A DNA stretch of 63,227 nucleotides, filler included, from Rhizaria sp. SCN 62-66 (taxonomy: Eukaryota): the NCBI GenBank assembly GCA_001724265.1. It is 11 parts of 11 records of this genome, joined end to end, with 100 filler letters (N's around TTAATTAATTAA, not from the genome) between each part and the next. Parts side by side here need not be neighbours in the genome. Positions count along the whole stretch, not along the records: positions 6,672 to 12,722 come from MEDY01000694.1; 10 more parts are not named here. One strand, written 5' to 3'. This document shows positions 1 to 63,227 of this stretch, one piece after another. Numbering within the stretch: position 1 is the stretch's first letter; each line of letters starts with the position of its first letter. The notes beneath the pieces were generated by a model. That model was not told the DNA's origin, ran no database searches, and saw only the letters and a list, made by a program, of their open reading frames with translations. The translations under genes were made by a program, and so were the position numbers.

Positions 1-3000
1 CGACCTTGGTCAGATCTCCTTTCTTCGGCACTGGCACAACAACTGCGTTGCACCAGCTCTCGGGGATGATGCCGCACTGCCAGTAGTACGACATGGTCTT
101 AAAAATGACATCGAAGAGAGGAGAGGGAATTTCGTTACCGTCTGCGTCCGTGCTAAAGATGGAAGACGCGCGCAGTAACTCACCCGGGACGCCATCGCCA
201 CCGGAAGCCTTGTTGTTAGGCAAGAGCTTGATGGCGGCCAGGACCTCGTCACGCGTGAGGTCGCTGTTCATGAGAGCATTGCACTGCTCATCGGCGTCAC
301 CCCAAGACGTCGGAGTGCCCGGCAACACCTGCGGAAAAGCCGCACGCCAAAACGGGCGCGCGTTCACAGAATGGCCAGTTTGGTCCTTGGCGAGGCCCCC
401 GACGTGGCGGCCCCACACACCCGCAGCGTCGCGCGGGTCAGACTTTAACTCTTGGTCTCGGGAACAGTACAGCACGAGGGAGCCAGACTTCTTGGCGTTG
501 CCACTCGATGTGTATGTTTGTAGGAAGCGCCACGACCGACGCGCGTCGCCACCAGAGCCGCGCGTGAGCCTCAGCAGAGTCTCAGCACGGCGCTCCTGGT
601 ACCTGTGCGCATCAGCCTTGATGCCTCGCTCGACAAGGTCGTTCACAACTTCTAACAGCGCGGTATTGTGGCCGGTGAAGTCGGGCTTGGGCTCCTGCTG
701 AATGTCCTCCGCAGTCGGGAAGCCAATCAAGTGCAATCGCTCGCGCCACAGTGCAGAACACCAGTGCTTGGCCTCCTCAGGGAGCAGGTTGCGCAGCTGG
801 TCCCACTCCACGCAGGCCGTCTTCTTTTTCTTGCGCCGCTTCAGCTCGCGCTGCGCGTGGTCGTGCTGCAGCGGTGGCATGGCGGCGCCGTCGGGCGCGG
901 CGTCATGTGGGGAAACTTGGTCGAGATCGTGAAGACCGTCTCCCGCGCGCACACCCGGCGCCGCGGCGTTGCACACTTGCTGTTGTGGAGAAGCAAGAGG
1001 CGCGCTTTGGCGGGGCAGTGCGGCGTAGAACGGCGCTGCGGCAAGAGCCCGGTACACAGTGTCCTTTATGGATCGTCCATACACTGTGGCGCGACGCGCT
1101 TGGGCGCGCAGCGCACGTGCTCCCGCAACGGCAGCGGAAGGTTTCGGCTCGGCGGGCGCTGCGACAGCGGCACCGGCTGCACCCGCGTCGTCGGCGCGCC
1201 TGAGCGCCTCGGGGCGGTTACTGTGCAGCGGCGCGCCTGCAGGCGGCCGAGACGATAGCAAGAGTTGGGCTTTCAGCCGGCGCAGCATCTGCACATGCAA
1301 GTGCGGACGCGCGCGCTGAGGACACCCGGCAGAGAGGGGAGGGCCAGCAGCAGCTGCAGCTCCAGCATTGGGGGGGTTGCTAGAGTCAGCGGCTGCCGGC
1401 GCTGTCACAGGACACGCAACGGAAGCGCTACCACCACGGTGTGGCGGCGCAACACACGTCGCAGTGACGGTCGCTGCGGGCGCAGACAGGACAGAGAGTG
1501 GCTGGCCTGGCGCAACATTAACAGCGACGGGATCCGCAGCTACGGGCAGAAGGGCGCTCAAACGCGACGAGCGGCGCACCGGTGGGGGGGTGGCGACGCG
1601 CGGCGTATCCCATGCGCCGACGGCGGCGGCAGCAGCAGCCGCAGCCGTGGCGCGGGCGAGCGTACGGGGAGACGTAGAGCTAATAGACTGTGGAGAGGGC
1701 GGACGACTGCCAGCAAGCGTATCCGGGGCCGGGGGCAAGGGTGCCGGCCGTGGACCGCGCAGCGAGACCGACTCCGCGCTCGCGCTCGGCGCTGCCGTGG
1801 GTACTGGCGCCGAGGGGGGCGAGCGCAGGCTCGCTGCGGGCAACAGACACTTGCGCCCGCTCCGTAGGCGTTGCTTCCAATCGCTGAGCAGTATATAGGA
1901 AGGCTCAGGACTCGTTACAGACGCGGGAGGGAGAGGCGGTGCTCGGGAAACCGGGTGTACTGGGCGTACAAGCGGTGCGGAGACAGGCACAGAGTGTGTT
2001 GGTACGTGCAGAGGGGGGTGGGGTTGTTTAACGCCATGCTCATTGCCGGTGAGGCGGGCGCTGCGTCGTGGAGCCGCGGCCGTTGCACAGTGCTCGCTGC
2101 GGGACGCGGCGACTGTGGTTGGCGGGCTCTCCTCGCGCTCTTTAGCAGCGGCGAGGCCGAACGCAACCGGGGGCGTGTCGCTGGTACGCTCATCATGCGC
2201 CAAAGTTGCGGCAGCAAGTGAGTTTCGCAGCGGCCGGCGCTCTGGAGTGAGCGCCCGCACGGGCTGGTCGGGGACGGAGGGGGGGAGCTGTTCGTGCGGT
2301 ACTGCTCCGGAGCGCGCAGGTGATGCTGCGCTGCGTCCGGGGGACTCTTGCACGAGAGCTGCAGTCCTACCAACGCCACGGGGCGCCGAGACAAGACGGA
2401 CTGCGCAAGCAGCGGCTGCGGGGCCAGCAGCACGTGCAGCAGCGGGAGCGGGCACACGCGCGGGGCGCGCGGCGGCATCGCCGACACTGTCGTTGTTGTT
2501 AGCAGGGGATTGAAGTGCAGCCACCGCCGCGGCAGCGGCGATGTTGTCATCGGGCGCCACTTCCTCCGCCTTCAACGAAACAGGTGCAGCGGCCGCTTCG
2601 GCGGTACGCACTGCGACTGCGTTGTCAGCAGGAGGATGGGCGGGACTGTTGTTGTTGTTATCGGTGTTGACCACTTGTGCACCGGCGTCACCCTCAGTGT
2701 CATCAGTCAAGTCAGCGAGGACCGCGAAGCGGTTACGCGACAAAAGACTGTGACGGAGTTTGAAGGCTTCGTTGGTGAACTTGGAGAGCCAGGTCTTGAT
2801 CTTGCCCGAGCGCTCGGGCGCGGTGCGCACGAGGCCGAGGCGCGAGGCTGCCTCAAACGCGGCGCGGCTGATCGCAAGCCCAAAGTCAGGGGCTGCCGAA
2901 GGGTCAGCGCGCGCGAGTGCGTCATCGAGGTCGCGCAGCAAGTCAAGCCACACATCGTCACTGGCCACAGCACTACAGAGAGGAGTGATGAGCAGGCCGC

Positions 3001-5548
3001 TGTCGGCCAGCAGCCTGGAGCCATCGATCTTGTCTGGCACGCGGGGCGCGGAGATGCGCTCCGGTACCGTCACGGCAATCGAGACGGGATTGTGGTCGCT
3101 CTTGTCCCACTCAAGGCGGGGGAGCTCGCGCACGCTAAAGCCGTTGGACAAGCCTTGCGTGGCGACAAAGTGGTCGATGCACGAGTCGAGGCGACCGCGC
3201 TTACGTCGAGTAGGCGCAGTGCCTGTTACGCGCATCATGCCGGTGTTCTTGGCGGTGAGACGGTTGGACAGCGGCTGAGGACGAGTGTTGAAGTCCCCGC
3301 CGGCCAGTACTGCCGCGAACCGGCGGTTGCCCGCCAGCAGCAGCAGCTCGTCGCACACAGCAGTGAGGGCCGACCCGCGAATCGCAGGCGGCACGTACAC
3401 GCTGGCCACAGCAATACGGTGCACTGCGCCAGTGACAGTCCGCATCGCGACCTCGGTCACGAGCATATGTTTAGCGACAGCACGCACGCGTGTTGCCGTC
3501 AGCCCGATGCCGGACCGACACATCACGGCCAGCCCGCGCGCCTGCACGCCGACGTCGTCGTCGGGCGGTGCAAGCAACACGTCATAGCCAGGCCAGTAAA
3601 GGTAGTCTCGCTTCCACACGGTCTCTTGGAGCAGCACGATGTCGGCCTTGTGCGCACGCATGAAACTCTCGACGTAAATCTTCTTGTTGAAGAGCGCGTT
3701 GCAGTTCAGAGAGAATATGCGCAGCTCGGGCGGCGCAGACACGCCACGCGCGACGGAGCGCGCGAGCGGCTGGACAGGCTGCGAGGGTTGTTGCCGCTGT
3801 AGCAGCTGCGGCCGCGGAGGCTGAGGCGGCAGCTGCGGCGGCACCGGCGGCTCGCGCGGCCGGAGAGGGTGGGGACCAAATGATACGAGTGGGGGCATGG
3901 GTTGCGCTGTACTCAGCAACGTCGCGAGGAACTGCGCGGCGGTCTGCCGGCGACCAGGCACGGCCATCTTTACCGCTTGGGCGGCGAGGACGGCAACTTT
4001 GGCCCGGGCGGCGGGGTCGCGCACGTCAGCAGCGCCGAAGTCAGCGACGTCAGGCAGAACGTACAGGCGTTGGAAAAACAGGCAGTAGAGAATGTTGATA
4101 ACGGTGTACCTGGGGACACACGATCGAATATGGATCCGCCAATACTTGGGAATCTTCTTGATCACAGCCAGGTGGAGCTTCAGCGTCGCTTCAGCGGCCA
4201 GGTAACGGAACGCTTGGCACAACCAGTGGTCGAGCACAGCGGAATCAAGCTCCGGCCGGTACACACAGCAGGAGACTGTGTGCTCGGGAACGGGCTCTGT
4301 GGCCGCTGCGCGATCGCGCTGGGTGAGGCGAGGGGCTGGAAGCCGCGGGGTCGGGGAGCCGGCCTCGGCAGCAGCATTGGAGGCTGCTGCGTCGGCGGGC
4401 GCCGCGGGCTCTTCGACCTTAATCTCGGCGTCGCCGTCGTCGCGCGCCAGCCGGCGCGAACGAGGCGCGGGCGAGCTGTCGGCAGACGACCCGGTGTTGG
4501 ACGGAGTGCTTAAGGGAGAGCGGGTCTGTAGTAGTGGTGAGCGCACTGCGGCGGGCGAGGCAGGGACCGACCAAGTGTCGGGGTGTGCATCGCTCGGGTC
4601 AGAGTCACTCGCGGTCTCGCTCGTGGCGGGGGTGTACAGCGGCCGGGGCCGGTACAGAGGCAGAGACGCGTGGGGAGCCGGCGCTGCGGCGGCCGGAGCC
4701 AGTGGGGCAGACACCAAGTGGATGACAGTGGCTGCGGCGGGCGGCGGGGGCGGCGGTGGAGGCGCGGGCTCGGGGGTGCGGGTGTGTGCCGCACGTGGCG
4801 GGGCTTGCGGTGCGGGGGCGCGCACGCGCACGGCGTCAGACACGAACTCGGTGTTCGACGCCGTCTCAGAATCGGACGGGGTCTCTGAGTCGGAGGGGGT
4901 CTCAGAATCGGACACTGTAGTAGGGTCGGACTCAGGCTCGGTCTCGGAGTCGTCGGCCGCGCGCGCGCTTCGGGCGGCCCTGACCGCGCGCCGCCAGGTG
5001 TTTGGCGGCGGCGCGGGATCGGGGTCGCTCTCAGTCTCGCTGTTAGCGCCTGAGGCGGCGGCACGGGCGGCGGACTGAAGGCCAGAAGAGGGGAGAGTGG
5101 CAAGCGGGGCGCGATGGCGGATCGCAGGGAGAGCGCGATGGCGGATCGCGGGAGGGGGGCGTTGCGCGGGCGGGGCGCGCCTTGCGGCGGGGACGGCGGC
5201 CGCGGCTGCTAGCGAGGGCGCAGCGGCGGAGGCGTCTACCAACTCCACAAAGTCGCGGTCGGCAACGCGGGCGCTGCGGCGTGGGGCCGCCGCAGCAGGA
5301 GGGGCCGCGGCGCTGGCGGAGCGCGGCGGCGGGGAACCCACCGGTGGAGATGTTGTCGGAGGCAGTGCCCTGGGACCGGCCGCGGTTGGGGAGGCGGCGG
5401 GGACAATGACATCTACACGGGGGTCACGGCGCTGGCGGAGCGCGTAGGGCGCGCCGACAATGCGGCGAGCCCGGAGAGAGACGGGTGCTTGGTTGGAAGG
5501 GGTACTCATGAAAGAATTACATTGTTTGGTCCGAAGAGTCAAGGACAT
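1..5548 (-). mobile_element. Non-LTR retrotransposon (LINE), single long ORF with APE endonuclease and start of RT; runs off the window edge
   Basis: Minus frame open from ATG 5548 to position 1, so it is missing from the ORF track (no stop). APE motifs LRIFSLNCNAL, DIVLLQET, AGGDFN, IDHF, SDHNPV at ~3725-3075. RT N-terminal motifs KASGGDGVPGELL and IPESWCNAVVVPVPKKGDLTK at ~210-1. Confidence 0.93.
4862..4913 (-). repeat. Three 18-bp tandem repeats encoding (DSETPS)n inside the LINE ORF
   Basis: gtctcagaatcggac / gtctctgagtcggag / gtctcagaatcggac at 18-nt spacing. Confidence 0.7.
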
Positions 5549-6571
5549 AGTGGCGACTGCCGGGGTGGGTGGTTGGGAACGTTGTCGCTTAAACGCGGGA
5601 CACGCGCGTCTGTCTCGTTATTTGGTGGGGGACGGAATAGGTGGGGGCTCGAGTCGGGTACCACGTACACCTGGGAGCTCAGAGACAGCGCACACGTTTG
5701 CGGCGGTGTCATGGTGGGAGCGCCAAGTCGAACTCAGCTACAACGCGTCGCCAGTGTGGCGAGCGGCGCCGGTCACGGTCCGAGCGGGGCGCGCCGCTTC
5801 TCGAGAGATATGAACAGCAAGAAGGCTAGGGAATACAAAAACAAACATTCACACAAGTGTGGAAACAAGTTAGCGGCGGAAAAGAATACGGTGTTGTGCC
5901 GAGCGGAGCTCCAACGGCCGGTTCGACGGCAGACGACAACGGTTAATGACACAACGTAACGCGAAAGAATACAGTAGGGCTTATACAGACAGTAACATAA
6001 CAGGCAGAAACAACAAGAACAGACAGACACAACACGGAACGCTTACAACAGTACAGCAACAAACAAACAGATTCGCGATCAACATAAAGCAAACATTCAT
6101 CTTAAGACAAGGGCCTCGCTGGGGCGGCCTCACTTGATGCCGTAGCAACGAGCCGGCGTGAGGACAGCCACGAGCAGCTCGGGCTTGCCGAAAGAGAGAT
6201 GTAAACACCTTGAAGACGCGGCAAAGTCAGCGCCGCGCCAAGTTGCGCTTGAGTATCTCAACAAAATAAGTTTTGTCTGCGCTAGTGCACATGTTGCAGC
6301 AGCGCACGTGCGGAAACCAAGCGACTATATCGGTCCGGCCGCTGGGGCCGTCGCACCCGCCCAGGAACCTGAAGGCGGCGGGCGCGCGACTAGTACAGCT
6401 GCTGCCGCTGGCCGCGCGTGCGTGCAGCGCCAACTCGGGTTGCGCGCTAGCGGGAGAACACAGAATAGCTAGATAGACGGAGAAAAAACAGACACAGGAC
6501 TAGATAGGGGGCGTGGGGGAGGAGGGGGAGGTCGTCGCGGGGACGCCGCGAGCGCGGCGCCGCACCGGGCC

Positions 6572-6671
6572 NNNNNNNNNNNNNNNNNNNNNNNNNNNNN
6601 NNNNNNNNNNNNNNNTTAATTAATTAANNNNNNNNNNNNNNNNNNNNNNNNNNNNNNNNNNNNNNNNNNNN
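6572..6671. other. Artificial contig-joining spacer. Others at 12723-12822, 18533-18632, 24708-24807, 30442-30541, 36175-36274, 41798-41897, 46960-47059, 52095-52194, 58059-58158
   Basis: 44 N + TTAATTAATTAA (stop in all six frames) + 44 N, occurring ten times. Confidence 0.99.
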
Positions 6672-8240
6672 CACGGGTCGCGCACAGTCGCGCACATCGC
6701 TTTTCGTGTCGTTAACCGCACGAATAGGACTACGCTTGTTCATGTACAATACAATCTTGTTGTGGAGGTCGGCAATGCCGCTTAAATACAGACGGCTCAT
6801 GGCAACCACTTCGCCGCTCATCATCTTGCGGATTGCATCTTCAACAGCGCCAGCAACAATCCATACCTCGTCGCTAGAGTCGTCAAGCACAAGTCTGTGC
6901 AAATTCCTGCCACACGGAGCAGAAACCGCATTACACGGAGCACCTGTTATTGTTTTGGTGTAGTACGCGTCTAGGAGCGGAGGCACAGTCTCAGAAACAT
7001 CCGCAGACCCGAACATGCGTGTGGTTAATAGCTTCATCGGAATGATGGGCGCCTCGTCGAGCAATACGGGTTTGATCTGAGGATACGCGGCCACGATCTG
7101 CGCTAAAATTGCAGGTTTGCGTCCTGCAAGAGCGCGCTGCAGCAGGTTACTGAAATTATTTTGCCTGCTCTCCAGAACAAGGGAGCATAGCAGCTCGCCA
7201 CCCGATTGCCAGAGCATCGGTGAGTTCGAGAGTTCCGCGCTGCGCTGCCCCACATGCTCGATAAACTTCAGCGCGAGCTCAAAGCAGCGAAAGCAGCCGC
7301 CAAACGCAGCAGACATCAGCAGATCCAGCTGCAGGTTGCGGCTGCGTAAAGCGATCGCGATCGGCGCGGCCGCGCCTGAAGTCACATCGGCCGCAGCATT
7401 CCCGGTGTCGTCGCTGTTGCTGTTCGTGAGGAATGCAACCATATCGGCGTTGCCGTTGTTCGCTGCGGCAATAAGCGGAGAAAACAGCTGTACGCGCATC
7501 GCTTGCGAATCTAAAGGAAAGCTGTAGCCGCAAGGGCCTGCGTGGGTTTGCATAAACTTTTCCATGGAAGTTTGATTGAAAAAACTCGCACTTAAGAACT
7601 CGGCCGGGTCCAGGCCCCACGGAGGAGCGATCATTTCAACCAGCGTCGTACTAAGCCCGCGGGAAGCGTATTCCCCGAATGAGTCACGAATTTGCAAGTT
7701 CATAGCTGCCCACTGCGTCGGCGTCGAGGATGTATACAGCGCGCGCGCACAGGCGACGCGGTTCAGCAGCGCAGCTAACATGAGCGCAGTCGAGTTCGAG
7801 TTCCTAATGTGCTCAGTAACGTCAGCACCAGTCTAAAGTAGCGCCATAACAACGCGCGGGAGGTCAAGATGTACTGCAGCCGTGAGCGGAGACGATCCAC
7901 GATTCGCGGGGACGTTTACGCGCTCGTAAAATGTGTTCAGGAGCAGGGGGGAGCGGTCGCTCAGGGCTAAGGTGTCATTGATGTACACGGCGTAAAACTC
8001 TGGCTACAACAGAGCACGCGCTGCAGCCATGTTAAATAGAACCTCGTCTTCAATGCTAGCTTTGCTGGAGTCAACATCATCATCCTCTGCATCTGCTGTT
8101 GCCGTTGTTGTTGTGTCAGAAGTTGCAGACGCTGCGAGTTGCTCTATAAGGCGCACGAGTGCAGCTGGCTTGCAAAAGGATTCCGTTAGCGCAAGTGTCT
8201 CCAGGTAGGAAACCGCACGGCCATTTATGATACGTTGCAT
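6672..8240 (-). CDS. Ankyrin-repeat protein, 3' partial, read through two in-frame TAG (8004-8006, 7833-7835)
   Basis: ORFs 8004..8240 and 6624..7781 share a frame. The gap translates GSSPLTAAVHLDLPRVVMALL*TGADVTEHIRNSNSTALMLAALLNRVACARAL, i.e. ankyrin repeats. A further repeat SPLIAAANNGNADMVAFL follows. Confidence 0.85.
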
Positions 8241-8951
8241 TTTCGGCTTTTTGTGATTTCTGTCACTGATTTGGGCTTGATAAGACGTCTGTCAGAGAGA
8301 GTATCCAAAGAAGCTGTTGGGGATAAGTTTAATGAGTGATACCGCATGATCAAAATATTTTTTGTCGGGTTAGCTAATATGGTTTTAATTAACAGTTAAT
8401 TTAAACCTATATTTTGGTGTTAGAAAGACGAAAGGCAGAAAATCTATGGTGTTGTATGCCAAACAAGAAATGCAACGACACTCCTCCAAACTCCACCACC
8501 AACACACCACCACCAACACAAATCTGTCAGCATTGATTGCCACCAGAAAATCAGCATTCTCATTCACAACACGTCACGACTGCGACATTTGAGCAATATA
8601 TAAAAGCAGTATTATAACGTCACTATAATATCAATGTTCATTTATAAATATTGAATTTGTCATCATGTCATCTATCATTGCCAGTCTAGCTTATGTTCAT
8701 GGGTTCCCACGCATGCGTCACTAGCTTGTAATCCCTTGATGCACATCATGCAGCGGGTTGCCGTCAAGGTTCAAGCTCCTATTCATTGTTGTCACGTGAA
8801 TAATGTCGCAACATGACATTGATCGGCTGAGGCCTCAATAATCTATCTCGCCTGCTTCGCTGTCACGATGCAACAAAACAGTTTTGCGCGTACGTCCTGC
8901 GCAAACTGGCCCATTGAGCAGTGTGTTATCTAGATAGAATAAAGAAGTCGC

Positions 8952-10977
8952 TCAGAACGACACAGCGTCACGCTCGCCCCAGTCGAGTCCGCTGCGCACG
9001 CCGAGCCTCGTTGCCAATGCTGCGCATAGCGAAAGTTACAGTGTTTAGCAACGAGATAGTATGTTAAAAGAAAGTCGAGTACAAGTGTTAAAAGTGAGGT
9101 TGATTACATAATCACAGCAAAGTCGTCAAAGTCAGAAATTATATTGTTGCAGCGACATCTCGTAAAACGTACCGGTAAAGCGCGCGCGCGCGTGCAGCAG
9201 CCTGTCCGAGAGCGCGGGGTCCTGCGGCGCCCACAGCGGCGTCCCCAACACTGCGGCAACCAGGTGGAAGCACAGCTGCGGCGTGGAACAAAGACATAAA
9301 ACAAAGAAGAACAAAAAAAAGACATATAGGTTGCGTTAGAGTCTACGAGACATGTCAACTTGAATAAAACAACAATCTAAGATGTGAACTTTGATGAAAC
9401 ATATGGCGTACCTGTGTGATCTTATGCTTCGCCGCAGCCGACTTGACTTCCCTCTCGCCGACACTCGCAGCCTTGCCGACCGTGTTGGAAGCAGCAATCA
9501 CAGTGGTATCGTCCTCCACAACGGTGTCAGTCTTCGTAACAAAGACAGGTGTCTTCTTGCCAGCCACAGCAGCCCCCGCATCAGCCTCAACCTCAGGCGC
9601 GGCAGTCGCAGCCGAGGCAGAGGCAGAAGATGAGGCAGCGGCAGACGCGAGCGCGCGCGCCTTGGCCTTGGCGCGCATACGCTCTGCAAACGTCATCTTC
9701 CCAGCGCCTGCGTTCGCAGCAGAAACCGTGGCGGTGTTGGCGGCAGCGTTGGTGCTCGCGGCGGCGTCTGCTTCGTCGTCGCCGTCGGCGGTCACGCCCG
9801 TACCCGCACCTGCACCGGCACCGGCGCCGGCAGCGGTCGATGAGGCTGTGGTGGGGGCGGCGGTGCTCTTGCTGCTGTTGCGCCGGGGGCCAGCAGCAGC
9901 CGGCCCCACCGCTTCGCCGTCGCCGTCGCCGTCGCCGTCATCAAAGTCACCAGGGTCCACAGCACTCGTTCTAGCGCTCACTCTCGCAGCGGCAGTGGCA
10001 GTAACCGAGGGCAGCGCCAAGTGCGGCGTGGGCGGCAGGTAACGCGCGCGCAGGGCCGCCACCTCGGCGCCCAGCAAGCCCGCCAGCGCCGCCGCGGCCT
10101 GCGGAAACGCCGGATGCTCGCCGCTGCCAAGCGCTAGAGCACTACCACTGCCAATACTGCTGTTGCTGCTGCTGTGGGTGATGACATGGCTGTTAGTGTC
10201 GGTCTCGATCGCCTCGACCGGCTCGGGGCCCGCGACAGCAACAGGGGCCACGGCTGAGGCCGTCACCGCAGCGGCACCAGTGGCAGCCGGAGCAGAGGCA
10301 GAAGCAGAAGCAGGGGCAGGGGCAGTGGAAGCGTTGGCGCGCGCGGCGGCGACGTCAATGGCGCGGGGCAGCGGGCGCGGCAGCGGGGCGCCGGTGGCCG
10401 CGTCTGCGCTCGCAGCAGCGAGGCCGGCCGCCACGGTCATGGGCGCAGTCGGCAAGCTCGCACCGGCATTAACAGCCGCAGCAGTCGCAGCGGGAGCAGT
10501 CGCAGTCGCGGCGGGGGGAAGATTGCCGGTGTTCTGAAGCCAGGTGAGCGCAAAACCAAGGTAGAAACCGAGCTCATCGGCAGCGGAGCGTCCGTACTGC
10601 TCGCCCTGTGTGTGAATGTGGTGAGACGCAAGCGAAGTGCAACAAAAAGATGAACCAGTGATGGAAGTAGCAGCGCATCATAAAGAAGGGTGAAAAAAAG
10701 ATATACAGTAGAATGACGCTTCTTTCCGACAAGTCTTTGGACGTACGAGCTTGTACCCGTCGGCGCGGCCCTTCTCGAGCCCGGCCACGAGGCCATCGCG
10801 GCGGCTGGCCGCCAGCAGGCGCTCCTCCAGCATCACCACAGAGTCAAATATATCATCCGTTGACTCTGAAGACGAAAAAATGGCGCGTACAGCGTCGGGC
10901 ACGACGCGAGGGGGCGTGTGTGGACGCGAAGACGGCGCGCTGTCGCCGCCATCGTCGCCCCAAACATCGTTCATCAT
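8952..10977 (-). CDS. LTO1: LTO1/ORAOV1 homolog (Fe-S adaptor for Rli1/ABCE1). Four exons: 10977-10747, 10605-9412, 9275-9173, 9019-8952. About 531 aa with a large Ala-rich insert
   Basis: DIFDSVVMLEERL followed by the GX3 repeat GLVAGLEKGRADGYKL|GEQYGRSAADELGFYLGFALTW. C-terminal PQDPALSDRLLHARARF...VSF-TGA parallels ORAOV1. Three GTACG...CAG introns preserve the frame. Confidence 0.85.
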
Positions 10978-12159
10978 TGTGGTCAGTCAGAACTACGAGC
11001 CAACATCGTAGAGATAACAAAGTTTTTATGAAGTATAAAAAAGTGAAAATAGAGTACATTAATGAGCGGTTGTAGATTGTACTTTAAAATTGCGATTAAC
11101 GGATCCTCTGGCTTCCTACATTGAGTAATGCAAGGCTCAACTGTTCGGTTGCTCTTCAGTTGCGGTGCGATTCAACTTGTGGTTGCAATGAATATCCTTT
11201 TGCTTACCGTGGTTCACTTGTCAATAGACATCAAATCCGCTTCTCGACAAGAGAGATAAGATAATCTGTCTTTTTGCTTATTATTTTGCGTCTTGTGAGC
11301 GTTGTTCTTTCTCTGCAGATGTGCGCATCTTGGACATCCGGAACATCGGGCTTTGTGAAGCTTAACTGAAAAGCGATGTGCAGTTGTTGTATACCTTTAA
11401 AATAAAATGTGATGATATGATACTCAATTGCTTTCCTGCTGCTGCGATATTCATGGTCGGTTAACTGTTTACAAAGTGGCATGTCAGCTAATGTTACTAT
11501 TAATACTAGTACTAGTAGTACACCACCTGACATCAACACAAGTTTATCAAGCCGAATGTGAATGACTGTGCGATCACATGGCCCTAATAACGAGCGACTC
11601 ATATGTATGCCCGTCCACGACTGAGCCGTTGCTGCTGTAACTTATAAAGGTGTCCGCCGCGCCCATGGGCTGCTTAGTGAGTGTTCAACGCTTGGCCATC
11701 ACGAGTCTTTAGAGTCTGCGCCGTCAAGTAAACTAATGCGGTCAGCGCTGCCGTGCGTCCCACCCACGTCACCGAGAGAGAACCTCACTTGCAACTCCCA
11801 GCACCACTGCGTCCCCCCCTGGCACCGACAGCCCCCTTGCTCTCACTCCTCATTGTTCTCTTGCTACCGCTGCCGCACACGTCGTCATATTAATACCTAC
11901 TCCTAGTATTGTGCTCTTTGCGGCGGAAACCACACACAATCCCCTTTTTTTTAATACAGTGCTGTTACGTAGAAATATGAACAGACAAGTAAGTAATGCC
12001 CAACTATGAATAATCAATAAGCTTACATTTATTTTTATAAGCTTTACCTTAAGATTAAAGTAGAAATTACATTTGAAACAAAAAAAGACATATTATTTTT
12101 ACATCTAAGTACACTAAAATCGACGCCAAAATGTTATCAAGTGCAATTTTAAGACTACC

Positions 12160-12232
12160 GTCTAGTTGGCTCAGTTGGTAGAGCGTGGGTCTCATAATCC
12201 CAAGGTCGCGGGTTCGATCCCCGCATTGGACA
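12160..12232 (+). tRNA. tRNA-Met (CAT), elongator type
   Basis: Cloverleaf: acceptor GTCTAGT/ATTGGAC, D-arm GCTC..GAGC, anticodon loop CTCATAA with U31-U39, T-arm GCGGG-TTCGATC-CCCGC. A T-run follows. Confidence 0.96.
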
Positions 12233-12234
12233 TA

Positions 12235-12241
12235 TTTTTTT
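12235..12241 (+). terminator. RNA polymerase III oligo-T terminator
   Basis: T7 run immediately after the tRNA. Confidence 0.8.
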
Positions 12242-12822
12242 GCCCGTCACGCCGCCCTTGCCGCGCCGCCCCGCGCCCACGCACACGTCCCTTTACTTTT
12301 GCTCCCGCAGTCCTTGCCACCCCACCACCACCCACCTCGCCAACTGCACTCAAGCATCACGGTCATGAGCAGCTCACACTTTCGGCAGAGTTGTGAGTAT
12401 GCGGCTGCACTGCTGTTAAGCGGCGCACTTATCATCGACGACAGATACCAGCCCCTTCGTCGCTGCATATGCTTTAATAATACTCGTTCAAATATATTAT
12501 ATTCCGATGTTGCGGTTTACAATGTGCGATATTATGTGCACTTCTGCTTCTTACGTTGGTCATTGTTTTCTCAGCGGAAATTACATTCAGTGATTTTATG
12601 AAGAAATTGTCGATGATATTAACTTATGTACCCCTGATGTAGAGGTTTATGAAAAACGCAAAAACGCGCCTGGAAGGGGCGGTTTTAAATATCCATACAA
12701 CTTTGCCAAACATCCGTTAAATNNNNNNNNNNNNNNNNNNNNNNNNNNNNNNNNNNNNNNNNNNNNTTAATTAATTAANNNNNNNNNNNNNNNNNNNNNN
12801 NNNNNNNNNNNNNNNNNNNNNN

Positions 12823-15800
12823 ACGCAGAGGCAGCGCGAGACGACGCCACAGCGTACGCAGCGTTGGGTTCCCAAGCAGACACTAGAGGACTGCAACCGC
12901 TGGCGAGCCTTCGCTGCTGCGCTTCAGGTGCAGGACGAACAGGACAGGCGCCGGTGGTACGAGGAGCGCTGCGGGCCTGCGAGCAGGCGCAAGAGCGCAA
13001 CGCAGAGGCTAGACGGCAGCGCCGTGCTGAGGCGTGGGCCGCGGCCGAAAGCCGTGCGCAAGTCAGGCAACGACATGAGCGACGACGAGTTCCTAGACGT
13101 GGAGGTCGAGCGAGCCAAGGGCAAACCCAGGAGCCCGGAGACGTGGACACGGCGGGGGCAGCACGGCAGCGAGCTGCGGCGCGAGCAGGCGGAGCTAGAC
13201 AAGACGTCACGCGACGCAGCGGCGCGCCGGGACCCGGAGCACACGGCTAAGACACTTGCCGACATGGGCGAGAGGGTCGACCGCATCGGCTGGGCCCAGT
13301 TCCTACTTGACTCTGGCGCCAACATCAGCATCGTCAACAGCCCAAAGCTGCTGCATGAGATGCGGCAGCTCGAGCCGGGAGAGATGACCGTGAGCGGCAT
13401 CAACGGCGCCACCGACATGAAGGCACAGGGCAAGGTTAAAATCAGGCTCGGCGAAGGCACGGTGGAGGTGAAAGCATACTACTCGCCGGCCACGGCGCTG
13501 AACGTGGTGTCGATGTGGGATCTGCTGCGCGCCGGGCACGTGTCAATACGCTTTGAGAACGAGAAGACGATCTACGTCTACAAACGCGGAACCAACGAGG
13601 TGATGATGCTTTTGACGACGGAGGACGACTCGGGCTTGGCGTTCGTGCAGAGCCACTGCAACGGCAACGGCGGTGACGACCGGCAGATGAGGTGGGGCTT
13701 CGCCGCGGCGAGGCGACCGCAAACGCCGGCGACGGGTCTCACATTGAGCGGGCACAAGCATTACACGCACCCGTCCGACGCGACCGTGCTGGTGCAGATG
13801 TACAATGACGGGTTACTGCCTGGCGCGCTGGCGTCACACTTCACAAGCGATGCGAAGCATGAATTCAAGTGCGTAGACTGCTTACAAGCAAAGGCGCGCG
13901 AGAACAACTACGCGGATCGTGGCGGCGAGCACCAGAAACAACCGGGCCTAGTACTGTCAGGCGATATGGCGGGCCCGTTCATCAAGGGCGTCGGTGGCTC
14001 GAACATGTTCATGGTGGTGTACATCGAACTGACGGGCATGCTGGAGGCTCCACACGGCTACAACAAGTTACCAACGCGCAACAAGGCGCTGTCGCGCATC
14101 AGGTTCTACGCGGCGCGTGCCAAGGATGGCGAGCCCGTAAGCGTGCGTCTCGACGGCGCGGGCGAGCTGGCCGCGGAGGAAACGAAAAAGTCGCTCGAGG
14201 CCGCTGGGATCTCGCTCATACACAGCACACCCAACACACCGCAGACGAACGGGGCGGCGGAGCGCGCTGTGGCGATCGCGACGCAAGCGATGCGCACGGT
14301 GCTACTCAGCTCGGGGCTTTCGGAGTGTTTCTGGCCGCAGGCGCTGGACATGGCGATGCGCATGCGCACGGCAACGAAGAAAGCCAAGGACGCGGACATG
14401 TCGCTGCGCGAGCGGCACGGCCTGCCGACGACGAACGTAGGCCGCGTTCTCGAGTTCGGCACGCTAGTGTACGCTAAACTGACGTGCCAGACAGACAAGC
14501 TCGGTAACCGGGCCGTACCGGCTGTGTACCTGGGCCCGGCGCTGGAAAACGCGCACAAGGTGATGCCGCTGGTGCAAGTGGGCGGGGCGTACAAGGGCGT
14601 GGCGAAGCGCACGACGATCGTGCGTTCGATCAAGAGCATCATAGCCAAGCCCGGAGAGCCGCAGCACAGGCGTATCTTGCGCGCAGCAGGGATTGCGCGC
14701 GGACACACACTGCCGGATGTACTTGACGTCGACGAGGACGACGCGCGCGCAGAGAGCTATGAAGTTGAGGACATCTTCACAGCGGATGATCTGGCTGGCG
14801 TTAATAACGGCGGGGACGTAAGGACTCGTGAGCATAAGAAGCGCGCAGACAGCGAAAAAGGCAACGACGACGGCGTCAATGGCGGCGGCGGCGGAGGAGC
14901 CGGCGGCGGGGGCGGCGGCGGCGGCAGCAGCAGCAACGGCGGCGGCGATGGGCTCGGGGCCAGCGTGGCACAGCAATCGCCGAACGCAGCAGCAGTCCAG
15001 AACGACGAAGTAGACGCTGGCGGGCCACCGCGTCGGCCGCTCGAGGGCATTCCTATGGACGACAATGCCAACGAAAAGGACGGCGACGGCAACGGCGACG
15101 ACAACAACGGCGGCGACGACGACGTCGACGGACGCGACGATGCCGACGGCCGCGGCGGAGCAGACGGAGACGACGAGGCGTCCGCGGACACCGATGGAAC
15201 GGTCAGTGACAGTCAGGTTGACGACGACGACACTGACGCCGAAGCTTCGTATGATGACAGCGGCACCGAGTCGGAGGACGAGCCGAGCGACGCCTACGAA
15301 GACGAGGAGCTAGGCGAAGTCGTGTTCGACGAGGGTGGCGTGCCAGTAGCGCTGGCGGAGCCACCGAGCGAAGCGCGGGAGCAGGCACATGCGCAACTAC
15401 CGCGCCGCAAGCGCGGGAGGCCGACCAAGGCAGAGGCTGCGCAGCGCGAGGCCGCGATGAGGGCGGCCGACCGACGGGTGGCCGAGCAGCGACAACTGAC
15501 CGAGGCTGAGGCGACGGCAGCGCGGGCCACACGGGCGGCAGCTCGATCAAAGCAGGATGCGGCACAAGCGCGAGCGCTCGAGGCAGCTGAAGCAAGGACG
15601 CGAGCGGCGCCCGAGACAGCGGAGCGTATACGCGCGCTACAAGAGAGCAACGCTGAGGACCGCGAGCACGCGCAAGACGAGCGGATCGGGGTGGAGGATG
15701 CGGCGGCAGCAGCAGCAGCGGCCGCAGACGCGCCCAAGTACTCAGGCCCGAAGACTCAACGGCACGCGAGCAATGCAGGCGAGCAGCCGCAGCCGAAAGC

Positions 15801-18336
15801 ACAGCAGATGCGGAGGCAGCGCGAGGTGACGGGCGAAGCGCAGCACCGCGAGGCTGCGCGTGAGCGCGAGCTCGGAGCAGAGCGGGCAGAAGAGCTTGGA
15901 GCGAACTCAGCAGTCAGGGCAGCAGAGCAGGCGAGCGTGGAGCTGATGGTGCAGGCGGCGGGCGAGCAACTGTCCGAAGCGTCAGCCGGGGACCCGGAGG
16001 CTCCGAAGTCACGGTCAGGCAGGGCTATCAGGGCCAAGACGCCGGGCGAGCTGCAGTCAGCGGCGGAGCTGGTCAAGGCCCGAGACGAGCAGCGAAAGCG
16101 AATCGTGCAGCTGGCAGTTGAAGGCGACGGCGACACGGCAGTGCTGGCGCTGGGCAGCATCGTGGACACACTTGAGCTGCTCAACATGCGCGCACGACAG
16201 GCGGACGCAGAGATGCCGAGCGACGCGATCCAAGAGCTCTGGGCGGCCGTGAAGGACGACTTGCTCGTCCGCGGCCCACTTGGGGTGGCGGACAACCGCA
16301 GGTCTGTCACGGATCGTGATCACGAGTACGAAGACCTTGTTTCTAACGCGGCAAAAGTCTGCGAGCCACACGACAAGTTCAACGAAGACGTGGCGGCCGA
16401 AGAAACAAACCGTGCGACATTTGCAATGATGACTGTGGCAACGGCGACGATCAAATGCGCCGAAGTAGCGGAACGCGAAGCAGGCCCAAGCAAGCTAGGA
16501 CTAACAGCCAAACTCGACGCAAAGCGCTCGGACGACGCAGAAGGACAACTGAAAGTCGGCGACGTGCTCCCCAAAGAACTCAGGGGCCCGATGTCCTTGA
16601 CGAAGATGTTACGCTCGAGGCTCGAGACATTGACGGCCGCGGCAATCGAAAGCGAAATGGACGCAATCCTGGGTGCTCGAGAGGGTAACTTGCAACCGAT
16701 CAGCCGCACTGAGGCAACCGAGAAGATGAACGCGTACAACAAGCGTCATGGCCGACCACTCATCGTCGAGGAAGAACTGGAAGTGCTGCCGGCGATTTTC
16801 GTCGCAGTAGTGAAGGTGGACATCGATAACAAAATCACAAAAGTAAAGGTGAGGATGGTGGCGGATGGTTCGAAGCAGAGCAGGGGCGATGCGGCAGAAA
16901 ACTATGCGTCTGGAGTCACAACACAAGGGATGAAGGCCTGCTTAGCCTACGCAGCAGCGGAGAATTGGGTGGTATACCAGGGTGACATTGCTAACGCATA
17001 TTTGCAAGCTCCAATTAAAATCCCAACCTTTTTGACAATTAAAGGAGGTATTACACAAAAAATCAATGCAACTGACGGACAGGTTCTGGCATTAACAGCA
17101 AATCTTTATGGCACCCTGCAAGGAGCCAAGTGTTGGAACGACGAGATTTCTGGCTTCCTCAAGAAGAAACTCGGACTTTCCCCATCGATTGCGGACCCAT
17201 CAGTGTATATTAAGAAGGCTAAAGACAGCAATAAGCCTGTATTGATTGTCGCGTGCTATGTGGATGACCTGATTGTATCGGCAGCGAAGAAAGAAGTGGC
17301 AAAGAATGCTTTGGACATCATTGCTGCGAGGTACAAGCTGTCGAGCAGCGGCGAGTTGGCCCAGATCCTTGGGATCAGGGCGCTACGTGACGCAGCCAAC
17401 AGGACGATTTTGCTAAGCCAAGAACAACTCATCAACGAGATCGCGGACGACATGGGCGCGACGGCTGCGCCGCCGACGGCCGCCCCGGGCGGCAGCCACA
17501 AGTCGATCGGACGGGAGATGAGGTTCCACCTTATGGCCGGCAGCGTCGACACGAGGTCTGCGTTGGGTCTCTCGGACTCGGCGATGAAGGACCGCTATCG
17601 TACGGTGGTGGGCAAGGCATTGTTTGTCAGCGGCGCCACGCGCCCAGACATTGCGGCCGTGGTGAGCATGTTTGCGTCACACTCGGCGAACCCGACGTGG
17701 GCGCAATTCCAGGCTCTGCACGACCTAGCTCGCTATCTGAAGGGGACGAGGACGTGGAGTCTGGTAGTGGGTGGTAAGAAGATGCACGAGCTCCTCAACT
17801 GCGACGGGGAGAAGCGCACAATGCCACTCAAAGTCAGCACGGACGCGAGCTGGTTCTCCAACAACACAGACGGCGGTCGCTCTCGGACGGGCTATGTCGT
17901 CGGTTTTGGCGGCTCGCCCTTGGCGTGGAGCTCCAAGATGCAGAAGACGATTGCAGGTTCGGCCGCTGAGGCCGAGATTAACGCACTGATGGACGGAGTG
18001 CGCGAGGCCGTCTGGGTGGCGCATATTCTGCAGGACTTCGGCATCGGCAACCTGTACATCGATGCACAAATTGACAACGAGCCTGTGCGCATGGTGGCGT
18101 CCACCACCAAGGCGCGGCATGTTGGCATGAGCACGGCTGTGCGCAAGATCTCGATTCTGCGCGAGATGATCGCTGAGGACCGCACGCTGCGGCTCTCGCG
18201 TGTACCGGGCAAGGACAACCCAGCGGACCTGATGACCAAGTGTGTTCACGGCGCGCAGCACACAACCATGGTCCGAAGGTTAGCCTTTATGGATATGACC
18301 AACACGCGCAGGGTCATAGGCGCTGGGGAAATGTAA
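12823..18336 (+). mobile_element. Ty1/copia LTR retrotransposon pol (PR-IN-RT-RH), 5' partial, ends TAA
   Basis: Protease FLLDSGA (~13300). HKHYTHP..CVDC zinc motif. Integrase GDMAGP/LDGAGE/NGAAER. RT DIANAYL, LYGTLQG, YVDD. RNase H TDASW, AEAE, DNE, ADLMTK. Domain order is that of copia. Confidence 0.96.
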
Positions 18337-18454
18337 CCAAGTGCCGATACTATAGGCGCAAAGCTCAGCGGAGCTTTTACATTCTAAAAAGATCTCGAGA
18401 CTAAACATTGTTTAGAACTTCTCATCGGGAGGCTGATATTTTGAGAACCCCAAC

Positions 18455-18532
18455 GGAAGGGACGTGGCAGGTGGTGTCGAAGAGTGCGCAACTACAATGT
18501 GAGATTGCTAACCATTTGCGCACAAACACGAC
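18455..18532 (+). repeat. Possible polypurine tract and start of the copia 3' LTR
   Basis: GGAAGGGA followed 2 nt later by TG. No second LTR copy is available to confirm. Confidence 0.3.
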
Positions 18533-18632
18533 NNNNNNNNNNNNNNNNNNNNNNNNNNNNNNNNNNNNNNNNNNNNTTAATTAATTAANNNNNNNNNNNN
18601 NNNNNNNNNNNNNNNNNNNNNNNNNNNNNNNN

Positions 18633-21600
18633 GTCGACACGACCTACCCTCTGCTACTTGACGCCACGCCGCCCGTGTCGTTCCGCTCGCTCGCGCGCGC
18701 AATGCTCCCAATCACAACTGATCCTGCGCTGCCGAATATCCCGATCCTTGACTTCGACGGCACCGCGTTCGCATTCAACTTGCTCATCTGGTTCTGCACC
18801 AAGCCGCTGCGGCCCGACGCGCAGTTTTATCTCTACACGCGCGGCGTTAATGGGGCTGCACCACTTTTCACTGCTGCTGTGCCGCAGGTCTCTGAGGACG
18901 TGAGTCAAGGCGGATTCGAGTACACGTTTCATGTTGGCTCACATACTGGTTTTATCTTACTGCAGCGCTCCAATGCAGAGTGCGAGATTCACGACGAAAA
19001 TGGAATCCTAACCTATGTTTCTGACACAATGCCCACAGTTCAGCCCATGATGGACGTCCTTGCGGACATGCTCGACCGGCGCGTGCGCCTCACCGTCAAT
19101 CCCACCGGTGTGCTACCGTTCATCAGCAAGGACGACGCGTTCAAACTCACGTTCTCGGCTAGCATGTCTGCGACCGGCTGTGTGTCTTAGCATGCAGTTG
19201 TCACAGCGGCTTCGGCCAATGTGGTTTCGTTTGTTCCCACGCTTACGCACTCCACAGCGCGCGCCATCGAGGTTATCTGCAATTTCCCCCACGATGCCTT
19301 CTCGCCCGTGCTCACTATCACTTCGCTTAACGGCATTACTGTCGCGGTCGCGTACACGATTGGCACAGTCTCAACCTCTCTTGTGCGCTTCTACTCCGCG
19401 CCTCTGCTGGCCGCCGTGCCGCACGCTCTTACCGATGCCAACGCTGTTGCCGCAGGCTTAACCGCATTTGCGCTGCCCGAGTCCATGCAGGGCGCCAATG
19501 TTACCTACTCTGGCTACAGCGCAACGCGTGAGTTACACAGGCTTGCGCACTTTGGCTATGTGCACGCCAACGGCAGTATCACAACTGCGCGCGCCCACCT
19601 GAGCGTGTCTGGCGACCGGTCGACGATGGAGCTTATTGTTCCTGCTACCGCAACTGGCGTTGTGTTGTTCCGTCGCCGTATCGTTGACGCATATCTTGTG
19701 CCTACAACTGGTCCCGCACTGGATCTGCGTCGAGCGCCTATTCAGCCGTTAGCGGCTCGTGTTACGCTTGGCACAAGTAGTGGCACCATGGTGCCCGGAA
19801 ATGCTCACTTTGGTTACTTCATGACCGGCGATATTGTCGAAATTAGCACGTTCAATGCTGACCCTAACATCGTCGCAATGGGTAAGTATGGCACATATAC
19901 CGCCGCGTACAGCAACGGCATGCTGTCTCTCGCTGCAAAATATGGCACTGACATTGGCTTGGTAAACTCCCAGGTTAACATCACGTCCCTTGACTCTGGT
20001 TTTAGTTACGCTGCTGGACAAACGCCCAAGATGTTGCTCAGGCGGGAGGACGATGTCGCTGTAGACTTTGTTATTATCAACCACGGCGTTGAGCGGGCTG
20101 ACGGCTCTTACTATTCCACACACTTCACGCCTATGTACATTGCACCCGGTCCTGCGCCAGTGCTGCGCTACTTCTCCTGGCTTGAGAACCTTCCAGTTGT
20201 TCCGCTGCCACGCGAGCAAACATCAGCTGCCTTGGCCCAGTCTTTCGTGGCAGCCTCTCCTGTTGTTGCTTCGCGCGCCTCCGCGTTGGCGCGGGCTGCT
20301 GCTGTGGCTGCAGCGTATGAAAACTCCCCAGTTCTGCTTGCGGGCGGTGACAGTGTCGTTACGCTCCGCTGCTCTGCGCTATTGAACGCTGTTGGCGTTG
20401 TTGCGGCTGATACACGGAGTCTCTCTGTTGTCGAGCTTAAGCAGTGGGGCACGCGCATTAACGGCGGCACTTTCCTGTTCCACACACTCATCGTCGGCAA
20501 CGCTGCTGGTCTTGTGTTCTTTGCGCGCTCAAGGACGATTGCGTGTGACATTCTTACAGAGGATGCAACTGCAGCGCTTGTGTCGCTGGCGCCGTTGCCG
20601 TTTGTTCCGGTGTACGCTGATGTCGCAATCACCGAGACCCGCGCTGTGGCAGCTCCGGCCGACGCTGCCGGCACAGTGGCCACGGACCAGTTGCTCACGA
20701 TCACGCCGCGCGGCCGGTACGGCTTTCTGGACTCCGGTGACGTGTTCACAATCGGCGCCTTTACGGGTCTTGCACAGGCTTCCTTTGCACTCAACGTCAC
20801 TGCAGTCACCGCGAGCATTAACGCCGCTGTGGGCACGGTCACGCTCGCGATTGCAGATCTCCCTGGCCAGTCGCCGGTCGGCGTCGCGCTGCGCGCTCTG
20901 CTGCGCGGTGGCGTCGCTGTCGAGAACTCCGACAGCATCGCGGTCACGGTTACCAGCGCGGGCGGGTTGGTGTTTGGCCCCGTGCTGCAGAGCTCGCCTG
21001 CGGGCCCGCTTGCGCTCACAGTAACGACGCTGCTGGAGACCGAGGTTGGGATGCTTCCGGGCACCGACAGCGTTGGCGGCTGGACTGTTTCCTACGCGCT
21101 CGATTCCACGGTCAAGGGCAGCTACCCGCTTGTGAGCTTCATCTTCCAGGCCAAGTCCGTGGCAAGCTTGCGTTCCGATCTTGCACGCGTAAGATACTCT
21201 TTCCCAACCGGTGATATCGACGCGCTACTGCGCTTTGACGGCCGCGACGCGCCTGTCTACTGTGAGGGCGCGCGCGCGGTATGCACTGTAGATTCCGTTG
21301 CGGCCACGGTCACGATCGAGGCCCCCGTAGATGCTGCAGCCGCGTTTACCGTGAGGCTCTACGGTGCTCGTCTGCATGGCAGCAAGTACACAGTCACTGC
21401 TGATGCTGTCGCGGCAGGCGTGCTTATGTCATCGCTGCAACTTCCCGCGGTGGATAATACTGTGGAGCTGATGGCGCTTGATCTTGACACAGTTAGCTTC
21501 CATGTGCCTGTGTATCGCATTCCCGAAACCGCAGCACTGCACGCAAGCACGCTCGCTGTGCTCTGCCCCGCTGGCGACCTGACGCACGCCGCGCTTGTGC

Positions 21601-24600
21601 TGGCCGACGGCACTTTAGCGCTGCAACGGCTCACGACTGACGTCGCCGTGTTTGAGGACATGTTCCCGGGCTCTGGTGTCTCCGTCGCGCTGATCGACTT
21701 TGCCACGGCGCGGAGTGTCGCGCTTTTCACGCACGAAAACCGCCGCTGCACTGCGCGGTTTATCCGCAACGACAACGCGTTTGCGACCGAGATGTCCGGG
21801 CTTTACAGCTTTGCGTTTGACGCCGTGCCGCACCGCACCGCCGCAGCCATCACCGTTTCCAACAACAACGGCAACGGCGACGCTGCACTGCGCGTCGTCA
21901 TTGCGCCGCAGACCGAGCTCGGCTTCTTTAGCGCCGGCGACGAACTGACGCTGTCTCACGGCATTGCCACCGCGTTTAACAACGGCGTTGAGTGCTCTGT
22001 GTCGCTCCCGGGCGTCGCTGCGCGCGCCTCGGCCGCCGGTGTTACCGTCGCAGTCGAGGAGACCACCGTGCCCGGCGAAGTTATCGGGGTCACCTGCAAC
22101 GGCGTGGACGTTTCCCCCGCCGCGCCCGCCGGACTGCGCGCAGTGTTTGCCTCTGCGACAGCAGCGGAGGCGCGGTTTGGCGTTCGCGGCGGCGAGAAGT
22201 CGCTCTTTACGCTTAACACCGACGGACTGGCCGCGGTCGCCGCGGGGCCCGTGCCGCTGCCTGCGACGGCGATCACGCTGTCGCTCGCGACGCCTTACGC
22301 TGACAGCGAGAGTGAGTTCTCCCTGAACATCGCTGCTGGTGGCGCTGATCTCCCTGTCGGCGCGGTGATCGCAGTCGAGTTCCCGCACGACTATGCGCCT
22401 CTTCTCAGCACCGGCGCCGCGACAGTCCCGTGCTCCGCTGCAGACGGCGCCGCCGAGCTCAGCCTCACAATTACGGCCGCGGGGCTCTCGCTTACAATCG
22501 TCTCCGGTGTCGCTCACGGCGCTGCTGAGAACGTAATCACGTGCGGCTCTGTGCGCACTGCACCGGGGCCCTCCGTTGGCACTAATTCTGCTGCGGCCGC
22601 CGCGATTGTGACTGCCGCGTCAGTGTCGCTGCCGTCGAGCGAGGGTCAACTGGTGCAGCGCTTTACTGTGGCGAACATTGCGCTGCCCGCGCTTTCTCTG
22701 CTGCCCGACGCTGTCGAGCTTGCTGCCGCCAAGCTTGCACCGGCCATTGGCAACGTCTTTGCTGCCGGCGCTACGGGACAGGCTATGTTCGTGACTCTGC
22801 CCGCGCTGCCCATCGCGCTGCCCGCCGGCGCCAAGGTCATTGTCACTGCGGTACTGCTCCGTGGCACCGCCTCCGACGATGGCATTGACTGTGCTGTTAT
22901 CGGCGACTTTGCGGCCGCTTTCCCGGCTGCGACCGTCGATGCGGCCGCCGGCAAGGTCTCTGCAACTGCTATTGCTGCAGTCGCTGTCTCTGCCCAGGCT
23001 GTTGTTTTCCGTTGCAAGAATGTCAGTATCCCCAAGAAGTTCGCCGCTGCCTCCGCTGCTGCTGGCTCCTTTGTGATCACCGCGACGGCGTCGCTGGCCC
23101 CGCGCCAGTACGTCCTGGCCAAGGGCGCTGTCTCCGCCGCCGCCATTCGCGGCTCCGGCCCCGTCAGCTCCTCTTTCTCGGCGGCCGCTGTCGGCGAGAT
23201 TGGCAAGATGAAGTTCCTCTTCTCAGACATGGCTGTGTTCAACTACAAGTCCTGGCTCTGGGGCTCGCTGTTTGACGGCTACAAGATCGAGAAGCTGCCC
23301 AACATGGAGCTCGAGTTCGAGGTTGCGCTGCCCGCGACTGTCAAGCCCGTAGCGTCCGGCTTTAGCTGCGTCATGGACCCTTACTCCATCCAGCTCCCTG
23401 GCGTCACAGTCTCCCTTGCCTCTGTCAACGTTGCGGCCAGCACCTTCCGCTTCAAGACCGTCGGCCCCATTGACGGCGACGGTCTCGCTGTTGTCTGTGC
23501 CAACCTTGTTGCTGCCGCCTCCGCGCCTCACGTCGTCGCCCCCGTTGTAACCGCCTACGTCGCCAGCGTTGCTGAGCCTATCTTCCAGGCTGTCCACTCT
23601 GGCCGCGCTCCCTACCCCCCCTTCGTCCCCGTCGGTGCTGCCGAGGTCGCTGCGTCGTTTGCGCCCGTTGGCCTCGTTGCTTCCGCGTCCCGCTTCTCGC
23701 TTGTCTTCACCATGCCCAAGTACCTTGCCCTCGAACAGGGCTCCGTCGTCTCCGTCACGCTCGGCCCCTCCGCCGCCGTCTCCGTCGCGGGCGCCGTCAC
23801 GTGCTCGCTCGGTGCCACCGCGTACAACGCCGAGCAGCGCGCGCTTACCGTCATCGTCGCCAAGACCACCGCTGCCAACGCTGCTGTTGCGCTTACGTGC
23901 GATGGCTTCGTCAACAACGAGTCCGAGGTCGATGCTAATGTTGTCGGCAACACCGCGACTGTCCGCGTCCTGACCGCCGCCGGAAACGTCGTTGTTGACG
24001 CCGTCGCCGTGCCCTTCGGCGCTGTTACTGCTGCCCGCTTCACTGCACAGGTCTCTGCCGGCGCACCGCTGCAGGCTAGCGACATTGACCCCAAGCTGGA
24101 GGCTCTCAGGGCGTACTACGTTGAGGGCTACAAGCCGCGCACTGTTGTCACCGCGCCTGAGGACGCCGTCACCATCACGCTCGGCAGCCTTGCGCGCGTC
24201 ATCACCGCTGCGGACGAGGTTCACATCACGCTGCCCGCTGCCTTCGAGTACTCGCACACCAACGCGAGCGCTACAACGCGACCCTGCCTCTGCCCGACGC
24301 CGACGTTATCGCCTCTGCTCGTGTCGCCAAGACCGCCGCGCAGGGCACGCAGCTCCAGCGTTGTCTGCGTCGGCATCACTCGCCCCGTCGGCGTCACCAC
24401 GTCCACGGTCACCAACGCCACTGTCTACACCAGCCAGCACGCCGTCATCGCCCGCTCGTCTTCCGTCATCCTCGCTGCCGTCGGCGTCCCCTCGATCGGC
24501 ACCGAGTACGCTTACCTGATGCCCGACCTTACCGTTGCCGGTGAGTCCACCACCACTGCGTATACGCTCTCGCTCGCGCCCCTCAGCGTCGCCATCCCAG

Positions 24601-24707
24601 CCGGCGCCGTCGTCTACTTCCGTCTGCCTGCTGTCATTACTGCGGGCTCTGACGTCAAGTGCCAGGCGCTCAAGTGGAACAAGAAGGTGTCCGCTCTCAC
24701 CGTGTCC
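18633..24707 (+). CDS. Very large (>2000 aa) Ala/Val/Thr-rich protein built from repeated beta-rich Cys-pair modules, probably a surface protein. Partial at both ends, one in-frame TAG at 19188-19190
   Basis: ORFs 18675..19190 and 19221..24755 share a frame and are joined as GCVS*HAVVTAASANVVSF. Recurrent module xLPxGxx(I/V)x(V/L)xLP..C..T(I/V)..TC. Confidence 0.8.
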
Positions 24708-25264
24708 NNNNNNNNNNNNNNNNNNNNNNNNNNNNNNNNNNNNNNNNNNNNTTAATTAATTAANNNNNNNNNNNNNNNNNNNNNNNNNNNNNNNNNNNNN
24801 NNNNNNNCAGTGAGTGAGTTATGATCGTGTGAGTTGTGATGACTTATGCGATAGTTCATTTTTGTTCGTGTGAGTTATAGTCCGCTCCCCCCCATACTAC
24901 TATATCGCTATGCGTACACAATACAACAATCGAATTTTATAACATACGTAACGTTTATTTGATTGTTTACTTATCTGTATTTCGGAGACTGCGACGTGAG
25001 AGTAACAACGCAGTTTCAAAGAAAGAGCATAGTTGTGCTTGTTCGTTTTCGTTGCGTATTATTATTTGTATTTTATTTTAAAACGAGACGTTACGTCTGT
25101 TGCAGCAATGAATTGAATGGTAAGCTTAAGAATGAGAGAGCGAACGCAAAGTTACATTACAACTCGTTCGCGGAACTGCACGTTTGCAGTAAGTGAGCAC
25201 GTTTTGTGGTCATGAAAGTGCCGTTGCAAGAAAGCGCGCAAGCGCGAGCAGCTGTGCGTTTTGC

Positions 25265-26539
25265 TTAGAGCTCCGTGCGGAGACGCTGAGTGACGGCAAT
25301 GGGCTGCGTGGTCGTGGTGGTGGCCTCGTCACGAGCACTGTCGTGCTCGTCGTCACGCTCATCGTGGTGGTCATCGTGCTCAGCAGTGTCGTCGTCTTCG
25401 TGGGTGTCCTCGTCGTGCTCGTCCTCAAAGTCGTCGTCGTCATCGTCGTGGTCGAAGGTCGAGTGAGTGCCGGCCTCGGACAGGAGCCCGTCGTGGCACA
25501 CGTAGTCGGCCTCGTTGAAGCACGCGTCACCGCAGAGACTCGGCGTGCTCACGCCGCACAGCACGCCCTGAGTGGGAGACGCGCACACGTGGGTGCCGGG
25601 GTTGTACAGGACGCCGCTGGAGCCGCACGCGCGGGTAAGAGTGCTGTCGCCGATGTTGGCGGAAGTGTCCTGAGCCTGAGTCGTGTCGCGCGGGGTGATC
25701 GTGCTCTCGCCGGTGGTGGCGGGAGTGTCCTGAGTCGTGTCGATAGGGTTGATTGTGTCGCCGGTGTTGTCAGTGTTAATAATGTCTCGATTGGCGTTGG
25801 AGGACGACTGACTCTGGCTCTGCTGCTGCTGCTGCTTCAGCTGAGTGCCCTTAAAGCTTGACTTGACGCCACCCTGAAGCTGCTGCCCCTTGAAGCCTGA
25901 CTTAACGCCACCCTGGAGCTGCTGCCCCTTGAAGCCTGACTTAACGCCACCCTGGAGCTGCTGCCCCTTGAAACTCGACTTGACACCGCCCTGAAGCTGC
26001 TGTCCCTTGAAGTTGCCGGACTTGACACCACTCTGGAGCTGCCCCTTGAAATTGCCGGACTTCACGCCGCCCTTGAGTTGCTGAGTCTTGAAGTTGGACT
26101 TAAGGCCACCCTGAAGCTGCTGGCCCTTGTAACCAGTGGACTTGACGCCGCCCTTTAAGCCGGACTTGATGCCGCCCTGGAGCTGCTGACCCTTGAAGTT
26201 GCCGAACTTGACACCGCCCTGAGGTTGCTGGCCCTTGTAGCCGGAGGACTTAACACCGCCCTGAAGCTGCTGTTGGCCCTTAAGACCAGTGGACTTGACA
26301 CCGCCCTGAAGTTGCTGGCCCTTGTAGCCGGAGGACTTGACACCGCCCTGAAGCTGCTGGCCCTTGTAGCCAGTAGACTTCACGCCGCCCTTCAGGCCAG
26401 ACTTAATGCCGCCCTGAAGCTGCTGCTGGCTCTTAAGCCCAGACTTTAAGCCGCCCTGAAGTTGCTGGTCAGACTTGATCTGAGCGACAGCGAGGACAGC
26501 GCAAACTGCCAGCAGCGCCGCGAGAAGAGTCAAACGCAT
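25265..26539 (-). CDS. Secretory-pathway protein: signal peptide, Q/G/K repeats, CBM52-like Cys domain, Asp/His-rich tract, C-terminal RTEL
   Basis: MRLTLLAALLAVCAVLAVA signal peptide. About 16 QLQGG(V/I/L)KS units. CG..YNP..HVC..LC..CGDACFN..YVCHDGLL. Ends RTEL-TAA. Confidence 0.88.
   Translation of the reverse strand: MRLTLLAALLAVCAVLAVAQIKSDQQLQGGLKSGLKSQQQLQGGIKSGLKGGVKSTGYKGQQLQGGVKSSGYKGQQLQGGVKSTGLKGQQQLQGGVKSSGYKGQQPQGGVKFGNFKGQQLQGGIKSGLKGGVKSTGYKGQQLQGGLKSNFKTQQLKGGVKSGNFKGQLQSGVKSGNFKGQQLQGGVKSSFKGQQLQGGVKSGFKGQQLQGGVKSGFKGQQLQGGVKSSFKGTQLKQQQQQSQSQSSSNANRDIINTDNTGDTINPIDTTQDTPATTGESTITPRDTTQAQDTSANIGDSTLTRACGSSGVLYNPGTHVCASPTQGVLCGVSTPSLCGDACFNEADYVCHDGLLSEAGTHSTFDHDDDDDDFEDEHDEDTHEDDDTAEHDDHHDERDDEHDSARDEATTTTTQPIAVTQRLRTEL
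25850..26475 (-). repeat. Coding tandem repeat, 39-45 nt units (QQLQGGVKSxxxKG)
   Basis: Recurrent gacttgacaccgccctgaagctgctg-like units. Confidence 0.9.
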
Positions 26540-27061
26540 GTTGATACTCTACGCACAAATCAAACAAAAACACAATAATAAAAATAGAAATGTAATGTTC
26601 AAGTTAGTTTATGGCTGCTTTGTGGTGTTTTAAGCTATCTTACTCTTATATTCGCGTCAATCATAGGTTTTAGTTTTCGCTTGTAGATTCGTCTTGTTCA
26701 TCAGATCAAAGTCCAGCGCATCAATGACTGTGAGCACTATTTGTTGAAAATTACTGAAACAAGGACACTTGTAGCTATAATGCGTGTTAAGCCACGATGT
26801 GACTTGAAACTATGCAGGACTCATAGGATTAATCGAGTTGTTTTTCTTTCTTAAACAATAATTGTGAGTGAAAATTTTGACAATCGCACGGACAACTTGA
26901 AAGAGCGAAGAACGGTATGCTATCATAGAGATGTCACAAATAATACAGATCTAAAGTGAGTAACTAAATTAACGTCTTTGTATCTAGATATTTCTGTTAA
27001 AAAAACAACAACAGATTGAGGAACTATATAAACATAAGAAAATTAAAGGCAACAAACCGGG

Positions 27062-29284
27062 TCAGTCTGCACCACCCCCACCATTGAAGGCTTCTGCAAG
27101 CGCCGCAGCCGCAGTGCACACAGCCTGTGCCAGGCTTTCCGCGACATCTGGCGCTGACCACAGCGCGCACGCCGCGGCAGCGCGCGCCAGCACAGCCGCT
27201 TGCGCACGCGACTGCGCCTGCAGCGGCAACTCCGCCTGCAGGTGCGACCGCGACGGCAACTCAGACACCGACTGAGACTGTGACTGGACAGCGTCATCGT
27301 TTCGCGTCAGTGTCAAAGCGGAGGATTCCATGGCTTGGGAGGCAAAGGCGGCGGCCAGCGGCCACGGCAGCGGCCGCAGCGCCAGCGCCAGCAGCAGCGC
27401 CTGTGTGCCCGTCTCCGCGTCCATAGCACCGCCGCCAGCAGTGCGCGCACTGCCAGCTTCTGACGCGGTTGCAGCAGCTGCTGCTGCGGCCGCTGCTGCT
27501 GCAACGGGCGCGGTGGCCTTGTCGACAGCAGCAGCGGCGGCGCGACGCAGCGCGTGCAGCGGCGGACACCGCGCCGCGGCGGGGGCCAGGGGCGCGGCAC
27601 GCGCGCGCAGCGGGGCCGGAAGCAGCAGTGCTGCCAGCTGCGCGCCCCACGAGCCGGACGACCGCGGCTCCGCGTCCGCAGCACCTGTTGCGCTGGGAGA
27701 CGCACAGATGTCGTTGCCGTCGTCGCTGTGGTCGTGATCACTAGCGCTACCACGATCGTCGTCATCGTCGTCATTGCCGTCATCGTAGTCGTCGCCGTGA
27801 TCGCCGCTGTATTGCCGGCGGCCCCACAGAGCGGCGGCGCTGTCGAGCAAACTCGCCACACCCGCCGACGTTGCTGCAGAGGCCGACGCAGAGGCCGAGG
27901 CCGACGCTGGCCCAAACACAGCTGAGAGCCCGCGTCCCCGGCCGGCGACCGCGGCGGCGGCGGCGGCGGCGGCAGCGGCGGCCTCGCGTCGCGCGCGTGC
28001 CAGCGCAACGGCCGCGGCGACGAGCGCCTCTGCGCCCGCGGCCTCAGCGGCAGCCTTGGCGGCGGGCACGGCGGCCGCGGCGAGCAGCAGCAGCAGCCGC
28101 GCGTGGGCGTAGAGCGGCAGAGCGACGGCGCCGCCGCTGCCGAGGGCCGGGTCCAGCCAGCGCCGCAGCAGCAGCAGCGCGGGCGCGGCCACGGCGTAGT
28201 ACCGCAGCAGGCGCAGCAGCGGCGGCAGAAGCAGCGCGCTCAGCGCCGCGCCTGCAGTGCTGCCTCCAGCTGCAGTCACTGCCGCGCTTCTGTCGCTCTC
28301 ACAGTGCTCTCTGACGTCTTCGGTGAAGGGTGCGGCAGATGAGTGCGTGTCCCCTGAAATCGCCGTTGCCGCCGCGGAGGCGTCGCGGAGGCGCAGGAGC
28401 AGCGACACAAGCGGCGGCAGCGGGACGGCGAGTGCGGCGACGGTACCGGCGGCGGTCAGGCCCGCGCCGCGGACCAGCACTGCGTACGCTGTGAGCGCCA
28501 GCGCCACGCGCACTGCGGGCGACGACGACGCGAGGAACGATTGCGACGCGGATCCGTTGCCCCCCCTGCCGGCAGCAGCCGCTTGTGGTGGTGTTGACAA
28601 TGGGAGAAGAGAGCGCAGGGCCGAGCCGGCGGCGGCGGCGGCGGCGCGCGCGGCAGTTGCGGCGGCATCCAACACAAGTGCCGCCACTGCGGGCGCGGGC
28701 GCAGGCGCGGGCGCTGCTGCGGGGGCATACGTTGGCGCAAAGGATGACAGCACGGCTGCATTTGAGCTCGAGCTGGAGCTAGCGGAGCTCGTGGAGCTGT
28801 GGTCGTGGCCACCGAGCCAGTGCCTGTCAGTAGCCAGCCCGTGCCAATCTGCAGCGGGCCAGTGCTGGTCAGCAGAGGCGGCGCGCATTTGCACTGATGA
28901 CAACGGCGACTGCGGCTGCGACAGCAGCGCGGAGCTGGCGTTGTCTCCCGCGTGGGCAAGCGCCGCGGCTGCGGGTGCAGCGGCCGGCGTAGACAGCGCT
29001 GCGGCTGTCGTGGTCGCGGACAACTGCGCAGAGTCAGGGTGGCGCGCGCGGTAGTTTGAGAGAAGGACGCGGTACATGGAGCGGCTGAGCAAGTCAAGCA
29101 GAGGCAGCGTGGGCACGGGCGGCGGCGCGGGGCCGCGCGGGGCAGCAGACGCGTGCGGCGCCGCGTAGACAATGGGCGCTGGCGAGGGTGTAGGCGCGGG
29201 CGCGGGCGCGGGCGCAACAGCAGATGAGGGCCGTGGGGGTGGGATGGCCACCACGTCCGGGGGCAGACGCGGCTGCTGGGACAT
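27062..29284 (-). CDS. Ala-rich hypothetical protein (740 aa) with hydrophobic segments, ends TGA
   Basis: Single long ORF with coding-like GC content, flanked by AT-rich DNA on both sides. Confidence 0.7.
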   Translation of the reverse strand: MSQQPRLPPDVVAIPPPRPSSAVAPAPAPAPTPSPAPIVYAAPHASAAPRGPAPPPVPTLPLLDLLSRSMYRVLLSNYRARHPDSAQLSATTTAAALSTPAAAPAAAALAHAGDNASSALLSQPQSPLSSVQMRAASADQHWPAADWHGLATDRHWLGGHDHSSTSSASSSSSSNAAVLSSFAPTYAPAAAPAPAPAPAVAALVLDAAATAARAAAAAAGSALRSLLPLSTPPQAAAAGRGGNGSASQSFLASSSPAVRVALALTAYAVLVRGAGLTAAGTVAALAVPLPPLVSLLLRLRDASAAATAISGDTHSSAAPFTEDVREHCESDRSAAVTAAGGSTAGAALSALLLPPLLRLLRYYAVAAPALLLLRRWLDPALGSGGAVALPLYAHARLLLLLAAAAVPAAKAAAEAAGAEALVAAAVALARARREAAAAAAAAAAAVAGRGRGLSAVFGPASASASASASAATSAGVASLLDSAAALWGRRQYSGDHGDDYDDGNDDDDDDRGSASDHDHSDDGNDICASPSATGAADAEPRSSGSWGAQLAALLLPAPLRARAAPLAPAAARCPPLHALRRAAAAAVDKATAPVAAAAAAAAAAATASEAGSARTAGGGAMDAETGTQALLLALALRPLPWPLAAAFASQAMESSALTLTRNDDAVQSQSQSVSELPSRSHLQAELPLQAQSRAQAAVLARAAAACALWSAPDVAESLAQAVCTAAAALAEAFNGGGGAD

Positions 29285-29856
29285 GGCGGCTTAGAGTGGC
29301 GACTAAAGCGGACCCAATAGGTGAAAACAGCAAATACTGCGGCGCGATACAGTTATACAGATAGCACGATGAGAGGTAGGGTAGTGGCTGTGATGGCGAT
29401 CCAGCGTTGTGAAAAAGAAGCTTATGCAGTGGGAACTGACAAGCTTGGTCAGGCAACTCATAAAGCATACAAGACGGCAGATGTGGGGAGTATTATTAAC
29501 CGGGGTTAAATTACATGACATTTATATGCTGTGGCAGCAACAATAGCACGCGTTCACGGCTCTGGTAGTGCTGGATAGGAATGTCAGAAATTTGGGATGT
29601 CGGCAAGAACAAAGAACTGTATGAACGAAGTTCACACGGAGCGGTTCTCAAAATATCACACTATTTCCTGGATTTTTAGTCACCATCTTTAATCAGCTCA
29701 TATCACCTTAAAGGCATCGATATAGTAAATATTTGATTTGTGAAGCTATGTAATCGGCAATCTGGTTTTATTTTACTATATTACCTTTTGCTTATTTGTC
29801 AATCTCATCTCTGTAGAGGGCCGACTTACCCCGTTGTTAGCCCTGCTGCTTTGAGG

Positions 29857-30441
29857 ATGAGTCTGCCGCAAACATCTGCGTCTGAGGCTTATTCCGCCTG
29901 TTCCACCGGCTCTGCATTACCTCTTTCCGATAGTGGGGCAAGTTGCGACAGCGACAACCTTAGCGCTACTTCTGTTCCCAAGAATATTCCTCAGCTGCAG
30001 CTATCGGAGTTTCGCGAGCTGAAGAAGATCGCGTCTGGCGGCTTCTCGAAAGTCTACCGCGCTCTTCACGTGCCCAGTTCTGCAGATGTCAACAATAGCA
30101 AGTCTGAGTATGTGGCGCTAAAGGTCCTTAACTTGGGCGGCATTGAAATGCACCAAAACCAGTCCGTCATGGCTGAGCTTCAGCTTCAGTACAAGCTTCG
30201 ATCACCCTATGTCGTTCGCTGCCGCGGTACTCTCACAAACAGTCCGACTGCTTTCAACGCCGAAGTGAATGCTATCAGCGATGGATTAGTGAGCGAGTTC
30301 GAGAATAAGTTTGTGATTGTGATGGAGTACTGCGAAGGTGGATCGCTCAAAGAACTGTTGACACACCCTGAATACCGAACTTTGTCGCGCGAAGCACGTG
30401 TCTGGTTTGCGCAGCAGGTGAGCCGTGCTGTGCTAGCTCTG
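29857..30441 (+). CDS. Protein kinase, N-lobe only, 3' partial
   Basis: IASGGFSKVY Gly-loop, VALK, alphaC Glu, VMEYCEGGSL hinge. Confidence 0.9.
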
Positions 30442-30541
30442 NNNNNNNNNNNNNNNNNNNNNNNNNNNNNNNNNNNNNNNNNNNNTTAATTAATTAANNN
30501 NNNNNNNNNNNNNNNNNNNNNNNNNNNNNNNNNNNNNNNNN

Positions 30542-30607
<66 letters not shown>
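30542..30607. repeat. (CA)n microsatellite at a contig end
   Basis: About 33 AC units. Confidence 0.97.
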
Positions 30608-30609
<2 letters not shown>

Positions 30610-30961
30610 ACACCAAGATGACGAAAATTGAAATGAAAATGTAATTATTTTGAGGAGGGTAAGAAATCACACACTGTCGAGTGCTTATTTTCGTTGTTGG
30701 ATGAGCCAGTGACAGCCGCAAAGAGAGCGGCACATAGAGAGTGGCGCCATTGACCCGCAAGTGGCAGTGGCTGCAGTGACTGTAGGCGCGTGCGTGAACC
30801 AGCGCCAGTTCGCGTCAAGGTGACTGTGCACACAACAACACAACGACCGACCGGGAGCGAACGCCGGCACAAGGCACGAGCAAACAGCCTGCCAGCGCAA
30901 AGGCAGTGGCAATGGCGGTGGCCGTGGCCGTGGCCGTGGGGGCAGTGGGCGGAGAGCGTGT

Positions 30962-31885
30962 TCACCGACGCAGGGGCAGCGCGCCAAGCCCGGCCGTGAG
31001 GCCGCTGACGCCGCTGACGCTGCTGTTGAGGCCCACCGTGCCGGCCGGCACGACGGTGCTGGCGCCCAGGCCCGCGAGAGTGCCTGACAGCGCACCGAGC
31101 CCTCCGGCAGACAGACCGCCCGCGGAGAGACCACCCGCTGAGAGACCGCCGCCCGTGGCCGAGAGCCCTACAGCAGACAGCCCTGCAGCCGCGGTAGAGA
31201 GGCCGCCGAAGCCGCCCACGCCCGCGCCTGTGCCGGCCACGGTGGTAGGGCTGGCGCTAAGGCCACCACCGAAGGCCCGCGGGCCGCCGGCACCGGTGCC
31301 GGCGCCGCCGTTGGCAGCGTTGCTGGTGAGCGAGAGCTGGTTGCCCGTCGCGGCGAAGCGCAGGGCACTGTTGTTGCCGCCAGCGGCGCCGAGACCGCTC
31401 GCGGGGCCGAGCCCATTCGAGCCGAGGCCGTTGAGGCCGTTGAGGCCGTTGGCGCTGAGGCCGGTGAAGCTGGGGCTGGGACGGGTAAATGAGGCCGCCG
31501 CGCCGCCGGTGCTGCCGATCGCGGTCCCGGAGGGCTTCACCAGGCCGGGGTAGCCGGAGACCGTGGTCGTGGCCATGGCGGCCCCCGCCCCCGCCCCCGC
31601 GCCGGCGCCTGCGCTGGCGCCTGTGCCGCTGTTGGAGACGCCCAGGCTGGTGACGGCGCTGGTCGGGGTGCTGGTAGTGCTGCTGTTGCTGCTGGGAATC
31701 GTCATCCCGCCCCCGCCGTTCATGCCGCCGCCGTTGGCAGTGCCGTTGCCGTTGCCGTTAGCGACGCCGCCATTGCCGTTGACGTTGACACTGTTGCCGT
31801 TGCCATTGTTGGAGGCAGCGAGGGACATGAGGGCCTGCAGCAGACTTGCGTTGCTGGCGGAGGAGTCGCCAGGCGCAACCATTTG

Positions 31886-31925
<40 letters not shown>

Positions 31926-34900
31926 TGCTGTTGCTGCTGTTGTTGCTGCTGGAGCAGTTGCTGCAGCTGTTGTTGCTGCTGCAACTGCTGCTGCTGCTGT
32001 TGCAGCTGGAACAGCGCCTGCAGCTGCAGCTGATGCTGCTGCTGTTGCTGCGCCTGCGCCTCCTTGGCGGCAACCGCGGCAACGGCGGCCGCAGCACTGG
32101 TGCTCGCGCCGTTGCCACCGACAGCGCCGTTCACAGCGTTGCCGCCGCCGCCGCCGCCATTGGCGTTGGCGTTGCCCGCGAGCAGAAGCGCGAGCACTGC
32201 GCGCGCGGCCTCGCCGTTGCCGCTGCCGCTGCCGCCGCCGCCGTCGGCGCCGGGGGCCGAGGAGGCGCTCGCGGCCAGCAGCGCCTGCAGCAGCTGCGGG
32301 GACACGCTGTTCGCGCCGCCGCCGTTGTTGTTCATAACTGCGGCAACCACACCGGTGTTGCCGGCAGCGCTGTTGGCCGCCGTGGCGTTGTTGGCCGCGG
32401 CCGCCGCGCTCGGGTGCAGGGGACTCATGCCGGCGCCGCTAGGGCCAGACTGGCGGCGCATCGCCATCAGCTGCAGCTGCGCCTGTGCCTGTGCCTGTGC
32501 CTGGGCTTGGGCCTGGGCTTGGGCTTGGGCTTGGGCGAAGGCCGCGAGCTGCTGCTGTTGCTGATGCTGCTGCAACACGAACATCAGCTGCTGCAGCTGT
32601 TGTTGTTGTTGCTGTTGCTGTTGCTGCTGCTGCTGGGCCAGAGCCAGCGCCTGCGCCTGCGCATGGGCCTGAGCCAGAGCCTGCTGCTGGGCCTGCTTGG
32701 CCTTGGCCTTGGCCGCGGCCTGCTGCTGCAGCGCCTTCTTCTGCTGCTTCTGCATGGCTGCGACGGCGGCGGCCTGCGCCTGCGCCTGCGAGTGGGCCGC
32801 CGCGGCCAGCGCGCGCGCGTGGGCCGCCTCGGCCTGCTTCAGCTCCATCTCCAGCTGCCGCTGCGCCAGCAGCTGGCTACGCGCGGCGTCGCCGGGCTGC
32901 TGTGCGATGTCGACCCCAGCCGCGGAGAGGGCGTCGAGCTGCTGCTGCTGCTGCTGCTGCTGGAGCTGCAACTGCTGGAGGTAATGCGAGTAGTAGTCCA
33001 CCTGCTGTTGCGCTGACAGGGCCGCCGCAGCTGCGGCACCGCCGTTGAGCGCGCCGCCGGCGGCGGCGGCGGCGGCAGCGTTGCCGTTGGCGGACAGGAG
33101 CGAGGGGGAAGCGCGGGCGCGGGCGCCCTTGCCCGCACTCGCGCCGCCGACCTGCGCACCCCCGTGTGTTACCCCATGTGTTCCGCCTTGTGTTCCGCCC
33201 GCGTGCGGCACCAGGTGCGAGCCGTGCGCGTGCGCGGCGACGCTATGCAGCGCCTTGGCCTTGACGGCCTGCGCCTGCGCCGCGAGGTGCTGCTGCCGCT
33301 CCCGGAGTGAGCGCGAGTCGAGGGCCGAGTGCGGCGCGAGGGCCGTCGCCACACCGAGGTGACCGTGGGCGTGACCGTGGGCGTGGGCGTGGCTGTGGCC
33401 GTGGGCAGCCACGTAGTCGCCCGCCTGGATGGTGCCGTCGGCTGAGCCGGTGGCGTCGGTGTGGCCAGCGCCGGCGCCGGCGCCGGCGGCGTCAGCGTCG
33501 TAGCTGCCGTCCCCGCCGCCGTTGCTGCCATCGCCCATACTGGCGGTGTGGCCGCTGCTGCCGGCGTATTGCTGCGCCACTGCGTCATACGCACGGCCAC
33601 CACCACCGTCCACCGCGCCCCCCACAGCGCCGTCGCCGCCGTCGCCGCCCTGGCCGCCCTGCGCGCCCTCCGCAGAGCGGCCGCGCTTGCGCGACTGCGT
33701 CTGCGTCTGCGTTTGAGATTGCGACAGAGCGTTGCTGTACGCGGCTGCGGCTGCGGCGGCCGCAGCGGCGTTGGCGTTGGCGGCGTTGGCGCGGAGGCCA
33801 GGGACCGGCAGACTCACAGCTCCGTTGGTGTCGTCGTAGCCGATGATGCCGCTGCCGTTGACGCTGCTGTCTTCGGGGGCCGCAACAAACACGTTCTGGG
33901 TGCTGAAGTAGCCAGAGCCACCGTCCGCGCCCCCGTTGCCAGAGCCAGAGCCAGAGCCAGCGTTGTTGTTGGCCAGGCGGGCGCGGCTGGCCGCACCAGT
34001 GCCCGTCCCAGTGCCCGTGCCAGCGCCAGCGCTCGCGGCACGGGCAGCGCCAGCAGCAGCAGCTCGGACGGCAGCGGCGGCGGCCCCCGCGGCAGCCTTG
34101 CCCCCGGCAGCGGCGGCGGCTCTGCTGGCCGGCCCCTGTCCGCCGGCTCTGCCGCTCGCATCCAGGACGGCGGCCGCGGTGGTGGGTGGGGCCGAGACGG
34201 GGAGGATGGGCAGGCTGCGCGCGGTGAGGTACTCGACAGCCTCGGCGTCGCTCGCGTCGACCGGGATCGTGTGCCGCCCGCAGTATACGTACGCGCCGTG
34301 GATCGGGACCTGCGCGCGCGCCGCAGGTCGCGGAAAAGAAGGGGGGGAAAAGAGGTACGGTCGGGCGGAGTGAGCGATGTTCAGGTAAAGTACGGTAGGA
34401 ATTTTACGCACAAAGAAACGGACATAGAGACATGCAAATGCAGTACAGTTGATAAATTACAGTAGAATATTGAAATGTGCATATTTTGGTTTAAATTGCG
34501 ATGCATATATTGATATTGCGCTTCGTTTTCGACGACCTACCTGGTGCGCCCTGTTGTAGGTGAGCGAGAGCTTGGTGCACGAGAGGAAGTGGTGTGAGCG
34601 CCGGTCGCACCGGAAGGCGACCGCGCTGCGCAGCGCGTTGGCCGTGGCGAGCAGCTCCTGCGTCGACGGCCGGCCCTGGCGGTCGTAGTGCTTGAGGTGC
34701 GCACGGCACACGGGCGTACCCGGCTGGCAGGGCGCCGTGTGGCACAGCTCGCCCAGGCGCTCGAACTTGCAGATCCAGATGCATGATAGCGGGAGCCCCG
34801 TGTTGGGGTCGAACGAGATGTAGTCTTCGATGCGGTCATCGAACGCCGTCGCGCCGCCGCCACCGCCGCTGCTACCACTGACAGCGGTTGACGCTCCAGG

Positions 34901-35596
34901 AGCAGCAGCGGCAGCAGCCGAGGATGAGGAGGGGTCTTGGCTGTAGGCGTAGCCGCTGCCGCTCCTGGTGGGGGCGGAGGCGACCGGGAGCGGGGCCGCT
35001 GCGCCGGCGCTGCTCGCGGCCGCGTTGGCGCTGCCGGCGGTCGCATTGGCGCCAGAGAGCGCGCTGTAGCTGCTGGCGTCGCCCGCGGCGCTATAGCCGT
35101 AGCCACTGCCCTCGGTCTTGACAGGCGCGGTCGTCGCGGTGGGCAGGAGCGTGGACGCGGCGGCGGCGGGACCCGGGGCGGGGCTCTTGAGGGCCTCGAG
35201 CCCCGCCGCGGCGCCCGGCTCGGTCTTAAGCTCGGCGGACTTGCCGGCGCCTGGCTCGGTCTTGACTGAACCTACGGTTCTGCTGCCTTCGCCGAGGTTG
35301 TCTGCGGCGACCGGCTGGGCGGATCCAGAAACCTAGTGTCCTCGGCTGCGACTGGGGGTCGCCGCAGTTGCTGTAGCAGAAGCGCTGGCGCCAGCAGTGC
35401 TCAGAGCGGCTGCGGCGTCTGCGGATGCGGGTGTTGCAGAGTCAGTGCCCGACGGGGAGCCGTCAGCGCTCACCGGAGGACTCGGGCCGTCACTACAGGA
35501 GACGCTCGCGCTTGAAACCAAAGCAGCTGTCGTAACAACATTGGTCGTAGTGCTGCTAGAAGCCGCGTAGCGGGCGGCTGCGACGGTAGGATCCAT
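30962..35596 (-). CDS. PolyQ/Ala-rich putative transcriptional regulator with tandem C3H Zn-finger-like motifs. Exons 35596-34541 and 34309-30962, in-frame TAG at 35333-35335, ends TGA
   Basis: ORFs 35333..35596 and 34457..34711 share a frame. Three (V/L)KTE SUMO-type motifs. CKFERLGELCHTAPCQPGTPVCRAH and C..C..YCGRH motifs. Phase-0 GTAGGT...GCAG intron. RKRGR NLS-like motif and long polyQ tracts. Confidence 0.78.
31883..32050 (-). repeat. CAG/CAA polyglutamine tract
   Basis: (ctg/ttg)n on the plus strand. Confidence 0.95.
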
Positions 35597-36274
35597 CGTA
35601 ATCTATATGTGAAGACGGAACCAGTGTCCAAACTGCACAGACGGCGTTGCGGGATCAGGCAAGAGGGAGAAGAGGCGACAACAGAACGAGGCGTTGGAAG
35701 GAAAAGAAGTCGTGAGGAAGGAAAAGCGAGGGGACAAGATTACCACAATGCGCGCGCAGAGAGTAAGAGGAAAGCATACTTATCAAATTGCTCCTCTGCA
35801 TATTTTAAGACCATCGCACCGGAGTACGACAGACGAGGAGAGTCGCAAAAAGTTCAGAGTTGACTGGCAACGCCCAGCTCGTCATTCGCAACAGAAAGTT
35901 TTATATGCGGCCCGCGTCACCCCAGATCAGACCCCCGTTCTGGTATCTAATTCCTCGCAAACAGGTCGACAGTAAAGCTCCGCATTGTTCCGATCAGGGC
36001 CAACACACTGCGCGTAATTTCCCAAATGTGGTCCACTTTGTGTTCCGCCTGTACACCGCCGACTCTGTCCAGGCTTAACACGGGGGTCGCGAATTGGGCC
36101 GTTTGCCTCTCCCACCCCACATGTTTGTGATGTTGAGGCACCCCCCATCCCCAATAAACATCCCTAGATTACCANNNNNNNNNNNNNNNNNNNNNNNNNN
36201 NNNNNNNNNNNNNNNNNNTTAATTAATTAANNNNNNNNNNNNNNNNNNNNNNNNNNNNNNNNNNNNNNNNNNNN

Positions 36275-38698
36275 TCCTGTGGTGATCTCAGGTGAGGTGA
36301 GCTTGAGTGCGTCCTTGCTGATCACGTACGGGTCGTTGGTGGACACACGTGAAGCTTCGTTAGCAAACACAACACGCATATCGGAAATAGCGCAGGAGAT
36401 CATTGATTCAATAGCCGTGTACTGTGTGACAGTGATTGTAATCTTATTGCTTGTCGCGGCAATCGTGCATTCGCCGCTTGTGCGTGTGGCTGATGAAAAG
36501 TCAAATGACGTCAGAGCCGTGGTTAGAACAAGCTGTGAGCCAACGGAAAGTATTTCGCCAGCTTCAATGTTAAATGTGCCGGCGAACGTAGAGGCAACCT
36601 GCGTAAAGTTACCTGATACAGGTGTCAACACAAGAGAGCTTGGAGTGTAACTAAATGTCGTCGAGTGCAATTTAGCAACAATAGGCGCCTGCAACGATGT
36701 CGCCACCGTCACAGGGTTGCCCGTGGTAGCTTGTGAAGTCAGATGAACCATGAGACAATAACCTGGAATCGACGGCGTTGCAGTACCTAGCGGGAAAACT
36801 ACATTGGTAATGTTTAACTGGACCTTGCCTGAGCCAAGAGTGGCATTGGCGGAGCAGGAAAACACGAAACGCGTTGTGGCAGCCGAAACCGTTGAGCAGC
36901 CCGAGTTGGTGATTGCAGAGCTCGTCGAGAAGAGTACGGGCGAGCTGTCGCAGAAGCGAATCGTGCCCCGCACGCCGTCAACGCTGCTAAAAAGAGACTC
37001 AACGCCAGCACCATACCAAGTAGTAAATGCGGTAGTGAATGTATCATTTGGGCCCGATGTGCCGGTACGTTGAAGACCCTTAACAGTAAACTCCAGCTGT
37101 GCAGGCGTGTAGATGCGCGTGTTACCAGCGTAGTTACCACATCCGTAGAAATGCCACATTTGATTGCTATATGCAGTATAGTAAGCCGCTGGCCTCGCAG
37201 ACACTGACAATGTTGTTGCAGCATAAGTAGCCAATGTGTTAGCTGCCGTCGCAAGAAAGCGCAGGGTAATGGAGTTTGCGGCGTTATGATTGAAAATATG
37301 GTAGCCAAGATTTACGCGGAACACGTACTCCGTGTTAGATCGTTTCTCTCGCAATGAAATTGAATAAATAGTTGCTTCGTTTGCCTCAGTAAAAGGAGCA
37401 GAGAATGGGATTAAGGAATGACCAACAGCAATATAACTCAAATCCGTCACAATGGCTCCAAGGGCTGAGGTGATATCAATCTCAATATCAACAATAGAAG
37501 CACTGAATAGAGAGCCATAACTAGAATCAAAACCTGCTTTTGTTGCAGCAAGTGTGCGTGCGATAAAATTGCGGAAGCTCAACTCTAGAATGAAAGATGT
37601 CTCTGTTCCTGATCGCGGTGACGCGAGGCTACTCAGAGAAACACTGAGCATGTAGGAATCAAACTGCGTCAAGTCACTTGGGGTCATCAGGTATCCTCCT
37701 ATGGAGTACAATGGCACGGTTGATGAGCCATGATGGGCGACGGTTCGACCGTCGGAGTTACAACCAGGCTTGCGCAGCGTCGCTGACTTCGACGAGCCAG
37801 GAAGCATTGAGATCCACATTTTGTCCGTGTAAGACAGTGTTGAGGGGCATGATTGGATCTGAATCCCTGTAAAAATGTCGTAACACTCAGAACTGTCACA
37901 CTCCTGCTCCTTATACAGCTACGCACCCTGGCAGGGGGAATCTATATAACCAGTTAGAGGTTCAGGAAAACTTAAAACATCTGGACCGAAGTACACCAAA
38001 AAGTACGTACACCCGGTACATGCCAACGATATTTGATTTTCTGCGGTATAATAGAAAACATCTTCAATCGTTGTCTTGCCAGCTGCCATGTACTCCCTCG
38101 AAACGAGAACGCGCACGCCCGTGACATAGGCCCCTTGCATTGCTTGAGAACTAAAGCTTTGGAACTGTTTCTGATGTTGATGCTATTGCCTTTGCAGTGC
38201 TGTAGAAGTATATCCCAACTCTGTGGCGGTGCGACTGCTGCGACTTTTGACACCTCCCCTGGCACGCAACTGGTTTCGGCCGGCACGCTTTGAGTGCGAG
38301 GAGGCGGCGTGCTGAGCACGCTGAACGATCGCTTGCTCAGGAATATCAAGATGCCCACCTGGTTTATAGTTTGACAACATGCTGTCAAACGATTCATCCG
38401 TTGCATATGCAAGTCGACGCTGCAGGTTTGGCGGCAAGTGCGCCGGGTTCTCGTAAAGAATTTCGCGCAATGTTAAGTTGCTCGTGAGCCTATCTACGAA
38501 ACGCATGTATGCCTCAGCGCGCTGCGCCGAGTCAATCCGACTCTCCACAGGTCGCGGAATGTACGCAGCAAGAGGTGCGCTTTGTAAGTCACGAGGTCTA
38601 CCACTACTGCGAGCGTTCGGTTGCGAGTCCACATAGTCAAATCTTGTTGGGAAGAAGGCGGCAACCCCACAGAAAAGGAGACCTAGAGCGAACAACAT
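36275..38698 (-). CDS. Large secreted or surface protein, 3' partial, read through two in-frame TAG (38183-38185, 37919-37921)
   Basis: Three consecutive ORFs in one frame. Signal peptide MLFALGLLFCGVAA. Junctions TALQRQ*HQHQKQFQ and SPCQGA*LYKEQECDSSEC. Ser/Thr-rich beta modules with Cys pairs. Confidence 0.85.
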
Positions 38699-39683
38699 GC
38701 GCTCAGGGCGCCAGGGCGCACGCACATGATGTTCCAGGGGCTGTCAAGTAAATCTAGGAAGATAACTGTTATCAAAAGAATGCCAATGAGAACGGCTTGA
38801 GTGTTGGCTTGGGCTAAATGTGCCATGTCAGAGGCGAAATATTGGTTCGAGGAGGGCGGTGGGGCGGTTGAGGGCGGTGGGGGCGAACGTGAAAAGCAAA
38901 CAACATATTTGAGGAGATAAAAGATAAAAACAGGTGATGTGAGATGGCAAAATACTTTAAAACATGGGGGAAATATAGATAAACATCGTAAAACACTTTG
39001 AAGAAGATCTAAAAGTACGCCTATGCTGGCAAAATAGTGGACTTAGGCTGGCTCCAGCCACGGTGAAGGACGCAGTATCAAAAAACAAGCACTGTTCAAT
39101 AAGCCTTTAGCCAATTGCAACAAAAAAAAAATATCAAAATAACGTAATAAAATAAAGGCGCGTTATGCCTATTTGATCTACAAATAGGCATGTACTGATC
39201 TCTAAAAACGAATCTCTTCACAATACTAAGGAGCAAGGCAAGAATTTGAGTGCACTGCTGAATGAAATGACCGTGACGTGAGCAAGGCGAGGAGCGCCCA
39301 CCATCAGGGGAAAAGCGCCAAAAATCCTGGTTCGTACAAAAACACAAACACAAAAGGAAGTTCTCAGAAGTCAAAGAACAACAATTATTAATGGTTTTCA
39401 AACATTTCTTGAAACAAACCTGTATAAAGTAGAAACAGAGACGAAACTTGAAGAGAACAAAACAAAGTTGAGAACTTGGTGAACAACTTGAACAGTTAGT
39501 GTACCTACTGAAGTCCAACCTCGCGGAGTAATTGTGTCATGCGAGGTGCCGGTAAGGACTTTCAGTTCGGCTTATCATCCACTTCAACATAATGTACTCA
39601 CTTTGGCTCACAGTAAGAAGCGATGTCCTTTCACGTCCCGAACGCGAACACAAGCTCTATCACGCCCCTGCCTGCCGGTTTCC

Positions 39684-40830
39684 ATGGCTTTGGTCACCGT
39701 CATCACCATCGCCGCCACCTGCACCGCAAGCGTCCCTTCGGTGGGTTCCCTCACGGCGCCTCTCGCCCCAGCGGAGGACTCTGACCGCGACGCGCCGCGC
39801 TGCAAGCGCCGCCGCCACATGATGCGCGCTGCAGACCCGTGTCGCCGCGCTCGAAGCCGCGCTCGCGCGGTCACCCGCTCGCGCAGTCACGCTGCTATTG
39901 CCTTTGCTGCTGCCCAGAGCGCGCCTGCTAAGGCTTCCGACTCTGACCGCGAGGGGCAAGCCCGAGCGCGGCTGCCGTCGTTGCTGTTACGGTGGCCGTC
40001 ACCACCGCCGCCATGGGGGCTTCGAAGACGGCAACTCAGCCAGCGAGAGTGAGGGCTGCGGTGACAAGCGCCCCCGCTGCTGGCTCCGCTCCTACGGTCC
40101 CGGCTTTGGCGCCGGCGGTCCATGCTCTGGCTTCAACGCGCACGTTGTGGGCTCCTTCGGCGCCGTCTTTGGCCCCCACAGCCCCCACGGCCCCCGCGAC
40201 TTCCACAGTCCCCGCGACTTCTACGGCCCCCACGGCCCCCACAGCCCTTATGGCCACGGCCCCCGCTTGACTGAGGCGTCGACCCACGGTCCCTTCGCCC
40301 ACGGCTCCCGCGGCCCTCATCCACGTGAGCAGTGGATCGCGCGCGCTCTCGGCCGCACGCTGCTCTCCCTTCAGCGCACTGCTGCCGACAGCTCCGCCGA
40401 CAACGCCCCGAGCGCGACCGCGCCCGCCGTCGCTGTGGCCACCGTGCGCAAGGCGGTAAGCACGTCCGCTGCCGACTCCGCGCCCGGCGAGCGCCTGCTG
40501 ACGGCCTTCCGCGCCTCAAGGCCTCCAACGCGCCTGCCACTATTGCCGCCGCTGCCGCCCTGCGCGCGCAGCTCCGCGAGCGCTGCGATGGCGAGGGCCG
40601 GCACCACGGCTTCGGCCGCCACAGCCGCGGCGGCTGACTGCGCCGCGCCGCCATCGCGCCGGCGGGCGGCCAAGAGCAAGACAAGCGCGCGCGACGACGA
40701 TGAGGAAGAAGAGGAAGAAGAGGATGGTGTTCTTCCTGCGCCCGCGGCCGCAGCCAAAGTCGCGCGTGCTGCTGAGCCAGAGACTCTGTCGGACGCGACG
40801 AAGGCCGCGAAGGAGGCTCTCGCGCAGTGG
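39684..40830 (+). pseudogene. Frameshifted GC-rich gene remnant with GPH/SPH repeats and an acidic tract
   Basis: Coding-like sequence switches frame repeatedly (ORFs 39534, 39898, 40332). Contains GPHSPHGPRDFHSPRDFYGPHGPHSPYGHGP. Confidence 0.45.
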
Positions 40831-41294
40831 TGAAGAAGGCCATCGACGCTGGGCTTAAGCACTATGAGCGCCAAACAGTCATGGACACCGTGTACAAAAA
40901 GCTCACCACTGCATTTTCGAACTATAACAAGACGGAATGCATGAACCCTCCCTCCAACGTGATCGTTCAGGTGAATAGCAGCGCCATGTCGACCGGCGAG
41001 ACCTTCACTGAGCACGTGCAGCTCCTGCGCGACACAACGCTTGTGGGTCGCTACAAGAACTGCACCATAATGCTTATCTGCGACTCTTCTCGTAGCCATA
41101 TGATAGCGTCGTTCCGCAAGTGGTGTTATCACAACGATGTGACGCTACTTTCCGTCCCTGCCCACGGGACGTCCCTGCTCCAGCCACTCGACATCACCGT
41201 CATCAAGTCATATCGCGCTCGGCTGCGCCAATATGACATTCTCTGCGCACTTGCGGGCTGCCTAAAGGATGTAAGCGGAGTCGACGTTCTGTAG
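40827..41294 (+). mobile_element. Degenerate DDE_1 (pogo/Tigger/Fot1-like) transposase fragment
   Basis: IMLICDSSRSH...LLSVPAHGTSLLQPLDITVIKSYR matches the family D..H..P.H.T..LQPLD motif. Truncated. Confidence 0.8.
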
Positions 41295-41897
41295 GGAACG
41301 CCATGACCTTTTAGGGAGAGCCGTGTGGAGGGTCCAAAGAGAGAGTTGACAGAGGTGGCAGGAGTTCGATGTGATAACAATGAGCTTAGAAAGAGAATTA
41401 CAAATCGTACGAATATATGCACTTAATACACTATGAAGCTTAATATCATCCCCGGTGACGATCACTAAATGTGTATTTGTCTTGGTCGGAATCAGTCTTG
41501 AGTGGGCCTTGCTCAAGCCCAGGTTTGCCTCACGATTTTGCGGGCAATGGAAGTGCCTGCACGAATCCGCATGTGACGGCAACGTAATCTCGTGATATTT
41601 CTTCTCCTGCATTCAGGCATTGCGTAGAATCTGTTGTGCTAACCTCATCGTAAACGGATGAGTCAAACCTGGCCTTAACCTACTGTTGCTTGCTTCTGCA
41701 GTGATGTCCGGGGCCGTCATCGAAAAGTGCACCTAGTGTACTATGGCAACACTACATTGACAAATGTAACGACATATATTATAGACTTGTTAGTTGTNNN
41801 NNNNNNNNNNNNNNNNNNNNNNNNNNNNNNNNNNNNNNNNNTTAATTAATTAANNNNNNNNNNNNNNNNNNNNNNNNNNNNNNNNNNNNNNNNNNNN

Positions 41898-43299
41898 GGA
41901 CCCGCTCGGCGGCCACCTCGGCGGCGACAAGGTCTACAGCCGCCTGAGCCGCCGCTTCTTCTGGGAGGGCATGCACCGCGACACGCATGCGTATGTCAAG
42001 ACGTGTATGGTGTGTCAGCAGCGCAAGTCGCCGCGTTTGCCCGGCCTCGGCTCGCTGCAGCCGATCGTGGTCTCTGAGCCGGGCCACACCGTCGCGCTCG
42101 ACTTTTGCGGCCCCTTCCCGGCCACGGCGCGCGGGAACGCCTACGTGCTGGTCGTGACGGACCACTTTACCAAGCACGTCGAGGCCTTCGCCACGCCCGA
42201 TCAGACCAAGGAGACTGTCGCGACCATTCTGGTCGACGAGTACTTTTGCCGCTATGGCGCGCCGACGCGCCTGCTGTCCGACCGCGGCGCCACTTTTCTC
42301 TCTGACGTCGTGCGCGCGGCGACGGACGCCTTTGCTGTCAAGAAGACCAACACGTCGCCTTACCACCCGCAGACGGACGGCTTGACCGAGCGGTTCAACG
42401 CGACTATGGCCAACATGCTCGCGTCCTTTGCCGCGCAGGACGACTGGGACCTCTATTTGCGCAAGGTGGTGTTTGCCTACAACACGGCCGAGCAGGCGTC
42501 GGTCGGCGAGACGCCTTTCTATCTGACTTTTGGCCGCGACGCGCGCTTCCCGTCGGATGCAACGCTGCAAGCGGCCGGCGCGGCTCCCACGCGCGGCGCT
42601 TTCACCGACGCGGCCGCCTATCGCGCTTTTCTCTCTACGAGTCTACACGCCGCACGCGCGGCCGCCAAGAGGGCCAACGACAAGCAGCACGAGCGGCAGC
42701 GCGCCGAATACAACGCGCGCCACCGCGACGTGCAGTTCGAGCCAGGGCAGCTGGTGTGGCTGTACTCGGCCGCCGTGTCGAAGAAGGCGCGCAAGCTGGA
42801 GCTTCCATGGACAGGCCCTTTCCGTGTCATCGAGCGCGCGTCGCCTGTCACTTATCGGCTTGAGCGCGATGGGCGCGCACTCAAGCAGCTCATTCACGTC
42901 GCGCGCCTCAAGGAGTGCCATTCGCGCGACGATCCTCCGCGCGCGCCGCGCACGGCCGCCATCCCTGCCGACGACACCTTCGACCCCGACATTGATGGCC
43001 TCGGCGATGCGCCGCCCGCCGCCCCCGCTACGGCCGCCGCTGTTCCCGACCACCCTGTGACACCGGGGCCGCTCGACGGCACTACTGACGTGTTCGCCGT
43101 CGAGCGCATCCTGCGCGTTGAAAAGCGCGGCCGGCGGAAGTACTATCAGGTCAAGTGGGCCGGCTACGATGAGCCGACGTGGGAGCCGACTGAGAACGTG
43201 CCGCGCTCCCTCATCCTCGCTTTCAGCCGCGGCGAGCGTTAGCGGCACGCGAGGACGCGTGCATTTGTCTTGGAGGGGGGCAGTGTGACAGGGCTGTGA
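41898..43299 (+). mobile_element. Ty3/gypsy chromovirus pol 3' part: integrase, GPY/F, chromodomain. TAG at 43240-43242; next TGA at 43297-43299
   Basis: GGHLG..CMVC, LDFCGP, SDRG, GLTERFN, WTGPFRV, and chromodomain FAVERIL..YYQVKWAGYDEPTWEPTENV. Confidence 0.95.
43272..43280 (+). promoter_or_regulatory. Polypurine tract
   Basis: GGAGGGGGG three nt upstream of the LTR TG. Confidence 0.85.
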
Positions 43300-43569
43300 C
43301 GCGGGGTTTGCAGTTTGCACCGATTTGCATTGCACTGGCAATGCAAGTCAATCGGCGGCCTGCAACGACCGCCCAGACCTGTTCGTGCTACCGGGCCCGC
43401 GCCGGTCAACGCCTTCCCCTTTCCGCGTGCCTCTTCCTTTTCCTCTTACCACGTGCTTCTTCCTTTTCCTCTTTCCACGTGTGTCGTTCTAGTGTTTCTA
43501 TTGGCCCTTTCGGGCATGTATATAAAGGGCCATGCGGCCCGAATAAACTCGTCTTTCCCCAGTGTCACA
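43284..43569 (+). repeat. LTR (286 bp)
   Basis: Terminal inverted repeat TGTGACA...TGTCACA. TATATAAA at 43519 and AATAAA at 43542. Flanked by PPT and PBS. Confidence 0.9.
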
Positions 43570-43570
43570 T

Positions 43571-43588
43571 TGGCGTCGCCTGCAGGAT
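43571..43588 (+). promoter_or_regulatory. Primer-binding site, probably tRNA-Ser
   Basis: TGGCGTCGCCTGCAGGAT complements a tRNA 3' end ATCCTGC-AGGCGAC-G-CCA (G73 discriminator and CCTGC T-stem, as in tRNA-Ser). Confidence 0.7.
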
Positions 43589-43676
43589 CCACTCCATCAT
43601 AGTGGTGACTAGGTCGGGACGGTTGACAGGCGAAGACCTCGACTCGGACAGGCGCAGCCCCGAGGTCGACCGAGCG

Positions 43677-46600
43677 ATGGCAACTGCAGTGCGCCAAGTA
43701 CCGCATCTGCGCAAGTTTGCGGGCCTCCATGGGGAGAACCTGGAGGCGTGGCTTCGCGATTTTGACGATTGGTGGGCCGCCACCAGCACCGATGCCGAAC
43801 GCTCAGACGATGAAAGCAAGGGCCGGTGGCTACGCCTCCACCTCGACGAACCCGCGAGGTCGCTGGGCGATGACGAGACCAAGAAGGCGAGCGCGTGGGC
43901 GGCAGTGCTTCGCACGAACTTTTCGACGACGACGATGCGAGAGGCCGCTCGCGCGGAGCTAAAGAGCCGCAAGAAAGCGGCGGGCGAGAGCTATGAGGAT
44001 TTCGGACGCGCGCTGCGCATCCTTGCGCTTCGAGCAGACCCCGGCATGCAGGAAGCCGAGGTCCTTCGCTTCTATTGGGACGGCATCGACACCCCCACTT
44101 TCATGGCGACGGCGGTGGCGCACGAGGACTGCAAAACGCTGCAACAGGCTGTGTCCCTCTGCCTGCGTGTTAACATGCGCTCTCGCGCAACCGCACCAGT
44201 CGCGACGGTCGCCGCAGCACCGTCCGAGCCTGCCGACACCGCCTCGATCGTCGCCGCCGTCCTCCAGCGCTTTGGCTTTTCACCAACCGGCCGTGCCAGC
44301 GAGCGTGCCGCGCGTCGCCAGAACCGGCCCTTCAACGGCAAGTGTCACGCGTGCGGCCAAGTCGGCCACATGGCGCGAGATTGTCCGCACGCCGCAAAGA
44401 GCACTCCCTCTGTCACTGCCAACAAATACAACAGGAACCGTTTGCCGTATCACAGGGAGAATAGGGAGGGTGTCCAACAAGAAGCGGAAGTGTTCTTTCT
44501 CAACAACGTTGCCAGTGTGGGCCATGCCGCCACCGGTGCCACCCCGACGCCCTTGCCCTGGCTGGCGCTATCCGTGCGCGCCGGCGGCACGCCCTTTGTG
44601 CCCGCAGTGGCGCTCGTAGACACGGGCGCCATGGTGTCCTGCGTCGCAGCGTCCTTCGCGACGGCGGCGGGGTGGCGCGCGACGCGACCGACCGCCGTGT
44701 CGCTGACGTCGGCCGCGCAGGCCCCGATCAGCGTGCTAGGTGAGCAAGACCTGACGCTCAAGGTGCCGGGACTTTCGAGCTGGAAGCATCCTTTCCTCGT
44801 CGTCGATGGGCTGCTGTGTGACGTGCTGATCGGCACTGACCTGCTGCTCAAGTGCGGCGCGATCGTTGATCTGCGAGGCCGCGAGTTTCGTTTCGGCCAG
44901 ACCGCGCTCTCCTTTGCCGCGCCGTCAGTGGGCGCGCCGCGGGAGTTGAACGCGTTGAAGGCGCAGGAGGACCCATCCACGACATCGCCTGCACGGCCGA
45001 GACAAGCGGCGCAGCGGAAGGCGCCGGTCATCGCGCCTGAAGACCTCATCAGCGACGAGGAGCTCACGCGCCGGCTTTTGAGCGGCGAAACGCCGCACGT
45101 GCTGGACGGCTCCGACAACGACGCGCTCGACCTTAGCTCCAAACTCGACCCGATCACGCGACCCGTGACGACGCAGGAGCTGATCGCCGCCGCGCGAGAC
45201 GCATCCGACGGCGACATCGTCGAGCCGTTGCAGTCGCTTTTGTCCGCGAGCGCGGACGTGTTCTCTTCCAACCCCAAGAGCCCTGGCGCCACGACCGCGG
45301 TCACGCACCGCATTCGTCTGCGCGACCCGACGCGCGCGCCAGTACGGGTGCCCGTGCGGCGCATGTCGCCAGACAAGGCCGCGGAGGTCGACCGGCAGGT
45401 GGAAGAGATGTTGGCGCACGGCATCATCCGCGAGAGCGAGTCGGAATGGGCCTCGGGCGTCGTGCTGGCGCGGAAGAGCGACGGCAGCCAGCGTTTCTGC
45501 GTCGACTACCGCCAACTCAACGACCGCTGTGAGCCGGACGGCTACCCGCTGCCGCTGATCGAGGACATTCTCGACGCGCTGTGCGGCGCCACGGTCTTTT
45601 CGACGCTGGATCTCGCGTCGGGCTACTGGCAGATCCCGTTGGAGCCCGCGTCAATTTCGCTGTCGGCGTTTGTCACGGCGTCTGGGCTGTACGAGTTTGT
45701 GGTCATGCCTTTTGGCCTGTGCAATGCGCCGGCCACATTTCAGCGCCTCATGAATGAGGTGCTCCGTGGGCTGCCGTTCTGTCGCGTGTACCTGGACGAC
45801 ATCATCGTCTTTTCGCGCGACGCGGCAGAACACGTGAGGCACCTCGAGGCCGTTTTCGAGCGGCTGCGCGGCGCAGCGCTGCACCTCAAGCTCAGCAAGT
45901 GTGCCTTCGGCCGCTCGTCCCTCAAGTACCTCGGCCATATGGTGTCGCGCGACGGCATCAAGCCACTCGATGACAAGGTCGCCGCCGTCCGAGACCGCGC
46001 GCCGCCCGCCGACGTGAAAGAATTGCAGTCTTTCTTGGGCCTGGCCGGCTATTATCGGCGTTTTGTCCCGCGCTACGCGCACATTGCGGAGCCGTTGTTG
46101 GCGTTGACGCGGAGTGACGCGCCGTTCGTGTGGAGCGAGGCATGCCAAGAAGCCTTTGCTGCCCTCAAGATGCGACTGACAGAACAGCCCGTGCTCGCCT
46201 TTCCCGACTTTTCGCGCCCGTTTGTCCTCATCACGGACGCGTCGTCGGTGGCCCTCGGCGCGGTGCTGGCGCAGCACGATGCGGCTGGTGTGGAGCATCC
46301 CGTGGCGTACGCGAGCAAGACGCTCAACGCGGCCGAGCGCAACTACTCGGCGACGGAGCGCGAGTGTCTCGCCGTGGTGTGGGCCGTCGGCCGGTTCGAG
46401 CTGTATCTCGCCGCGCGGCCATTCAAGGTGATCACGGACCACGAGGCGCTTCGCTGGCTGCTGTCTATCAAGAGCCCCGCGCACCGCCTCTATCGCTGGA
46501 CGCTCGCGCTCATGCCTTTCAAGATCGAGCTCGAGTACCGCCCCGGCGCGCGCAACGGCAATGCGGACGCGCTGTCGCGGCCGCCGATGGGCGCGTTGGC

Positions 46601-46959
46601 GGCGGTCACCCGCAGCGCCGCGCGCACTGCGAGCGCCGCGCCCTCTCAGCCCGCGCGATCAGCTGCCCCGCCTGTACTGCCAGTCGACGTGGCGCCGGCT
46701 GTGCCCGAGACGCAAGCGCGCGCCGACGCGTTTCCGACGGACATTGCCGCCGCCCAGCGCGCCGATGAGCGCCTGCGCCCCCTGATTGCGTACTTTGAGG
46801 CGGGCACTCTGCCGACCGCGCCCGGCGAAGCGCGCAGACTGGTCGAGAAGGCGGCCAAGTATGCGCTGCAGCGCGGCTGTCTCGTCTTTTTGCCGAACGG
46901 GCCGCGCCTTGTGCTGCCGCCGCCGCTGCAACGCTGGGCGCTGGAGCGCCATCACGATG
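43677..46959 (+). mobile_element. Ty3/gypsy single-ORF gag-pol (Gag, CCHC, PR, RT, RH, start of integrase)
   Basis: CHACGQVGHMARDC, ALVDTGA, RFCVDYR, MPFGLCNAPATFQR, YLDD, TDAS..ERECLA..TDH..ADALSR, ERHHD at the contig end. Confidence 0.97.
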
Positions 46960-47059
46960 NNNNNNNNNNNNNNNNNNNNNNNNNNNNNNNNNNNNNNNNN
47001 NNNTTAATTAATTAANNNNNNNNNNNNNNNNNNNNNNNNNNNNNNNNNNNNNNNNNNNN

Positions 47060-49101
47060 GTCCGGGAACGCAACAGCGACACGCACACCCCACTTTGCAC
47101 CCGTAGACGCTGTCACCATTGCCTGCGCGTCCGTCAACTGTGCAAGGACAACAGCAGCGGTGCGCTTATCGACATCTGTAACCAGCATTGTCGCAACAAG
47201 ACCAGAGTTGTCAGTGTTGTCATCGTCGGACTGAGCTCCTCCGCTGCTCTTGCCGTCAATACCGCGCAGCACTGAGAAGGTGGCACGGACAGTGCCAAAC
47301 TCGCAGGTGTTTCCACTGTCATCGACGCCACAGTCAACTGAATTAGCAGTCGCCGTGGTCTTCTCGCCAGTTTCCTTTGTTTTGATTTGATTGCCAATGC
47401 CATCTTCAACGTCGTCGCTGTCGTCAGTCTCAATCAGTTCGGCGACGGCCTTGGCGCGTGATCCGCAGGCGTCGTAGCTTGCAGCAAGGCTTGTTGACAT
47501 AATAGTCGCCGTAACTTCACCGACAAGCGCACATCGGCACAGGGGCAAAGCTGTCGCAGAAGTTGTAGGACTTGAGCCTGCGTCTGCGTTTGCACTGGAC
47601 GGTGTGCCTTCAACAGATGCGCCCGCAACGGCTCCATCTTCGCTATCTTGCAGTTGTGCCTGTTGAGACATTAGCAACGTGGAAGCACCGCAGCCGCAGC
47701 CGCGACGCACAGTGCACGTGAAACGCACGCCGCACAGCTCAACCGTGCCGATCTCAGCAAAGAAGCCGTCGCCGTTAGATGCAGAGAGCAAGTCGGCGAG
47801 TGGCACATCAGCTTTGCACGTGACCTCGCGCGGCAGTAACCCAGCAGTCGCATCGGTGGTCGCTGCCTCAAACGCAGCACGTGCAGCAGCCCAGGGCGTG
47901 TCAGCAAGTGTATTCATAATCACCTGTTCGTTTGGTTCGCTGCCATTTAGGTCTGCGCTGACGGATGCACTAGCGGTCGCACTTGTAAAAGGCCAGACAG
48001 GCCGTGACGCCAGGAGCCGACCGAGACGTGTAATACTTGGCGCATCGGTGGCGCCAGTCATGCTCGCAAGTGTATTTTGCGTCCGCGCTAGAACATCCAG
48101 TTCTTGCTTGGTGCGCTGTGACAGAAAGAGCCGCAGTTGCTTTGCCAACGCTGACAGGGGAGCACGTGCGTGGGATGCATACTGCGCAGTTGTCGTCGAG
48201 AGTGCCCTCAGTTTGGCCTCAGTCTGCGTGTGTAAGGCTTCAGTTAGCGCAGTCTCGTCCTTAAGTTGCTGCGCCAGTGTGGCAATGCGGGGAGTAAGAG
48301 TGGCGGCGTGAGAGCGAAGCTCAGCATGCTTGGCTGTAACACTGCGAATGGTGTGATCTTTATGTTCACCGTTGATTAGTGCGCAGTGGCTGCATACGAC
48401 GTTGACACAAGTGTCGCACCAGTATAGCATAAGCACGGGCTCGTCATGTTTGTAGCACCACTAACCCGTATAAAACAAGTATGAGTATGAATCATAGAAG
48501 GTAATATGAGTGAGGGTCAATTAAAACAGCAAGTTTCTGCATCGAAGAGATCTCAAATCCGAGGTTCAGTTGAAAGCACTTAATGATAATCTCTTTCCGA
48601 AAAGCACGTATAGAATACAACACCTTGATGTTGTCGCTGTATGATGTCGGCATCCATGCTGTTAAGACGTACACTCGGGTCGCGGTGCGCGGACTGGTCG
48701 AGAACAGAGACAGCAACAACATTTGCAGCACTACCATCGCCGCCACGGCTGTTGCCGTTGCCTGGCGGAGTGTGATCATGATGAGCGGACGAGACGACCT
48801 TGTCTTGCAGTTTACTTTCGGCCTGTGGCAGGAGAAGTGGTGAAGCAACATCAATGTTTAGCAGTTAGTGAGCTTTGCATCAATTGAGAGGCAGTTGCTG
48901 TCTATTTGATGCAATGATATTGAAGCTTGACAGTCAGTTGATACAGAGGAAGGAGACTTGCAAAATATTGAGAGCGAGCACGAGGAGTCGTAACATTGCA
49001 GTTACCTTAAAGCAAGCTTGACAAAGACTTGGGGGGCGACCTTTGCCTGCGAACTGAATTGTTTTGCCACATGCATTGCAGTTCGACACTCGTAATGTCA
49101 T
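47060..49101 (-). CDS. B-box plus coiled-coil protein with an N-terminal CxxC..CxxC motif. Exons 49101-49006, 48822-48673, 48460-<47060; 3' partial
   Basis: MTLRVSNCNACGK..LCQACFK|AESK..RDPS|WCYKHDEP..YWCDTCVNVVCSHCALINGEHKDH. Phase-0 introns GTAACT..CTAAC..CAG and GTACGT..TAG. Confidence 0.8.
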
Positions 49102-49684
49102 GGTGGTTGCCTAATGAAAGCGCAACATGCGAAACAATGCAGTTGGTTGCGAAGGTGAGAGAGGCAAAGGATGACCTCAGGAAAAGTGGTCGGTCGCAAC
49201 CCAAAGTGATGCATCTTAAAACGAAATAAGCAGAATATAGCAAGCGCATTATTTTACCCTTGTAGTACTTTACAATAATGTTATCTGACGTTGGAAATGG
49301 CACGATAATAACATTTTGGTGAAGCTCGTCTCGACGTCAAGATCTGCTTGAGTTAAAAGAGAGGTCAGGGGCACGCTTCTTGAGAGACTTGCGATGCAGC
49401 TCCACATCACTCATCTTGAATCAACAGTGTGGGCACACGTCATATTGATGTGGCCGATTGTTATGCTATGTTTTTACAGCGCAGTAGTGCTGAGGAAAAA
49501 CGCGTTTCGATTAGCAGGTCCTTGCTTTTCCTGGATTCGATGTGGCCCAGCTCAGTCACCATTGGTCAAAATGAGGTAGAGAGCCGGAAAAGCGAGCAGA
49601 TAATATACTGGTGAGTACCGATCAAAAAGAATGATTTCTATTACACAAAATGATATTTGAAACATGCTTGCATACTCGACGCGA

Positions 49685-50640
49685 AATACAAACACAAACT
49701 TGGTTACAGAGCGCGTTGCCGCGCGCACAGTGTGGCACTGCACTGCGCGACGGTAGAACACCGCCGCCGTTGCAGACAACGTGGTCACACACGTGCGCCG
49801 GATCGTCTTGGTGGGCTCCCGTACTGTTGCCGGACGGCAAACCGGCGTAAGAACTACCGTGACACCGCCGGTCTGCGAGCCACCACTGCACGGAGCAGCA
49901 GAAGGGCACAGCCAGCGGTTTCCCAGCGCGCGGCGCGCAGCGCTGTGCACGCACGAGCGGCACGGGGCGACTACAGCAGCACCGCAAGCGGCACCATAGC
50001 AGTCACACACGCAGCCGTCCGCGCACGCCCACACGCACCAAGCAACACAAAGTCAGAAGAGCAATTTAAGTCTAAGAGCCAAGGCGAAGATCAGCAAACA
50101 CAAACACAAACTCAGATGCAGAACACGTTGCCGCGCGCAAAGTGCTGTGCCGTACCGCCCGTTGATAGAACATCCACGGCGTTGCGGTCACGGACACACA
50201 GCACTCACACGCTGGGGTGTCGTGGTGGGCTTCCCCGCCATCACAAAGCATCCAGAAGAAGAGAAGTCTCCGACTCTACATCCTGATCCAGGGGTAGCTG
50301 CCGATACTGGAGCACGCCGCCGCTGCGGCTGGGCGCTGCGGAGCAGCGACACAGTTACAGCGAGCGACGCCCCCAGCAGGGCCGCAAAACCGATGCACAA
50401 ATGACAGGGCCAGGTTGCTACCGTGACGCCGCGGCCTAGTGCACAACTGCTGCGGTCCTCCAAGCCAGGCCGTGTGGGGCCCCACTCTTCTCAGAACAAC
50501 AGCAGCGGGACACAGACAGCGGCTTCCCAGTGCGCGGCGCGCGGAAATCACTACACGCGCTCACATGACGCGCAAAACAAAGCAAAGAGAGCGAAAGCAT
50601 TCGAGATCAAAGCGCGAGCGCAAACAAAGCAAGCATGAAA
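49685..50640. repeat. Diverged tandem duplication, two units (~49685-50097 and ~50098-50640)
   Basis: Shared colinear blocks: CAAACACAAACT, CGTTGCCGCGCGCA, TAGAACA, CTACCGTGAC, CACAG.CAGCGG.TTCCCAG.GCGCGGCGCGC. Confidence 0.7.
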
Positions 50641-51515
50641 ATTGCTCCTGTGTTCTCTTGACAACTCACTCGTCGGGATCGACCATTTTCATCATGTAGA
50701 TGACCATTAACTTGTAAGCTTATCAATTATTGTAAAATTATGTACACAACGCCTTGGCCATCTACCGTACGTCCCTGAATCATGGAATGTTAACGGGTTT
50801 GACTGATTGTCCACATCCAAATGTGTATAGTTTTGTGCGTTCACAGTTTTCTTAAGGGTTTGTACATGTTTTGACTCACAGATACACGGTTCTATGGTCA
50901 ATTTCATTGTGTGAGTGATTTCGAAAGCCAAAAGTAAAACCTCGAATCAAAATGGAAGGGATTTGGGAGAATTTCGACCCACCACTTTTTTCGGAACCAG
51001 CAAATTTTTCGCAAGTTGTAAGTGGATTAGTTAGAACGCAGAGAAACAACGAGACAAGCAATCTGAGTGGGCGGAAGTCCTAAGCAGTCGTTAAAACTGT
51101 CAATTAAATGCATGATTGGTTGATGACGTATGTTCGAACTCACCTGGCCCTTAAAGCCACTGGTTTCTTTGCTTCTCTCTCCAGTCTGTTTTCTCTGGAC
51201 AGGGCGTTGCGAAGAGCCAGTTTCCGATGTATATTGCAAAATGTAGACGCGTGAAATAGCTGTGCAGCTTGATTTTGAAATGTGTTCGCTCACATTCTTT
51301 TTGTTGCTTTTTTGTTAGCCTCTTCTTTGCTCATTTTGACCCCGTTATTGCAGGCCGCGCGACTCTCCCAAACCGTCCAAACCGATCGCTGTTCTCCCCA
51401 GTCCGTTCGCCACCTCTCCCACAAATCCTTGGTGTGATTTGGCTTTTTCTTCACCCATTTAAGTCCCGCCGCGTCTTTTATCCTATCCGGCCTGCGTTTG
51501 CGCTTTCCCTCGGCC

Positions 51516-51773
51516 ATGTTCAGCACGCGCGAGGACGGCTCTCTGATGCCGTCTCGCGCCGGTGCCATTTTGCTCTTCCTGTGCACGTTCTTGCTCGTCA
51601 CCGTCGCCACTATCTTCCTCCACTCGGACCCCGTCAACGACGGCGTGTTTCGCGTTCCTTTTACCACAAAAAACATCAATGCTGATCTCCGCAAGTCACT
51701 AACCGCGGCGGAACTTGCCCGGTTAAAACTTTCCAGCGACGCCGTGGCTGCGAGCACCTCTTTCGCTGAGACA

Positions 51774-51811
<38 letters not shown>

Positions 51812-52094
51812 CAACGGCGACGGCGACGGCGACGGCGACGGCAACGCGGAGTCCTTCGTCTCGGGCACTAAGGCGGACGCTGACACTAGCTTTACGGGTG
51901 CCGGCGCCCGCAGTGTCACTGTCAAGGGCAAAGGTAAGGGCAAGGGCAAGGTCAAGGTCAAGGGCAAGGGTAAGGGCAAGGGCAAGTGCAAGGGCAAAGG
52001 CAAGTGCAAGGGCATGGGCAAGGGCAAGGGCAAGGGCAAGGGCAAGGGCAAGGGCAAGGGCAAGGGCAAGGGCAAGGGCAAGGGCAAGGGCAAG
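51516..52094 (+). CDS. Single-pass membrane or secreted protein with poly-Asp, (DG)n and (KG)n tracts, 3' partial
   Basis: Hydrophobic AILLFLCTFLLVTVATIFL, then a poly-D run, DG repeats and (AAGGGC)n to the contig end. Confidence 0.65.
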
Positions 52095-52194
52095 NNNNNN
52101 NNNNNNNNNNNNNNNNNNNNNNNNNNNNNNNNNNNNNNTTAATTAATTAANNNNNNNNNNNNNNNNNNNNNNNNNNNNNNNNNNNNNNNNNNNN

Positions 52195-55100
52195 GGCACA
52201 AGTCTACGACCCGGCACGCGGCCCGAACATGCTTACTGGCACTGCATTTGACGAGCCTGTATCGTATGAGTACTTCTTTGACTCGCTTCCAGTCGTGCTG
52301 CGGCTTGAGTGGTCGTTACCTGCACTCCGAACAGACAATGCCACTGTGACTCTGGATTACTCAGACATTGGCCCGTGCTTCTTTGATGGAGACACGGCAA
52401 AGACCAGTATTACAAAGGACGTGCTCATGACGGACTCCGCAACGGGTTCCCTTGAGTTCCTCTTTGCGTGCTCTGTAATGCGGTCATCGGAGGTACTTGA
52501 GACACGCATCACGATTGGCAATGTTACGGGTGAGACATGGCGGGTGCAAAGGCTGCGTTTCATAGGCCGCACCACGCTTACTGCGACGACACACGAGGGC
52601 ACACTTGATCTCGTCAATCCCTCCTTGATTGTTGAGTTTCCACTCTACGACGTAACGCCGTTGCACTTTGTCTTTTCGCCGGCACTGCCTGCTGATGCCA
52701 TGTTAGAACTATCGTTTACTAACCCAACCGCAGAGTGTATCTTTGTTGATTTTAACGCTGAGTCCGGTTCTGTTGCGATTGCTGCAAATGCTGCTGGCCA
52801 CACAATTGACGTCAAGTGCAGCTTCCCTGCATCTGAGCCACCTCAGGTTATTGCGATGTTTGCAGCAGGATCCAACGTCTACTACCAAGACTTCCAATCG
52901 TCAGCTTTGCAGACAAAGGGTGACCTTGTGTTTACTATCAATGACACTCCAATTGATACGCATTTGAGCTTTGTTGCCGGTCAAATCTACACAATTGTTG
53001 CTCAATTCGTTCCAACACCTAAGGCCACGCAGACTGTGACTACAACACAGCTTACAGTTCCTGCAGACTGCGTGTTTCAGCTGCGCGGTGTTGGGCTTTA
53101 CGTGCGCGAGTCTGTGTTTGTACAAAACAATGTTTATGAGAATTTCACGGCCAATATGATGTGTCGCCGCACCCATAGCATCGGCTCACACGTCGTAATT
53201 GACAGTAACGCTTACAAGGGCTCGTCTATTGGCCCTGTGCCAGTGTACGGTTTGATGGCCTTTGACTATGTGATGCCAGCAAACATTGTCGGAGTAGATC
53301 GAGAGATTACAGATTTGGACTCTCGTAACAAGTTTGAGCTGATGTGATTCCTTCCGTTCTCACGATGACAACAGTGCGTGTAAGTTTCACCAGCACGACG
53401 GGTATGTGCGGTTTTACGATCTACTCTACCACTGGTGTTCCTACCTTTACTTACACTGTGAGTGTACTGTTTGTTCTTGGAGACGCTGTCCAAACAATCT
53501 ACCCTTCTTGCAGCTATACGACCGCGTCACCTGTGATGATGCTTGCTGAGGTCGCTTCAGGAAACCTTCATCTACCCGTGTTATCAGTGCCTCTGCACGT
53601 ACGTGGCTCTGTCATTTTCTCCACAGAGCAAATTGACTCAACTCTCGCTTTCACAGGTGAGATTGTTGCCAATCGAGACTGGGTCTTTACTGTTTCTCTT
53701 TCGCCCTACGCTGCTGAAGTCACTACTTTTGCCGTCGATGTTTTGGCTGACTCTCTGACAGGCCCGCAGCCCACGTGTGCATTCCGTCTTCTTTCTGAGA
53801 CGGTGGCCTTTGAGAATCTCACTTATGGTGCATTTGAGTTTACGTTTGATGCCACAACGCTTGCTATCGATATTGCCGTCAGCTGCTCAGTTGAAACCGA
53901 ACTAAACCCAGCCGTAGTGTTTATCACCAACGACAAAGACACGTGGTACGACGTGTTCCGCAGCGCACCCTTCCGCGTCCGCGGCGCGGTCTGGATCGAA
54001 GACTCTTTGGTAGCCCGAGCAGTGGCCTTTCCACTTCTCACCACGCCTACAACGTTAGAGCGTGTCGCCGTCAAGCGTGTTCACAGTGTGCGCATCCGCC
54101 TAATGCCTGCACCGACACATGAGGCTGCATTTGACATCACATCGTCAACAGCTGACTGCACACTCGCACCCGCTGACGTTGCAGACACTGCGCTGTTTAC
54201 AGACAGCATGACTATCAGCGTTGCTGCGAGCACCTCCGAGGTTTTTGTCGCGATTTTTTGCAACGTCACGAATCCATACGTACAACTCACTATTGTTAGC
54301 GGTGCGGCAACATTCTTCGGGCAGTTTACCACTGCACCATTTGCCGTTGAGAACCGCTTTAACATCCCCATAATGCCCGAGGCGATCCACGTTCAGGAGC
54401 CGGAATTGCTGACTGTTTCATTTCTTCCAACAGACGCTGTTGATGGCGCTGGCCGCTCTGTCCGTGTTGCAATCACCGTTGATTCCAGCTACACAAATTG
54501 CTTTGGTGCTCCGTTAAACACAGTNNNNNNNNNNNNNNNNNNNNNNNNNNNNNNNACTTTTGGTTTAAGTGTATGACATTCACGCATCCACACAACGGCG
54601 GGCTGGTAGAGGGTGCTATGGTACCGCGTATTTTAATCAAACGCATCTCGGGCATTGCCTTTATGTCCTTTACCTCAGACCCAGTCCGCATTACGCTTAT
54701 TGACTGCAAGCTTCTCGCAGCTATTGTGCGCGGTGGTGTAACCTACCAAGATAACGGCTTCGGTCTTACCAACTACAAAGCAGAAGCCTCTGTCGGTTGT
54801 GATGCGGGATATGCACTCATTGCTTCAGACAACACAAATAAGACGTGTGTTGTCAATGGCGCCACTTCACCACCAGTGACAACATGTATTCAACGCTTGA
54901 CATGTCTTGCCACTGGTTGGTCCGCGCCACCGCCCACCTGCGAAGTATTTAACTGCGGCCCTGTGCCGGCGCGATATCCGATGTTTGGCACTGAACCTGT
55001 GCAAACGGAGTTCGCACCCGAAGGCAACGCAACATCGTTCGGCGCACGCTACACGTACGGCTGCGTTGACGGGTTTGTACTTGCAGGGTCTGCAGAAATC

Positions 55101-58058
55101 TCATGTACGGCCGGTGGATGGAGCTTGCAAATTGCACCCACATGTGCCGCCATTGAATGCCCTATTTTGGTAACTGCCAACAATGTTGGCAACATCACCT
55201 ATTCGGCGTTACCATATGGTGCGCGCAAATTTCAGTCAGTTGCCACGCATGAGTGTCTTCCACTGCATATTCGGACTGAAGGTGATGAGAAACGCGTTTG
55301 CCAGGCAGACCGGTCTTGGTCTGGCGCAGCCCCAATCTGCCGTTCGAACACGTGCGTGCGCATCTATCACGAGCCAGCCACAATGAAGGCCATTGTCTTT
55401 TCGCGTCTCGGTAGTGTTGTAACGCATGATCCCGTCTCAAACACCTTTTTGGTAGACACCATCGCTTCGTACGAGTGCGCTGAAGGTTATATTTGGGACA
55501 AGGACACGACTTTTACAACGCGCCAGTGTATGATGTCTGACGGATGGCAACCTGTTGACGCCCCCCGCTGTGTTCCGCAGCCGTGCCCAACGCTGTCAAC
55601 TGTTGATCTCGGCGCTGTTACTCAGATGCCATCGCAGCTTATGAATATGTACGGCGTTACTGCCACGTTTTCCTGTGAATATGGCGCTGTCCTGAGTCAT
55701 TCTGATCCTCAGATTAGCTGCACAGCAACTGGTGATTGGTCTGGACCTGCGCGCACATGCTCTCCGTATAACTGTGGCACCCCGGGTAATATTCCCTTTG
55801 CACAAGTAAGTATCGCCAGTAATGGCACACACGGCCGGCTGGGTATCTATCTCAACACATCTACGGTTGAGTACCGTTGCAACGTTGGATATAATCTGCG
55901 TTACACGGGATATAACCTCACCGATGGCACTGGTTACGTTGTCCAGTTCACTCAGCAAAATGCTCTCGTGCTTGGTGCGCGTCGCGAGTGCACGCCACGC
56001 GGCTGGATTCCGCTTACATTGCCAGTCTGCGACGTCAACCAATGCGAGTCATTACAGCTCCCGATGAACGCAGCGAACATTGCCTTTGAGGACACCTTGA
56101 GCACGAGCAATAACGGCCTTATCGCGCGCTCATACGGTACAACAGCGACATACGTATGCAAGTCCGGATACGAGCCGCGTGATCCACTCACCGATACCGT
56201 TACTTCATCGAAGCGCCGCTGCGGGACTCTTGCTGAAGGTTGGATTCCAGCCGTTGCGCCCATGTGTGGTGCAATTGACTGCGGTCTTCCTGATAAAGGC
56301 AATGTAGTGGCCTATAGCGAGACGATCGAGTTCGAGTACGATGATCTTATTGTAGCTGGTCCGACGCGTTATCAATCTACGGCTGTGTACCGCTGTCAAT
56401 CGGGCTTCACGCTTTCCTCGGGCGATGATCACTACGAACGCACATGCACGGCCTCATCTCAGTGGTTGCCAGCGGCGCCAACGTGCGTCGATGTTGATGA
56501 ATGTAATCCGAGCACATTTAACGGTAAATTCTTTGTTGACTGCGCTACCCTCTACGGACCGCATTCTCGCTGCATCAATACGTTTGGCTCCTACGTCTGC
56601 ACACCCCACGTGACGCTCGACATAATCCCTGAGTCCGTTGCGACACCCGATGGTACTGTCAACTACAACCCTGAGACCCACGAGATTATCCCCAATAACG
56701 CCCGTGGAAACCAAATTGTCTTGTTTACACTCAATGCCGGTGCAAACATTGTTGCTCCGTACGTCTCTCGTGTTCAGTACGTCAACACAAATGCCACTCT
56801 GTACCCGAGTTCCGATCTCGCTACTTACGACTGCATAGACGTTGTCGTAACGCCCGTCATAATCCAAGACACGACGAAGTACTTTCGAGTACAGTGTACT
56901 CTGAGCGCAGGCCAAGGTGCTGACCTCTACGTGCGCATGCAGTATTGTATCCAACCTGACTCTGTAACAAACTATGCAGGTGATATCGACTGTTCGCGAT
57001 GGAACTGGGCTTGGGACGGAACTTCGGCATTTACAGAGCTTGCAACACGCGGCTCTAACTACGACGTCCGCATTTCCTATCCCTTGCACGCGTTCATTCC
57101 ATCATCGTTGCATGCTGTCACGGCTATGGGACCTGGTCAGCGCACGAATGACTACGTCAGCATTACGAGTCTTGGTGAAGATATCGGTTTTGACATCGAA
57201 AATCTGTTCATGGATCGTGCTGGACTTGTCCGTATGATGTACGGCGCAGGGAGTAACACAAACGACTACCCGCACGAGTGTACCTTCAATCAGGAGCTCT
57301 CTCTTATGAACAGTCCCAATCAGCGCACAATTATCTGTCATACTAAAGACGCTGTCAATGAGATTGACCTCAAGTTTAAGCTTATCATCGCACATCGTGC
57401 CGCTTACTCAACCGATATGTATTCATATCCACAGGTACCCTCCGTTTCATCCGTATTTGGCTGCCCGATAGATGATATTCTCACTGGCATCACTTCAGGC
57501 TGCCCCACTGACGGCGGAGCCGTACGACTCACAATTAGTGGTACCGGCTTCTTAGAGCCGCTCCAAGCCATGGTGAGTGGGCGCCAATGCTTGTCGCTCA
57601 TTCGCGAAAGCAATCTCCGATTCACCTGTCTGCTGCCTGTTGGGTCCGGCTCTGGATTGTCACTAATTGTCAAAGCTGGTTCACAGCGATTTGAATCTCG
57701 TGGACGCGTCAACTACGCCATTCCGACCATCACTGAAATTCTCGGCTGTCAGCCTAGCACCAGCCTGAGCATCCGCGAGTGCAACCGCTACGGCGGCGAT
57801 AGGATCATGCTGCGCGGCGACAACTTTGGTGTGTCAGGGGCATCCGTCTCGATTGGTGGCCTTACTTGCAATAACGTCATGCACACAGCCTCCAATCCTC
57901 ATCGTGAGTTGATGTGCACTACACCTCCCGATGCAACAGTTGATCGCGCTGTTACGGTATTACAGCGCTACGGCGAGTTATCGCAAGATATTGTCTTATT
58001 GTCGTACGTACAGTGTCCACCAGGTCAGCATAATGATGATGTTAAGTGCGTGCTATGC
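52195..58058 (+). CDS. Large extracellular protein: beta-rich N-region, multiple Sushi/CCP domains, Ca-binding EGF, IPT/TIG domains. Partial, with a frameshift near 53340 and a 31-N gap at 54525-54555
   Basis: Repeated Y.C..G(Y/F)..C...W....P.C Sushi motifs. CVDVDEC..C.NTFGSYVC cbEGF. GG..LTISGTGF and GG..IMLRGDNFG..VSIGG..C IPT motifs. Confidence 0.88.
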
Positions 58059-58158
58059 NNNNNNNNNNNNNNNNNNNNNNNNNNNNNNNNNNNNNNNNNN
58101 NNTTAATTAATTAANNNNNNNNNNNNNNNNNNNNNNNNNNNNNNNNNNNNNNNNNNNN

Positions 58159-58941
58159 GCCCGCGCCCGCGCCTGCAGCGCACACGGCGCCCGCGGCGCC
58201 GGCAGTGGGAGCGGCGCCGGGCAGCCCGCCGGGCGAGGCGGCGGCCACGGCGGCGGCGGCCACGGCGGCCGAGGTCAGCACCGGCGAGGCGCTCCATAAC
58301 GCCGCCAGCGCGTCTGCGTCACTGACGGGCGTGTTTGTGATAGAGTTAGCGCCAAGCGACGCGGGCGCGATGGTGAGGGGCAGCCAGGCGTCGAGCGCGG
58401 TGGCGCCGTCGACGAGCGGGGTCAGGTCCAGCAGCGCGCGCGCAAGCACGTGGCCCCACGAGGGATCGCTCAGCACGCCGCCCGCGAACGCAGGCGCGGG
58501 CAGAGGCAGCGAGGAGGCCGACGCGGACGCAGCGGCGGCAGCGGCGGCGGCGGCGGAGGCTGAGGAAGACGATGAGGAAGGCACGAGGGCGCCGGGGGCG
58601 GCTGCCGCAGTAGGCGCGGCCGAAGCAGCAACGAGCGGGCGGCGCACATAAAAGGGGATCGGCGCACCGCAGAGAAGTGTGAGTGTGGCCTCATTACGAG
58701 GAAGTGTGACTGAAGCAGACCAGCCGTAGGTGTCGGCATCGGAGGCTGCAGTCTCGGTAACGGTGCCCGCGGAGTCAAACCAGCGGAACGCAACAGCTGT
58801 GTCACCCGCAGCGCCGCGGGGGCGCACGCCGCGCGCCTCCACAACGTCGAGAGTCACCGTGACCGCGTCTGCGTAGACAGCGGGGCCCAGCATCTGCGCC
58901 ACCGACACGGCCTTGTCGACCGAGAGGTAGGCGGTGGACAT
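58159..58941 (-). CDS. C2-like domain protein (possibly a CFAP70-like N-terminus), 3' partial
   Basis: VTLDVVEARGV..AVAFRW..LARALLDLTPLVDG..WLPL fits a C2 strand pattern. Confidence 0.6.
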
Positions 58942-59306
58942 GTTCGTTGGCCTGCAGAGGATAGTGGATATCAAGACAAAGGAAGAGTGAAATCAGTAAG
59001 TAAAATAACGCCGTAATAGAAGTATGTAGTTCGTAGCTGGTGGTGGCATTCTATAGCTACTTGATGTGTCCCTGTCGCGAACGCGCTCTTAAAAGATTCG
59101 GTGCCATCGGTCAACAAGAAAACGGTTTTTTCTCCCGACCATTGGGAAGCCGTTTCTGACCACCTTAGAAATATGGTTCTCGGCATCAAGAATCCGTTTC
59201 TTAGAATCAAGCCTTTCTTAAATTGTAGTTTTTTTAGTTTTTCACCTAATATTTTCACCATTTTCTTGATCATGTTGTTCTTGTTCTTGTATTCGCAGCG
59301 CTCGTT

Positions 59307-62300
59307 ATGTACAGCGGCGCTTGGAACCAGTTCACAGACCCGTCAGCAGACTCGTCGTCCTCTTCGACGGGGCTAGGGCCAAATCCGACTGCAGATGAGC
59401 TCGCGCCGAACTTGCTTGTGCGTGCTGCGCAGGACAACGTGAGCGACATCTCAATGCACCCGAACGCGGCCTCACTCTTCGTCCGCCCAGCTGTCGTGTA
59501 CAAATCATCAGCCTCCTCTGCCGCCGCCTCTGCAGCGCCCCCGCGGCCCACCACGGCTGCTGCAGCTGCTGCCGCTGCGGCTCCACATGCCTCAGTCAGA
59601 ACCCCTGCTGATGGTGCCGACCCATTTTCCAACTTTGACATCTTCAGCGACATTTCCTCCGCCTTGGCCAACGGGTCCGCCGCTGGCCAGACACAGCAGC
59701 AGCCTGCTGTCTCCGCGACCGCTGCGCCTATCGTGCCACCCTCGCCCTCCGCAGTGCTGTTTGGCGTTGCGCACGGCCCGGCGCCAACGTCTGCGCACTA
59801 CTTGGCCTCTCTGCATGCGCACGCAGGCCTCACAACAGCCACGTCTTCATCCTCCTCCTCTTCGTCAAGCCCTGCTTCCGCAACTGCTGCTACTTCCTCG
59901 GCTTCGGCTTCGACTTCGTCGCCACCCTCCGCGTCCGGCGCGCCCCAGGGCCGTCCCCGCGGATCTGCGCCGCCGCACCCGCACTCGCTGTCAATGGCGG
60001 CGTCCGCGTCCGTCTCGGCCTCCGCGTCGGCGGCCGCGTCGCTGCCGCCGCTGCCGCCGAGCGTGAGCGACGACCCGTCGGTGGCCGCACTTATCGACCG
60101 GCTCTTTGCCGCGCTTGCGACCACGAACTCGGCCGCGGCGGCGCCGGCCCCGGCGGGTGGCGTGGAGGACGCCAAAGGCAGGGGAAACGGCAAAGAGAAG
60201 AGCAAGAGCAAGGACAAGAGCGGCGCCGACGACGACACTGACGGCGACGATGGCGAGGATGGCGACGACGATGACGCTGGTGGCGTGTTCTTGACCGCCG
60301 TTGCCGCCGACCCCGCTGCCGCTTCCGCCGCCACGGCTTCCGCAACCGCCGAGACTGCGGCCCCCAGCAGTACAGCGCTCGTGCCCGTGGCAGACGCTGA
60401 CGCTGACGCAGACGCCGAGGCCGACGCTGCTGCAGCAGGAGCTGCCGCTGAGGAGCCAGAGCTTGCGCCTGACGCCGCGCGGGCCGAGCGTCGGGCCCGC
60501 GCGCGCGCGCTGGTGCCGCTGCCGACCCCCGCGGCGGCGGCGCAGCCGTGGCCGCCTGCCGCGGTGGCCGCCGCCGCGCTGCTGCCGCTGGCGGGTCCGC
60601 TGGCGCCCGCGCGGCCCGCGCTCGCGGCGCTGCCCGCGCCCGTGCAGGCGCACCTGGCTGCGCTCGCGGCTGCCGCAGCCGAGTCCGCCGCCGCGCTGGG
60701 CGCGCCCCCGCCCGTCTCGGCGACCGCGGCGGCGGCGGCGGCGGCGAGCTAGAGCGCGGGCGAGGTCCAGGAGCCGGACCGCACGCTGTTCCCGGTGAGC
60801 GCGCCGCTGCCGCTGCCGCTAATGATGGGCCACCTCACGCGCATCGGGCTCTCGTGCCAGTGGCACCGCGGGCTCGCGCGCGGCCCGCCCCCGCTGCCGC
60901 TGCTGCCGCTGCCGCGCGCCGTGCCGCTGCCGGTGTTGGCGCCCGCGGTCGTGGCCGCGCTGCCGTGCGGCGGCGAGGACGAGCGCCGCGCGCTTACGGC
61001 CGCGCTGGCGCAGCCCGCGGCCAAGATGCTTGTGCTGGACCTCTTCTGGTACGCCTTCGCCGTGCTCTTCGGCGCCGAGCCCGAGCCGACGGTGGAGGAG
61101 GACGTCGCGGCCGCCGCGGGGCAGAAGAGCCTCGACGACGGCTACGGCGACTCCGAAACGGACTCGGGCCTCGACGACAACAGTGATGACAACACTAGCG
61201 ACAACGAGGGCAACAATGATGCCAAGACCAACAAGGGCGTCTTTTTCGCCCCGTCACAGATGCCGTCTCAGGCGGCGTCGCAGGCGTCCCGCTCCTCCGC
61301 TGCCAACCGCGGGTCCCGCTCCCGCGCGCTCACGGTAGCGCCCGTGTCGATCGCACTGACGGACGCGGACGTGGCCGCGGCCGCCGTGGCGCGCCGCCGC
61401 CGCCGCGCGCTGCAGCGCCGCCGCGCACGCCGCGCCGCGCAGTCCGCGCACCGCGCCGCCGCCGTCTCCGCGCTGTCTGCTGCGCTGCTGGACCGGCTGG
61501 CGCACTGCCACGTCGCGCTGCTGCTCTCGCTGCCGGGCGCCGAGCGCGACGCCGCACTGCACCACCTGCCCGCCGCGCTGGCGCACCTCACGGCCCTCTC
61601 GCTCGCCGCCGCCGCGCCCGCGCTCGCGGGCGAGTCCGCCACCGCCGCCACCGCCGCCGCCGCGGGCGCCTCGGGCGCGGGCGCGGGCGCGGGCGCGGGC
61701 TCGGGCGCGGGCTCGGGCTCGGACGCGGCTGAGGCGGCCGAGGCGCGCGCGCAGGCGCTGCGACTGGCGCTGCTGCGGTTACTGCAGTCGGGCATGCACG
61801 GCTACGTGCCCGCCGCGGCGGCCAACGCCGAGACCGTGACGCGCTGGCTGTCCGTCTCGCGCCAGTCGCAGCGCGAAACCTCGCTGCTGTCCGTGCTGGG
61901 CCACTCGGACGCCGCGCCTGCAGCGCTCGCGGGGCGGGGCGCCGCGGCGGCCGCGGGTGGCGCCGTGGGCCTCCTGGCCACGCGTCTGTCCGCGCTCGCG
62001 CTCGCTCTCCCCGCCGCGGGCTCCGCCATGGGCGCGGACGGCGCGGAGCACGGCGCCGGCAGCAACGGCTTCGGTGGGTCTGGCGCGATGTCTCACAGCA
62101 CTGCGGCCGCGATCGCCCGGGCCACTGCGAGCGCCAGCAGCAGCAACAACGCTAAGAACAGCACCGGCAGCGGCAACAGTGGCGACAGCGGCAGCGTGGG
62201 CGCCGAGAGCGGGCCGCAGGGCTTCACCTCGTCGCTGCGCGCGCCCGTCACGGAGCACACGCTGCGCTTGCTCGTCGGAAACGACATCGTGCCCTTCGGC

Positions 62301-63227
62301 AACAGCACCGCGAGCCGCGGCAGTGGCAGCGGCGGCGGCAGCGCGAGCTCTGGGGGATCGGGCTTCGGCTCTGCCGCGGGCTCACTCGACTCCACCGCGG
62401 CGGCTGCCGGCGCGACGCCCCCGGCACCTGGCTCGGACGCTCTGGGCAGCAACGCCCCGACACCCGGCAGCGGCAGCGGCGGCGCGGGCGCCGGCCCCGG
62501 TGCGCGCGCGGTCGCGATGCTGGAGCGCGGGCAGCGCGTGGAGCTGGGCAACGGGCTGGTATTGGCCGTGCCGCTCGTGCCCGTCGCGCCTGCGCCCGGC
62601 GCCGCCTCCGGAGCGCCCCGCTGGCCCCTCGTCTACGCAAACGGCTCCACAGCGTTCCCAGGTATGTTTCAATAACAAAATTGATTTTATTTGTATTCGC
62701 GGTTTGTTTTTGTATTTGATTTAGTTGTTACTTCTCTCTCCATATATCTCACTCTCCCAACAACAACAACAACAACAACAACAACAAAATCGTCTTGCTT
62801 CTCTCTTGCTTTCCTTGCTTTTGCAGGAAGCTCCGGCGACGCCCTGTCGCAGCAGCTGGGTGCACCGCTGCTGGGCCACTCTGCGGCCTTCGCCGCGGGT
62901 CCCGGCGCCGCGGGCGCGGTGGTCCCGCGCGGCCCGCGCACGGGCGCCCCGCGCGCGCTGTCATCGACGCGCTGCGTGGTCTCGGTGCCCGCAACGCTGC
63001 AGCACTCGGGCTTCGTGCGCCACTTCCTCATTGCGCGCGGGCTCGCGGACGCGCAGCGCGCGCCCACCAAGCTGCGCCTCAGCACCACGGCGCCGCTGCC
63101 GCCCGCCGCGGCCGCAGCGGCCGCCGCGCGCACGCAGGCCGCGGCGCTGCTGGCCGCCGAGGCCGCGTCGTCGCGTGCGGCCCTGGGCACCGCCCGCGCC
63201 GCGCTGCGCGGGGCCGTGGGCGCGCTC
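59307..63227 (+). CDS. FAM227: FAM227-like (FWWh-domain) protein. In-frame TAG at 60750-60752, intron 62662-62826, 3' partial
   Basis: LVLDLFWYAF..LLDRLAHCHVALLLSLP..RDAALHHLPAALAH..MHGYVP, and after the intron QHSGFVRHFL..KLRLSTTAPLP, both resembling FAM227A/B. ORFs 59307 and 60795 share a frame. Confidence 0.72.
62758..62786. repeat. (CAA)n microsatellite inside the intron
   Basis: About 9 CAA units. Confidence 0.9.

What the first reader, a model, noticed from the sequence alone, without database searches (positions are those of the whole stretch)
7833..60752. Variant nuclear genetic code: UAG is a sense codon (probably Gln) while UAA and UGA remain stops
Seen in sequence: seven in-frame TAG codons sit inside otherwise continuous reading frames of five unrelated genes on five contigs. 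They are at 7833-35 and 8004-06 (-), 19188-90 (+), 35333-35 (-), 37919-21 and 38183-85 (-), and 60750-52 (+). In each case the same frame continues for hundreds of codons with unchanged composition. No TAA or TGA behaves this way, and complete host genes end in TAA or TGA. Established: UAA and UAG are nearly always reassigned together, and nuclear codes that separate them are rare (UAG=Gln in the fornicate Iotanema, UAG=Leu in an uncultured rhizarian, a few ciliates). Inference: this protist carries such a decoupled code, possibly of independent origin. TAG is very rare relative to CAG/CAA; the long polyQ tracts contain none. That would fit a recent or low-usage reassignment.
Basis: partly seen in the sequence, partly recalled or inferred. 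Interest (0 to 1): 0.96.

Follow-up and report, generated by a model that had tools for sequence, protein, structure and literature searches.

The report
TAG read as sense codon
An uncultured, GC-rich microbial eukaryote from wastewater-type communities seems to read the stop codon TAG as an amino acid, probably glutamine, while still stopping at TAA and TGA, which is a rare but already known kind of genetic-code change.

Summary
The window is 11 short eukaryotic contigs joined by N spacers.

Open frames across a stop are common in this GC-rich DNA (50 cases, all three stops), so each site needed its own evidence:
- The two contig-7 TAGs lie inside alignments to two homologues and to an independent metagenome ortholog, L001. 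L001 has its own in-frame TAG where the window has CAG.
- The contig-4 TAG sits between two conserved cysteines of a repeat unit in an open frame of at least 3,506 codons.
- One contig-2 TAG is inside a Pfam ankyrin repeat.
- The contig-6 and contig-11 TAGs are backed by a missing ATG and by unbroken GC3.

In a blind codon-model test, 5 of 26 TAG, 1 of 42 TGA and 0 of 10 TAA sites passed. That TGA, and a frame-bridging TAA, lie in GT-AG introns.

Glutamine rests on three sites only. No tRNA(CUA), eRF1, peptide or RNA evidence could be obtained, and the lineage is unknown.

Verdict: real, and a probable new carrier of the known UAG=Gln (table 15) code.

The parts
36275..38698 (-). Contig-7 gene for a secreted protein. 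It starts at ATG 38698-38696 with a signal-peptide-like N-terminus and runs off the contig end. It holds two in-frame TAGs.
   Evidence: Homologues P0001 (81% identity) and P0002 (42% identity, aligned across query residues 69-465) and ortholog locus L001.
38183..38185 (-). In-frame TAG (contig 7, site a) in a Q/H-rich patch.
   Evidence: Aligns to CAG (Gln) in L001 and to Q in P0001 and P0002. Contigs of runs X2 and X4 cover it with 0 differences.
37919..37921 (-). In-frame TAG (contig 7, site b), three residues after a conserved DSPC motif.
   Evidence: Ungapped alignment to AAA (Lys) in L001 and P0001 and to Ala in P0002. Contigs of X1, X2 and X4 cover it with 0 differences.
18633..24707 (+). 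Contig-4 fragment (2,025 codons, open at both ends) of a giant repeat-rich surface-type protein.
   Evidence: The last 185 residues of P0004 (1,666 aa) match the first 185 residues of contig 4 with 1 mismatch, and P0004 ends exactly at the TAG. P0005 and P0006 are relatives at 35-37% identity.
19188..19190 (+). In-frame TAG (contig 4) inside a repeat unit of about 230 residues.
   Evidence: It lies 3 residues after the unit's first conserved Cys. It lies about 32 residues before the second conserved Cys and an 'NG' motif, as aligned with 5 other units. The codon model gives the best frame on both flanks.
6672..8240 (-). Contig-2 ankyrin-repeat gene. It starts at ATG 8240-8238 and runs off the contig end.
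   Evidence: Pfam Ank_2, E 8e-10, residues 124-186. P0003 is 100% identical but starts at the first Met after the second TAG. The sequence upstream of the ATG is AT-rich.
7833..7835 (-). In-frame TAG (contig 2, site b) inside an ankyrin repeat ('VVMALL-TAG-TGADV').
   Evidence: The Pfam Ank_2 match spans it.
8004..8006 (-). In-frame TAG (contig 2, site a), 78 codons after the start codon. This is the weakest of the seven.
   Evidence: It lies between the only plausible ATG and the ankyrin repeat, and there is no intron-like composition around it. The AlphaFold model was uninformative.
34541..35596 (-). Contig-6 gene, exon 1, starting at ATG 35596-35594. It holds TAG 35333-35335.
   Evidence: There is no ATG in the 291 codons after the TAG, nor in about the first 330 codons of the downstream frame that holds exon 2, yet GC3 there is 0.72-0.93.
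35333..35335 (-). In-frame TAG (contig 6) in an Ala/Ser-rich low-complexity stretch.
   Evidence: The codon model gives the best frame on both flanks. Local GC is 0.67 and T fraction 0.14, unlike the introns.
34310..34540 (-). Canonical intron of 231 nt (CAG|GTAGGT ... polypyrimidine ... CAG|G) that contains TAA 34457-34459.
   Evidence: GC 0.45 against 0.71 in both flanking exons.
30962..34309 (-). Contig-6 gene, exon 2. It is polyQ-rich (109 CAG, 29 CAA, 0 TAG) and ends in TGA 30962-30964.
59250..62675 (+). Contig-11 ORF, low-complexity, with a weak FWWh match. The start is uncertain. It ends in TAA 62673-62675.
60750..60752 (+). In-frame TAG (contig 11).
   Evidence: GC3 is 0.93-0.95 in the 80 codons upstream and 0.97-1.0 in the 80 codons downstream, in the same phase. 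Local GC is 0.73-0.9 and T fraction 0.08. The codon model gives the best frame on both flanks, with small margins.
10606..10746 (-). Canonical intron of 141 nt (CTC|GTACGT ... CACACAG|G) that contains TGA 10678-10680. This is the only TGA that passed the coding test.
   Evidence: GC 0.43 against 0.63-0.65 in the exons.
43240..43242 (+). TAG directly after the integrase-chromodomain ORF of a gypsy-type element. The next stop is TGA at 43297, 18 codons on. It is the only candidate for TAG as a terminator.

Best explanation
The nuclear genes of this uncultured, GC-rich, intron-bearing microbial eukaryote use UAG as a low-frequency sense codon, most probably for glutamine. UAA and UGA still end translation. 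This is the code of NCBI table 15.

Shown here: UAG stands inside genuine, continuous coding sequence in several unrelated genes and in an independent ortholog. The only UAA and UGA in such frames are intronic.

Inferred, not shown:
- A tRNA with anticodon CUA, most simply derived from tRNA-Gln(CUG), decodes UAG without reading UAA.
- eRF1 has lost or weakened UAG recognition.
- The rarity of TAG (1.7% of Gln-type codons) reflects GC-biased codon use or a young reassignment.
For: 1. Contig 7. P0002 (42% identity) aligns without a break over query residues 69-465, across both TAGs. P0001 (81% identity) aligns across the second.
2. L001 is a contig from a different collection. It carries the ortholog with its own in-frame TAG where the window has CAG. 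The window's first TAG aligns to CAG in L001, and its second to AAA.
3. All 5 internal indels between the window gene and L001 are whole codons.
4. Contig 4. P0004 is the same gene called under the standard code. Its last 185 residues match contig 4's first 185 with 1 mismatch, and it ends exactly at the TAG. The frame is therefore open for at least 3,506 codons with this single TAG. The TAG lies between two conserved cysteines of a repeat unit.
5. Contig 2. The Pfam ankyrin match spans TAG 7833-35. P0003 starts at the first Met after it, in mid-repeat.
6. Contig 6. There is no ATG in the 291 codons after the TAG, nor in about 330 codons of the downstream frame that holds exon 2.
7. Contig 11. 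GC3 stays at or above 0.93 on both sides in the same phase.
8. Blind codon-model test: 5 of 26 TAG, 1 of 42 TGA (intronic) and 0 of 10 TAA passed.
9. TAG is the rarest stop trinucleotide in the window: 702 against 1,688 TGA and 917 TAA.
10. Under a nonsense-mutation spectrum computed from host codon use, P(TAG) is 0.54-0.59. Seven of seven TAG then has p = 0.013-0.023.
11. None of the 5 trusted host gene ends uses TAG.
12. Contigs of three runs from three studies reproduce the contig-7 TAGs with 0 differences.
Against: - No tRNA(CUA) was found. Only tRNA-Met and a doubtful tRNA-Ser turned up in 63 kb.
- eRF1, peptides and the whole genome are out of reach.
- No RNA contig bridges a TAG. X5 pieces cover 36627-36780 and 38206-38453 only, so editing is not excluded by data.
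- In the contig-7 to L001 comparison, dN/dS is 0.78 overall and 1.2-1.3 after the first TAG. Purifying selection on residues is therefore not shown there. CAG to TAG is also the commonest nonsense change.
- The Gln assignment rests on 3 ortholog positions (CAG, CAG, AAA). The repeat units and the ankyrin position give no conserved residue.
- The '0 TAA/TGA in 9,981 codons' count is partly circular, because ORFs were delimited by TAA and TGA.
- A transposon ORF is followed by TAG right after its chromodomain.
- Contigs 9 and 10 have 0 TAG among 75 Gln-type codons, against 4 of 50 in contigs 2 and 7. Usage is therefore uneven, or the bin is mixed.
- 0 of 5 TAG gene ends is not significant on its own.
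Confidence: 0.7

Rival explanations
1. UAG is a sense codon but codes for another residue than Gln, for example Lys, Glu, Leu or Ser as in other UAG-only codes.
For: One of three ortholog positions is AAA (Lys) and P0002 has Ala there. The repeat units of contig 4 show V, P, V, A and I at the aligned position. UAG=Leu and UAG=Ser codes exist (PMC11687900).
Against: Two of three ortholog positions are CAG. At one of them all homologues have Q. No aligned position shows Leu. The ankyrin position after 'LL' is a surface position by recalled consensus, which I did not test.
Confidence: 0.1
2. The code is standard or dual. UAG still terminates in general, but is read through at these sites by near-cognate tRNA-Gln or context-dependent suppression.
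For: TAG is very rare (7 in 9,981 codons). A transposon ORF is followed by TAG at its natural end. TAG use is uneven among contigs. Dual-meaning stop codons are known in ciliates (PMC11687900, Introduction).
Against: TAG interrupts essential parts of proteins: a repeat unit in mid-domain, an ankyrin repeat, and 180 codons into a secreted protein of more than 800 codons. Low-efficiency readthrough would make mostly truncated products. None of the 5 host gene ends uses TAG.
Confidence: 0.09
3. Standard code: the five genes are pseudogenes or carry nonsense alleles.
For: dN/dS is near or above 1 in part of the contig-7 gene. CAG to TAG is the most likely nonsense mutation, with P(TAG) 0.54-0.59. 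Two of the genes carry two TAGs each.
Against: - It would need 5 of about 12 host genes in 63 kb to be broken, always by TAG (p = 0.013-0.023), never by a frameshift.
- All 5 internal indels against L001 are whole codons.
- The contig-4 frame is open for at least 3,506 codons apart from the TAG, and the TAG is shared with a second assembly that differs by one residue.
- The ortholog L001 has a TAG at a different place.
Confidence: 0.07
4. The TAGs are removed or changed in the mRNA, by unrecognised in-frame introns or by U-to-C type editing.
For: The organism has introns that keep the frame and hide a TAA and a TGA. One TAG (48461-63) is an intron's acceptor. No RNA contig bridges the sites.
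Against: Homologues align residue for residue across contig 7's TAGs, and the repeat units do so across contig 4's. The three real introns have GC 0.36-0.45 and are T-rich, whereas the contig-6 and contig-11 sites lie in GC 0.67-0.9 with T fraction 0.08-0.14. No GT...AG pair of intron size was seen by eye in the 45 bases either side of each site.
Confidence: 0.03
5. Chance: unrelated open frames happen to abut at a TAG in GC-rich DNA.
For: 50 stops of all three kinds have 100 or more open codons on both sides.
Against: Homology, domain and codon-model evidence applies at the specific sites. Chance bridging should favour TGA by 2.4 to 1 over TAG.
Confidence: 0.01

Closest known systems
UAG=Gln with UAA/UGA as stops (NCBI translation table 15). 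Reported for the fornicate Iotanema spirale and the ciliates Protocruzia tuzeti, Hartmannula sinica and Trochilia petrani (PMC5304391; PMC11687900, passages).
   Same: Only UAG is found in frame. UAG stands opposite Gln/CAG in close homologues. UAA and UGA end the genes. Table 15 reads the window's genes through.
   Different: The DNA here is GC-rich (51-71%). It carries LINE, copia and gypsy elements and GT-AG introns of 141-231 nt, on contigs that reach 95 kb in other assemblies. By my recollection that is unlike ciliate macronuclear DNA. TAG is far rarer here (7 per 9,981 codons) than the 'widespread usage' described for the ciliates. The lineage is unknown, so relatedness to Iotanema cannot be excluded.
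UAG=Leu in the sainouroid rhizarian exLh and in uncultivated phyllopharyngean ciliates; UAG=Ser in Scotinosphaera (PMC5304391; PMC11687900).
   Same: UAG is decoupled from UAA. Decoding by a tRNA with anticodon CUA is predicted.
   Different: None of the aligned positions here shows Leu or Ser.
UAR=Gln codes (table 6: many ciliates, hexamitin diplomonads, Ulvophyceae, Streblomastix, Amoeboaphelidium).
   Same: A stop is reassigned to Gln.
   Different: No in-frame TAA occurs outside an intron here, and TAA ends 2 of 5 host genes and the copia ORF.

Membership tests
Table-15-type nuclear code (UAG=Gln; UAA and UGA stop) | In-frame UAG inside genuine coding sequence of several unrelated genes | tested here: met
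   Contig 7 twice, contig 4 and contig 2 site b by homology or domain. Contigs 6 and 11 by start-codon logic, GC3 and the codon model. Contig 2 site a is weak.
Table-15-type nuclear code (UAG=Gln; UAA and UGA stop) | UAG positions correspond to Gln in homologues | tested here: inconclusive
   Three ortholog positions: CAG, CAG and AAA. P0002 gives Q and A. This is suggestive, but n is far too small.
Table-15-type nuclear code (UAG=Gln; UAA and UGA stop) | UAA and UGA do not occur in frame within coding sequence | tested here: met
   The only TAA and TGA that join coding-like frames lie in GT-AG introns. There are none in the 5,411 transposon codons either. This covers the window only.
Table-15-type nuclear code (UAG=Gln; UAA and UGA stop) | UAG is not used as a terminator | tested here: inconclusive
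   0 of 5 host gene ends use TAG (3 TGA, 2 TAA). One transposon ORF is followed by TAG. The sample is too small.
Table-15-type nuclear code (UAG=Gln; UAA and UGA stop) | A tRNA with anticodon CUA and Gln identity | not testable with these tools
   No whole genome is held. The 63 kb hold only tRNA-Met(CAU) and a doubtful ARAGORN-only tRNA-Ser.
Table-15-type nuclear code (UAG=Gln; UAA and UGA stop) | eRF1 altered in stop-codon recognition motifs (for example GTS in Iotanema; PMC9161772) | not testable with these tools
Table-15-type nuclear code (UAG=Gln; UAA and UGA stop) | mRNA carries UAG, and peptides cross it | tested here: inconclusive
   The polyA metatranscriptome contigs of X5 touch the gene but do not bridge a TAG. 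Peptide data cannot be reached.
UAG=Leu code (rhizarian exLh type) | UAG aligns to conserved Leu | tested here: not met
   0 of 3 ortholog positions and 0 of 5 repeat-unit positions show Leu.

The most novel reading that the evidence does not exclude
This is an independent, evolutionarily young capture of UAG as a glutamine codon in a so far unsampled, non-ciliate lineage of GC-rich protists. The lineage is widespread in engineered wastewater and bioreactor communities. It has been caught at a stage where UAG has vanished from gene ends but makes up under 2% of Gln codons. That would offer a natural test of the codon-capture route under GC pressure.
Probability: 0.4. Interest if true: 0.75.

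Novelty: new member of a known kind. Interest (0 to 1): 0.62.

Why it matters
Codes that separate UAG from UAA are few, and each new carrier is an independent test of how a stop codon is captured.

A GC-rich carrier with transposons, and with very sparse TAG use, would contrast with what I recall of the known ciliate cases (this contrast was not tested here). It would speak to whether a rare codon is reassigned after it disappears (codon capture) or through an ambiguous stage.

There is also a practical point. Gene callers using the standard code already split this organism's genes in public protein sets. P0001, P0003 and P0004 are all cut at a TAG. Eukaryotic bins from wastewater metagenomes may therefore need a check of the code.

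Tried and rejected
- A search for shorter relatives of contig 4's first 520 residues found nothing.
- Scans for more DNA of this organism:
  - Metagenome contigs gave one locus, L001.
  - Genome contigs gave nothing with the contig-4 family.
  - With the contig-7 family it gave only a bacterial chance hit, L002, on the pattern itself.
  - Viral contigs gave nothing with the gypsy and copia proteins.
- The AlphaFold model of contig 2's N-terminal 313 residues had mean pLDDT 35.6 and says nothing about TAG 8004-06.
- The ESM Atlas gave only sub-threshold leads: TIG at 0.76, and unnamed clusters at 0.89 with Perkinsozoa or Ciliophora labels on 1-2 members. I do not use these for taxonomy.
- Cluster look-up gave no names.
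- Pfam found nothing in P0002, P0003, P0005 or contig-6 exon 2.
- The internal-repeat BLAST of contig 4 without composition correction (E 4e-5) was not trusted. With correction the hits stop near the TAG, so I rely on the unit alignment.
On contig 7 alone, no RNA contig covered a TAG. Parts of the gene without X5 cover are not evidence of anything.
- Only 40 of 256 'other letter' rows were shown, so minor variants at the TAG sites cannot be excluded.
- Literature searches found no report tied to a wastewater protist.
- Supplementary files were not consulted.

Full report
**What the window is.** The 63,227 bases are eleven contigs of 5.0-6.6 kb, joined by N44-TTAATTAATTAA-N44 spacers, plus one internal N gap. 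GC ranges from 0.51 to 0.71 per contig.

The content is eukaryotic:
- a LINE with an Exo_endo_phos domain;
- a copia polyprotein;
- a gypsy gag-pol;
- a Sushi+TIG protein;
- a B-box protein;
- an ankyrin protein;
- three canonical GT-AG introns of 141-231 nt.

No whole genome is held. Contig 7 is found in contigs of bioreactor, wastewater and activated-sludge metagenomes. Its share is 0.60-0.68 in four runs of three studies.

**The observation.** All seven TAGs are at the stated places. Reading TAG as sense fuses the flanking frames. This alone proves little in such GC-rich DNA, because 50 stops of all three kinds (21 TGA, 19 TAG, 10 TAA) have 100 or more open codons on both sides somewhere in the six frames. 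I therefore looked for independent evidence at each site that the TAG lies inside real coding sequence.

**Contig 7 (38183-85 and 37919-21, minus strand).**
- The frame starts at an ATG (38698) with a signal-peptide-like N-terminus.
- Homologue P0002 (42% identity, with its own Met and signal peptide) aligns continuously with query residues 69-465, straight across both TAGs.
- P0001 (81% identity over 540 residues) aligns across the second TAG.
- A metagenome contig from another collection, L001, encodes the ortholog.
- At the window's first TAG, L001 has CAG, and P0001 and P0002 have Q. At the second TAG, L001 has AAA and P0002 has Ala.
- L001 has an in-frame TAG of its own where the window has CAG.
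- P0001 is evidently the L001-type gene called under the standard code, starting at the first Met after that TAG.
- The five internal indels between the two genes are all whole codons.
- Against this, NG86 dN/dS is 0.78 overall, 0.48 before the first TAG and 1.2-1.3 after it. Residue-level constraint is therefore not shown in that stretch. The later part of the protein is about 88% identical to P0001 by my rough estimate from the alignment.

**Contig 4 (19188-90).**
- An exhaustive profile-free search found P0004 (1,666 aa).
- Its last 185 residues equal the first 185 residues of the contig-4 frame with one mismatch, and it ends exactly at the TAG.
- It is the same gene from another assembly, cut by a standard-code gene caller.
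- Together the frame is open for at least 3,506 codons with this one TAG.
- The protein is built of units of about 230 residues. Aligned with five other units, the TAG lies 3 residues after the first conserved Cys. It lies about 32 residues before the second conserved Cys and an NG motif, so it is in mid-domain.
- The aligned residues in the other units (V, P, V, A, I) say nothing about the residue encoded.

**Contig 2 (7833-35 and 8004-06).**
- The Pfam ankyrin match (Ank_2, E 8e-10, residues 124-186) spans the first of these.
- P0003 is 100% identical and starts at the first Met after it, in mid-repeat.
- The other TAG (8004-06) lies between the only plausible start codon and the repeat. That start is at 8240, where AT-rich upstream DNA gives way to coding composition.
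- Support for 8004-06 is indirect, and an AlphaFold model was useless (pLDDT 35.6).

**Contigs 6 and 11.**
- In contig 6 the only ATG is upstream of the TAG (35596).
- The 291 codons after the TAG hold no ATG. About the first 330 codons of the downstream frame that holds exon 2 hold none either, yet they have GC3 of 0.72-0.93.
- In contig 11, GC3 is 0.93-0.95 in the 80 codons before the TAG and 0.97-1.0 in the 80 after, in the same phase.
- Non-coding DNA in this window is AT-richer, and the three introns have GC 0.36-0.45.

**Are TAA and TGA different?** Two do bridge long frames:
- TAA 34457-59 bridges 291 and 1,164 codons.
- TGA 10678-80 bridges 102 and 440 codons.

Both lie in introns with clear borders, CAG|GTAGGT...CAG|G and CTC|GTACGT...CACAG|G. 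These introns have a T-rich, low-GC body and lengths that happen to be multiples of three.

A leave-one-contig-out codon model, applied blindly to all 78 stops with 80 or more open codons on each side, gave this result.

TAG is the rarest stop trinucleotide in the window: 702, against 1,688 TGA and 917 TAA.

The five host gene ends I trust use TGA three times and TAA twice. The copia ORF ends in TAA. The one candidate TAG terminator follows an integrase-chromodomain ORF of a gypsy element, with a TGA 18 codons further on.

**Rivals.**
- *Pseudogenes.* From the host codon usage, a random nonsense mutation gives TAG with probability 0.54-0.59. Seven of seven then has p = 0.013-0.023. Five of about twelve host genes would have to be broken without a single frameshift. 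One of them is a frame of at least 3,506 codons whose TAG is shared by a second assembly.
- *Hidden introns or editing.* Introns are excluded by residue-for-residue alignments for contigs 7 and 4, and made unlikely by composition for contigs 6 and 11. RNA evidence is lacking, because the polyA metatranscriptome contigs touch the gene at 36627-36780 and 38206-38453 but bridge no TAG.
- *DNA confirmation.* DNA contigs of X1, X2 and X4 reproduce the contig-7 TAGs with no difference. One of these runs may be the window's own source.
- *Dual meaning.* A leaky or dual meaning of UAG cannot be excluded.

**Which residue.** Gln is the best guess, from two of three ortholog positions being CAG and a Q-rich context. 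Three positions are too few to be confident.

**An unexplained point.** Contigs 9 and 10 have no TAG among 75 Gln-type codons, against 4 of 50 in contigs 2 and 7. Either usage is gene-specific or the bin is mixed. GC-moderate and GC-rich genes do share contigs 2 and 7, so GC spread alone does not show a mixture.

**Comparison with what is known.**
- UAG=Gln with UAA and UGA as stops is NCBI table 15.
- It is described for Iotanema spirale (PMC5304391, passages; PMC9161772, passages).
- It is also described for Protocruzia tuzeti, Hartmannula sinica and Trochilia petrani.
- UAG=Leu and UAG=Ser variants occur elsewhere (PMC11687900: abstract, Introduction and passages).

The kind of code is therefore known. 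What may be new is the carrier. From memory, GC-rich DNA rich in transposons and introns does not look like ciliate macronuclear DNA. TAG use here is very sparse.

The lineage could not be placed. Four literature searches turned up no matching report, which means little for an unnamed organism.

**Verdict.** A UAG sense codon, probably Gln, with UAA and UGA kept as stops, is the best explanation (0.7, or 0.8 if another residue is allowed). It is a new member of a known kind, and interest is moderate to high.

Noticed in passing
window 6572-6671 and nine further spacers; 54525-54555: The window is eleven contigs joined by N44-TTAATTAATTAA-N44 spacers, plus one 31-N scaffold gap inside contig 10. 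Frames that seem to run across the spacers are artefacts.
   Followed up: yes
window 48461-48623 (-): This is a third intron of about 161-163 nt, GC 0.36, in the B-box gene of contig 9. Its acceptor is the in-frame TAG 48461-63, directly before the first zinc ligands of the B-box. The donor (GTGTTG or GTTGTA) and its phase were not resolved.
   Followed up: partly
window 41899-43299 (+) and 43194-46958 (+): Contig 8 holds the integrase-chromodomain end of one gypsy-type element, followed by the gag-pol of another. The first ORF is followed by TAG 43240-42 and then TGA 43297-99.
   Followed up: partly
window 39975-41797: Summed contig depth here is 4-10 times that of the neighbouring gene in all three DNA runs, and RNA contigs are present. 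An ORF at 40776-41306 (+) looks to me like a pogo/Tc5-type DDE transposase. That is by eye only and was not tested against Pfam.
   Followed up: no
window 25265-26539 (-), repeats 25848-26391: A secreted protein (signal peptide, ending in TAA) is built of tandem 39-120 nt repeats. These encode QQLQGG(V/I)KS-type units with 52 CAG and no TAG. It has a weak Carb_bind match (E 8e-4).
   Followed up: partly
window 52196-58058 (+): The Sushi (x4) plus TIG (x2) protein of contig 10 is split over three frames. There is a frame break near 53340 with no intron-like composition, and a scaffold gap at 54525-55. Contigs 9 and 10 hold no TAG among 75 Gln-type codons, unlike contigs 2 and 7.
   Followed up: partly
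window 12160-12232 (+); 31651-31738 (+): The first is a tRNA-Met(CAU) gene confirmed by Rfam. The second is an ARAGORN-only tRNA-Ser(GCU) call that lies inside the polyQ exon of contig 6 and is not seen by Rfam, so it is probably false. There is no tRNA with anticodon CUA.
   Followed up: partly
window 36275-38698 (-) versus L001 766-1782: The secreted contig-7 protein evolves fast. dN/dS is 0.48 in the N-terminal 167 codons and 1.2-1.3 in the next 154, with whole-codon indels only. This may be diversifying selection on a surface protein.
   Followed up: partly
window 37156-37243: Contigs of X1 and X2 join across 86 bases here (CA..AG, sides of 26-30 letters). This is probably a paralogue or related strain rather than splicing, since it appears in runs listed as DNA.
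   Followed up: no
L002 10001-10195: A bacterial MAG (Imperialibacter) was fetched only because it contains the search pattern 'LRKPGCISDG'. It is not related to the contig-7 gene.
   Followed up: yes

What the first reader, a model, noticed from the sequence alone, without database searches (positions are those of the whole stretch)
7782..8006. TAG inside an ankyrin repeat constrains the amino acid
The region between the two called ORFs reads SPLTAAVHLDLPRVVMALL*TGADV, matching the ankyrin consensus TPLHxA..VVxxLLxxGADV. The position after LL is normally a polar surface residue (E/K/Q/S), which favours Gln over Leu or Trp. A second TAG 57 codons upstream (RALL*PEF) makes two in one gene with no other lesion.
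Basis: partly seen in the sequence, partly recalled or inferred. Interest (0 to 1): 0.8.

Follow-up and report, generated by a model that had tools for sequence, protein, structure and literature searches.

The report
TAG stop codon probably read as glutamine
An ankyrin-repeat gene of an uncultured, GC-rich wastewater eukaryote carries two in-frame TAG "stop" codons that are most likely translated, probably as glutamine, which would add a new case to the short list of organisms that changed the meaning of this one codon.

Summary
On the minus strand an ORF starts at ATG 8240 and runs off its excerpt at 6672. It has TAG at codons 79 (8004-8006) and 136 (7833-7835) and no other lesion. A Pfam Ank_2 match above threshold spans TAG136.

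The ankyrin argument is right but weak. Reading TAG as E, K, Q or S scores 2-3.5 bits above L or W, and it cannot separate Q from E, K or S.

The window is 12 excerpts of a GC-rich, intron-bearing eukaryote found in bioreactor and wastewater metagenomes.
- Five host ORFs carry seven in-frame TAGs and no in-frame TAA or TGA.
- The six ORFs with a visible 3' end stop at TGA (4) or TAA (2).
- An ortholog from another metagenome has its own in-frame TAG opposite CAG here, and CAG opposite one TAG here.
- Sequence downstream of those TAGs stays open and is more conserved than the segment just after them. It has in-frame indels only.

Against: no TAG is shared between copies, dN/dS is about 1 just after the TAGs, a second copy has TCG (Ser) at codon 79, and no tRNA(CUA), eRF1 or RNA across a TAG could be examined.

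Verdict: UAG is probably a sense codon, most likely Gln, with TAA and TGA as stops. This would be a new member of a known kind of code change.

The parts
6672..8240 (-). Ankyrin-repeat gene, 5' part: 523 codons from ATG 8240, running off the excerpt at 6672. The public ORF call P0001 adds 108 aa.
   Evidence: Atlas feature and structure neighbours of P0001 are ankyrin clusters.
7833..7835 (-). In-frame TAG, codon 136, at the 'LL-x-GADV' position of an ankyrin repeat
   Evidence: Contigs of X1, X2 and X4 cover it with 0 differences.
8004..8006 (-). In-frame TAG, codon 79 (RALL*PEF). A second copy in the same samples has TCG (Ser).
   Evidence: (plus-strand 8005 T>G, depth 4.0 of 8.93 in X1 and 5.3 of 14 in X4)
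7734..7922 (-). Pfam Ank_2 best stretch (aa 107-169), which spans TAG136
   Evidence: 38.4 bits, cut-off 27.3
7422..7484 (-). Further ankyrin repeat (Pfam Ank, aa 253-273)
   Evidence: 35.0 bits, cut-off 21.1
36275..38698 (-). Secreted giant-protein gene (g823) with in-frame TAG at codons 172 (38183-38185) and 260 (37919-37921). It has an ortholog, L001, and relatives P0002-P0016.
19188..19190 (+). In-frame TAG in an ORF that is open over its whole excerpt (18633-24707; 2025 codons)
35333..35335 (-). In-frame TAG, codon 88 of exon 1 (ATG 35596 to 34541) of a poly-Gln/Ala protein gene. The exon has no Met downstream of it.
34310..34540 (-). GT-AG intron of 231 nt, AT-rich, joining exon 1 in phase 0 to the ORF 30965-34309
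   Evidence: read from the sequence; no RNA support
60750..60752 (+). In-frame TAG between a 500-codon and a 640-codon ORF in one frame. This is the least certain case, because the region is 74% GC.

Best explanation
In this organism UAG is decoded as an amino acid, most likely glutamine, while UAA and UGA still end translation. This is a UAG-only reassignment, the pattern of NCBI table 15. The organism is an uncultured, GC-rich, intron-bearing eukaryote that recurs in bioreactor, wastewater and activated-sludge metagenomes.

The two TAGs in the ankyrin gene would then be ordinary rare Gln codons. Across the 11 ORFs tallied there are 6 TAG against 246 CAG and 100 CAA.

Shown here:
- the TAGs are real DNA;
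- they sit inside coding sequence;
- several unrelated genes have them;
- coding constraint continues downstream of them.

Inferred from the known cases:
- a tRNA-Gln with anticodon CUA, one base away from CUG, reads UAG but not UAA;
- eRF1 has lost efficient recognition of UAG.
For: 1. Seven in-frame TAGs lie in five host ORFs within 63 kb, and these frames hold no TAA or TGA.

2. The genes only make sense if the TAGs are read through.
- An Ank_2 match spans TAG136, and the next Met lies mid-repeat.
- g823 has its signal-peptide-like N-terminus upstream of both TAGs and its conserved domains downstream. The homolog P0003 is continuous over the same span.
- Exon 1 of the poly-Gln gene has no Met after its TAG.

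3. L001 comes from a different metagenome. It aligns with the window through 546 bp of upstream non-coding DNA, so it is an ortholog or homeolog. It has one in-frame stop, a TAG, opposite CAG in the window. Window TAG172 lies opposite CAG in L001, and TAG260 opposite AAA.

4. Constraint continues downstream of the TAGs.
- Codons 173-326 have 2 gap events, both of 3 nt. The 546 bp upstream non-coding stretch has 13 gap events, of which 2 are multiples of 3. Nucleotide identity is 80.3% against 69.6%.
- Amino-acid identity to P0002 rises from 67-68% (aa 173-326) to 84% (aa 327-560) and 90% (aa 561-808).
- Codons 261-808 are open. In a neutral simulation the chance of no stop is 0.009 at 0.10 substitutions per site and 0.08 at 0.05.

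5. Among six ORFs with a visible 3' end, 4 end in TGA, 2 in TAA and 0 in TAG.

6. The ankyrin position prefers E, K and Q.

7. The TAG-bearing sequence is identical in contigs of runs from 2016 (X1), 2017 (X2) and 2025 (X4). Poly-A RNA contigs lie on the ankyrin ORF (7204-7504, 0 differences), and no RNA depth falls in the four bins spanning 8288-9095 of the intergenic stretch.
Against: 1. None of the four TAGs with a comparable second copy is shared with that copy. The partners are CAG, AAA, TCG and, in reverse, CAG. TAGs are therefore young or short-lived, as nonsense alleles would also be.

2. NG86 dN/dS between the window gene and L001 is 0.44 before the first TAG position. After TAG172 it is 1.17, bootstrap 0.70-2.07. 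A truncated protein would show the same pattern.

3. There is no TAG in 4,964 retroelement codons or in seven other host ORFs.

4. Under random nonsense mutation 54-61% of new stops would be TAG. Seven or eight of a kind is then only about P = 0.01-0.03, and the ORFs were partly delimited by allowing TAG.

5. No tRNA with anticodon CUA is in the window or in L001. No eRF1, no conserved housekeeping gene and no whole genome were available.

6. No RNA contig crosses a TAG.

7. Gln rests on 2 of 4 partner codons plus a Gln-rich context. C-to-T transitions would favour the CAG/TAG pairing anyway.

8. One apparent frameshift in another surface-protein ORF (53338-53347) shows that lesions, or unrecognised small introns, exist in this assembly.
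Confidence: 0.5

Rival explanations
1. UAG is translated, but not as Gln, or not as one residue. It could be Ser (as reported for the green alga Scotinosphaera), Glu or Lys. It could also be leaky, context-dependent readthrough by near-cognate tRNAs, with UAG still partly a stop.
For: - The second copy of the ankyrin gene has TCG (Ser) at codon 79.
- TAG260 of g823 lies opposite AAA (Lys) in L001 and opposite Y, A and S in more distant relatives.
- The ankyrin profile scores E, K, Q and S within 0.6 bits in Ank and 1.0 in Ank_2.
- Two TAGs sit in Ser-rich contexts (CVS*H, AAS*SAG).
- Low TAG usage and lack of TAG conservation fit inefficient, ambiguous decoding.
Against: - Two reciprocal TAG/CAG pairs occur between orthologs.
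- One of them lies in a Gln-rich tract (QRQ*HQHQKQ against HMQQQQRQKQ) where P0003 also has Q.
- No partner codon is GAG, AAG or TTG.
Confidence: 0.22
2. The TAGs are ordinary nonsense mutations, mostly CAG to TAG, in decaying alleles or paralogs. Candidates are reservoir copies of surface-protein families, or one haplotype of a diverged pair. The code would be standard.
For: - No TAG is shared between copies.
- A second copy has a sense codon at ankyrin codon 79.
- dN/dS is about 1 just downstream of the TAGs.
- In a GC-rich genome 54-61% of random nonsense changes give TAG.
- Three of the five affected ORFs are fast-evolving and lineage-specific, with no Pfam family.
- A possible frameshift lies in a neighbouring ORF of the same kind.
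- Summed contig depth over the ankyrin gene is higher than over the flanking intergenic DNA, so a second copy exists.
Against: - It would make 5 of about 12 host ORFs in a 63 kb sample pseudogenes, each by TAG only, with 0 TAA, 0 TGA and 0 frameshifts in those frames.
- Both orthologs of g823 would have been hit independently, yet each keeps hundreds of open codons, in-frame indels only and 84-90% identity downstream.
- The simulated chance of no further stop is 0.009-0.08.
- With 13 indel events per 546 bp as the neutral rate, 462 bp should hold about 11. Two were observed, which I calculate as Poisson P of about 0.001 from the counts.
- The alleles are unchanged in runs from 2016 to 2025.
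Confidence: 0.22
3. Artefact or RNA-level removal: a sequencing or assembly error, a short intron containing the TAG, or U-to-C editing of the transcript.
For: - The organism does have introns.
- No RNA contig covers a TAG, so editing is untested.
Against: - Contigs of three runs from at least two independent data sets agree exactly at TAG136 and carry the TAG79 allele.
- No joints or indels fall in the ankyrin gene (tables 4 and 5).
- The ankyrin repeat register and the homology in g823 run through the TAGs codon for codon, which an intron would break.
- The one intron seen is AT-rich, unlike the TAG surroundings.
Confidence: 0.04

Closest known systems
UAG-to-Gln with UAA kept as stop: Iotanema spirale (Fornicata), the ciliates Hartmannula sinica, Trochilia petrani and Protocruzia tuzeti (PMC5304391 and PMC9161772, passages; PMC11687900, abstract and passages)
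   Same: - Only UAG appears in frame.
- TAA and TGA are the terminators seen.
- TAG pairs with CAG in relatives.
- The expected mechanism is a tRNA-Gln(CUA), which cannot read UAA, plus an altered eRF1. In I. spirale the GTS motif is mutated.
   Different: - The genome is GC-rich (excerpts 51-71% GC) and holds intact LINE, Copia and Gypsy elements and a 231-nt intron. This is unlike ciliate macronuclei.
- TAG usage is very low, about 1.7% of Gln codons in the tallied ORFs.
- No TAG is conserved between copies.
- The lineage is unknown. No tRNA or eRF1 was seen.
UAG-to-Leu: the rhizarian exLh (Sainouroidea, relatives of coprophilic amoebae) and three TARA phyllopharyngean MAGs (PMC5304391, PMC11687900)
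   Same: - A UAG-only change.
- The Sainouroidea habitat (dung, guts) is not far from wastewater.
   Different: - Leu lowers the ankyrin scores by 2.7-2.9 bits relative to Gln.
- 0 of 4 partner codons is a Leu codon.
- exLh uses UAG often: 384 in-frame UAGs in 71 genes.
UAG-to-Ser in the green alga Scotinosphaera (Li et al. 2021, seen only as cited in PMC11687900)
   Same: - UAG only.
- Green algae are GC-rich with Ala-rich proteins and introns.
- One TAG here pairs with TCG.
   Different: - Two TAG/CAG pairs.
- The samples include activated sludge and microbial fuel cells, which I judge unlikely places for an alga.
- The original paper was not read.
Ambiguous or all-stop codes: Amoebophrya sp. 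ex Karlodinium veneficum, Blastocrithidia, Condylostoma (PMC12005148, section 11 and passages; PMC12153298, abstract)
   Same: In-frame stops in about half of the genes. Public gene callers cut the genes at them.
   Different: Those genomes are AT-biased, with many in-frame stops per gene (13.6 on average in Amoebophrya, mostly UAA). They use all three stop codons as sense. Here there are 1-2 TAGs per gene and no TAA or TGA.

Membership tests
Ankyrin repeat proteins (Pfam clan Ank) | Profile match above the curated threshold, with repeats in register across the TAG | tested here: met
   Ank_2 38.4 bits (cut-off 27.3, aa 107-169) and Ank 35.0 bits (cut-off 21.1); 222 PDB sequences match at E<=1, and the best are ankyrin-1/2, ASB7 and DARPins; neighbours of P0001 are ankyrin clusters. 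An AlphaFold single-sequence model was too poor to add anything (pLDDT 38).
UAG-only stop-to-Gln nuclear code (NCBI table 15 type) | In-frame UAG, and only UAG, inside coding regions of many unrelated genes | tested here: met
   Seven TAGs in five ORFs, with 0 TAA or TGA in those frames, plus one TAG in ortholog L001. The sample is small and contains no housekeeping genes.
UAG-only stop-to-Gln nuclear code (NCBI table 15 type) | UAG sites align with conserved Gln in homologs | tested here: inconclusive
   Nearest-copy partners are CAG, CAG (in reverse), AAA and TCG. None of these columns is strongly conserved.
UAG-only stop-to-Gln nuclear code (NCBI table 15 type) | UAG absent from true gene ends, with UAA and/or UGA terminating | tested here: inconclusive
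   Of six ORFs with a visible end, 0 stop at TAG, 4 at TGA and 2 at TAA. If a quarter of stops were TAG, (3/4)^6 gives about 0.18 for seeing none, so this is weak. The ends were not checked by homology.
UAG-only stop-to-Gln nuclear code (NCBI table 15 type) | Cognate tRNA with anticodon CUA and a tRNA-Gln body | not testable with these tools
   Only tRNA-Met(CAT) is confirmed in the window. No whole genome is held.
UAG-only stop-to-Gln nuclear code (NCBI table 15 type) | eRF1 altered in its stop-recognition motifs | not testable with these tools
   No eRF1 in the window, and no way to fetch this organism's other contigs.
Pseudogene / decayed copy | Mixed lesions (all stop types, frameshifts) and loss of coding constraint downstream | tested here: not met
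   The lesions are TAG only. Downstream indels are in frame (2 of 2, against 2 of 13 in non-coding DNA). Identity downstream is 84-90%. However, dN/dS is about 1.2 in aa 173-326.
UAG-to-Leu code (Sainouroidea exLh type) | UAG at Leu positions | tested here: not met
   L scores 2.7-2.9 bits below Q; no hydrophobic residue at this position in 12 natural repeats; no Leu partner codon.

The most novel reading that the evidence does not exclude
This is a young or still ambiguous UAG reassignment in a eukaryotic lineage not yet known for one, arising in a GC-rich genome. TAG is rare, at about 1.7% of Gln codons. Every TAG seen is private to one of two copies that differ by dS of about 0.2. TAG is absent from the six gene ends seen. 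Together these would mark an early stage of codon capture: UAG freed from termination by GC pressure, then re-entering genes by CAG-to-TAG transitions. That stage is usually only inferred.
Probability: 0.25. Interest if true: 0.85.

Novelty: new member of a known kind. Interest (0 to 1): 0.6.

Why it matters
Nuclear codes in which UAG and UAA have different meanings are rare; the papers read here name only about nine species or genomes. Most known stop-codon reassignments sit in AT-rich genomes.

A GC-rich, retroelement-bearing eukaryote with sparse and apparently young in-frame TAGs would be an independent case. It would also be a useful test of codon-capture against ambiguous-intermediate models.

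There is a practical side. Public gene calls for this organism cut proteins at TAG. P0001 starts mid-repeat, and g823 is split into P0010 and other pieces. Protein catalogues from wastewater metagenomes therefore misrepresent it.

Tried and rejected
No whole genome is held for the window.
- Taxon: nothing in the window places the organism.
  - Atlas neighbours of the g823 C-terminal part are unnamed eukaryote clusters, with Perkinsozoa, Ciliophora and Oomycota the commonest labels. That is a lead only.
  - The listing of cluster members gave no names.
- Blastocrithidia and Amoebophrya Kv were rejected as sources. Both are AT-biased with many UAA or all three stops in frame.
- The AlphaFold single-sequence model of aa 61-297 was unusable: mean pLDDT 38.4.
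- A codon-usage log-odds scan for stops with coding-like flanks was too noisy. 28 of 3,077 stops passed, many of them in antisense or low-complexity frames.
- Searches that found nothing:
  - homologs of the N-terminal 450 aa of the 18633-24707 ORF (lengths 247-788 only);
  - the Copia protein in genome contigs;
  - a 28-mer of the high-copy repeat in genome contigs.
- The metagenome-contig scan gave one locus only, L001.
- Several relatives of g823 end at the same two alignment positions (P0003 and P0013; P0006 and P0012). I first read these as conserved in-frame stops. Without DNA they may equally be phase-2 introns, where NNG|GTAAGT gives residue + TAA, so they are not counted.
- No RNA contig of X5 lies on the bins 7682-8085 that hold the TAGs. 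This says nothing either way.
- Literature searches found no report of a UAG reassignment in a wastewater or activated-sludge eukaryote in the held library. Supplementary files were not consulted.

Full report
**What the window is.** The 63,227 bases are not one locus. They are 12 stretches of 2.3-6.6 kb. Ten joins are N44 + TTAATTAATTAA + N44, and one is a 31-N run. GC ranges from 0.51 to 0.71 per stretch. No whole genome is held. The finding lies in the second stretch, 6672-12722.

**The observation.** On the minus strand a frame opens at ATG 8240 and is still open at 6672. It contains TAG at codon 79 (8004-8006...AAARALL*PEFYAV...) and at codon 136 (7833-7835...SSPLTAAVHLDLPRVVMALL*TGADVTEH...). 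There is no TAA, TGA or frame break.
- Pfam on the read-through protein gives Ank_2 38.4 bits (cut-off 27.3), best stretch aa 107-169, which spans TAG136. It also gives Ank 35.0 bits (cut-off 21.1).
- The only database relative is P0001 (479 aa, 100% identical over its shared part). This is a public ORF call that starts at the first Met after TAG136, in the middle of the next repeat (TALMLAALL), and runs 108 aa beyond the excerpt.
- P0001's neighbours by language-model features and by predicted structure are ankyrin clusters. The whole protein is therefore a long, degenerate ankyrin solenoid.

I translated 7600-8006 with TAG read as nine different residues and as X, then scanned Pfam. Only TAG136 lies inside the matched stretches.

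| Residue at TAG | Ank_2 bits | Ank bits |
|---|---|---|
| E | 29.8 | 25.9 |
| K | 29.5 | 26.1 |
| Q | 29.3 | 26.2 |
| S | 28.8 | 25.6 |
| A | 28.6 | 24.3 |
| R | 28.5 | 25.8 |
| X | 28.0 | 24.4 |
| Y | 27.3 | 25.4 |
| L | 26.6 | 23.3 |
| W | 25.8 | 24.3 |

In the residue-by-residue PDB alignments the TAG position faces E x4, Q x3, K x2, D, N and G in 12 repeats of ankyrin-1/2 and ASB7. It faces K, and once A, in DARPins. The claim that this is a polar surface position which disfavours Leu and Trp is correct. It is worth about 3 bits at one site and cannot tell Gln from Glu, Lys or Ser.

**Are the TAGs real?** The stretch occurs in bioreactor, wastewater and activated-sludge metagenomes.
- Four runs hold 88-97% of its sampled words: X1 and X3 from one study, X2, and X4. 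One poly-A metatranscriptome, X5, holds 22%.
- Laid as Logan contigs, X1, X2 and X4 each have a contig over 7740-7987 with 0 differences. X1 and X2 have identical statistics and may be one data set.
- At 8004-8006 the reference allele is present in all three.
- A second contig is also present there, with depth 4.0 of 8.93 in X1 and 5.3 of 14 in X4. It carries plus-strand 8005 T>G, which is TAG to TCG (Ser) on the coding strand. Eight further changes between 8017 and 8084 are linked to it: D53S (two bases), S58Y, S59I, R75H and three synonymous.
- Summed depth over the gene exceeds that of the flanking intergenic DNA. This second copy is therefore another locus, haplotype or strain.
- There are no indels or joints in the gene.
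- RNA contigs lie on the ORF (6672-6728 and 7204-7504, 0 differences) and on neighbouring genic DNA, but none crosses a TAG.

**Other genes in the window.** Allowing TAG, four more host ORFs bridge.
- 18633-24707(+): 2025 codons, TAG at 19188.
- 36275-38698(-), "g823": TAG at codons 172 and 260.
- 59250-62672(+): TAG at 60750. This is the least certain, because the region is 74% GC.
- Exon 1 of a poly-Gln/Ala gene: ATG 35596 to 34541, TAG at 35333-35335. A 231-nt AT-rich GT-AG intron (34540-34310) joins it in phase 0 to the ORF 34309-30965. That exon has no Met after its TAG.

This makes seven in-frame TAGs in five ORFs, with 0 TAA or TGA in those frames. Six ORFs with a visible end stop at TGA (4) or TAA (2). 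Three intact retroelements have no TAG in 4,964 codons: a LINE at 2-5617, a Copia at 12823-18333 and a Gypsy at 43194-46958.

From the codon content, 54-61% of random nonsense changes would be TAG. The run of TAG-only lesions is therefore suggestive (P of about 0.01-0.03), not decisive. It is also partly circular, because I delimited the ORFs by allowing TAG.

**The ortholog comparison.** g823 has relatives.
- P0002 (81% identity over the C-terminal two thirds) and P0003 (42-45%; its N-terminus with signal-like peptide runs on continuously into the domain).
- A profile search of 1.84 billion representatives found 14 family members, many of them fragments.
- One JGI metagenome contig, L001 (1,783 bp), carries the 5' end of a close copy. 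It aligns with the window from 546 bp upstream of the start codon onward, so it is an ortholog or homeolog rather than a stray paralog.

In the homology-defined frame L001 has exactly one stop, a TAG, opposite CAG (Gln143) of the window gene. Window TAG172 is opposite CAG in L001, and window TAG260 is opposite AAA.

Constraint:

| Segment | Nucleotide identity | Gap events |
|---|---|---|
| Upstream non-coding | 69.6% | 13 (2 are multiples of three) |
| Codons 173-326, downstream of the TAGs | 80.3% | 2, both of 3 nt |

Amino-acid identity to P0002 is 67-68% over aa 173-326 but 84% over aa 327-560 and 90% over aa 561-808. Codons 261-808 are open. Neutral substitution at 0.05-0.10 per site leaves such a stretch stop-free in 8% to 0.9% of 2,000 simulations each. 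Sequence downstream of the TAGs is therefore kept as coding sequence.

Against this, NG86 dN/dS is 0.44 before the first TAG position and 1.17 (bootstrap 0.70-2.07) over codons 173-326. A truncated protein would show that pattern, and so would a diversifying surface protein.

**Reading.**
- Most likely (0.5): UAG is a sense codon for Gln and UAA and UGA are stops. This is the pattern known from Iotanema spirale and from the ciliates Hartmannula, Trochilia and Protocruzia (PMC5304391, PMC9161772, PMC11687900). The inferred mechanism is a tRNA-Gln(CUA) and an eRF1 that no longer reads UAG well.
- A sense codon for another residue, or leaky ambiguous decoding: 0.22. The TCG allele and the AAA partner keep this open.
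- Nonsense alleles in decaying copies: 0.22. This is favoured by the fact that no TAG is shared between copies. It is disfavoured by the number of genes hit, the absence of other lesions and the downstream constraint.
- Artefact, intron or RNA editing: 0.04.

**The organism.** It could not be placed. It is not a Blastocrithidia or an Amoebophrya Kv, which are AT-biased with many UAA or all three stops in frame. Its retroelements, GC content and 231-nt intron do not look like a ciliate macronucleus. My four literature searches found no report of such a code in a wastewater eukaryote in the held library. The Scotinosphaera paper (UAG = Ser) was seen only as a citation.

**Verdict.** The ankyrin argument is valid but weak. 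The underlying premise, that TAG is read as an amino acid, is probable and supported by independent lines, but it is unproven without the genome's tRNAs, eRF1 and conserved genes. If true, it is a new member of a known kind of code change, in an unusual (GC-rich) setting.

Noticed in passing
window 1-63227: The window is a concatenation of 12 stretches. Ten joins are N44 + TTAATTAATTAA + N44 and one is a 31-N run at 54525-54555. Features cannot be assumed to be neighbours across stretches.
   Followed up: yes
window 2-5617(-), 12823-18333(+), 43194-46958(+): Three apparently intact retroelement ORFs: a LINE with Exo_endo_phos (1872 codons), a Copia with RVT_2 (1837 codons, ends TAA) and a Gypsy with zf-CCHC, protease, RVT_1 and RNase H (1255 codons). 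None has an in-frame TAG.
   Followed up: partly
window 53335-53390: Two long ORFs of the same T/S/V-rich kind (52196-53344 and 53338-54522) abut with a shift of one frame. This is either a frameshift or a small GT...AG intron. A 41-nt candidate at 53344-53384 would restore the frame.
   Followed up: partly
window 12625-12722: A repeat starts here. Summed contig depth jumps from about 6 to about 600 in the DNA runs, many loose ends begin at 12624-12629, and there are variant letters at 12681, 12686 and 12692. It may be the end of a high-copy element. A 28-mer from it has no exact match in the prokaryote genome collection.
   Followed up: partly
window 12160-12232(+) and 31651-31738(+): tRNA-Met(CAT) is confirmed by Rfam at 65.7 bits. 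ARAGORN's tRNA-Ser(GCT) lies inside the poly-Gln ORF and Rfam does not confirm it, so it is probably false. With introns allowed, ARAGORN also calls an implausible tRNA with a 1,203-nt intron at 45284-46581.
   Followed up: yes
window 54558-58058(+): An ORF open across its whole stretch encodes Sushi/CCP repeats (122 bits), an EGF-like segment and IPT/TIG domains. Together with g823, 18633-24707 and 52196-54522, the organism seems rich in giant secreted or surface proteins.
   Followed up: no
window 7398: In one search (table 3), the contig covering 7398 in each of the DNA runs X1, X2 and X4 reads G where the window has A. This is the third position of codon 281 of the ankyrin gene.
   Followed up: no
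window 10976-11388: An RNA contig of the poly-A metatranscriptome (X5, 413 nt, 0 differences) lies where I annotated no convincing ORF. It may be an unrecognised gene or a UTR.
   Followed up: no
window 30542-30610 and 30826-30965: A (GT)n microsatellite sits at the excerpt end. The poly-Gln ORF ends ...LPLRR-TGA, with GTGAAC right at the stop and a pyrimidine-rich ...TGTGCACAG about 140 nt further on. The apparent TGA terminator could therefore be the start of another intron.
   Followed up: no
P0003/P0013 and P0006/P0012 (relatives of g823): Diverged relatives' ORF calls end at the same two alignment positions (after SISL[RK] and after KRSNT). The window gene runs on there with E, and P0002 with Q at the first position and E at the second. 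These are either conserved intron positions or conserved in-frame stops. No DNA was available to decide.
   Followed up: partly

What the first reader, a model, noticed from the sequence alone, without database searches (positions are those of the whole stretch)
37919..38185. Two TAGs separate a signal peptide from its protein body; one lies in a Gln-rich run
The signal peptide at 38698 joins the extracellular-type body only if both TAGs are read. The first sits in LQRQ*HQHQKQFQ, where Gln is the natural residue. No splice signals or compositional change surround either site.
Basis: seen in the sequence. Interest (0 to 1): 0.78.

Follow-up and report, generated by a model that had tools for sequence, protein, structure and literature searches.

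The report
In-frame TAGs likely read as sense
A surface-protein gene from an unidentified wastewater eukaryote is interrupted only by two TAG 'stop' codons that its relatives and two nearby genes suggest are translated as an amino acid, which points to a rare genetic-code change, although this copy could instead be a recently broken gene.

Summary
On the minus strand, three same-frame ORFs (38698-38186, 38182-37922, 37918-36275) are separated only by TAG at 38185-38183 and 37921-37919. Contigs with no differences from three studies and one JGI contig carry the same TAGs, so they are not assembly errors. Introns are excluded, because paralogs align without gaps across both sites. Uninterrupted relatives (P0011, P0013) show that signal peptide, N-domain, Gln-rich linker and body form one protein.

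Codon evidence: window TAG1 matches CAG in paralog L002. L002 has its own TAG where the window has CAG. TAG2 matches AAA, and K/Y/A/S in other members. All 3 stops seen as DNA in the family are TAG. Two other genes in the window, an ankyrin gene and a 2025-codon gene, are also interrupted only by TAG.

Best reading (0.65): this eukaryote reads UAG as an amino acid, probably Gln, possibly Glu, and keeps UAA and UGA as stops.

Main rival (0.2): a young pseudogene. This copy has lost the frame of the family's usual ATG, and dN/dS against L002 is about 0.8.

No tRNA(CUA), no RNA across the TAGs and no lineage were obtained. If true, it is a new member of a known kind.

The parts
36275..38698 (-). 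Whole reading frame of the gene as proposed, from ATG 38698 to the contig end (3' end missing): signal-peptide-like start, helical N-domain, Gln-rich linker and beta-rich body
38725..38727 (-). The start ATG used by the paralogs. In this copy it is out of frame with the body. It opens 14 codons that end at a TAG at 38685-38683
   Evidence: searches (DNA alignment with L002; ORF 38683..38826), table 4 (a variant contig in X1 and X4 has one extra letter behind 38696, which restores the ancestral frame)
38696..38698 (-). In-frame ATG created by the same small indel (GCA-TG-TTG). It is the only start that joins a hydrophobic leader to the body
38186..38698 (-). Segment 1: leader plus N-domain (171 codons). 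It is conserved in L002, P0005, P0007, P0011, P0015 and P0017
38270..38272 (-). CAG (Gln) in the window at the column where paralog L002 has TAG and where the ORF of paralog P0005 ends
38183..38185 (-). TAG1, inside the Gln-rich linker. Paralog L002 has CAG at this column
37922..38182 (-). Segment 2 (87 codons): end of the linker and first beta-strands of the body
37919..37921 (-). TAG2, between conserved Cys positions (SPCQGA*LYKEQECD). L002 has AAA here. Other members have K, Y, A or S
36275..37918 (-). Segment 3 (548 codons): Ser/Thr-rich beta-sandwich body, cut by the contig end. Relatives continue for 366 residues or more (P0010), up to about 1400 more (P0014)
6672..8291 (-). Independent gene on another contig: an ankyrin-repeat protein with two in-frame TAGs (8006-8004 and 7835-7833). 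An ankyrin repeat runs across the second TAG
18633..24707 (+). Independent gene on a third contig: a 2025-codon frame with one in-frame TAG (19188-19190). GC1/2/3 is 0.58/0.45/0.69 upstream of the TAG and 0.64/0.53/0.71 downstream

Best explanation
The organism is an unidentified eukaryote found in wastewater and bioreactor metagenomes. It decodes UAG as an amino acid, most likely glutamine and possibly glutamate, and UAA and UGA remain terminators. The three ORFs at 38698-36275 are therefore one gene. It encodes a large secreted or surface protein with a leader, a helical N-domain, a Gln-rich linker and tandem beta-sandwich domains. The gene belongs to a fast-evolving paralog family with no Pfam family. 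Shown: the TAGs are real, they lie in coding sequence and not in introns, the domain order is real, paralogs exchange TAG with CAG, and other genes in the window carry TAG-only interruptions. Inferred: that ribosomes insert an amino acid at UAG, presumably through a tRNA with anticodon CUA and an altered release factor, neither of which was seen. Which residue is inserted is also inferred. So is the idea that this copy is expressed from the new ATG at 38698.
For: (1) Contigs with 0 differences in three studies, plus JGI contig L001 (100% over 1980 nt), carry the TAGs. (2) Paralog L002 is 73% identical in protein and 84% in DNA over 323 codons. It reads in one frame from its own ATG and leader through both window TAG columns. 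It has CAG at TAG1, AAA at TAG2, and its own TAG where the window has CAG. (3) All 3 of the 3 in-frame stops seen as DNA in the family are TAG. A neutral simulation at the observed divergence expects 5.6 stops (2.3 TAG, 2.0 TAA, 1.3 TGA), and P(no TAA or TGA) = 0.03. (4) All 4 indels downstream of ATG 38698 are multiples of three. (5) ORF ends are shared between diverged members at three columns. P0005 and L002 (69% identical) share the L002 TAG column. P0013 and P0008/P0016 (60%) end after KRSNT. P0011 and P0018 (58%) end after SLR/SLK. (6) The uninterrupted relatives P0011 (492 aa) and P0013 (438 aa) run from leader to body. (7) Other genes in the window behave the same way. The ankyrin gene has 2 TAGs, and Pfam Ank (E 4.6e-9, residues 132-159) and PDB ankyrin alignments span the TAG at residue 153. 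The 2025-codon gene has 1 TAG and the same GC3 periodicity on both sides. (8) Control at GC below 0.60, counting joins of a segment of 200 or more codons with one of 50 or more: TAG gives 2, TAA gives 0, and TGA gives 4. Of the TGA joins, 2 lie antisense to known ORFs and all 4 hold 3-8 TGAs. (9) The long ORFs with a visible end stop at TAA or TGA, except one transposon ORF. (10) A polyA RNA library holds an exact 154-nt contig of the body and a paralog-like 248-nt contig of the N-domain. This is weak evidence.
Against: This copy's ancestral ATG (38727) is out of frame with the body, through a small indel within the first ~10 codons of the leader. That is a frameshift-type lesion (table 4). 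dN/dS against L002 is 0.77 overall and 1.12 for codons 170-327. That fits relaxed constraint as well as diversifying selection. The gene sits on a 5.5-kb contig beside a pogo-like transposase fragment. The large ORFs, about 9,900 codons in all and mostly transposon or GC-rich, contain no TAG. The Gypsy integrase ORF ends in TAG. ARAGORN found no tRNA with anticodon CUA in the window, L001 or L002. No RNA contig crosses a TAG. The terminal codons of the database fragments (P0005, P0008, P0011, P0013, P0016, P0018) were not seen as DNA, and some of those ends could be contig ends. Only three genes on three short contigs were examined. It is assumed, not shown, that all contigs of the window come from one organism.
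Confidence: 0.65

Rival explanations
1. A young pseudogene in a standard-code organism. This copy of a multi-copy surface-protein family died recently and has collected one frameshift at the start and two nonsense mutations: CAG to TAG, and a second change to TAG. The other TAG-bearing genes would also be pseudogenes.
For: The ancestral ATG is out of frame. dN/dS is about 0.8-1.1. A transposon fragment lies next door. Many family members in the databases are fragments. CAG to TAG is the commonest nonsense path. Two TAGs out of two nonsense hits is not unlikely, because the simulated share of TAG is about 0.41.
Against: None of the 3 stops seen as DNA in the family, and none of the 5 in the three window genes, is TAA or TGA. 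L002 has an intact start and frame and still carries a TAG. That TAG column is shared with a paralog only 69% identical, and neither sequence has another stop or frameshift. Two more columns show shared ORF ends between members 58-60% identical. All 4 of the other 4 indels are in frame. There are no TAA-only joins in the control. The body has 548 codons without any lesion.
Confidence: 0.2
2. Leaky or programmed readthrough, or an ambiguous code, rather than full reassignment. UAG would still terminate many genes, and a near-cognate or suppressor tRNA would read it through at some sites.
For: One ORF, the Gypsy integrase with chromodomain, ends in TAG just after its last domain. TAG is rare: 5 in about 3,400 codons of the three genes and 0 in the other long ORFs. 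Of the 5 TAGs in the three genes, 4 are followed by C. Counting the L002 TAG and the doubtful 60750 join, 4 of 7 are. That C weakens termination is recalled, not tested here.
Against: There is no common downstream motif. The contexts are CAT CAA, CTG TAT, CCA GAG, ACT GGT, CAT GCA, TTG CGC and AGC GCG, and none fits the CAR-YYA type, which is recalled. Two or more TAGs per gene would give very little full-length product if readthrough were inefficient. TAG columns are kept between diverged paralogs.
Confidence: 0.08
3. Restorative RNA editing. The genomic TAG would be changed in the mRNA, for example A-to-I editing of UAG to UGG as in filamentous ascomycetes, so that the gene is broken in DNA and whole in RNA.
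For: In-frame stops that are only TAG are the hallmark of that system (abstracts in the listing: PMC11156358, PMC10776026, PMC5496914). No RNA contig covers the TAGs, so editing cannot be excluded directly.
Against: In that system the restored codon is UGG. Here none of the TAG columns carries Trp in any relative. The residues are Q, K, Y, A and S at the window's TAGs, and Q, L or M at the L002 TAG column. Sushi and B-box proteins in the window do not suggest an ascomycete. That judgement is inference from recalled domain distributions.
Confidence: 0.03
4. Introns or separate genes. The TAGs would lie in short introns, or the three ORFs would be independent genes.
For: The window does hold at least one likely intron elsewhere: an AT-rich stretch with an in-frame TAA inside the poly-Q gene around 34457-34459.
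Against: Paralogs align without gaps across both TAGs, with conserved residues directly on both sides. All three ORFs are in one frame. P0011 and P0013 are single ORFs that cover the same parts. No joint was seen at either TAG in any run (table 5).
Confidence: 0.02

Closest known systems
Nuclear codes where UAG alone is a sense codon: Iotanema spirale (UAG=Gln) and the rhizarian exLh (UAG=Leu), PMC5304391 (abstract and outline read)
   Same: UAG appears in frame in coding sequence, and UAA and UGA look like the terminators. For Iotanema, the likely residue (Gln) is also the same.
   Different: Those cases rest on transcriptome-wide codon statistics. Here there are only three genes and one paralog family. 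The lineage here is unknown. The sequence is GC-rich (47-78%) and rich in Copia, Gypsy and LINE elements. Leu is unlikely here, because TAG columns are mostly polar.
UAG reassigned to Leu or Gln in phyllopharyngean ciliates, PMC11687900 (abstract and introduction read)
   Same: UAG and UAA have different meanings, UAA is kept as a stop, and the cases were discovered in environmental assemblies.
   Different: Suppressor tRNA(CUA) genes were found there, and none was found here. The high GC and the retrotransposon load here do not look like a ciliate macronuclear genome. That comparison is recalled general knowledge and was not tested.
TAG-to-Gln recoding (genetic code 15) in crAss-like and other phages, PMC9523058 (abstract in the listing only)
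   Same: TAG is read as Gln and interrupts otherwise intact ORFs.
   Different: That is a phage strategy with phage-borne suppressor tRNAs. This window carries eukaryotic retrotransposons, a likely intron and low gene density.
Restorative A-to-I editing of premature UAG in Fusarium and Neurospora (PMC11156358 and PMC10776026, abstracts in the listing)
   Same: Genes are broken only by in-frame TAG in the DNA.
   Different: The edited codon there becomes UGG and the ancestral residue is Trp. No Trp stands at any TAG column here.
Pseudogene-rich families of variant surface proteins in protists (recalled general knowledge; no paper read)
   Same: A multi-copy, fast-evolving family of secreted proteins, found in repeat-rich DNA, with many interrupted members.
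   Different: Such pseudogenes carry mixed stop types and frameshifts. Here all stops seen as DNA are TAG, and 4 of 5 indels are in frame.

Membership tests
Nuclear genetic code with UAG as a sense codon (UAG-only reassignment) | In-frame UAG at coding positions of many unrelated genes | tested here: inconclusive
   Three genes on three contigs carry 5 TAGs, and paralog L002 carries 1. A possible fourth case lies at 35335-35333. No housekeeping gene was available. About 9,900 codons of other long ORFs, mostly transposon or GC-rich, hold none.
Nuclear genetic code with UAG as a sense codon (UAG-only reassignment) | UAG columns carry one particular amino acid in relatives | tested here: inconclusive
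   Seen as DNA: 2 of 3 columns pair TAG with CAG, and 1 pairs it with AAA. At the protein level, the shared ORF-end columns carry E, or E and Q. The TAG2 column carries K, Y, A or S. Distant relatives have L or M at the L002 TAG column. The ankyrin position is usually E, K, Q, D or N.
Nuclear genetic code with UAG as a sense codon (UAG-only reassignment) | UAA and/or UGA kept as terminators, and UAG not used as one | tested here: inconclusive
   The long ORFs with a visible end stop at TAA (12823-18333, 60753-62672, 25268-26548) or TGA (30965-34456, 27065-29290, 9358-10677, 52196-53344). No TAA-only join was found. One transposon ORF (41899-43239) ends in TAG.
Nuclear genetic code with UAG as a sense codon (UAG-only reassignment) | A tRNA with anticodon CUA | tested here: not met
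   ARAGORN found only tRNA-Met(CAT) and a tRNA-Ser(GCT) call in the 63 kb, and nothing in L001 or L002. Rfam found one tRNA. The genome is not held, so this absence says little.
Nuclear genetic code with UAG as a sense codon (UAG-only reassignment) | Altered eRF1 that no longer recognises UAG | not testable with these tools
   There is no eRF1 gene in the window and no genome is held.
Pseudogene | Frameshifts, mixed stop types, loss of constraint | tested here: inconclusive
   One frame-breaking indel lies at the ancestral start. Stops are TAG only: 0 TAA or TGA against 3.3 expected. All 4 of the other 4 indels are in frame. dN/dS is 0.77.
Restorative A-to-I editing of UAG to UGG (filamentous ascomycetes) | TGG (Trp) at the TAG columns of relatives | tested here: not met
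   No Trp stands at any of the three columns seen as DNA, in any aligned member.
Intron-interrupted gene | Homology breaks at the interruption, and splice joints appear in RNA | tested here: not met
   The alignment is ungapped across both TAGs. No joint was seen at either site (table 5).
Known protein families (Pfam) | A significant profile match for the encoded protein | tested here: not met
   P0001, P0010, P0011, P0012 and P0014 match 0 Pfam families. At the fold level there is only a loose likeness to tandem Ig-like adhesin domains, from a low-confidence model with mean pLDDT 58.

The most novel reading that the evidence does not exclude
The contigs belong to an undescribed, non-ciliate, GC-rich and transposon-bearing microbial eukaryote of wastewater bioreactors. 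It has independently reassigned UAG alone to Gln or Glu and kept UAA and UGA as stops. That would be a further independent break of the usual coupling between UAG and UAA. It would sit in a lineage from which 60-95 kb contigs already exist in public metagenome assemblies.
Probability: 0.4. Interest if true: 0.8.

Novelty: new member of a known kind. Interest (0 to 1): 0.62.

Why it matters
Nuclear codes in which UAG and UAA have different meanings are rare. The papers read here report them only in Iotanema, one rhizarian and a few ciliates (PMC5304391, PMC11687900). Each case bears on how release factors and suppressor tRNAs can separate two codons that usually change together. A further case in a lineage common in wastewater reactors would matter for two reasons. 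It could be studied from existing metagenomes, and standard gene callers currently cut this organism's proteins into pieces. The databases searched here hold its proteins only as fragments that start at the first Met after a TAG: P0002, P0006 and P0024. If the pseudogene reading is right instead, the locus is ordinary.

Tried and rejected
- Whole genome: none is held.
- RNA support: no RNA holder was listed. In the polyA run X12, only 4 contigs were laid and none bridges a TAG. Transcription across the TAGs, editing and single-transcript status therefore stay untested.
- More DNA of paralogs: the metagenome scan gave 2 loci out of 441 pattern matches. The genome-contig scan gave 0 of 34. The viral-contig scan gave 0 of 12. 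The first genome contigs attempt failed for lack of a conserved stretch.
- Lineage: the Rfam gathering scan gave only one tRNA. The Atlas gave only unnamed eukaryotic clusters, with Perkinsozoa and Ciliophora labels resting on 1-10 members, for the body ORF and for P0012. The lineage is not identified.
- Ankyrin orthologs: the only hit was the same gene, at 100% identity and starting after the TAG, so no residue could be read at its TAG columns.
- TGA as a sense codon: the 712-codon frame at 39156-41294 with 11 TGAs translates to Arg/Pro-rich nonsense. I rejected it as a composition effect.
- TAA as a sense codon: the join at 30965-35332 is better explained by an AT-rich intron-like stretch.
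- The join at 59250-62675 (1 TAG, GC 0.71-0.77): it is too GC-rich to exclude a chance open frame.
- Structure: the model has mean pLDDT 58 and pTM 0.44. The Foldseek hits have TM 0.09-0.26. This supports only a general picture of tandem beta-sandwiches.
- Earlier findings of this scan: nothing for this genome or sequence. One unrelated phage note turned up.
- Papers: supplements were not opened. Codon tables in the supplements of PMC5304391 and PMC11687900 might refine the comparison.
Full report
**What the window is.** The 63,227 bases are not one locus. They are 11 short contigs of about 5-6.5 kb, joined by 10 spacers of N44-TTAATTAATTAA-N44, with one further 31-N gap. No genome is held for the window. 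The contigs look eukaryotic. They carry a Copia polyprotein, a chromodomain Gypsy element, a LINE-type ORF with an endonuclease domain, a pogo-like DDE_1 fragment, a Sushi/TIG protein, a B-box protein and an ankyrin protein. One stretch looks like an intron. GC ranges from 47% to 78%. The finding lies on the contig 36275-41797. Near-identical DNA occurs in bioreactor, wastewater and activated-sludge metagenomes: 4 runs hold 73-90% of the sampled words, from 3 studies. I assume, but did not show, that all contigs come from one organism.

**The observation.** It is correct. On the minus strand, three ORFs share one frame and are separated only by TAG at 38185-38183 and TAG at 37921-37919. Read through, the frame is open for 817 codons and runs off the contig end at 36275. 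The first TAG sits in TALQRQ*HQHQKQFQSFSSQ. The second sits in SPCQGA*LYKEQECD.

**The TAGs are not assembly errors.** Contigs with 0 differences span both TAGs in X2 (37739-38225) and X4 (37772-38225), and span TAG2 in X1 (37739-38170). These are three studies from 2015 to 2025. JGI contig L001 is 100% identical over 1980 nt. One of these samples may be the window's own source.

**No introns, and one protein.** The only near-length homolog, P0002 (81% identical), aligns without a gap across TAG2. The paralog contig L002 reads in one frame from its own ATG and leader through both window TAG columns. More distant relatives from the exhaustive search had E-values of 0.001 or lower in 17 cases. 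They include P0011 (492 aa) and P0013 (438 aa). These are single uninterrupted ORFs running from leader to N-domain, Gln-rich linker and body. No joint was seen at either TAG in any run.

**Codons at the TAG columns.**
- Window TAG1 pairs with CAG in L002.
- Window TAG2 pairs with AAA in L002. The same column is K in P0002, Y in P0003, A in P0011 and S in P0013.
- L002 has its own in-frame TAG exactly where the window has CAG (38272-38270).

So 3 of the 3 in-frame stops seen as DNA in this family are TAG, and 2 of the 3 columns are TAG/CAG exchanges.

**Shared ORF ends.** Gene-called fragments in the databases end at shared columns.
- P0005 ends at the L002 TAG column, although it is only 69% identical to L002.
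- P0013 and P0008/P0016 (60% identical) both end after KRSNT. The window, P0002 and P0003 have Glu (GAG) at the next column.
- P0011 and P0018 (58% identical) both end after SLR/SLK. Other members have Glu or Gln at the next column.

I could not see the DNA of these fragments, so their last codons are unknown. Some ends could be contig ends. Three exact coincidences make that unlikely.

**Selection tests against L002 (323 codons).**
- dN/dS by Nei-Gojobori is 0.77 overall, 0.50 for codons 40-170 and 1.12 for codons 170-327.
- All 4 of the 4 indels downstream of ATG 38698 are multiples of three.
- A neutral simulation with the observed 153 substitutions expects 5.6 stops (2.3 TAG, 2.0 TAA, 1.3 TGA). 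The chance of seeing no TAA or TGA is 0.03.

The family evolves fast, keeps its frame, and tolerates only TAG.

**Other genes in the window.**
- The frame at 8291-6672 (minus strand) has two TAGs, at 8006-8004 and 7835-7833. Read through, Pfam finds ankyrin repeats (Ank E 4.6e-9, residues 132-159; Ank_2 E 8.1e-10) that span the TAG at residue 153. Alignments to solved ankyrin proteins place that TAG at the LL-x-GAD position, where the chains have K, N, E, Q or D. The database copy of this gene (P0024, 100% identical) starts at the first Met after the TAG.
- The frame at 18633-24707 (plus strand) is 2025 codons with one TAG at 19188-19190. GC1/2/3 is 0.58/0.45/0.69 before the TAG and 0.64/0.53/0.71 after it, so both sides look coding in the same frame.
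- A possible fourth case is the TAG at 35335-35333, upstream of the poly-Q gene. The sequence there is GC-rich, so this is weak.

**Control.** I read one stop type at a time as sense and kept frames with GC below 0.60 that join a segment of at least 200 codons with one of at least 50. TAG gives 2 joins (this gene and the ankyrin gene). TAA gives 0. TGA gives 4. Two of the TGA joins lie antisense to known ORFs, and all four carry 3-8 TGAs. This scan reads one stop type at a time, so it cannot find pseudogenes with mixed stop types.

**Evidence against the main reading.**
- The family's usual ATG lies at 38727-38725, but in this copy it is out of frame with the body. The window reads GCA-TG-TTG where L002 reads GCA-TTG, and where a P0005-like sequence would read Ala-Leu-Leu. 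This small indel also creates the in-frame ATG at 38698. A variant contig in X1 and X4 has one extra letter behind 38696, which restores the ancestral frame (table 4).
- Translation from the first ATG would run 14 codons to a TAG (38685-38683), and further if TAG is read. So this copy has one frameshift-type lesion. It may be a young pseudogene, or it may be expressed with a shortened leader.
- The other long ORFs, about 9,900 codons in all and mostly transposon or GC-rich, hold no TAG.
- The Gypsy integrase ORF ends in TAG.
- No tRNA(CUA) was found.
- RNA evidence is thin. A polyA library has an exact 154-nt contig of the body and a paralog-like 248-nt contig of the N-domain, but nothing across a TAG.

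**Which residue.**
- Gln is favoured by the two TAG/CAG pairs and by the Gln-rich run around TAG1.
- Glu is favoured by the two shared-end columns, which carry Glu or Gln.
- The ankyrin position accepts either.
- Leu, as in the rhizarian exLh, fits only the distant relatives at one column (L, M, L).

My estimate is Gln about 0.55, Glu about 0.3, and other residues about 0.15, given that TAG is read at all.

**What the protein is.** It has no Pfam family. The AlphaFold model is weak, with mean pLDDT 58. It predicts helices in the N-domain and beta-strands through the body, and the best part is residues 590-810. Foldseek finds tandem Ig-like domains of bacterial surface adhesins and integrin legs, at low TM of 0.09-0.26. 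With the leader, the Ser/Thr richness and relatives of 1161-1551 aa, a large secreted or surface protein is the likely role. This is inference.

**Comparison and novelty.** UAG-only sense codes are known from Iotanema (Gln) and the rhizarian exLh (Leu) (PMC5304391, abstract). They are also known from phyllopharyngean ciliates (Leu and Gln) (PMC11687900, abstract and introduction). TAG-to-Gln recoding is known in phages (PMC9523058, listing only). Three full-text searches turned up no report of such a code in a wastewater eukaryote. That is no proof that none exists, because the lineage here is unknown. If the main reading holds, this is a new member of a known kind.

**Verdict.**
- TAG is read as an amino acid in this organism: 0.65.
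- Pseudogene only: 0.2.
- Leaky readthrough or an ambiguous code: 0.08.
- RNA editing: 0.03.
- Introns or separate genes: 0.02.

Noticed in passing
window 1-63227: The window is 11 short contigs joined by 100-base spacers (N44, TTAATTAATTAA, N44). ORFs listed across spacers are artefacts, and neighbouring contigs need not be neighbours in the genome.
   Followed up: yes
window 38683-38727 (-): The ATG used by the paralogs opens an out-of-frame run of 14 codons that ends at a TAG. If TAG is read, this upstream frame would overlap the main frame for about 90 codons.
   Followed up: partly
window 30965-35602 (-): A poly-Gln and Ala-rich ORF of more than 1100 codons is interrupted by an AT-rich stretch of about 70 codons that holds an in-frame TAA (34459-34457) and looks like an intron. 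Further upstream, a TAG (35335-35333) separates an 87-codon ATG-started ORF from the rest.
   Followed up: partly
window 41898-46959 (+): Chromodomain Gypsy element in permuted order: the integrase plus chromodomain ORF (41971-43242) lies before the gag-protease-RT-RNaseH ORF (43296 to the contig end). This suggests tandem copies or a collapsed assembly. The integrase ORF ends in TAG, and TGA follows 18 codons later.
   Followed up: no
window 40776-41294 (+): A pogo-like DDE_1 transposase fragment (E 2.3e-11) lies on the same contig as the gene. The GC-rich stretch at 39150-40800 is open in several frames but looks non-coding.
   Followed up: partly
window 25265-26539 (-): ORF with a leader, about 20 repeats of the QQLQGGVKS type, and a Cys-rich end with a weak Carb_bind match (E 8e-4, below the Pfam cut-off). 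It ends in TAA.
   Followed up: no
window 54558-58058 (+): A 1167-codon ORF with four Sushi repeats and two TIG domains, cut at both ends by gaps. It holds no in-frame TAG.
   Followed up: no
window 12160-12232 (+): A tRNA-Met (CAT) gene, found by both ARAGORN and Rfam. The ARAGORN tRNA-Ser(GCT) call at 31651-31738 was not confirmed by Rfam.
   Followed up: partly
L002 1-765: The sequence upstream of the paralog gene is alignable with the window's upstream region only close to the start codon. The paralog's leader differs strongly from the window's.
   Followed up: no
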